A DNA stretch of 32,055 bases from Candidatus Woesearchaeota archaeon. Its GTDB lineage: Archaea > Nanobdellota > Nanobdellia > Woesearchaeales > GW2011-AR4. Position 1 is the stretch's first letter. Each line of letters starts with the position of its first letter. The position numbers were made by a program, and so were the translations under genes. The notes under the pieces are model-generated. The model was not told the origin of the DNA, made no database searches, and saw only the letters and a list, made by a program, of their open reading frames with translations. Of the stretch, positions 1-32,055 are shown piece after piece. The stretch covers positions 1 to 32,055 of the forward strand of contig JACPMQ010000006.1 of the NCBI GenBank assembly GCA_016185955.1, written 5' to 3'.

Positions 1-172
1 AAATATAGGAACGGAACATCTATTACGATTATTGACTTCCGTTCCTATACTTTGTGTTCTCTAGCATAGTGGCGCAATAATTATTGTTCCATTATTTAGT
101 TGCGCCACTATACGCACAAGCACTTACTTTCGCAAAAACCCCACTTACCGAAAAAATTCTGTTAGCAGTCAC
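1..172 (+). mobile_element. MITE-like modular palindromic element, copy 1 (left part cut off by window start)
   Basis: Ends in TGTTAGCAGTCAC (160-172); carries the CGCACAAGCA and TTCGCAAAAACCC boxes; 51-126 is identical to 22559-22634; hairpins at 4-16/37-49 and 66-77/100-111. Confidence 0.85.
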
Positions 173-180
173 TGTGCAAA

Positions 181-194
181 GAAAAATTTATAAA
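181..194 (+). promoter_or_regulatory. Putative BRE/TATA box for the pdh operon
   Basis: GAAAAA-TTTATAAA about 50 nt upstream of the ATG at 245; GGAG at 235-238. Confidence 0.45.
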
Positions 195-244
195 CATACT
201 AAAAAACCGAAATCTTGATTTTATTTGATTTTATGGAGCTGTAA

Positions 245-1312
245 ATGGTAAAAAAAGTAGTAGCTGATTTTAAGGTGGAGTATTTGCAGGTAATGGATGA
301 AGAAGGCAAAATTGACAGGAAGCTTATGCCGGATTTGCCTGACAAGCAGATAAAGGAAATGTATGAGCTGATGGTTTTAATGCGTACTTTTGATGACAAG
401 GCTTTTTCTCTGCAAAGGCAAGGCAGGATAGGAACTTACATACAGTTTAAAGGGCAGGAAGCGTCTCAATTAGGAACTGCTTACGCTCTTAAAGATATGG
501 ACTGGATATTCCCAATGTACAGAAGCGGAGGAGCTTTAATTGCAAGAAAGCATCCAATGCACATGATTTTGCAATATTATGGCGGAGATGAAAGAGGGCT
601 AAAAAGCCCGGAAAATGTAAATAATTTTCCAATTTCAATTCCGGTAGGAACACAGACACCGCACGCTGTAGGATGTGCATGGGCATCAAAGCTGAAAAAT
701 GAGAAAACTGTTTCATTGGTTTACACTGGCGACGGAGGAACTTCAAAAGGGGACTTTCATGAAGGCTTGAATTTTGCCGGAGTTTTTAAGGTTCCATGCA
801 TTATTGTATGCGAAAATAACCAATATGCAATTTCTGTTTCAAGAAAACAGCAGACAGCTTCGGAAACAATTGCCCAAAAGGCAATTTCTTACGGCATAAA
901 TGGCACACAAGTAGATGGAAATGATATTTTTGCAGTTTACAAAGCCGCTAAAGAGGCTGTGGACAATGCAAGAAATGGGAAAGGAGCCACATTAATTGAA
1001 TGTATTACTTATCGGCTTGCAGACCACTCTACATCAGATGATGCAAAAAGATACAGAAATGATAAAGAAGTTGAGTCATGGACAAAAAAAGATCCGATAA
1101 TAAGACTGGAAAAATATATGAGAAGCAAAAAACTGCTTGATGACAAATATAAGGAAGAGGTTGCAAAAAAAGCAAAAGAGCAGGTTGAAAAAGAAGTTAT
1201 GATTTATGAAAACACAAAAGACCCTGATGCTGAAGATATGTTTAGATACACTTATGCTGAAATGACAGGTAATCTTAAGGAGCAGCTAAATCAGCTTAAC
1301 GAGCTAATATGA
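245..1312 (+). CDS. pdhA: Pyruvate/2-oxoacid dehydrogenase E1 alpha subunit
   Basis: LQRQGRIGTY; TPP-binding GDGGTS...NN motif; YRLADHSTSDD. Confidence 0.93.
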   Translation: MVKKVVADFKVEYLQVMDEEGKIDRKLMPDLPDKQIKEMYELMVLMRTFDDKAFSLQRQGRIGTYIQFKGQEASQLGTAYALKDMDWIFPMYRSGGALIARKHPMHMILQYYGGDERGLKSPENVNNFPISIPVGTQTPHAVGCAWASKLKNEKTVSLVYTGDGGTSKGDFHEGLNFAGVFKVPCIIVCENNQYAISVSRKQQTASETIAQKAISYGINGTQVDGNDIFAVYKAAKEAVDNARNGKGATLIECITYRLADHSTSDDAKRYRNDKEVESWTKKDPIIRLEKYMRSKKLLDDKYKEEVAKKAKEQVEKEVMIYENTKDPDAEDMFRYTYAEMTGNLKEQLNQLNELI

Positions 1313-2277
1313 GCAAAATGAATATAGTGCAGGCTGTAAACTCAGCGTTAAGAAACGAGCTTCAGAGAGACAAAAGAGTCATGATTTTAGGAGAAGATGT
1401 TGGAAAAAACGGAGGAGTTTTTAGATGCACGGATGGATTGCAGCAGGATTTTGGTGATAATAGAGTTGTTGACACTCCATTGTCAGAAGTCGGAATTATC
1501 TCAACATCAATTGGGCTTGCGGTAAATGGAATGCTGCCTGTAGCAGAAATACAGTTCTCAGGATTTATTTATGCTCCTTTAGACCAATTAGTTACTCATG
1601 CTGCGCGAATACGGTCAAGAAGCAGGGGCAGATTTTCAGTTCCCCTTGTTGTAAGAGCACCTTTTGGCGGCGGCATAAGGGCTTTGGAATTGCATTGCGA
1701 ATCTGTTGAGACAATATTTTCGCATATTGCCGGCTTGAAGGTGGTTATTCCCTCTCATCCTTACGATGCAAAGGGCCTTTTAATCTCTGCTATAAGAGAT
1801 CCTAATCCAGTTATTTTTCTCGAGCCGATGCGCGTTTACAGGGCAATAAAAGAAGAAGTTCCTGATGAGCCATATACCATACCATTAGGCAAAGCTGAAG
1901 TAGAGCAGGAAGGCTCTGACTTAACTGTTATTTCTTATGGCGCTATGATGAAATACACAAAAGAGGCTCTTGAAAAATCAAATTATTCTGCAGAGATTAT
2001 TGATGTCAGAACAATATCTCCATTGGATACAGATACCATAATAAATTCTGTAAAAAAAACAGGAAGATGCGTAATAGTCCATGAAGCCCAAAAAACATGC
2101 GGCTTTGCAGCAGAGATAATAGCAAGAATAAATGAAAAATGTTTTTTTAATTTAGAGGCTCCAATAGAAAGAGTGACAGGTTTTGATGTTCCATTTCCCT
2201 TTGCAAAGCTTGAAAATTATTATCTTCCTGATGAAAAAAGAATTTTGAAAGCAGTGGATAAAGTGATGAGCCAATAA
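1309..2277 (+). CDS. pdhB: Pyruvate/2-oxoacid dehydrogenase E1 beta subunit
   Basis: GEDVGKNGGVFR, DTPLSE, EIQF, DAKGLLISAIRDPNPVIFLE; ATGA overlap with pdhA. Confidence 0.93.
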   Translation: MSKMNIVQAVNSALRNELQRDKRVMILGEDVGKNGGVFRCTDGLQQDFGDNRVVDTPLSEVGIISTSIGLAVNGMLPVAEIQFSGFIYAPLDQLVTHAARIRSRSRGRFSVPLVVRAPFGGGIRALELHCESVETIFSHIAGLKVVIPSHPYDAKGLLISAIRDPNPVIFLEPMRVYRAIKEEVPDEPYTIPLGKAEVEQEGSDLTVISYGAMMKYTKEALEKSNYSAEIIDVRTISPLDTDTIINSVKKTGRCVIVHEAQKTCGFAAEIIARINEKCFFNLEAPIERVTGFDVPFPFAKLENYYLPDEKRILKAVDKVMSQ

Positions 2278-2289
2278 TAAACCAATAAA

Positions 2290-3552
2290 ATGCCATACGA
2301 ATTCAAATTTCCGGATGTTGGAGAAGGTATTACTGAAGGAATAATAGTGAAGTGGAAAGTAAAGGAGCGCGATAATGTAAAAATAGACCAAATTATAGCA
2401 GATATAGAGACAGACAAAGCTGTTGTAGAAATACCAAGCCCTAAAGAAGGCATTATCTTAAAACTCTACCATAAGGAAGGAGAAACAATTAATGTGGGAG
2501 ATGTTCTTGCTGTAATAGGAGAAGAAAATGAATCCATAGGCATAAAGCAGGAAGCTAAAATAGAAGGAAAAAAAGAAGACAAAAAGCCTTATACTGGCAG
2601 CGTTGTGGGATTTCTTGAGGAAGCGTCTGACGAAGCAGAAAAGAAAGAGATAAAAAAAGGGATAAAAACAGATTCAGCAACAAAAAAAATTCTTGCAGCT
2701 CCTGTTGTAAGAAAGCTTGCAAAGGAATTAAATGTCAATCTTGAAAATGTTGCTGGAACCTGCGATGATGGAAAAATAAGTGAAGAGGACGTTAAAAAAT
2801 TTGCCGCTAAAACTGCGGAAAAAAAGCCAGCAATTAAAGTGACAAAAAAATATGATTTCTTCGGCTATGTTGAAAGAGTGCCTCTAAAGGGCATAAGAAA
2901 AATTACTGCGCAAAAAATGAGGGAAGCGGTTATGAATGCAGCATTAGTCACACATCATGACCATATTGACGTAACAAAGCTTTCAGATTTAAGAACAAAA
3001 GAAAAAGAAAATGCAGCGAAAAAAGGAGTTAAATTAACTTATCTTCCGTTTATAATAAAAGCCGCAATAGAAGCTTTAAAAAAGCATCCTTATGTGGCAT
3101 CAAGCATTGAAAACGATGAGGTAATAATAAAAAAATATTATAATATTGGAGTTGCTATTGACACTCCAGACGGCTTGATAGTTCCTGTCATCAAGGGCGC
3201 TGATCAAAAAAGTTTAGCTGATTTATCTGTTGAAGTCAGCAATTTTGTTGAAAAGGCAAAAACAAGAAAAATTGATTTAATGGAGCTTAAAGGCGGAGTT
3301 TTTACAATAACAAATATAGGAGTCATAGGAAGCACTTATTTTACCCCAATAATAAATTATCCTGAAAGCTGTATTCTTGGAACTGGAAGAATAGAAGACA
3401 GGGCGTCAGTTGTTAATGGCAAAATTGAGATAAGAAAAATAATGCCGATTTCATTTACTTATGACCATAGAGTAATTGATGGCGCGGAAGCAGCAAGATT
3501 CATGAATGACTTAAGAATATTGCTGGAAAGTCCTGATTCTTTGTTTTCGTAA
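2290..3552 (+). CDS. pdhC: Dihydrolipoamide acyltransferase E2
   Basis: Lipoyl domain ETDKA, E3-binding domain (APVVRKLAKE), catalytic DHRVIDG. Confidence 0.93.
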   Translation: MPYEFKFPDVGEGITEGIIVKWKVKERDNVKIDQIIADIETDKAVVEIPSPKEGIILKLYHKEGETINVGDVLAVIGEENESIGIKQEAKIEGKKEDKKPYTGSVVGFLEEASDEAEKKEIKKGIKTDSATKKILAAPVVRKLAKELNVNLENVAGTCDDGKISEEDVKKFAAKTAEKKPAIKVTKKYDFFGYVERVPLKGIRKITAQKMREAVMNAALVTHHDHIDVTKLSDLRTKEKENAAKKGVKLTYLPFIIKAAIEALKKHPYVASSIENDEVIIKKYYNIGVAIDTPDGLIVPVIKGADQKSLADLSVEVSNFVEKAKTRKIDLMELKGGVFTITNIGVIGSTYFTPIINYPESCILGTGRIEDRASVVNGKIEIRKIMPISFTYDHRVIDGAEAARFMNDLRILLESPDSLFS

Positions 3553-3837
3553 AATTCCACCGTTCATAGAACGGTGGTTTTTTAGCAGCATTGCTTTTTT
3601 CTTAAGCCCGTGCGCAAATCCATGCAAATTGCCATTGCTTGCAACAACCCTATGGCACGGCACCATATTTTTTGTTTTGCACTCTAAAATGCCATAAGGA
3701 TTTTTGTTTAAGGCATTTCCCACTGCGCGATATGCCTTGCTTCCAATTTTTTTAGCTATTTCCTTGTACGTCGAAACTTTGCCTTTGGGAATTTTTCTGC
3801 ACGCTTCCCAGACTTTTTTATTGAAATTTTCGCTCAT
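3511..3837 (-). CDS. ogt: Methylated-DNA--protein-cysteine methyltransferase (MGMT family)
   Basis: IPKGKVSTY, RAVGNAL, active-site PCHRVV; atypical C-terminus overlapping pdhC. Confidence 0.88.
   Translation of the reverse strand: MSENFNKKVWEACRKIPKGKVSTYKEIAKKIGSKAYRAVGNALNKNPYGILECKTKNMVPCHRVVASNGNLHGFAHGLKKKAMLLKNHRSMNGGILRKQRIRTFQQYS
3557..3577. repeat. Perfect 9-bp-stem palindrome between convergent genes (terminator or REP-like)
   Basis: CCACCGTTC-ATA-GAACGGTGG, followed by a T-run on the + strand. Confidence 0.6.
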
Positions 3838-3839
3838 TC

Positions 3840-5096
3840 TTAATGCTCATTATCCAACGCCACTATATTTTCAAAATTTCTTTTATTTTGCTTTCCCTTA
3901 TACTTCCTTGCAGCATTGATAATTTTTTCACGGCTTAATATTATGCCTTTTTCTTTTAACAATTTTGATATATTTTCTGAAATTAGAAAATCACAAAATT
4001 GCGTTACATTGCTCGGCTTAAAGGCGTAATGCGCCCTTTCAAAATCTATTAATATCGGAATAGTTTTTTTATTAATTAAAATATGCTTTACTGGATGCGA
4101 CATTTCTTCCTTATTTATTTTTAGCTTGTCCATCACAAAAAGCTGGGAAAGGATGCTTTTTAATGCCTTTAAAACGGTTTTTTTGTTTTTATTTGAGGCT
4201 AAGAAATCAATAATATTAATGCCGTCAATGAATTCATAAACAAAAAACTCATGGTGCATTAAAAGCAATTTTGGCCCAATTTTGTGCTTGTTCAGCAATT
4301 TTAGATTCTTAATTTCATTGTCGATTCTTAAAATTGCCTCACTTTCAGGATTTTTTATTTTTATTGCAATTTTTTTGTTTTTATAAATTCCAGTAAAAAC
4401 AAGCCCTCTTTTTCCTTTTGCAAAAAACCTTATCTTTTTTATTTTACTTTGCTCCAGTTCCTTTAAAGTTTTGGATTTTTTTATTAGGCAAACATAAATA
4501 TCTTCAAAAAAATAATGTTGCTTTTCCAGAATTTCATATTCAAGCAGATTGTTTCTTATAAACTCATTGACCTTTTCCATTTTTGTCAGAGAAGAAAAAG
4601 CAAGAAGGATTATACCATTTAAACTCAAAAAATTGTTAGCTTCATTAAGAAATTTTTCTATAACTTCATAGCCTTTTTTGCCTCCTTCAATTGTCAAATC
4701 CTTAACTTTAAGCTCGCTTGGAAGATAAGGCGCATTAAATATAATTGTGTCAAATTTCTTATTTTTAAGGTTTCTTTTCTTTAAAGCTTCAAATAAGTCA
4801 GAAACCATAAATTTTATTTTGCAAGAAAATAGTTTGGATTTTTTGTGTCCTGAAAATCTTCGATTCTCATGGATTTCATTTTTTATATTTTTTTTGCAAT
4901 ATTTAATTACATCCTCTTGAATGTCAACTGCTAAAACTGATTTTACTTTAGGGCAATTTACAGCAGCAATTGCCTGTATTCCGGAGCCTGTCCCCATATC
5001 CAAAACATTTCCTTCAGCATATTGCACCACATATTTTTTAAGCAAAACGCTGTCTTCTTTCGGTTCATAAATTGAGCAGTTTTTGGTTTCTGTCAT
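3840..5096 (-). CDS. HemK2/MTQ2-type methyltransferase fused to a C-terminal kinase-like (COG2112-like) domain
   Basis: YEPKEDS, VLDMGTGSG, FNAPYLP; C-half has AKGKRG loop, IAIK, KEEMSHPVKH, IDFE. Confidence 0.82.
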   Translation of the reverse strand: MTETKNCSIYEPKEDSVLLKKYVVQYAEGNVLDMGTGSGIQAIAAVNCPKVKSVLAVDIQEDVIKYCKKNIKNEIHENRRFSGHKKSKLFSCKIKFMVSDLFEALKKRNLKNKKFDTIIFNAPYLPSELKVKDLTIEGGKKGYEVIEKFLNEANNFLSLNGIILLAFSSLTKMEKVNEFIRNNLLEYEILEKQHYFFEDIYVCLIKKSKTLKELEQSKIKKIRFFAKGKRGLVFTGIYKNKKIAIKIKNPESEAILRIDNEIKNLKLLNKHKIGPKLLLMHHEFFVYEFIDGINIIDFLASNKNKKTVLKALKSILSQLFVMDKLKINKEEMSHPVKHILINKKTIPILIDFERAHYAFKPSNVTQFCDFLISENISKLLKEKGIILSREKIINAARKYKGKQNKRNFENIVALDNEH

Positions 5097-5109
5097 TTTT
5101 TAGTTCTAA

Positions 5110-5193
5110 TGGACTTGGGGGGATTCGAACCCCCAGCCTTCACCCTTTTCTAAAAGATGCGAAGGTGACGTCATGCCGTTAGACCACAAGCCC
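5110..5193 (-). tRNA. tRNA-Ala(CGC) with 12-nt canonical 37/38 intron (5146-5157)
   Basis: Acceptor GGGCTTG/CAAGTCC with G3:U70; anticodon stem TCACC/GGTGA; T-arm GGGGG-TTCGAAT-CCCCC. Confidence 0.9.
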
Positions 5194-5237
5194 ATAGCAA
5201 TGAGAAATTGAATTTGATTTTTTAACATTGCTTTTTT

Positions 5238-5522
5238 GTAACTGCTAACATCACTTTGTCCGAAAAGATGGGTTTTTGCAAATTATTATTCGTTGCTTGT
5301 GCGGAGCCGTAAAAATCCCGCCGTTTGCGAACAGCAAAGTTTTTACAAGTTACGTTGGTAATCTTGCAATTCGGCATTGTTTTGCTTTGGCCGTTGCTCG
5401 TCATTGACAAAACCGATAAACCACGCATTTGGCATCATTTTGCCTTGGCCACGGCTTGTCACTATCAAATTACGCACAAGCACTTAATTCGCAAAAACCC
5501 TTTATGTTGTGTTAGCAGTTAC
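5238..5522 (+). mobile_element. MITE-like element, copy 2 (285 bp, distinct interior)
   Basis: Perfect 13-bp TIR GTAACTGCTAACA (5238-5250/5510-5522); inner paired boxes; flanked by 7-bp direct repeat CTTTTTT (5231-5237/5523-5529). Confidence 0.88.
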
Positions 5523-6047
5523 CTTTTTTAACCCCTCTAAAACCAGCCTTACTAATTCATTTGGATTTTCAGAATAAACAACATTCTCTTTTTCATTTTC
5601 TTTGTTGCATATTTCTGCAATTTTTTTTATGATGCTGGTTATGCCTCCCGACTCTTCTAAAACTCCTATAACCTTTTTGTAATGGAAAGCTATTGTAAAC
5701 TCGTTTAATGTTCCAGTTTGCCCAGAAATCAGTATTATTGCATCAGCTTCCTTAACCAATGGGAAATTTCTGGCTGGTATTCCTAATCCTGTGTATTCAA
5801 TCTCTGTAAAATTTTCTTTAGGGAACAAATATTTTTTTGTATGCTCTTCCTCATTCTGGGCAGGGCTTATGCCAAGGACTTTTCCCCCTATGGAAAAAGC
5901 GCCTTTTGCAGCTTCGTAAGGATACCCATTTCCAGCTCCTGTAAGCAGCAAAATATTATTTTTAGCAAGCTGTTTGCCAATTTCAAATGCCTTTTTTGCT
6001 ATATCTTTATCCACCGCAAAGCTAGAGCCACATACTGCAATTTTCAT
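5502..6047 (-). CDS. LOG/SLOG family protein (TIGR00725-like)
   Basis: KIAVCGSS, LLTGAGNG, RN..V...DA.I.ISG.TGTLNE; start taken as ATG 6047; stop codon lies inside the repeat element. Confidence 0.82.
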   Translation of the reverse strand: MKIAVCGSSFAVDKDIAKKAFEIGKQLAKNNILLLTGAGNGYPYEAAKGAFSIGGKVLGISPAQNEEEHTKKYLFPKENFTEIEYTGLGIPARNFPLVKEADAIILISGQTGTLNEFTIAFHYKKVIGVLEESGGITSIIKKIAEICNKENEKENVVYSENPNELVRLVLEGLKKVTANTT

Positions 6048-6092
6048 TAATTGAAACAAGATAGAATACTATTTAAAGTTTTAGGAAGTAAA

Positions 6093-6219
6093 AGCGAGGG
6101 CTGGGACTCGAACCCAGGAATAAGAGGGCACTGCAAACAAGGTTTGTACGTGTTGAATTGCAGCCTCTCGCCTTAGCCGCTTGGCTTTAAGGTAGTTATA
6201 AATTGTCACTAACCCTCGC
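6093..6219 (-). tRNA. tRNA-Cys(GCA) with two introns: 8/9 (6187-6211, 25 nt) and 37/38 (6129-6157, 29 nt)
   Basis: Acceptor GCGAGGG/CCCTCGC, U73, anticodon stem AGAGG/CCTCT with CT-GCA-A, T-arm CTGGG-TTCGAGT-CCCAG; both inserts form BHB-like junctions. Confidence 0.85.
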
Positions 6220-6323
6220 ATAGCGGACTAACCTCTCGCATTGCTAAAAGCAATTTTTGTTGCTTTTCAACATGGTCAAAGCCCATATACTTATAAAAAT
6301 TTCCAAAACTCGGCTCTTCAATG

Positions 6324-6866
6324 TCAAACTTTTACCTTCCTGACAACAGCTATCCACAATGTTTCAAGGTATCTTGAAGCAGCCCCTAAGGGAGTAATTC
6401 TGCTTAAATTCTTAAATGCTGTTTTAAAATAGATTACGCCCCAATCTTCTACTTCATTTAAAAGCTTATCACTATAACCATTTAATTTATCTAGCTCTTT
6501 ATAGCTTATAATGCCATTAAAGGCATTATTTATGCCGTCTTGTATGCGGCTAAATAATTTGCTTGTAGCGTTATATACTCCATTATAGGCTGAATATACT
6601 GAACTGTAAAAGCTTTCAAAAATTGCATAAAGATTGCTAAAGCCTTTTTCATTACTTTTTGCCTTTTTTGAATAATTTCTGTCATTAAGCTCTTTGTCAA
6701 TTACCTGAGCCATACTTGCCAGCTTTATTTGCTCTGAAATATCTTTAGCATCCTCTGAAGAAAGCTTATTGCCTTGCATAGTTATTTTGCTTTTTTTTGG
6801 TTTTACAAGTTCTGGTTTTTCTCTCTCTAAAAACCTAGTGTCTATAATAGTTTCAAGGCTTATCAT
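6324..6866 (-). CDS. Hypothetical protein
   Basis: 180-aa ORF with ATG start and Lys-rich composition like neighbouring genes; no motif recognised. Confidence 0.6.
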   Translation of the reverse strand: MISLETIIDTRFLEREKPELVKPKKSKITMQGNKLSSEDAKDISEQIKLASMAQVIDKELNDRNYSKKAKSNEKGFSNLYAIFESFYSSVYSAYNGVYNATSKLFSRIQDGINNAFNGIISYKELDKLNGYSDKLLNEVEDWGVIYFKTAFKNLSRITPLGAASRYLETLWIAVVRKVKV

Positions 6867-6915
6867 AGTGGGAGTTTTAACTATAAAAATTGCGAAGTTT
6901 AAAAATTTATTTGCT

Positions 6916-7710
6916 TCAGCTAACAGAATACAATGGCTGATTGGAAATTTTAACTGTAACTTTATTGCCTGCCTTAAAGGGATATTCTTCGCTTAATGAG
7001 TCTGCAATGATAATGCCTTTTTTTGATTCAAACACAATCTCTATTTTTTCATTTTTGGGCAAAATATCATTAATCAACGCGCATTTTGCAGTAATTTTGC
7101 CGCAATAAGGCTCCCTTACAAGATATTCAAATTTGTCGGATTCTAAAGGCAATGGTATGCCCCCAGCGCTTTTAATCCATGCATTGCTGCCTGCAGCAGT
7201 CGAAATTAAAATGCCGCTGCTCTTCTGCCTCTCAATCTTATCTTTTACATAAATTATGTAGCGTGCAGTATGGTAATCTTTTTCAGATGAAACATAAAAC
7301 TCATTAAGCGCAAGCTCAGGAATTTTTTTATTGCCTATATAGGCTTCTAATCGATAAAGCTTTTTTATTTCATGCTCGTTGCTCAAAATTTTTTTAAGTT
7401 TTTCCTTAAAATCATTTTTAGTGGCAGCTAGAAAAAACCCTTCTTTGCTTTCTGGCTCTGAATTAACTCCTATGATTTGTGTTCTGCCAAAAACAAAATG
7501 AGAAGCCCTTAAAAATGTTCCATCGCCGCCAACTGCAACAACCAAATCTTTATTTTGGAAAAGTTTTTTGCTTAATTTACTCCTTTCGTATGCAACATAC
7601 TTAACACTGCCTTTTACGCCTTTTAGTGCCTTTATAACTGCGTTTAACGCAGACTTTTGCTCATTATTTGTTGGTTTTGCATAAACTAAAATGACATTTT
7701 TTAGTTTCAT
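6916..7710 (-). CDS. nadK: NAD(+) kinase
   Basis: GGDGTFL, ALNE, SSG...ST.AGS.AW..SAGG; start taken as ATG 7710. Confidence 0.88.
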   Translation of the reverse strand: MKLKNVILVYAKPTNNEQKSALNAVIKALKGVKGSVKYVAYERSKLSKKLFQNKDLVVAVGGDGTFLRASHFVFGRTQIIGVNSEPESKEGFFLAATKNDFKEKLKKILSNEHEIKKLYRLEAYIGNKKIPELALNEFYVSSEKDYHTARYIIYVKDKIERQKSSGILISTAAGSNAWIKSAGGIPLPLESDKFEYLVREPYCGKITAKCALINDILPKNEKIEIVFESKKGIIIADSLSEEYPFKAGNKVTVKISNQPLYSVS

Positions 7711-7791
7711 GATATAAATATAAAAGTATAGATAGTTATATAAATTTTGTTTTAATACATCGATACAAACTGCATTTAGGGGGTAAAACAA

Positions 7792-8634
7792 ATGTCTAAT
7801 AATCTAGTCCACATAGTGAATAATGAATTTTTTAAACAACCGCGCAATATAAGGGCTATTGGATTTGACCTTGATGGCAGCCTTACCAACCTCTATAATC
7901 GTGAGATTCATGGTTTAATATGGGAAAAAATTCTAAATTTTATTCCTGAAGAGCTAAGAAAAAAGCTGAGCAAACATGATTTTGAGCTATTAAATTTTAA
8001 TTCTGATGTAAGTTTGGGATGGTTTCTTGATATGGATTTGGGCTATTTGGTGCTGCCTTCAAGTGACAAGCATATTATTGCTGCAAGAGAAGGAAACGTT
8101 CCATTGGATAGAAGCAAAATACTAAAGGCTTATGGAAATTTAGCCAGTGTTGATATTTCTTTTGGCCCTAACCCAGACCATGACAAGCCAAGATTTTTGC
8201 CGCTTTGCGACGGATTTGCTCTTAAAATTTCAGACTGCTTTGATGTAACAATAACAGAAGCCACAAAGCCTGCATGTTTTTATGCTGGAACTCCCGAAAA
8301 TAAAAATTTATTTGACTGTCTTGCAAATATGGGAGTATCCCAAAAAGAAGTGCTTTACGTAGGAGACAGCTTATACAAAGATAGTGTGCAGGCGCAAGGC
8401 TTCGGATTTTCCACAGTCTTGAAAATGAAGCCGGATCATATAGCTGAAGTAGAGCGCAAGCTTGGAAAATACGCTTCTGTGAAATTTGAAGTAAATGGAG
8501 CGTTCAAAAAGCCTGTAAGCGAAAGAAAAGAAGAAACACCTTTAAAATTAAGCCTTTTCCTATCAGAAATTTATTACCGCGTTCATGCTATTGTTGCTGA
8601 TGTGCAGCATCTAAAGCCTTTAGTTTTATATTAA
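7792..8634 (+). CDS. HAD-superfamily hydrolase, cN-II/5'-nucleotidase-like; appears internally shortened
   Basis: IRAIGFDLDGSL (motif I), FDVTITEATKP (motif III), VLYVGDSLYKD (motif IV). Confidence 0.65.
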   Translation: MSNNLVHIVNNEFFKQPRNIRAIGFDLDGSLTNLYNREIHGLIWEKILNFIPEELRKKLSKHDFELLNFNSDVSLGWFLDMDLGYLVLPSSDKHIIAAREGNVPLDRSKILKAYGNLASVDISFGPNPDHDKPRFLPLCDGFALKISDCFDVTITEATKPACFYAGTPENKNLFDCLANMGVSQKEVLYVGDSLYKDSVQAQGFGFSTVLKMKPDHIAEVERKLGKYASVKFEVNGAFKKPVSERKEETPLKLSLFLSEIYYRVHAIVADVQHLKPLVLY

Positions 8635-8637
8635 CTA

Positions 8638-9525
8638 TCAGCTTTCCAAAAACTTTATCATATTGACAAGAGCTTCATTTACTTTGCATTCTATGCCGTA
8701 TTTTTTTCCTAAGCTTACAACAGCGCCATTTAAGTAATCAATTTCAGTGTGCTTGCCTTTTAATATATCCTGCTGCATTGAAGAAATATTTTTTGAGTCT
8801 TTAAGCGCTTCATTAATGCTTTTGACAAAATCAATGTCAAAGTTTATGTTATCTTTTTCGGCAACCTTTAAGCATTCTTCTATAATGAGTTTTTTTAACG
8901 TGTCAAGCTTTTTGTCTGCAATAACCCTGTTTTCCACTTTCAATATCGCGCTAACGGGATTAAGAACGCAATTTAATATTAATTTTTTCCATGAATCTTT
9001 TTTTATATCTTCAGAGACATAGCCGTTTAAGCCGCACTTTTTGAACATAGAAGCTAACTCATCGCTTACAGCGCTTTTTTCGCTTTTCTCAATTGCCGTA
9101 TAGCTTACGCTGTTGTATTGCACTGTTCCAGGCTTAAGGAAAGATGCGCCTACATTTGTTATGCCCCTTAATACAATACATTTTTTTCCAACAATCTTCT
9201 TTACAATATTTTCGCTGTCAAGCCCATTTTGCAGGCATAAGATTATAGTATCTTTTTTTATTAGGTTTTTTATATGCATTATAGCATTCTCACTGTCATA
9301 AACTTTTGTTGTTAGCAATATTAAAGTATTCTCTTCTATCTTTTCAACTTTTGTTATGGCTTTTATTTTATAGGTATTTTCTTCCAAGCCTATGATTTTC
9401 AATCCTTGCTTATTTATTTCATCGGCATGCTGCTGCCTTCCAACCAATGTAATATCATTTAATTCAGAAAGCTTTGCGCCATAAAGGCTTCCAATCGCTC
9501 CAGCGCCTAAAACTATTATTTTCAT
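8638..9525 (-). CDS. panE: 2-dehydropantoate 2-reductase
   Basis: [35 protein letters not shown]. Confidence 0.9.
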
Positions 9526-12233
9526 AAAACTAAAATAGCAACTTTTGCAGGCATTGCCTGCTTTGCCTTTTCCTCATTAGCGTCTTCTTCCTTAACTATC
9601 TCAATGCTGCAATTGAATTCCTGCTTTAACTCGTCTGAAAAATTTTTCAGGAAACTCATTTCTTTTTGCCTATCAACAATTATTTCTGGCATTTTTGTAA
9701 CATGGTTTATAATTTTTGGAACAAGCCTTGAAATTTCCTTCATATAAATTTTTAATTCGGTATTTGCAAATCTCTTTGATAGGTCTGATGCATTCCTTGT
9801 TTTCTCCATTTCTTCCTTTAATTGCTTAACAAAATCGTATTTCCACGCATTCGCGACAAAAATCCTTATTTTTTTCGGGCTGCTTATTTTTGCAAGCTCA
9901 ATTATAGAGTAAATGTCTTTTTTTGTAGCCTCTAAAAACTCCTTAAGCGCTTCAGCTTCCTTGTCTATTTTGCTTTCATCATAGCTTGGCCATTTTTCTA
10001 GTGAAACAAAGCCTTTACAATTAATTTTTTCCCATAACTCCTCTGCAATATGGGGAGTAAAGGGGCTTATAAGCAATATAAGGTTTTTAACGCATTCAGT
10101 AAAAACCTCATTATTTACATCATTATTTTTTCCTTTGTATTTATTGTATTTATACATCTCATTTGTAAATTCCATTATTGAGCCAATTGCAAGATTATAT
10201 CTAAAGCTCTCAATGTTTTCTGTCACATTTTTTATGGTAGCGTGCATCCTGCTTATCACATATCTGTCTTTCTCATTTATCTTAACAGCATGCTTAAAGG
10301 AAATATTGCTTAAATTATCATTTACTAGATTGTAAAATCTATTAAGGAACTTAAATGACGCATGCACTCCCTTGTCGCTCCAATCAAGCTCTTTTTCCGG
10401 AAGCGCTGCAAATAAAATGAAAAATCTTGCTGTATCAGCCCCATATTTATTGGTTATCTCTTCTGGATCAACTACATTTCCTAAGCTTTTGCTCATTTTT
10501 GCGCCATCCTTAATAACCATGCCTTGCGTAAGAAGGCTTGAGAATGGCTCATCAACATCCGTTAAGCCCAAATCCCTTAATGCTTTTGTAAAGAACCTTG
10601 CGTAAAGCAAATGCAAAATTGCATGCTCTATTCCCCCAATATACTGGTCAACTGGCATCCAATATGATGATATTTTCTTGTCAAAAGGAGCCTTTTCATA
10701 CTTTGGAGAGCAATATCTTAAAAAATACCAAGAGCTGTCAACAAATGTATCCATTGTGTCTGTCTCTCTTCTCGCTTTGCCATTGCATTTTGGGCATTTT
10801 GCCTCAACAAATTCCTTGCAAGTTTCTAATGGATTTCCCATTCCTGTGAATTTGCATTTTTCTGGCTTGGGAAGCTTGATTGGAAGCTCTTCATATTTTA
10901 CAGGAACAATATTGCATTTGCTGCAATAAATAATTGGGATAGGAGTGCCCCAATATCTTTGACGAGAAATTAGCCAGTCTCTTATTTTGTAGTTTACCGC
11001 CCTTTTGCCGATTTTTTCTTTTTCCATCCACTCGGCAATTGCCTCAATTGCTCCTTTATTATTTATCCTATTAAATTTGCCGGAATTAACAAGAGTGCCT
11101 TCGTCTACATAAGCTCTTGTCATTTTTTCAGCTTTCAATTCAAATTCGCTTGGAGAAATAACAACTTTTATCTGTATTTTATATTTTTTTGCGAACTCAA
11201 AATCACGCTGGTCATGCGCAGGAACAACCATAACAGCACCTGTACCATACTCCATTAAAACATAATCTGCAACATAAATTGGAATTTCCTCATTATTCGC
11301 AGGATTTATGCAGAGCTTTCCTATGAAAATTCCATTTTTTTCTGTTTCTTCAGAAACCCTTTCTTTCATAGATTTTTTCTTAGTCTCTGCAATAAATTCC
11401 ATGACAGCCTTTTCATATTTTGTGCCTTTAACCAATTCAAAAACCATTGGATGCTCAACTGCAAAAACAAGGGCTGTAACTCCAAAAATAGTGTCGGCTC
11501 TTGTTGTGAATGTGGCAATAGTCTTTTTTGTATCCTTAATTTTGAATTGGATTTCAACGCCATAGCTTTTTCCAATCCAATTATGCTGCATTATTTTAAC
11601 TCTTTCAGGCCAATTTTTAAGCTTGTCAGATTCAAGAAGCTCATCAGCATATTTTGTTATTTTGAAAAACCATTGCTCCAATTCTTTCTCGGCAACTTCA
11701 TTATGGCAGCGCCAGCATTTTCCGTCTTCTACCTGCTCGTTTGCCAAAACAGTGTTGCATGAGCCGCACCAGTTTACTACAGCGTTTTTCCTGTATGCAA
11801 GCCCCTTTTCATAAAATTTGAGAAAAATCCATTGGTTCCATTTATAATAATCCTCTGTGCAGCTTTGTATCTGCCTGCTCCAGTCATAGCTGAAGCCTAT
11901 CTCTTTTTGCTGCTTTTTTATATGGTTGATATTGGTCCAAGTCCATTTTTCAGGATCAATATTATTTTTTATTGCGGCATTTTCTGCTGGAAGCCCAAAA
12001 GCGTCATATCCCATCGGATAAAGAACATTAAAGCCTTTCATCCTTTTGAATCTTGCTAATGCATCCCCTAAAGAATAGTTCCTTAAATGGCCAATATGCA
12101 AGGCAGAGCTTGGATATGGGTACATTTCAAGGCAGTAAAATTTCTTTTTTTTGGCATTTTCTGTGGAATTAAATATGTTTTTTTCTTCCCATTTTTTCTG
12201 CCATTTTTCAGCTATTTTTCTTAAATCTAGCAT
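9522..12233 (-). CDS. leuS: Leucyl-tRNA synthetase
   Basis: [24 protein letters not shown] editing motif, [22 protein letters not shown]; start taken as ATG 12233. Confidence 0.95.
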
Positions 12234-12290
12234 TTTGTTCAAGAAAAACAGCACCTTTTTTATAATTTATTGTTTTAAGAGATAAAAAAA

Positions 12291-12488
12291 TCAGAATTTT
12301 TTGAATTGGGCTACAGTATCTATTAAGTCTACATGCCCTAAGAACATGGCTCTGCAGCAATATCTTTCAAGTCCCAGCTCATCTAAAGCTTTTTTCCTGT
12401 CTTCGCCTTTTTGAAGCTTTTCATTATATTCTTCCCACAAGTGGGCTATTGGCTTTCCACAGCTCCAGCAACGGATTGGTATGATCAT
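12291..12488 (-). CDS. rpoN: RNA polymerase subunit N (Rpo10)
   Basis: MIIPIRCWSCGK...RYCCR. Confidence 0.95.
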   Translation of the reverse strand: MIIPIRCWSCGKPIAHLWEEYNEKLQKGEDRKKALDELGLERYCCRAMFLGHVDLIDTVAQFKKF

Positions 12489-12495
12489 TTTGTTT

Positions 12496-12526
12496 TCACC
12501 TTGTTATATTCTCACCTTGTTATATT
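12496..12526. repeat. Tandem 15-bp duplication containing the rpoN Shine-Dalgarno
   Basis: TCACCTTGTTATATT at 12496-12510 and 12512-12526 (AGGTGA on the - strand). Confidence 0.8.
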
Positions 12527-12533
12527 TAACCTT

Positions 12534-12935
12534 TTAACGGTATGACTTCTGAACTTTTGACCTCGCCTGCCCATGCCTATTTGGCTTTGCAGATTCCTTT
12601 CTCCTTACATCCGCAACCAATAGTCCCCTGTCATAATTCAAAAATTCCTCTTTAAGCTTGTCATCTTTTGAAAATTCAACAAGACCTTTTGCAATCGCAA
12701 GCCTGCACGCATCCGTCTGGCTTGAAACGCCTCCGCCAATTACATTTAAGCTTATGTCAACCTTATTTGAGATATCCCCTGCAATAATTAAAGGCTCTCT
12801 TAGCTTCAATCTGTAAAGCTTGGGCTCATAAAAATCCAACAGCTTATTATTAATCTTAACAATGCCCTTTCCTGCTTTTACAGCTGCTCTTGCTATTGCC
12901 TTTTTTCTTTTTCCTGAAGTTAGTATGACTTTCAT
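12534..12935 (-). CDS. rps9: 30S ribosomal protein S9
   Basis: SGKRK.AIARA, GGGVSSQ, C-terminal QKSYR. Confidence 0.95.
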   Translation of the reverse strand: MKVILTSGKRKKAIARAAVKAGKGIVKINNKLLDFYEPKLYRLKLREPLIIAGDISNKVDISLNVIGGGVSSQTDACRLAIAKGLVEFSKDDKLKEEFLNYDRGLLVADVRRKESAKPNRHGQARSKVQKSYR

Positions 12936-13351
12936 CTTATTTTAGCTCCTATGCGTATGCAGATGTCCTTCACCTTAGTATATTTTAAATTAGGCAGTTT
13001 GCTTACATCAGCGCTTTTTATTGTCTCTGCATTTTTATTTTTAAGAGTTTCCGGAATGCCGACATAGCATTTTATGCTTTTGAAGGCTGCTCTTCCCCTT
13101 TCAGTTTTGTATGGAAGCATCCCTCTTATAGCCCTCTTTACAAACCTATCGGGCATTCTATACACAAAAGGCCCTTTACTGTGAGTGCCTCTCTGCAAAT
13201 AGCCTTCATACACTCCGAAAATTTGGTGCCTGTTGCCAGTAATAACTGCACTTTCACAATTAATTATTTCTATTTTTTCCCCTAATAGCGCTTTTTTTGC
13301 AACAAAGCTGCCCATTCTTCCCAATATAAGGTTGCTTGCGTCTATAATCAT
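12932..13351 (-). CDS. rpl13: 50S ribosomal protein L13
   Basis: IIDA...ILGR...VAK; R.IRGMLPYKT.RG. Confidence 0.95.
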   Translation of the reverse strand: MIIDASNLILGRMGSFVAKKALLGEKIEIINCESAVITGNRHQIFGVYEGYLQRGTHSKGPFVYRMPDRFVKRAIRGMLPYKTERGRAAFKSIKCYVGIPETLKNKNAETIKSADVSKLPNLKYTKVKDICIRIGAKIR

Positions 13352-13386
13352 TTTAATGCTTTAACTTTTTTATGATTTAATTTATT

Positions 13387-13752
13387 TTACCCGATGGTTT
13401 TAATTCTTTTTCCATTCGGCTTTTCCTTGCTTAACTCAAGCAAATCAATTATTTTTGAGCCTGTGCTTTCTATCTTTTCTTTTGCCTGCTGTGAAAACTG
13501 GTAAGCGGAGATTGTAAGCTTATGGCTTAAGTTTCCAGAGCCTAAAACTTTTCCAGGCACTACCACAATATCATTTTCTTTTGTATAGCGGTTTATTCTC
13601 GATAAGTTTACAGATCTTCTCTGCCTTGTTGGCTTTTCTAAATCTATTGCGATGCTTTTCCATAAATTTACAGATTGCTCACTGCTCCTTTTTTTTAATT
13701 CTCCTATTAGCTCCTGAAGCAATGGGTTTGTTGGACCGGTTCTTTTTGTCAT
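13387..13752 (-). CDS. rpl18e: 50S ribosomal protein L18e
   Basis: VNLSRINR, VVVPGKVLGSG; operon position. Confidence 0.95.
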   Translation of the reverse strand: MTKRTGPTNPLLQELIGELKKRSSEQSVNLWKSIAIDLEKPTRQRRSVNLSRINRYTKENDIVVVPGKVLGSGNLSHKLTISAYQFSQQAKEKIESTGSKIIDLLELSKEKPNGKRIKTIG

Positions 13753-13804
13753 TTTAACCGTTTAATTTTATTAAATTTATTAACCGTTTTTAATGGATTT
13801 TTAA

Positions 13805-13909
13805 TGCGGAGGACGTGATTCGAACACGCGTACCCACTAAGGGACAAGGCCCTCAACCATACGCTCCATATTTGGATTTGCGCATTTGACCAGGCTCTGC
13901 CACCTCCGC
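13805..13909 (-). tRNA. tRNA-Leu(GAG) with 19-nt non-canonical 29/30 intron (13859-13877)
   Basis: Acceptor GCGGAGG/CCTCCGC, long variable arm; removing ATCCAAATATGGAGCGTAT restores CAAGG-TT-GAG-GG-CCTTG; sits between rpoD and rpl18e. Confidence 0.92.
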
Positions 13910-13915
13910 GCTTGC

Positions 13916-14710
13916 TTATTTCAACTCTTTTATTTCCTCGTTAAATTCATCAAAGGTTTCATTGAAAATATCAATTGATTTGTTTAATATTTCCTTGCAG
14001 CTTAACTGCCCCCAAGATTCGATGTAAAAAATAATGTCATTGTCATATTTTATCTTTACTTCCCCCTTTGAAACTTCCTCAACTACTCCTGCAAGATCAT
14101 ACTTAAAGAGGTTGTCTTTAATTACCTCCAGCTTTCCGTTTTTTATTTCAAATATATTCCCGTGGGTTGCTTCCACAACCTCTTCAGGATTTTTAACATT
14201 GCCTATTTCAATAATCGGCTTATGCTTGTAATAAGCAAGGCATGGGCTCCACTTTGTATGCATTTTGCCCTTTCCCAAAACAGCAGTAGCTTCTAATTCC
14301 AAGGATTGCCCTTTAAGCAACTTCACTATTGGCGTTTTTGGATAAACGGGCTTTATTGCAGGATCAGAGCTTTTAAGCTCAGATGCGTAAACTGTCTCAG
14401 AGCCTTTTGTTGCCTTAAGCGTGATTTTTAGCTGGCATCTTGCGCAGCCAGCGCCTTCACACTTGCATTTTTCAGGAAGATTATATGACTTCAAATCTGT
14501 TTTCAATGAAATCATACCAAGCCTATGGGCAATCATTTCATCATAAAGTATCGAGTTATTTTTCCTGAATTCTACATCCTCAATTGCCATTGTAGGCACT
14601 TCTTCTATCATAATCCTTCTTAATGTATTTGCAAAAGTAGGTGTTGTATCTTTGATTATAAAAGAAAGCTTGCCTTCTTCCCTGCTGTTATTTAAAACCC
14701 TTATTTCCAT
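13916..14710 (-). CDS. rpoD: RNA polymerase subunit D (Rpo3)
   Basis: FANTLRR...EVPTMAIE, DE.IAHRLG, PIVKL..GQ, H.KWSP. Confidence 0.95.
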   Translation of the reverse strand: MEIRVLNNSREEGKLSFIIKDTTPTFANTLRRIMIEEVPTMAIEDVEFRKNNSILYDEMIAHRLGMISLKTDLKSYNLPEKCKCEGAGCARCQLKITLKATKGSETVYASELKSSDPAIKPVYPKTPIVKLLKGQSLELEATAVLGKGKMHTKWSPCLAYYKHKPIIEIGNVKNPEEVVEATHGNIFEIKNGKLEVIKDNLFKYDLAGVVEEVSKGEVKIKYDNDIIFYIESWGQLSCKEILNKSIDIFNETFDEFNEEIKELK

Positions 14711-14724
14711 TTTGTGTTAAAGGA

Positions 14725-15120
14725 TTAAACTCTTCTTCCCCTTTTACCTCCTTTTTTCTTGCAACCGTCATGCGGCAATGGAGTCACATCTTCAATTAAG
14801 CCTATTCTCAAGCCCATTCTTGATAATGCCCTTACAGCTGCTTGCGCGCCCGGTCCAGGACCAGTGCTATCATTATGCCCTCCTTTAGCCCTTATCTTAA
14901 CATGAATTGCGTTTATGCCCTTTTCTATTGCAACTTCCGCAGCCTTTTTAGCTGCAATCATTGCTGCTGTTGGACTGCTTTCCATTCTATCGCTTTTTAC
15001 AACCATGCCGCCGGAAGCTTTGCTGATTGTCTCTGTGCCTGTTATGTCTGTTATATGGATTATTGTGTTATTGTAAGATGCGTAAATATGGGCAATGCCC
15101 CACCTTTCCTGTCTTTCCAT
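14725..15120 (-). CDS. rps11: 30S ribosomal protein S11
   Basis: [38 protein letters not shown]. Confidence 0.96.
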
Positions 15121-15131
15121 TTTTATCTCCT

Positions 15132-15809
15132 TTACTCCTTGCTTTTTTGTTTCTTGCTTTTTGCTTCTTTTCCTTTTGTTTTTCCCTTCTTAACAGGCTT
15201 TTTGCCAATATCAGCCTCTGCTTTATCTTTTTTATCTTCTTTATTGCCTTCTTTGTTACCTTCCTTACCTTGAGATTTTATGCCCTTTTCCTGTTTTACT
15301 ATGGCTCTTTCAGGATGATTTATATCCTTAATAGCAGAACTTTCAGCGAATTGTATAATGCCTTCTTCATCCAGCGGGACAAGATATGATGGCGAAGTTA
15401 TTTTTTTATCTCCCAGCGAAATGTGCCCATGCACAATAAACTGTCTTGCTTGTGATGTTGTTCTTGCCAAACCTTTCCGGAAAACCAATGTTTGCAGCCT
15501 TCTCTCCATAACATCCTTTAATGTCAAGGACAGCACTTCCTCTATCTTTGAATTATTGTTAATAAGCCCCAATGACAAAAGTTTTGTCAAAAGCTGATTT
15601 TTTTCTTTTTCCGATTGCAGCTTATTTCCAGAAACAATATTCTTTGCCTGCCTTGTAAAATTCTTTAGCACAGAATTCATTTTCCATATCTCATATTTTC
15701 TGCGCAAGCCATACGCATTTAACAGCTCTTTCTCTGCCAAAATTCTTTCTTTCTGCCATGGATGAGATGGCTTTGAAAATTTTTTTCTTAGTTTTCTTGG
15801 ACTTCCCAT
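15132..15809 (-). CDS. rps4: 30S ribosomal protein S4 with Lys-rich C-terminal tail
   Basis: [28 protein letters not shown]. Confidence 0.95.
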
Positions 15810-15813
15810 GTCA

Positions 15814-16329
15814 TTACACTCTTCCTGCTTTTGAGTCTTCTCTTTTCTTAACGCCTAATGTAACTTTTCCTTTATTTTTTCTGAAATTGGATTTTGTGCG
15901 CTGGCCTCTCACCGGCAAGCCCATGCCATGCCTGATTCCGCGATACGATCTAATTTTCTTCATAATCTTGATATCATTATCCTGCGCAAAAGCCAAATCA
16001 CTTGTCACAAAATGCCTGTCTTTGCCGTCTTCATAGCCTTTTCTCCTGTTCAGCATCCATGAAGGCACTTTGTATTTTGTAGGATCACTTAGTATTTCAT
16101 CAAATTTTTTAATCTGCTCGTCGCTTAAATAACCAACTTTAGCCATTTTATCAATATTTGCAAGATTGCACAGCATATTTGCAAACATAAAACCTACTCC
16201 TTTAATGCTTGTGAGAGCATGAGATATTCTTTTATTTCCATCAAGATCTGTATTTGCGATTCTTACAAAATACCTGAAATTCTCTTTCTGTTCCTTGTCC
16301 TTAATTCCCTGTTCTTCCATCTTTACCAT
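15814..16329 (-). CDS. rps13: 30S ribosomal protein S13
   Basis: VRIANTDLDG, IKGVG, YRGIRH..GLPVRGQRT. Confidence 0.95.
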   Translation of the reverse strand: MVKMEEQGIKDKEQKENFRYFVRIANTDLDGNKRISHALTSIKGVGFMFANMLCNLANIDKMAKVGYLSDEQIKKFDEILSDPTKYKVPSWMLNRRKGYEDGKDRHFVTSDLAFAQDNDIKIMKKIRSYRGIRHGMGLPVRGQRTKSNFRKNKGKVTLGVKKREDSKAGRV

Positions 16330-16352
16330 TTATGTTGATAAGTCTTGCACTG

Positions 16353-16395
16353 CAAAACACTAAAAAATCTGCTTTGCAGATTTTTTAGTGTTTTG
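16353..16395. repeat. Perfect 20-bp inverted repeat in the rps13 leader
   Basis: CAAAACACTAAAAAATCTGC-TTT-GCAGATTTTTTAGTGTTTTG. Confidence 0.85.
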
Positions 16396-16479
16396 GAATA
16401 TCGCCGAGAATACAGCACTTATTAACCCTAAAAGCGCTCTTAATGAACTCGGGCTGTACCAAAAAGAAAATAAGTTTTA

Positions 16480-16487
16480 TTTATAAA
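16480..16487 (-). promoter_or_regulatory. Putative TATA box for the rps13 operon
   Basis: TTTATAAA immediately after the stop of the upstream gene. Confidence 0.4.
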
Positions 16488-16495
16488 GCTTCCTA

Positions 16496-18361
16496 TCAAT
16501 AATTCATCAGAATTTCCACATCTTTGCCAAAAATATTTTTAAGGTTTTCAAAAACAGCTTCCTTAATAAATATCTTAGGAGGTATTTCAACTTTAATTAG
16601 GGCTTTTTCAAGCTCTTCAAGAGAGCTTTTTTCTATGTTTCCCAAGCTGCCATCCTCTTTTATTTTAGCCTTGCTTATTTCCTTTTCCTCGTGGTCTATG
16701 TCATGTATAATAAAAGCTGTTTCTCCCAATAGCATAACTTCTCCGTATCTGTTGCCATGCTTTACCCTTATTTTAGCCCTTTCAAGATCTCTGCCCCGCT
16801 TCCTTTGCAAATATTCCACTAAGAACTTAATGAATTCATTCGAATCCTTTTTTACTTTTTCAATTTCAAATTTAGTAAGCTTTTTTTCATCATAGTCTTT
16901 TTTTGCCTTTGTTATTTCATTTAAGATTCTTAGGAATTTTACAGGCATTTTTCCTTCGCTTACAAGCTTGTCTTCAAAAACATTTATTATTCCTTCATCG
17001 CTTGTTTTCTCTATGCCCTCTAATCTCAAAACATCCCTTATTATGGTAATAACTGTTTCATAGATTCTTACCATATCTTCCTCTTCCTTTATTTTTTCTA
17101 TTTGTGTAAACAGCCTTTTGATTCTCTTGAGGTATTTGTCGCTTTCATTCAGCAATTCATCAATTTCCTTTCCGGTCATCTCTTTTTTTTCTCCATGCTC
17201 AATTGCTTTTCTTACTTCCACTACCTTCTCAAGAGTGTCCACATATTTATCTTCCAACAGCTTTTCTTTTTGCACAAATACTTCCCTCATTAATGCAGCA
17301 GTTTCCTTTGGCGCAGGCGGTGGAATTCCATGCAGCATTAAGGCTGCCTGGCTTGGAGTTAAAATCGCATAGTAAATATCTTCCATGCCTATGTCCTTAA
17401 GCTTTAGCTCCACTCTTTTCAGCATTTGCTCGCCGGAACCCATAAACATGTCTATGGCTTCTGCGCTTGGCTTTATTTTTCCCATTTTCAAAAGCTGCTT
17501 CCAAGCCATAAAAATTCCCCTGTCATAGAATGGAACACCATCCCTAAGCAAAGTAAAAATTATCGGATTTGCTTCTCTGAGGCTGTCCCAAAAATCTGTA
17601 AGGATGTAAACTTGTATGTTAAGCTTGTTTTTTATTCCCGTTAATTCGCCAGCTTCTATGCCTATGCCTATTATTATGGCTCTTAGCTTATCCTTTAATT
17701 CTGCCCTTGTCATCTTTTTAACATCGGTATCATCAATTACTATCCACACATCAATATCAGAAGTTGGGGTTGCGCGTCCCTGCACTAAAGAACCTGCAAG
17801 AACATAGCTCACAATATACTTTTCAAATTTTTTAATAATCATGCTTTTGTGGACTTCTGCAATTTTTATTGCAGCAAGCATGCCCCTGTCAAAAATACTC
17901 GCGGATAAAGCTATCAATTGCAATAAATCATATTTGGAGTCATAACAGTTTTGCCAAAGCTCTGACAATATTATTATCTGGGGCGTTAAGTTCTTGTCAA
18001 TTTCCTGCGCAGAAGTGTTTATTATCGCTGTAAGCTTGTCCTTTAACTCCAGCTTTGACATCTTTCTGCTGTCAGAATCATCAACTAAAACAAGCACATT
18101 TATCTTTTCCTTGTCCTCCGGCTTTTGCTCTTCGGGCTTTTGCGGAGGCAACAATGCTATTCCAACGATATACTTATCAAACTTTTCAAGAATATTTTTT
18201 TGAAATTTCTCAAGCTTTGTTTTTATTGCTGCCAGCTTTTCCTGCACATCCTTGGGAAGCTTGCCCAAAACTGCCTTTTCATCTGCAGGAGCGTTATCTG
18301 CATTAGTTTTCTCTTCCGGCTTTTTATTGTTATCCTCATATTTCTTGGGTTTTTTGCTCAT
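16496..18361 (-). CDS. Protein with tandem minimal-nucleotidyltransferase (Pol-beta fold) domains and a HEPN-like domain
   Basis: Two internally similar domains (KFDKYIV..VLVDD.D..KM / KFEKYIV..IVIDDTD..KM); the second has GS...DID; followed by YYAIL...AAL and RKAIEH. Confidence 0.75.
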   Translation of the reverse strand: MSKKPKKYEDNNKKPEEKTNADNAPADEKAVLGKLPKDVQEKLAAIKTKLEKFQKNILEKFDKYIVGIALLPPQKPEEQKPEDKEKINVLVLVDDSDSRKMSKLELKDKLTAIINTSAQEIDKNLTPQIIILSELWQNCYDSKYDLLQLIALSASIFDRGMLAAIKIAEVHKSMIIKKFEKYIVSYVLAGSLVQGRATPTSDIDVWIVIDDTDVKKMTRAELKDKLRAIIIGIGIEAGELTGIKNKLNIQVYILTDFWDSLREANPIIFTLLRDGVPFYDRGIFMAWKQLLKMGKIKPSAEAIDMFMGSGEQMLKRVELKLKDIGMEDIYYAILTPSQAALMLHGIPPPAPKETAALMREVFVQKEKLLEDKYVDTLEKVVEVRKAIEHGEKKEMTGKEIDELLNESDKYLKRIKRLFTQIEKIKEEEDMVRIYETVITIIRDVLRLEGIEKTSDEGIINVFEDKLVSEGKMPVKFLRILNEITKAKKDYDEKKLTKFEIEKVKKDSNEFIKFLVEYLQRKRGRDLERAKIRVKHGNRYGEVMLLGETAFIIHDIDHEEKEISKAKIKEDGSLGNIEKSSLEELEKALIKVEIPPKIFIKEAVFENLKNIFGKDVEILMNY

Positions 18362-18417
18362 CTCTAAAACTTTTCTTTGATTATTTATAAAGGTTTTGAT
18401 GGCTCAAAACAAAATTT

Positions 18418-19470
18418 CTAACCATACATATTATCAAATTCCTTGCTAAACTTTGAAGCTATAATCTTGTCGTAAATAATAAGAAAGTTCTCATCATTCT
18501 TATTAAACCCCGACAAAGTAAAATTTGGGCTTCCTGTTATCACAATTTTATCGTCTATGACAATAAACTTATGGTGCATGCTGTATTTGTTGCTGTCAGT
18601 TTTTATTTTTAGTCCAAAATCCTTTGCTCTTTGGTATTGGGAGCCCATGACATTTTTTTGCCTGTTTTCTGTCAAAATGGTTACATTAATCCCTCTTGAA
18701 TCCGCTTTGATTAGCTCGTCTGATATGGCTTCATGTGTAAAAGTAAAAGAAGCTACCCTTACAGATTCCTTGGCATTTCTTATTAAATCAAAAATCCTAT
18801 GCAAAGCCTCGGCATTTTTGTCTGGAGATGGCTCTGAACTGCAATCTTCCGGGCAAAAATAATTTTCCAGCGCAATTTTATCTGAGATTATTTTTTTGTA
18901 TTTTGTCTTTTTTCCGGAAGAGTATACTCCATTCCATAATTCTGTGAACTCATCTTCATAATTGCTCGCAATCAATCCGGATTTTACTGTTATAATGTTA
19001 TTATTGTTGAGATTGGCTTCCTTGATGGTTGGATTAAAACTTCCTGTCAATACTTTGCTGCTGTCAACAATGCAAAACTTATTGTGCATATACTGCTTTG
19101 AATTTGCAGTTTTTACGCCATTTCCCTTTATTTGCCCGTTATAGTTATTGCTGTCTATAACAATCTTGACGTCTAAAGTATGGCTCTTTTTCGCAAAAAT
19201 GCCTATTAAATTTTCCTGCTCAAGCTCAAAAAAAGCGCAATGCACAGAATAATTTGCATTGCTGATGAAATCCTCAATTATCTTGCTGCAATCCTCATTT
19301 GGACAAAAATATGCTCCTATGATTATTCCCTTTTCATAGTTTTTTTCATAGTTGTTTTCATAGTTTTCAACATGGTTGACATTAACAGCATTGCCGGTTA
19401 ATTTGCCGCAACCGCTAATTAAAAGGGCTAAAGTGCAGAAAATCATGATAAAATAACATAATTTAGCCAT
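18418..19470 (-). CDS. Phospholipase D-like nuclease with two HKD motifs, putative lipoprotein/secreted
   Basis: MHNKFCIVD..TGSFN and MHHKFIVID..TGSPN; N-terminal hydrophobic stretch ending LLISGC. Confidence 0.85.
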   Translation of the reverse strand: MAKLCYFIMIFCTLALLISGCGKLTGNAVNVNHVENYENNYEKNYEKGIIIGAYFCPNEDCSKIIEDFISNANYSVHCAFFELEQENLIGIFAKKSHTLDVKIVIDSNNYNGQIKGNGVKTANSKQYMHNKFCIVDSSKVLTGSFNPTIKEANLNNNNIITVKSGLIASNYEDEFTELWNGVYSSGKKTKYKKIISDKIALENYFCPEDCSSEPSPDKNAEALHRIFDLIRNAKESVRVASFTFTHEAISDELIKADSRGINVTILTENRQKNVMGSQYQRAKDFGLKIKTDSNKYSMHHKFIVIDDKIVITGSPNFTLSGFNKNDENFLIIYDKIIASKFSKEFDNMYG

Positions 19471-19614
19471 AATCAAACGAAAAATTTAAATATAAGTACT
19501 ATCTCTTAGTAATAATAGGATTAGACTATCGTTAAGTAATTAACGATAATCTATCACCTCTTTTTCCCTGGCGATGCCTAGTGCATTGCTAGGGTTTTAT
19601 AATACTAAGATAAA

Positions 19615-21399
19615 TTAAAGCCGTTTAGACCTCTTTTTACCGCGCTTTGAAATTTCTGCGGCAATAAAACCGATTGATATGCCGATAATAAACACTACCC
19701 ATAATTTAACATCAATTTTAGTAAAAATTTGTTTCTCATCCTTAAAGTATATATCCAAATTGCTTAATTCAAGGGCATATTCAGCGTATAACAACGCTGA
19801 AAATTGGTCTGAATCTTTAAGTGAAGTTGCATATTCAAAATAGCTGTACCCTAAAATAGGAAAAATTCCTTTTTCTATTTGCTCAACAAGGTTTCTCTCA
19901 ACAACATCAAGCTTTTGCTTTATCAAAATGTGGACATTTTCATTTTTAATGCCTAAAAGGCTTAATATAGCATCAACATTTGCCTTTGCCTTGCTCGCCC
20001 TAAAAAGGCAAAGCTCATAATTACTATCGTTTAAATCCTTATAAGCGTAATTCAGCTCTTTTCTTGTGCTTGCAAGATTTTGAGGCAAATAAAGCTGCAC
20101 ATACTGCAAGCGCTCTTCTACTTCAGAAAGCTTACTCTTGCACGCATTTCTTATTACCCCTCCATTAAAATCAAATTTTTTTCCCTCGCTGCCAAAAAAA
20201 GTGAACCATGAATATGCCGAGTTTAATCTTTCGATTGCATAAGCCAGATTACGCAGGCTTTCATTTTTATTATTCCAGTTATCATTTAAATTATTTAAAG
20301 GCACAATCACAATGTCAAGAAAGTCAGAAGCTTCTGTTAGCCTTTCCTTTACAATCATATAAGTTTCAATATCTGTTATTGTTTTTACATCAAGATTTTC
20401 AAGATTCTCAGTAAAATTTTTTATTTCCTCTCTTAAAGCATTAACTTTTTTTATTGCTTCTTCTTTTGTCAAATTTTGCTGCAATAACAGCAAGTAATTA
20501 AATTCCACATTGGCTCCGAAACAGTAGCTTGCAGACGAATAATACATATTATTGTTAAAGGAATCTTTGCCAATATTTGACAAGTTTATAGCATTTTCAA
20601 AAACTGATTTGGTTTTATTGTTTTTAGCAGCAGAAATCTCTTGCTTAAGTTTAGTGCTTCGTGAGCATAGCTGCACAGCAAGCATTTTCATCGTATCAAC
20701 ATAATCCTGGCTAATAGTAATGTTTGCCTTTTTTTCCCTGAATCTTTTTCCTGTAAACTCAAATATTGCGTCGTCAAGTGCAGGCACTTCTTTAACATCC
20801 AAATTGTATTTTGCCCTAAGCTCATTTAAGTCAGTGCTTTCATTTGTGCCTGTGTTTATGCTTGTATTCTTCCCATAGCTTTTGTTAATTGTTGTAAGCT
20901 CTCCAACCGGGATTAAAACTTTTTTTAATCCTGCTTTGCTGGCAGCCTCTATTTTTGCATTTAAAGCGCCTACAGGCCCTATTAAGCCGCCGGAGTTAAT
21001 GGTGCCTGTTATTGCTGTATTCTCGTCAAATTCCACATTTTTAATCAGTGAGAATGTAAGCACAGAAATTGCAGCTCCTGCAGAAGGTCCTGCTATAATT
21101 GAGGAATCAGCAGTGATTGTGTAAAAAAAATCATATTTATCACAATCTGCATCTGCAAAATCACATGCTATTTCCTTCGCAAACCTTGTAGAGACTTGTG
21201 TATCTACCTTGGTAAGAGGGAATGTCTCTAAAAAAACGCGGCCTGAGCCTTGCTTTACTTCAAGATAAAGCTCAGCAATTCCTCCTTTGTAGCCCTCTTC
21301 TGTTTCAGCAACTGCAAGAAGCTTCATATGCCCTTGTTTAGCATACACTATAGGGATTAATAGCAATAACCCAATAATCAAAAAAACAAATTTTTTCAT
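19615..21399 (-). CDS. Archaeal Lon-like (S16) serine protease, signal peptide and C-terminal membrane anchor
   Basis: GPSAG, ITGTINSGG.IGPVG...KI.AA (Ser-Lys dyad); no AAA+ Walker motifs seen. Confidence 0.85.
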   Translation of the reverse strand: MKKFVFLIIGLLLLIPIVYAKQGHMKLLAVAETEEGYKGGIAELYLEVKQGSGRVFLETFPLTKVDTQVSTRFAKEIACDFADADCDKYDFFYTITADSSIIAGPSAGAAISVLTFSLIKNVEFDENTAITGTINSGGLIGPVGALNAKIEAASKAGLKKVLIPVGELTTINKSYGKNTSINTGTNESTDLNELRAKYNLDVKEVPALDDAIFEFTGKRFREKKANITISQDYVDTMKMLAVQLCSRSTKLKQEISAAKNNKTKSVFENAINLSNIGKDSFNNNMYYSSASYCFGANVEFNYLLLLQQNLTKEEAIKKVNALREEIKNFTENLENLDVKTITDIETYMIVKERLTEASDFLDIVIVPLNNLNDNWNNKNESLRNLAYAIERLNSAYSWFTFFGSEGKKFDFNGGVIRNACKSKLSEVEERLQYVQLYLPQNLASTRKELNYAYKDLNDSNYELCLFRASKAKANVDAILSLLGIKNENVHILIKQKLDVVERNLVEQIEKGIFPILGYSYFEYATSLKDSDQFSALLYAEYALELSNLDIYFKDEKQIFTKIDVKLWVVFIIGISIGFIAAEISKRGKKRSKRL

Positions 21400-21448
21400 T
21401 TAACACCCCTATTAATAGAAAAAAGTGCAAGTTTAAAAAGGATTTTAT

Positions 21449-22069
21449 CTAAGCCTTGAGTCTTTTGTAGCCAAGCCATAGTAAAATAAATAAAACTATT
21501 CCTAAGATTATAAATCTTCCGTAGTCAGGCAAATCAGTCCAATATCTTATTGTCCCATAGATTATTGTTAAAATCGCGCCTCCCATTAATCCAGAGCTTA
21601 CGCTTGCTAATCTTAATGCAAACCCGATAATTAGAGCTATTATTCCAATTCCTGTCGCTACAATAAACACATTTCTGTTGTACTTTTCCCTTGCATTTTC
21701 AAATTCCTTCCTGCAATAAGAATACAAGTCACAGTAGCCTGCTTCTTCCATCTCCTTTTTTGTTTGGCATTTAAAAGTGATGTTTTGCCCGATTTCATTA
21801 ATTTTAACGCATAAATATTCGTTATTTATTGCCACTTTGTCTTCTACTAAAGCTGGCTTTTCAAATGGGTGTACTTTTTCAATATTGCTTGTCCACTTGC
21901 CCTTATTTGCTTCACAAACTTCTTTTGTTTTGATATTCACAAATCCCTTTTCCTCGCAGAAATTTTCATATTTAGGCTCTTTATAGAAAGATGCTATGCC
22001 AAATCCTACAAAAAATACAAATACTATTGAGATTGCAATTGCTAATAACACTTGCTTGAATCTTGACAT
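21449..22069 (-). CDS. Hypothetical membrane protein (N-terminal anchor, Cys-containing loop, about 3 C-terminal TM helices)
   Basis: Hydrophobicity pattern; six Cys in the loop including C.ANKGKW and GYCD...C. Confidence 0.75.
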   Translation of the reverse strand: MSRFKQVLLAIAISIVFVFFVGFGIASFYKEPKYENFCEEKGFVNIKTKEVCEANKGKWTSNIEKVHPFEKPALVEDKVAINNEYLCVKINEIGQNITFKCQTKKEMEEAGYCDLYSYCRKEFENAREKYNRNVFIVATGIGIIALIIGFALRLASVSSGLMGGAILTIIYGTIRYWTDLPDYGRFIILGIVLFILLWLGYKRLKA

Positions 22070-22154
22070 AAAAAAATAGATAGTGCAGTAATTTAAATAA
22101 TTATCTTTTTTCTATCGCTATTCGCGAGAATTTCGCAACAACCCTCTGTTCGTG

Positions 22155-22363
22155 GTAAATACTAACACCTCTTATTCTAAATATATATAGAACATTAAAG
22201 TGGCTGCTCCAAAATAAGGGGCGGTGGGCGGGCAGAAGAATGCTAATTGTGCTATCAAAATGGCGTGTATCTGTAAGATATTTTTATTATAAAAAAGAAT
22301 CAAGATGCGCCATTTTGCCTGTAGCGCGGCTCTGGAGCAGCCACTTATATTGTTAGCAGTTAC
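22155..22363. mobile_element. MITE-like element, copy 3: second subfamily sharing only the TIR (209 bp)
   Basis: GTAAATACTAACA...TGTTAGCAGTTAC; inner perfect IRs AAGTGGCTGCTCCA (22198-22211/22333-22346) and CAAAATGGCG (22256-22265/22308-22317). Confidence 0.75.
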
Positions 22364-22371
22364 AAAAAATC

Positions 22372-22670
22372 GTATCTGCTAACATAGATTTGTCCGAGAA
22401 GCAGGGTTTTTGCGAAAGTCTAATCCGTGCTTGTGCGGAGCCTTAACTTACCTCTCAGCTTCGCAACATTTCATGTTGCTCAGGTCGTTTATCACAATCT
22501 TAAGAAATTTTCTGAATTGGCAATTACAGCGGAGAACACAAATAATTTATTAAAATAGTTTGTGTTCTCTAGCATAGTGGCGCAATAATTATTGTTCCAT
22601 TATTTAGTTGCGCCACTATACGCACAAGCACTTAATTCGCAAAAACCCTTTATGTGGTGTTAGCAGTTAC
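22372..22670 (+). mobile_element. MITE-like element, copy 4 (299 bp; core plus two extra hairpin modules)
   Basis: GTATCTGCTAACA...TGTTAGCAGTTAC; core shared with 26119 and 31821 copies; 94-bp insert 22528-22621. Confidence 0.88.
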
Positions 22671-22732
22671 CATCAAACCAAAAATATAAATATCTCTTGT
22701 ATTAATGAGCAAAATATAAAGGAGTTATTTCA

Positions 22733-25150
22733 ATGAACAACAAAAAAGAGTTTATTATTTGGTTTAAGGATTTAACAATAGAAGATGTGCCTCTTGTCGG
22801 AGGAAAAAACGCTTCTTTAGGCGAAATGTACCGCAATCTTACAAAAAAGGGCGTTAGTGTTCCGAATGGGTTTGCTGTTACTGCTTATGCTTATAGATAT
22901 TTGCTAAAACAAGCAAAGGTCGAGAAACAAATAAGAGAAATTCTTTCAGATTTGGATACGCATGATATGCATAATCTTTCTGAGAGGGGCAGAAAGGTAA
23001 GGGAAATTATTTTAGAAGCAGAAATCCCAAAAGAATTGAAAAATGCTATAATTGGCTCTTATCATAAATTGTGCAAAGAAGATGGGCACGACATAGATGT
23101 AGCTGTGAGAAGCAGCGCAACGGCAGAAGACTTGCCTGATGCAAGCTTTGCAGGGCAGCAGGAAACTTACCTTAATATAAAAGGAGAGCATGCCTTGCTT
23201 GAGGCATGCAAAAAATGCTTCGCTTCTTTATTTACAAACAGAGCTATTTCTTATAGGGTTGATAAGGGCTTTGACCACTTTCAGATTGCCTTAAGCATTG
23301 GAATCCAAAAAATGGTAAGAAGCGATCTTGCAAGCTCCGGCGTAATGTTTTCTATAGATACTGAAACAGGCTTTAAGGATGCAGTTCTTGTTACAGGAGC
23401 TTATGGCTTAGGGGAAAATATTGTAAGGGGAACAGTAAATCCCGACCAGTTTTATGTATTTAAGCCAACACTAAAAAAAGGATTTAAGCCGATAATAAGC
23501 AAAAAGCTCGGGGCAAAACAGATAAAGATGATTTATGACAATTCCGGGGAAAAGCATACAACAAGGAATGTGGAAGTCTCTGAAGCTTACAGGAATAAGT
23601 TCTGCATAAATGACTTGGAAATATTGAAATTAGCGGAATGGGCTGTCATAATTGAGGAGCATTATTCAAAAAAAGCAAATAAGTTCAAGCCAATGGACAT
23701 AGAATGGGCTAAAGACGGCAAAACAGGAAAGCTGTTTATTGTTCAAGCAAGGCCAGAGACAGTCCAAAGCCAGAAAGATGTAAATATACTTGAAGAGTAT
23801 GTGCTAAAGGAAAAAGGCAATGTACTTATTACAGGCTTAAGCATTGGAAGCAAAATTGGCCAGGGAAAAGCGCATGTAATCAGGAATGTTAAGGATATTA
23901 GCGAGTTTAAACAAAATGAAGTTTTAGTGACAGAAATGACTGATCCTGATTGGGAGCCTGTGATGAAATCTGCTTCTGCAATTGTTACTAATAGGGGTGG
24001 AAAAACCTGCCATGCAGCTATCATAGCAAGAGAGCTTGGCATACCATGCGTAGTTGGCACGGGCTTTGGAACTGAAAAGATAAAAAATAATGGGAATGTT
24101 ACTGTAAGCTGCGCTGAAGGAAGCCAAGGCTATGTGTATGAGGGATTATTGAAATATAATATCAAAAAAACTGATTTAAAGAAACTAAAAAAGCCAAAAA
24201 CAAAAATAATGATGAATGTAGGCAATCCTGAGCAGGCTTTTGAATTGAGCTTTATTCCAAATGAGGGCATAGGGCTTGCGAGGCAAGAATTTATTATAAG
24301 CTCCTACATCAAAGTGCATCCATTGGCATTGCTTCATTTTGACAGCATACATGAGCATAGCATAAAAAATGATATTTTACATGTGCTAAAGGGGTATAAA
24401 AATGACAAGGCAAAATTTTTCATAGATAAGCTAGCAGAAGGCGCTGCTACTATTGCAGCTGCTTTTTATCCGAAAGATGTTATTATAAGGCTTTCAGATT
24501 TTAAAAGCAATGAATATGCTAACTTAATAGGCGGAAAATTATTTGAGCCTGTTGAAGACAATCCAATGCTCGGATGGAGAGGCGCATCACGCTATTATTC
24601 TGAAAAATACAATGAAGCTTTTGCTTTGGAATGCAAGGCTTTGAAGAAAGTCAGAGACATTATGGGATTGACAAACATAAAGATAATGGTTCCTTTCTGC
24701 AGGACTGTTGAGGAAGGAAAAAAGGTAATAAATGAAATGGAAAAGCACGGCTTAAAGCAGGGAAAAAATAATCTTGAGGTATATGTTATGTGCGAAATAC
24801 CCTCAAATGTTGTTTTGGCAGACGAATTCGCAAAAATATTTGACGGGTTTAGCATAGGAACAAACGACTTAACGCAGCTTACCCTTGGCTTAGACAGGGA
24901 TTCTGAGTTAGTATCACATATTTATGATGAAAACAACGAGGCTGTGAGAAGATTAGTTGCACAAGTTATAAAAATAGCTAAGAAGAATAAGAGGAAGATA
25001 GGCATTTGCGGTGATGCTCCTTCTTCAAGCCACGAATTTGCGAGATTTCTGGTAGAATGCGGCATTGACTCTATGTCATTAACACCGGATGCAGTAATAA
25101 AAACAATACTCATAGTTAATGAAGAAGAAAAAAAACTTAGAGGCCATTGA
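22733..25150 (+). CDS. ppsA: Phosphoenolpyruvate synthase
   Basis: VGGKNASLGEM, AVRSSATAED, TCHAAI phospho-His, NPMLGWRG, FSIGTNDLTQ. Confidence 0.96.
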   Translation: MNNKKEFIIWFKDLTIEDVPLVGGKNASLGEMYRNLTKKGVSVPNGFAVTAYAYRYLLKQAKVEKQIREILSDLDTHDMHNLSERGRKVREIILEAEIPKELKNAIIGSYHKLCKEDGHDIDVAVRSSATAEDLPDASFAGQQETYLNIKGEHALLEACKKCFASLFTNRAISYRVDKGFDHFQIALSIGIQKMVRSDLASSGVMFSIDTETGFKDAVLVTGAYGLGENIVRGTVNPDQFYVFKPTLKKGFKPIISKKLGAKQIKMIYDNSGEKHTTRNVEVSEAYRNKFCINDLEILKLAEWAVIIEEHYSKKANKFKPMDIEWAKDGKTGKLFIVQARPETVQSQKDVNILEEYVLKEKGNVLITGLSIGSKIGQGKAHVIRNVKDISEFKQNEVLVTEMTDPDWEPVMKSASAIVTNRGGKTCHAAIIARELGIPCVVGTGFGTEKIKNNGNVTVSCAEGSQGYVYEGLLKYNIKKTDLKKLKKPKTKIMMNVGNPEQAFELSFIPNEGIGLARQEFIISSYIKVHPLALLHFDSIHEHSIKNDILHVLKGYKNDKAKFFIDKLAEGAATIAAAFYPKDVIIRLSDFKSNEYANLIGGKLFEPVEDNPMLGWRGASRYYSEKYNEAFALECKALKKVRDIMGLTNIKIMVPFCRTVEEGKKVINEMEKHGLKQGKNNLEVYVMCEIPSNVVLADEFAKIFDGFSIGTNDLTQLTLGLDRDSELVSHIYDENNEAVRRLVAQVIKIAKKNKRKIGICGDAPSSSHEFARFLVECGIDSMSLTPDAVIKTILIVNEEEKKLRGH

Positions 25151-25163
25151 GAAGATATACCTA

Positions 25164-26099
25164 TTATTTCTCCAAAACCAAAATTTTTCTTGTCAAATTC
25201 CCGTGCACATAGCTTTCAAACTCGCTCTTTAATTTCAATTTTGATTTTTTTAGCAATTTTTTGTAGTTTACATAACTGGGAAATATTATCACTGCCCTTT
25301 TTATCAAAATCAATTCCAATTTTTTTATAACATCAAAATAAAATTTTTCAATATATTTTTTTAATAATTTTTTGTTTGATTTTGTAATCCTTACTTTGCC
25401 CATTATTGCAGCGTTTAAGCCATAGGGAAGATCAGAAACAATAAATTTGTATTTCCTGTCAATGCTGAAAAAATCCTTTACTTCCAATTCATAATTTTTT
25501 ATTTTGTAATGCCTTAAATTAACCATTGATTTCCAAATCATTTTTTTGTTTATGTCAAAGCCTATCGCCTTTAAGCTTATAAGCCCTGCTTCTATTAAAA
25601 TGCCTCCGGAGCCGCAGAAAGGGTCAAGTATAAGCTCGTTTTTTCCGGCTTTGGTTAAGTTAACCATTGCCCTTGCGAGCCTTGGATTGACTTTAGGCTT
25701 TTTTACATTTTTCCAGATATATGACGCAATATTGCTTTCTGAAAAAATTTCCTTGAATGCATTTTTGCCGTTGCTTTTTTTATTATTAAAATCTGAAAAT
25801 TCCGGAAATAATTTTTTAATCCTGACGCAAAAGCTGCCCTTGTAAACAGAATTCCAGTTAAAATTTTCCATGCATTTTAAAAAATTTTTATAGTCTGACT
25901 CAAAAAGCAGAAGAGATATGGAATTTGTGTATGCCAATCTTTTTGCAGCTTCATTGATGCTTATTCTTTCATTTTTTTTAGATGTGCATAAAACAAGCAC
26001 ATTTTCAATTAATTCACAGGATTTTGAATTTATGAGAGACAAAACTTCTTCCTTCGCAAGCGCAAGGTCATTTTTCAACAAGACAAAGATATATTTCAT
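25164..26099 (-). CDS. tRNA m2G10 methyltransferase (Trm11/TrmG10-like, THUMP + MTase); apparent internal deletion
   Basis: PRLARAMVNL, LDPFCGSGGILIEA, SDLPYG, YVHGNLTR; start taken as ATG 26099. Confidence 0.75.
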   Translation of the reverse strand: MKYIFVLLKNDLALAKEEVLSLINSKSCELIENVLVLCTSKKNERISINEAAKRLAYTNSISLLLFESDYKNFLKCMENFNWNSVYKGSFCVRIKKLFPEFSDFNNKKSNGKNAFKEIFSESNIASYIWKNVKKPKVNPRLARAMVNLTKAGKNELILDPFCGSGGILIEAGLISLKAIGFDINKKMIWKSMVNLRHYKIKNYELEVKDFFSIDRKYKFIVSDLPYGLNAAIMGKVRITKSNKKLLKKYIEKFYFDVIKKLELILIKRAVIIFPSYVNYKKLLKKSKLKLKSEFESYVHGNLTRKILVLEK

Positions 26100-26118
26100 G
26101 TTTAATGGCTTTAACTCC

Positions 26119-26305
26119 GTAACTGCTAACACAACCTAAGGGGTTTTTGCGAATTCTTATTCGTGCCTGTGCGGAGCCTTATACTCCTCTCAACTTCGCA
26201 ATGCTGCGGCATTGCTCAGGTCGCTTATCACAATCCTGTGAAACTTTCAGAATTGGCAATGACGCACAAGCACTTAATTCGCAAAAACCCCCTGTTAGCA
26301 GTTAC
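26119..26305 (+). mobile_element. MITE-like element, copy 5 (187 bp minimal form) with 8-bp target-site duplication
   Basis: Perfect 13-bp TIR; flanked by TTAACTCC at 26111-26118 and 26306-26313. Confidence 0.92.
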
Positions 26306-26370
26306 TTAACTCCGAAAGATTTAAATATTCTGCATTTAAGAGTTTTATTTCGGTTGCATTTTGCGTGAAA

Positions 26371-29300
26371 ATGATTAAAAAAAGAGGGGTTTGTAGCTAT
26401 AACTTATTGAATTATCTAATTTTGTCTTCTATATTCTCTGTTTTTTTTGTTTCCCTTTCTGCTGTTTCATTTGGCGTTGTTATAGAGCGCAATGTTACCT
26501 TGCAGGACTTTAACTTTAACTCGTCATCAACCTTTAACTTTACAACCAACAGAACTGCGCCTTTTGGTTATTTGAAATTTTATAATCTTTCCAATCCTTA
26601 CAGCAATGCTTATATAGAAGCAACTCAAGGCGCAAAATTATTGCAATTGGGGCATGGGACAAATTATCAGGATTTTGTTGATACTTTTAAAAAAGTGCCC
26701 TTAGCCAATTTTACAGATTTTATGAGCACGAAGTATGGCTCTTTCTCTTCTATTATGGTGTGGTCTAACACTATTATCGGTTTTATTATCCCAAACTCAA
26801 CAGATGGTTCTGAAGGAGGCTATTATTATGCCGCTATTTATATTATTGAGTTTAATATTAGCAGATCTGATATTCCATTTGCTAATATTACTTTTTATTA
26901 TAAATTCAACAACCAGTCTGGAAATAACACATTCGGCGATTTGGGAACATGTGCTGCGCATAATGATTTCCAAAGCTGCTTAGCGGATGTGCAGAATGAC
27001 TGTGACTGGAATAACCAAAAAGGGGTATGTGAGCAGAGCACCTATAGCTTTTCACCAATGTTACCAGCAGCAGAATGCGGAATGCTTCCAAAATTTGCAT
27101 GTGACGCCATTAATAGCAGTTATTGCCTATGGAATCCAAGCAGCGGCAAGCAAGGCAAATGCGAGCCTCAAGGAAGCATTAATCCAATTTATGGGTTTAA
27201 TTGCACTGCTGTAACTAACCATACCGTATGCAATGACCAGCACTTTACAGAGAAAACCGGATTATGCACTTGGGACAGTACAATAGCTAAGTGCCAAATA
27301 AATAAAACGAAAACCAATAGGGATATACCTACTCCAGCAGTATATTCATGCGAGGCTCCTGGATATATAGATAATAGAACAAAGTGCCAAAATCTTTCAG
27401 ATACATATTTTATGCCATGCGGCTTTAACAACCAAACAAGCAGATGTGAAAATATGTTCTTTGACTTTGGCAAATTTGACAAATTTGAAGATATAGGAAG
27501 CTCATCAACATGCCAAAATGCAGGTGGCACATGGAGAACGGAAACTGCATTTGACCCATTAAATAATGGTGTTACTAGCGAAAGCTGGTGTGAGTTTGGT
27601 GTGGCTATCAAAACATTCTCTTCAGTTGGCTCTTCTGGCACAAAAATGTTTAGTGGTACAATTGGAACTCTAAATGATTGCAGCAGGGATTGCTTTGCAT
27701 GTGAATTTAATGGCACTGGAGGCAGATGGCAGAATGTATCAGTAGCGCAGTCACAGTGTGAAGCGTCTACTGTTGGATGCAAGTTTAGAGCAGACTCTAA
27801 CTCTTTTAATGGTTTTGGATGGTGTGATCCTGCAAGTGGCTTCGGTGGCTTTAATTGCAATTCTTTTTGTGGAGACTGCAACCTAATGCCTCAGCCAAAT
27901 GCGTCATGCGTAAATTCTGCTGCTAATTGCAAATGGGATAATGTCACTAATTTTTGTGTAGGTGCTGGAACAAAGGGCTGCGACCAAGATTGTATGCAGT
28001 GCTTTGGTCAAACAAGCTGCCAACATTCTACAAAAATGGGAGGCTGTCAATGGGACTCTTCAGGATTTTTCTGCAAGCCGCAAGGAGGAAGCTTTGAGAT
28101 ATGCTTTGATGGTGTGGATAATGACAATAATGGCAAAACTGATTGCGCAGATTTTAAATGTTCTACTGATTCTTTTTGCGCTGGCGCTGTTGGTGACTCT
28201 AAAGGATGCTTCCAGTTTGATGAATTTTCATATAAGCCTAGTGATGGAAAGAATCATGCCAGAGGCAATTGCACAGCTACAACAGGATGCACTTGGGTTA
28301 CTGAAGAATTTGGCTTTTCATACTGCGCTCCTTTATCAGAGCAGTGTTTCTTAAATGAAAGTTACCAAACAAGCGCTTCTTTATGTGAAAATGTAGGCGG
28401 CGGTAATATTTGTAAATTTAAGCCTGAGACTCATTGTGAGACTAACAAAACAATGGTTGCTGTATGCTCAACAATTACTGTTAAGGATACATGCAATGCT
28501 AATTCAAAATGCGCATGGAGCGGAGCCGATGTTGGTGGATTTTGTGATTTAAAGCCAATTGTGCTTTGCGAAGATAATCAAACATTACAAAGCGATCCTA
28601 CATTATGCAGAACCTCAGGATGCGCGTGGATTGGAAGCCAATTTGGAATGTTTGAAGGAGGCTTCCATCAGAGTTGCGTAAGCCCATGCGGAAACAGAAG
28701 CATAGCATCAGCACAGGATTGCGCAGATTCTCTTGGCACAACATTTGCTGCAGGCAGTTGCGTATGGAAAACAGGATTTTGTGAGCCTGCAGACTTTATG
28801 GGAGGCTGTATGCAGAAAGATGGAGACTATAATGCTTGCAAATCAAATGGAAATTGCAAATGGAATGAAGCAATCTATGCACCTTTAAAACATCTAAATG
28901 GCTCGTCAAGTTTCCAAGATTATATGAATCCGAATGCTACAACATGGCTGGCTATAGGATTAAACTTGCCTATTGGCGGAGCAAATGAATCTGTTTATAA
29001 TTTAACTAAGATAATAGGCGGAAGCTATCTGGCTTTAGTAATGGCAAATGGCTCAAATACACAACTAAATATCTCGAGGCTATACTGTAATAATGATGTT
29101 TTAATGGAATACAATTGGTCAAAAGGAGAGACAGGAGAGGGTAGATGCCAAAAAGGAAGCTGTGATCGTTATAATAATTCCTATTTATGTGATGGAGACA
29201 GAGTCCATTATTACCTCCAAAATGTTACAAGGCAGCTGGAAGTGCTGTGGGAAGTTTCTATTGGATTGTTAAGATTGGATTCTAATGAAAATGACACTAA

Positions 29301-31806
29301 CGTTACAACTACACTCAACATCTCAACTGTTGTTATAAATGGAAACTTATCTGAGCATGTAACTGAAAATGCAACTGCCAAAGATGGCACAAATGCCACA
29401 AGAGTAAGAATATCAACAGGATTCTGCAATGACGGGCTTATGAATACCTTTTTTGCCGGCATGGATCAAGAGCCACCAATACCTATAGCAGCAGATAGAA
29501 CTTCAGATTTAAGCAGCGATACACCAAGCGATCATAGTTATTTAGATATTACTGGATTGGGAGTTAAAAAAACTCCAGAAGCTTATGCTTATGGAATACC
29601 TACTGCAAGTATGACTGGCTCAGCAATCTGTAATGCTGTTCCGTTGCAAGGAGGCTCATTTGGCAGAGGCACAAACAGCTCGAAATATTATCTGCATTTA
29701 GATACTGATGGCGTTCGCAGCGGTGGCTGTTCTCCAGAAGATAATACTACACTTCAAGGCTTTGAATACAGGTTTAAGTATGTAGCTGAGATAGGAAATG
29801 ATGGAAGGTTAACAGAAACTGTCTTAAGCCAGAAATGCTCAAATCAGGCATGGGTTGCAACAAATGTGCCGTTTAAATCAGACAGAAATAAGGGGTGCGG
29901 GTTTGTTAGCGGCCCTATTTTTGCAATAGACAAAAATACTTTTACAGGCAAGAGTGATGTTAATACAAGCGTTGGATGGAGAGCTTATGCGACAAGTGCG
30001 CATTCAGCAGGCAACGCGTCAAATGTTTCTGATAGAATAGGACCGGGCAGCGCTGATTTCAAAGGAATAGATGTTACTCTTGTAGACTGCACAAGCACTG
30101 CTGATAAGGATAATTCACAATGCACTAAATTCAAGCAGTTTGGATTTTTCCCAGGAGAATTTGGACCGGCTTGCATAGACAGCATAGATAATGACGGTGA
30201 TACTTTAACTGACTGCAATGACTTTGACTGCAAATATGATCCTTTCTTCTGCTCCGGAAGCTTTACTGCTTTAGCAGATGACAGCACAGCGCCTACATTA
30301 GTCTGGACTAAAGTCAATGACAAGCTTACAAATATGATTTCATTTATTTTTGATACAGGTGAGCCTGCAAACGGAACTGTAAGATTTTATAACAATGATT
30401 CACAATGCTCAACTTTAAATAACACTTTAAAGGATAAGGCATTGGAAGATAATGATGTATTTACCAATTACAGGCCTCATCATGTAACAGAGCTTACAGG
30501 GCTAGCTGCTAATAAGACATACTACTACAAATATGAAGTATGTGATCCGAGCGGCAATTGCGCAATAAGCAAATGCAGCAATGTAACTACCTCTTCAGCA
30601 TATTCTAATATAACATTTAAGTTAGATATACCGACTAACTGGAGTGTGGAAATCCCAAGCATAAACTTAACTAACTATACTCTGCCATATGCGTTAAAAG
30701 CATCTTCGCAGTTTTTGAACAATATTAATATAACCATTAGAAAGCAAGACAATACAAGCGCTATAACCTTTGTAGGAGTTGATATTTTTGAGAAACAATC
30801 ACTTAATGTTTCACAATTTGTTACAGGAAGCGGTTATGTTGGAATTGATGCTAACCAGTATCAGAGCTTTAAGCAAAAAGCAGGCATGGAAGAAGCTTTT
30901 GTTAAAATACCTTCAACAGGAGATACTGTAAGCCATTGTGATGACAGTGGCGCTAATTGCAAGGAAGTTACAAGCAAATTGACATGCACGTTTAAGACTT
31001 CTTATAGTGATTGTAAAGTGCCAGATGCTGTTGGATTGGGATTTTCAACATACAAGGCATCAACATCAAGCAGCAGCAGTTCAAGCTCTTCTTCAAGCTC
31101 TTCTTCAAGCTCTGGCGGCGGTGGAGGAGGAACTGCACCATTAACAAGCGCAAAAGAAGGCTCTTCAAAGACACAGTTTTGGCAGACAATAACAGCAGGA
31201 CAATCTTTAAACATGAATGTTGATAAGACAGACATACCTATTAAAAAATTGATAGTTACTTCCAAAAACACGCTTTCTAATGTGGAATTAAAGGTGGCAG
31301 TGCTTAAAGAAGCTCCAACTACACAAACAAGCCTTACAAACTCCGTTTACAAGTACATTTCAGTTGAAAAGAAAAATATAAAAGATGAGGATACAGGCAA
31401 TGTAGAAATTGAATTTAAGGTGGAAAAATCTTGGCTAACACAAAATAATATTAATGAAGACGATGTATTGCTTGCAAGATACACTGCATCATGGGAGATG
31501 CTTCCAACAACAAAGCAAAGCTCAGATGCTGCTTATGTAAATTATAAGGCAACTACTCCCGGATTTAGTTATTTTGCTATAGTAAGCAAGGAATCTCCAG
31601 TTGTAAGCGCGCCATTAGAGACTGTAACTGAATCAAAAATAACAGAGCAGCCAATAATACCAACTGCAGAAGTGGCTGTGCAAATACCGGAAAAAGAAAA
31701 AGTTGTTGCAAAAACAAGCAAAACAAGATATTGGTTTGCTATTACTGCATTAATACTTGCAGTACTTTCAGCATTTATGTGGTATAAAAAAAGGTCTGAA
31801 GACTAA
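26371..31806 (+). CDS. Large Cys-rich cell-surface glycoprotein with PGF-pre-PGF domain
   Basis: Signal peptide; many C-x-W...C repeats; two CxDxxDNDxxxxxDCxDxxC motifs; Fn3-like region; poly-Ser/Gly linker; TPGFSYFAI; C-terminal TM plus basic tail. Start may be GTG 26365. Confidence 0.85.
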   Translation: MIKKRGVCSYNLLNYLILSSIFSVFFVSLSAVSFGVVIERNVTLQDFNFNSSSTFNFTTNRTAPFGYLKFYNLSNPYSNAYIEATQGAKLLQLGHGTNYQDFVDTFKKVPLANFTDFMSTKYGSFSSIMVWSNTIIGFIIPNSTDGSEGGYYYAAIYIIEFNISRSDIPFANITFYYKFNNQSGNNTFGDLGTCAAHNDFQSCLADVQNDCDWNNQKGVCEQSTYSFSPMLPAAECGMLPKFACDAINSSYCLWNPSSGKQGKCEPQGSINPIYGFNCTAVTNHTVCNDQHFTEKTGLCTWDSTIAKCQINKTKTNRDIPTPAVYSCEAPGYIDNRTKCQNLSDTYFMPCGFNNQTSRCENMFFDFGKFDKFEDIGSSSTCQNAGGTWRTETAFDPLNNGVTSESWCEFGVAIKTFSSVGSSGTKMFSGTIGTLNDCSRDCFACEFNGTGGRWQNVSVAQSQCEASTVGCKFRADSNSFNGFGWCDPASGFGGFNCNSFCGDCNLMPQPNASCVNSAANCKWDNVTNFCVGAGTKGCDQDCMQCFGQTSCQHSTKMGGCQWDSSGFFCKPQGGSFEICFDGVDNDNNGKTDCADFKCSTDSFCAGAVGDSKGCFQFDEFSYKPSDGKNHARGNCTATTGCTWVTEEFGFSYCAPLSEQCFLNESYQTSASLCENVGGGNICKFKPETHCETNKTMVAVCSTITVKDTCNANSKCAWSGADVGGFCDLKPIVLCEDNQTLQSDPTLCRTSGCAWIGSQFGMFEGGFHQSCVSPCGNRSIASAQDCADSLGTTFAAGSCVWKTGFCEPADFMGGCMQKDGDYNACKSNGNCKWNEAIYAPLKHLNGSSSFQDYMNPNATTWLAIGLNLPIGGANESVYNLTKIIGGSYLALVMANGSNTQLNISRLYCNNDVLMEYNWSKGETGEGRCQKGSCDRYNNSYLCDGDRVHYYLQNVTRQLEVLWEVSIGLLRLDSNENDTNVTTTLNISTVVINGNLSEHVTENATAKDGTNATRVRISTGFCNDGLMNTFFAGMDQEPPIPIAADRTSDLSSDTPSDHSYLDITGLGVKKTPEAYAYGIPTASMTGSAICNAVPLQGGSFGRGTNSSKYYLHLDTDGVRSGGCSPEDNTTLQGFEYRFKYVAEIGNDGRLTETVLSQKCSNQAWVATNVPFKSDRNKGCGFVSGPIFAIDKNTFTGKSDVNTSVGWRAYATSAHSAGNASNVSDRIGPGSADFKGIDVTLVDCTSTADKDNSQCTKFKQFGFFPGEFGPACIDSIDNDGDTLTDCNDFDCKYDPFFCSGSFTALADDSTAPTLVWTKVNDKLTNMISFIFDTGEPANGTVRFYNNDSQCSTLNNTLKDKALEDNDVFTNYRPHHVTELTGLAANKTYYYKYEVCDPSGNCAISKCSNVTTSSAYSNITFKLDIPTNWSVEIPSINLTNYTLPYALKASSQFLNNINITIRKQDNTSAITFVGVDIFEKQSLNVSQFVTGSGYVGIDANQYQSFKQKAGMEEAFVKIPSTGDTVSHCDDSGANCKEVTSKLTCTFKTSYSDCKVPDAVGLGFSTYKASTSSSSSSSSSSSSSSSSGGGGGGTAPLTSAKEGSSKTQFWQTITAGQSLNMNVDKTDIPIKKLIVTSKNTLSNVELKVAVLKEAPTTQTSLTNSVYKYISVEKKNIKDEDTGNVEIEFKVEKSWLTQNNINEDDVLLARYTASWEMLPTTKQSSDAAYVNYKATTPGFSYFAIVSKESPVVSAPLETVTESKITEQPIIPTAEVAVQIPEKEKVVAKTSKTRYWFAITALILAVLSAFMWYKKRSED

Positions 31807-31820
31807 GTTCTTGATTTTGG

Positions 31821-32055
31821 GTAACCGCTAACACAGCATAAAGGGTTTTTGCGAAAGTAAGTGCTTGTGCGTAATTGCCAATTCAGAAAACTCCATAGGA
31901 TTGTGATAAGCGACCTGAGCAACATGAAATGTTGCGAAGCTGAGAGGTAAGTTAAGGCTCCGCACAAGCACTAAATTAAACTTTCGCAAAAACCCACCTT
32001 AAGGCTTTGTCATGGCACAGACGGACTTGTCGGACAAATCTATGTTAGCAGATAC
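31821..32055 (-). mobile_element. MITE-like element, copy 6 (235 bp, inverted orientation, ends at the last base of the window)
   Basis: GTAACCGCTAACA (31821-31833)...TGTTAGCAGATAC (32043-32055); core is the near-identical reverse complement of 22427-22527. Confidence 0.88.

What the first reader, a model, noticed from the sequence alone, without database searches (positions are those of the whole stretch)
1..32055. Dispersed family of modular, nested-palindrome non-coding elements (6 copies in 32 kb)
Seen: copies at 1-172, 5238-5522, 22155-22363, 22372-22670, 26119-26305 and 31821-32055 share a 13-bp TIR (consensus GTAACTGCTAACA). Five also have two inner paired boxes (GGGTTTTTGCGAA/TTCGCAAAAACCC and TGCTTGTGCG/CGCACAAGCA) with spacers from 2 to about 47 nt. 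The interior differs by whole modules, and segments are shared mosaically: copy 1 matches copy 4 for 76 bp, then matches copy 6 (CACTTACTTTCG). No transposase or integrase is in the window. Inference: a non-autonomous mobile scaffold that folds into one long stem and gains or swaps structured cargo. I do not recognise it as a described element.
Basis: partly seen in the sequence, partly recalled or inferred. Interest (0 to 1): 0.82.

Follow-up and report, generated by a model that had tools for sequence, protein, structure and literature searches.

The report
Layered miniature transposons in tiny archaeon
The six "nested palindromes" are copies of small non-coding jumping elements (MITEs) that riddle this tiny groundwater archaeon's genome: older folded mini-elements have been wrapped in the end sequences of an IS66-type transposon, which then multiplied them.

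Summary
In detail: the 13-bp inverted repeat and both inner boxes lie at the stated coordinates, far above chance. The elements are MITEs, a known kind. The 984-kb assembly holds 225 matches to the repeat; repeats make up 5.4% of it and sit at 102 of 166 contig ends. Of 74 complete copies, 17 have perfect 8-bp target duplications (0.42 expected). The same repeat ends 1.35-kb IS66-family (ISBst12-like) insertion sequences in related archaeal and metagenome contigs, so that transposase is the likely driver. None is in this assembly. The nested boxes have a history. The GGGTTTTTGCGAA and TGCTTGTGCG boxes are the ends of an older ~150-bp MITE (ends GGTTGGTGCGAA, 9-bp duplications). It occurs without the outer repeat in 11 of 12 congeneric genomes and about 10 times in this genome. 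A second folded core (window 22198-22346) carries the IS66-type ends here, and in some sister-genome copies the ends of an unrelated PF01609-type IS. The mosaicism comes from nested insertions, core inversion and recombination. The cores' helices are kept by compensated changes but show no RNA-type strand bias. Earlier notes of this scan flagged the same elements elsewhere in this genome. A published census already reports about 105 MITEs/Mb in a Woesearchaeal genome.

The parts
1..172 (+). Copy 1: right part of a shelled B-type element, cut by the contig start. Contains hairpin H3 (4-49), right arm of H1 (51-61), hairpin H2 (67-110), box2 right arm (113-122), box1 right arm (129-141), an 18-nt spacer, and the right outer repeat (160-172, GTGACTGCTAACA).
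   Evidence: It is 99.3% identical to G000:C38:838-1062 and belongs to the youngest subfamily, which ends at least 14 contigs.
5238..5522 (+). Copy 2 (285-bp subfamily, 4 complete copies). Outer repeats at 5238-5250 and 5510-5522, box1 at 5270-5282 and 5488-5500, box2 at 5294-5303 and 5473-5482. The interior 5304-5472 is module Y: a hairpin plus two ~57-nt direct repeats that replace the B-core interior.
   Evidence: Module Y was found only in G000 among 26 genomes searched. The flanks GCTTTTTT / CTTTTTTA share a 7-nt repeat offset by one base. The stop end of ORF 5502-6059(-), which has a SLOG/LOG-like domain, lies inside the right repeat.
22132..22144 (-). Remnant of an older-type box (GGTTGTTGCGAA) with no outer repeat. 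Probably the decayed end of a naked B-core element.
22155..22363 (-). Copy 3: family A (209 bp). Outer repeats at 22155-22167 (GTAAATACTAACA) and 22351-22363. The A-core is 22198-22346 and contains a conserved C-rich tract at 22218-22232.
   Evidence: There are 76 A-core copies in the genome.
22364..22371 (.). 8-bp A-rich spacer (AAAAAATC) between the tandem copies 3 and 4.
   Evidence: One of 17 head-to-head junctions in the genome. 12 of the 17 are exactly 8 bp, and all are A/T runs.
22372..22670 (+). Copy 4 (299-bp subfamily, 5 copies). Outer repeats at 22372-22384 and 22658-22670, long spacer 22385-22403, box1 at 22404-22416 and 22636-22648, box2 at 22428-22437 and 22621-22630, B-core interior about 22438-22526, and the inserted two-hairpin module X at about 22527-22620.
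   Evidence: Module X stands alone in 6 of 12 congeneric genomes.
26111..26118 (.). Left copy of the 8-bp target-site duplication TTAACTCC of copy 5.
26119..26305 (+). Copy 5: family B (187 bp) without the long spacer. Outer repeats at 26119-26131 and 26293-26305, box1 at 26141-26153 and 26278-26290, box2 at 26164-26173 and 26263-26272, B-core interior 26174-26262.
   Evidence: There are 78 B-core interiors in the genome.
26306..26313 (.). Right copy of the target-site duplication TTAACTCC of copy 5.
31821..32055 (-). Copy 6: family B in reverse orientation (235 bp). Outer repeats at 31821-31833 and 32043-32055, box1 at 31843-31855 and 31983-31995, box2 at 31862-31871 and 31961-31970, and a 47-nt spacer at 31996-32042. 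The contig ends at the last base of the repeat.

Best explanation
The six copies belong to a superfamily of MITEs: short, non-coding, non-autonomous DNA transposons. In this Woesearchaeota-type (DPANN) archaeon they share the 13-bp terminal inverted repeat GTA(A/T)CTGCTAACA. They are moved in trans by a DDE transposase of the IS66 family (single-ORF, ISBst12-like), which makes 8-bp target duplications, often in A/T runs between genes. That step is inferred from matching ends and duplications, not observed. The nested palindromes are layers of history. Two older folded elements of about 150 bp (the B-core, with its own ends GGTTGGTGCGAA and 9-bp duplications, and the A-core) came to lie between a pair of IS66-type ends. 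The way they were captured is inferred; the likeliest route is insertion into a minimal IS66-derived MITE. These composites were then amplified to about 150 copies. Further small hairpin elements (module X, H3, module Y) inserted into them. The core flipped between its inverted boxes in some copies, and copies recombined, which produces the mosaics. The paired arms are best explained as DNA-level palindromes: transposase-binding ends and foldbacks kept symmetric by arm-to-arm correction. They do not look like an RNA under selection.
For: 1. Copy number and lineage specificity. The repeat (up to 1 mismatch) has 113 + 112 matches in G000, against 0-5 in each of 40 related genomes and 0-3 for the reversed control. 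There are 80 pairs, of which 3 are false, plus 70 contig-end half copies.
2. Target duplications. Of 74 evaluable pairs, 17 have a perfect 8/8 duplication and 3 more have 7/8. Permuted flanks give 0.42 and 1.14. No shifted register gives a perfect match, and 7-, 9- and 10-bp registers give 1, 0 and 0.
3. Autonomous partner. PF03050 ISs of about 1.35 kb were found. L070 has GTAACTGCTAACA at both ends. L069, L072, L074, L082, L099 and L100 have GTATCTGCTAACA. L062, from a Nanoarchaeia MAG, has GTATCTGCTAACG with the duplication CTTTTTTG. That is 7 of 88 loci within one mismatch at both ends, and 11 of 88 with perfect 8-bp duplications. A passage of PMC11946415 states that IS66 ends start GTAAGCG and make 8-bp repeats.
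4. The cores are older. The B-core matches in 11 of 12 congeners and in 2 other genera (13 of 24 genomes of the family, 0 of 16 outside it). There it has ends GAGGTTGGTGCGAA, 9-bp duplications and no outer repeat.
5. Both forms coexist in G000. 10 naked pairs have 9-bp duplications (4 perfect, 4 more at 8/9). Only 1 of 32 old-type boxes has an outer repeat next to it, against 147 of 166 derived boxes.
6. The A-core occurs in G003 (at least 20 matches), G006 (7) and G009 (1) without the GTAAC repeat. Six of the 20 fetched copies (plus a second fetch of the G009 copy) carry GCTTCATCCAAAAAA, the end of a PF01609 IS of G007. One of them (L176) has a perfect 9-bp duplication, GCGTTAACC.
7. Placement. 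Only 2 of 76 A-cores and 6 of 78 B-cores lie in crude ORFs, although the genome is 85.5% coding.
8. No described RNA family matches.
Against: No IS66-family transposase is in the G000 assembly: PF03050 gives 0 hits and tblastn with the L062 protein gives nothing. The assembly is 88% complete and breaks at repeats, so the driver is unobserved in this organism. 54 of 74 pairs lack a clear duplication; family A has only 3 perfect of 29. No empty site or excision joint was seen, so current mobility is not shown (only contigs were available). No partner IS was found for the B-core ends. How the cores got between the new ends is inferred, not seen. The cores show strong compensated pairing (18 of 41 pairs, against 6.9 in shuffles) and invariant unpaired blocks. 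That is more order than a neutral MITE interior needs.
Confidence: 0.82

Rival explanations
1. The cores (A-core, B-core, module X) are genes for structured non-coding RNAs with a cellular or selfish function, and the transposon ends merely carry them around. On this reading the conserved helices reflect selection on the RNA.
For: The consensus fold of the B-core has 95% of cells paired. 18 of 41 pairs are changed on both sides, against 6.9 +/- 1.6 in shuffles (0 of 500 reach it) and 2-6 in slid controls. An invariant U.G pair occurs in all 22 rows, and there are invariant unpaired blocks (CTCAGGTC, TTGG.AA). The A-core has 8 of 20 pairs compensated and a conserved unpaired C-rich tract.
Against: Among variable pairs, G.U cells (22) are no more frequent than A.C cells (25), counted by hand, so single changes show no RNA-strand filter. 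The distribution is patchy with very uneven copy numbers, from 0 to at least 20 per genome. The B-core has its own inverted ends and 9-bp duplications. No Rfam match was found. Orientation relative to neighbouring genes is only weakly biased, and the copies are not independent. Expression could not be tested.
Confidence: 0.12
2. The hairpin elements are REP/REPIN-like sequences spread by the single-copy Y1 (HUH) transposase of these genomes, as RAYTs spread REPINs in bacteria.
For: A PF01797 Y1 transposase gene is present once in G000 (C26:5922-6296) and in all 4 other genomes tested. No PF07282 (TnpB) domain passed the cut-off in any of the five. Module X is a pair of hairpins with no terminal inverted repeat, and no duplication was seen at the copies viewed.
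Against: HUH transposition makes no target duplications, yet shelled copies have 8-bp and naked B-cores 9-bp duplications. The outer ends match an IS66-type IS exactly. The Y1 gene's flanks contain none of these repeats: there is one weak unrelated hit. At most this could apply to module X.
Confidence: 0.04
3. The mosaic copies are assembly chimeras: real repeats exist, but their module combinations were mis-joined by a short-read assembler.
For: 102 of 166 contig ends lie in repeats. Public contigs of the holder runs break at the elements: X1 records end at 22181 and 31856, and one starts at 26261. Elements of 200-300 bp exceed usual read lengths.
Against: Whole subfamilies recur at several loci with unique flanks: 5 copies of the 299-bp type and 4 of the 285-bp type. 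All four allele combinations occur in balanced numbers (6, 6, 5, 6) for two sites only about 50 nt apart. Naked and shelled forms have different duplication lengths.
Confidence: 0.05

Closest known systems
Prokaryotic MITEs (for example Neisseria Correia elements and Sulfolobus SM elements; these names are recalled, not retrieved) and the MITE census of PMC11602168
   Same: Short and non-coding, with terminal inverted repeats, target-site duplications, a mostly intergenic position, many copies, and dependence on a transposase supplied in trans. A passage of the census names 'a Woesearchaea genome' with 105 MITEs/Mb among the densest archaeal genomes.
   Different: Here two or three sets of inverted ends are nested. 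The inner set belongs to an older MITE that still exists naked in the same genome with a different duplication length (9 against 8 bp). The census text holds neither 'IS66' nor 'nested' (0 occurrences each). Its supplementary tables, which might list this genome, were closed.
IS66 family, ISBst12 group (single-ORF DDE insertion sequences)
   Same: The partner ISs carry PF03050 and a single ORF of 413-444 aa in the four read through. They are 1.3-1.8 kb long, their ends start GTA, and they make 8-bp duplications. This fits the family description quoted in PMC11946415. The subgroup features are recalled.
   Different: The window elements share only the terminal 13-17 bases with these ISs. Their interiors are unrelated, so they are not deletion derivatives. 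No member of the IS family is assembled in this genome.
REP/REPIN elements with RAYT transposases of bacteria (recalled)
   Same: Abundant intergenic hairpins, and a single-copy Y1 transposase gene in the genome.
   Different: The elements here have target duplications and DDE-type inverted ends, and the Y1 gene is not flanked by the repeats.
Nested MITE insertions and foldback elements of eukaryotes (recalled)
   Same: Small elements sit inside other small elements and give layered palindromes.
   Different: Here the same core is found inside the ends of two unrelated IS families in different genomes: IS66-type in G000 and PF01609-type in G003/G009. I did not find this described in the searches.

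Membership tests
MITE | Short (tens to a few hundred bp) with no transposase gene | tested here: met
   The paired elements are 48-576 bp, with a mode of 204-210 bp. No transposase homology was found in G000 by PF03050 or by tblastn.
MITE | Terminal inverted repeats | tested here: met
   13-bp repeat: 11 matches in the window against 0.71 expected, and 225 in the genome against 1 for the reversed control.
MITE | Target-site duplication of fixed length | tested here: met
   17 of 74 pairs are perfect at 8/8 against 0.42 expected. Other registers give 0-1. 54 of 74 pairs lack a clear duplication.
MITE | Ends shared with an autonomous IS that can supply the transposase | tested here: met
   L070 has an exact 13/13 match at both ends, and six more loci carry the GTATCTGCTAACA variant. 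The IS was found in other DNA, not in this assembly.
MITE | Demonstrated mobility (empty against filled sites, or excision) | tested here: inconclusive
   Only contigs of four runs could be laid. None of the 15 joints shown (135 not shown) skips an element.
IS66 family (for the partner IS) | DDE_Tnp_IS66 domain | tested here: met
   PF03050 hits with E 1e-38 to 1e-92 in relatives. The L062 ORF of 425 aa is 51-52% identical to them.
IS66 family (for the partner IS) | Ends starting GTAA, and 8-bp direct repeats | tested here: met
   The ends start GTAACTG or GTATCTG. 11 of 88 loci have perfect 8-bp duplications. The family description comes from a passage of PMC11946415.
IS66 family (for the partner IS) | Accessory tnpA/tnpB genes of classical IS66 | tested here: not met
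   A single ORF fills the 1.3-kb element. This fits the ISBst12 subgroup (recalled), not classical three-gene IS66.
REP/REPIN with RAYT | The repeats flank the single-copy Y1 transposase gene | tested here: not met
   G000:C26:5500-6900 shares no repeat with the element families.
REP/REPIN with RAYT | No target-site duplication | tested here: not met
   8-bp and 9-bp duplications are present.
Described structured RNA family (Rfam) | Match to a covariance model at the gathering score | tested here: not met
   Only a tRNA matches in the window. The permissive searches of 22100-22700 and 5200-5560 gave only chance-level hits, E 0.12-0.62.

The most novel reading that the evidence does not exclude
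The folded cores are the persistent units, and transposon ends are exchangeable 'shells'. The same ~150-nt core is recaptured again and again by the ends of unrelated IS families: IS66-type here, PF01609-type in sister genomes, and its own older ends. On this reading the core is kept by selection, for one of two reasons. Its fold may bring any pair of flanking ends together and so make a superior substrate for whatever transposase is present. Or it may encode a small RNA or a protein-binding site, such as the conserved C-rich tract.
Probability: 0.2. Interest if true: 0.65.

Novelty: new variant of a known kind. Interest (0 to 1): 0.4.

Why it matters
DPANN archaea have some of the smallest cellular genomes, yet 5.4% of this assembly is made of these elements, and they cause most of its contig breaks. 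So they matter for assembly quality and for how such reduced genomes change. The case gives a clean natural example of how new MITE families arise. An old MITE, or another folded element, is placed between the 13-bp ends of a different IS and is then amplified by that IS's transposase. Both the old form (9-bp duplication) and the new form (8-bp duplication) survive side by side. It also names a testable driver, an ISBst12-like IS66-family transposase, for which MITE partners in archaea did not turn up in my literature searches.

Tried and rejected
1. Deletion derivatives of one IS: rejected. 12 partner ISs aligned against all 80 paired elements share only the terminal 17-22 bases.
2. A transposase hidden in the assembly. 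Self-blastn shows no repeat of 400 bp or more other than tandem MITEs and three diverged pairs. All 70 contig-end half copies match known MITE subfamilies. PF03050 gives 0 hits in G000 and tblastn gives nothing.
3. Partner IS for the inner (B-core) ends: not found. 16 PF01609 loci plus G000:C33 lack them. PF12762, PF00872 and PF01610 give 0 hits in 5 genomes each. My recollection that IS5 ends resemble GGTTGGTGCGAA stays untested.
4. Viral carriers: two pattern scans of viral contigs found nothing.
5. Sequencing runs: no RNA holder is listed. Laying the contigs of X1, X3, X5 and X6 showed no joint that skips exactly one element among the 15 joints shown (135 were not shown). The contigs simply stop at the elements. 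This is no evidence either way on mobility.
6. Orientation bias relative to genes. In the A family, the element's 3' side faces gene starts 36 times and gene ends 14 times, and the 5' side 40 against 30. In the B family, the 5' side gives 39 against 21 and the 3' side 25 against 34. These rest on crude ORF calls and non-independent copies, so I draw no conclusion.
7. Tandem dimers as T-A-T-B-T double insertions into one target. This fits C41 (upstream flank equals the spacer), but most junctions do not show it. The uniform A/T-run spacers remain only partly explained, by a target preference for A/T runs.
8. The A-core's own target duplications in relatives: none is evident.
9. The Y1/RAYT idea: see the rival explanations.


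Full report
OBSERVATION. GTAACTGCTAACA (up to 2 mismatches) has 11 matches in the window against 0.71 expected. They lie exactly at the ends of the six stated copies. The two inner boxes are also far above chance (14 against 1.43, and 12 against 1.81), and they are paired inside copies 1, 2, 4, 5 and 6 (sequences). The 76-bp identity of copy 1 (51-126) with copy 4 (22559-22634), and the switch to copy 6, are exact. The window is a whole contig (G000:C53) that starts and ends inside copies.

ORGANISM. A tRNA with a 15-nt intron points to an archaeon. Related contigs are titled Woesearchaeota or Nanoarchaeota. Earlier notes of this scan say the same.

GENOME-WIDE PICTURE.
- The 984-kb, 83-contig assembly (35.6% G+C) has 293 matches to the repeat at up to 2 mismatches. 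At up to 1 mismatch it has 225, against 1 for the reversed control. Each of 40 related genomes has 0-5.
- Pairing gives 80 elements of 48-576 bp with a mode of 204-210 bp. Three of these are false pairs caused by an internal look-alike and were dropped.
- A further 70 half copies run off contig ends, and all of them match known subfamilies.
- Clustering gives two main families. Family A has 28 complete copies (window copy 3) and family B has 25 (copy 5). Smaller variants have 299 bp (5 copies, copy 4), 285 bp (4 copies, copy 2) and 235 bp (2 copies, copy 6).
- Counting cores by blastn gives 76 A-cores and 78 B-core interiors.
- All repeats together mask 53,550 bp, or 5.4% of the assembly. 102 of 166 contig ends lie in a repeat.
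- Only 2 of 76 A-cores and 6 of 78 B-cores overlap crude ORFs, although 85.5% of the genome is coding by the same crude calls.

TRANSPOSITION SIGNATURE. Of 74 evaluable pairs, 17 have a perfect 8-bp direct repeat of the flanks and 3 more have 7/8. Permuted flanks give 0.42 and 1.14. No shifted register gives a perfect match, and registers of 7, 9 or 10 bp give 1, 0 and 0. Copy 5 in the window has TTAACTCC on both sides. By family, perfect duplications occur in 12 of 34 B copies, 3 of 29 A copies and 2 of 10 others. Several duplications are A or T runs.

THE DRIVER.
- No long multicopy repeat exists in G000, and no IS66-type gene.
- PF03050 (DDE_Tnp_IS66) genes occur in 4 of 12 congeners (one of them the unpublished G005) and in 1 other genome of the order. 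They are single ORFs of 413-444 aa in elements of about 1.3-1.6 kb whose ends start GTAT.
- I used these proteins to scan public contigs, which returned 88 loci. In 72 of them an inverted end pair was found.
- L070 is 1348 bp and has GTAACTGCTAACA at both ends. L069, L072, L074, L082, L099 and L100 have GTATCTGCTAACA, which is the second commonest variant among the window copies.
- L062 and L067, from a Nanoarchaeia MAG, have GTATCTGCTAACG and the duplication CTTTTTTG. The flank of L062 is 78-81% identical to G000 DNA.
- Eleven loci have perfect 8-bp duplications. Only the terminal 17-22 bases are shared between these ISs and the MITEs.
- A passage of PMC11946415 states that IS66 ends start GTAAGCG and make 8-bp repeats. 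That single-ORF members form the ISBst12 group is recalled; PMC8024623 lists the subgroup name only.

WHAT THE INNER BOXES ARE.
- The interior of family B matches DNA in 11 of 12 congeners (G005 among them) and in two other genera at 70-86% identity. That is 13 of 24 genomes of the family and 0 of 16 outside it.
- In those genomes the element is 141-152 bp and has no GTAAC repeat. It is bounded by GAGGTTGGTGCGAA / TTCGCACCAACCTC and flanked by 9-bp direct repeats, for example TATTACTGC, TTCTAATAC and AGATAAAGC.
- So GGGTTTTTGCGAA is a derived version of that older end, changed on both arms, and TGCTTGTGCG is the inner part of the same long terminal stem.
- G000 itself keeps 10 complete naked copies with the old ends. 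Their 9-bp duplications are perfect in 4 and 8/9 in 4 more.
- Only 1 of 32 old-type boxes has an outer repeat beside it, against 147 of 166 derived boxes. A decayed old-type box lies in the window at 22132-22144.

THE A-CORE BEHAVES ALIKE.
- It occurs in G003 (at least 20 matches), G006 (7) and G009 (1) at 69-77% identity. Two further hits of about 25 nt in G018 and G026 cover only the C-rich tract. Its own closing stem is GGGCTGTGCC / GGCACAGCCC.
- Of the 20 copies fetched, six (five from G003, one from G009; a second fetch of the G009 copy, L166, shows it too) carry GCTTCATCCAAAAAA outside the core on at least one side. This is the end of a PF01609 IS in G007 (L150). L176 has it on both sides with a perfect 9-bp duplication, GCGTTAACC.
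- Other G003 copies sit in further inverted shells.
- Hence one core is found inside the ends of two unrelated IS families in different genomes.

OTHER MODULES AND MOSAICISM.
- Module X (two hairpins, about 95 nt; window about 22527-22620 and 51-111) stands alone between genes in 6 of 12 congeners at up to 92% identity. In G000 at least 20 copies are 99-100% identical, so this is the youngest burst. In copy 1 a third hairpin (4-49) sits in its first loop.
- Module Y (5304-5472) was found only in G000 among 26 genomes.
- Family A is found inserted inside family B at C29 and C70.
- Relative to the shell's long spacer, the B-core points one way in 26 copies and the other way in 4. Four copies lack the spacer and one has it on both sides. 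This fits inversion between the inverted boxes.
- Four multi-allelic sites in 25 family B copies show all four combinations for 5 of 6 site pairs, which indicates recombination among copies. Assembly chimeras cannot be fully excluded.
- Seventeen head-to-head junctions exist. Twelve have exactly 8 bp between the repeats, and all spacers are A/T runs. The window junction at 22364-22371 is one of them.

STRUCTURE: DNA OR RNA?
- The B-core alignment has 22 rows from 6 genomes, one row from the unpublished G005. It folds into five helices with 95% of cells paired. 18 of 41 pairs are changed on both sides, against 6.9 +/- 1.6 in shuffles (0 of 500) and 2-6 in slid controls.
- The A-core has 8 of 20 pairs compensated.
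- Apart from one invariant U.G pair, G.U cells (22) do not outnumber A.C cells (25). I counted these by hand.
- A selected RNA should tolerate G.U and not A.C. A DNA palindrome treats both alike. I therefore favour DNA-level symmetry: transposase-binding ends, plus arm-to-arm correction of quasi-palindromes (an established mutational process, recalled).
- The invariant unpaired blocks keep the RNA or protein-site reading alive.
- Rfam gives nothing.

OTHER CHECKS.
- A single-copy Y1 transposase gene is present in G000 and in 4 of 4 other genomes tested, with no PF07282 (TnpB) hit above cut-off. Its flanks hold none of these repeats.
- Ten ORFs flanking or near the copies (of the window's 49 ORFs of at least 80 aa) encode housekeeping enzymes or have no Pfam match.
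- Holder runs are groundwater metagenomes from two studies. Only contigs were available, and they stop at the elements.

LITERATURE.
- Searches found no description of these families, of ISBst12-type MITEs in archaea, or of MITEs in Woesearchaeota beyond a census.
- Passages of PMC11602168 report MITEs in 20% of archaeal genomes, and name 'a Woesearchaea genome' with 105 MITEs/Mb among the densest. Its supplements were closed, so these families may already be listed there.
- Passages of PMC13343696 mention MITEs and IS66 in archaea only in passing.

VERDICT. These are a real, abundant family of layered MITEs, so they belong to a known class. Three points are new in my searches: the identified partner (an ISBst12-like IS66-family IS); the direct evidence that older MITE-like cores were re-armed with new ends; and the same core inside the ends of different IS families. 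Claims that include the unpublished genome G005 are the counts of 11 of 12 and 4 of 12, and one row of alignment A3. None of them depends on G005 alone.

Noticed in passing
window 5110-5193 (-): A tRNA gene with a 15-nt insert in the anticodon loop (an archaeal-type intron). Rfam found it at 55.7 bits, but ARAGORN missed it. MITE copy 2 lies 45 bp away.
   Followed up: no
window 26365-31806 (+): An ORF of 1813 aa with no Pfam match at E 1e-5. It lies directly between MITE copies 5 and 6.
   Followed up: no
window 5502-6059 (-): The stop end of a SLOG/LOG-like gene (PF18306) lies inside the right inverted repeat of copy 2, so the last codons of the ORF are MITE sequence.
   Followed up: partly
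G000:C26:5922-6296 (-), and G001, G003, G009, G020: A single-copy Y1 (HUH) transposase gene (PF01797) is present in all five genomes tested, with no PF07282 (TnpB) hit above cut-off. This pattern recalls bacterial RAYTs. Its flanks in G000 hold none of the repeats.
   Followed up: partly
window 22218-22232 (- strand: CCCGCCCACCGCCCC): A conserved, unpaired C-rich tract in every A-core copy of four genomes (G-rich on the other strand, capable of forming a G-quadruplex), in a genome of 36% G+C.
   Followed up: no
L015 (G003:C180:2405-2556): A 152-bp element in a sister species with the same GTATCTGCTAACA ends but an unrelated interior. It is a third kind of content between IS66-type ends.
   Followed up: partly
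G000:C33:378-998 (+): The only PF01609 (IS4/IS5-type) transposase hit in this assembly: an open frame of 318 aa, with no inverted ends detected nearby.
   Followed up: partly
L151 (G005, unpublished), L154 (G003), L156 (G037): PF01609 ISs of about 0.9-1.0 kb with ends starting GGC; two of them (L151, L156) have perfect 9-bp duplications. This shows that 9-bp-duplicating transposases are active in this archaeal family.
   Followed up: no
G000, 17 junctions, e.g. window 22364-22371: Tandem elements are separated by 6-8 bp A/T runs (12 of the 17 by exactly 8 bp). Family A always faces the junction with the same end in the copies inspected. The cause (target preference, dimer transposition or a junction intermediate) is unresolved.
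   Followed up: partly
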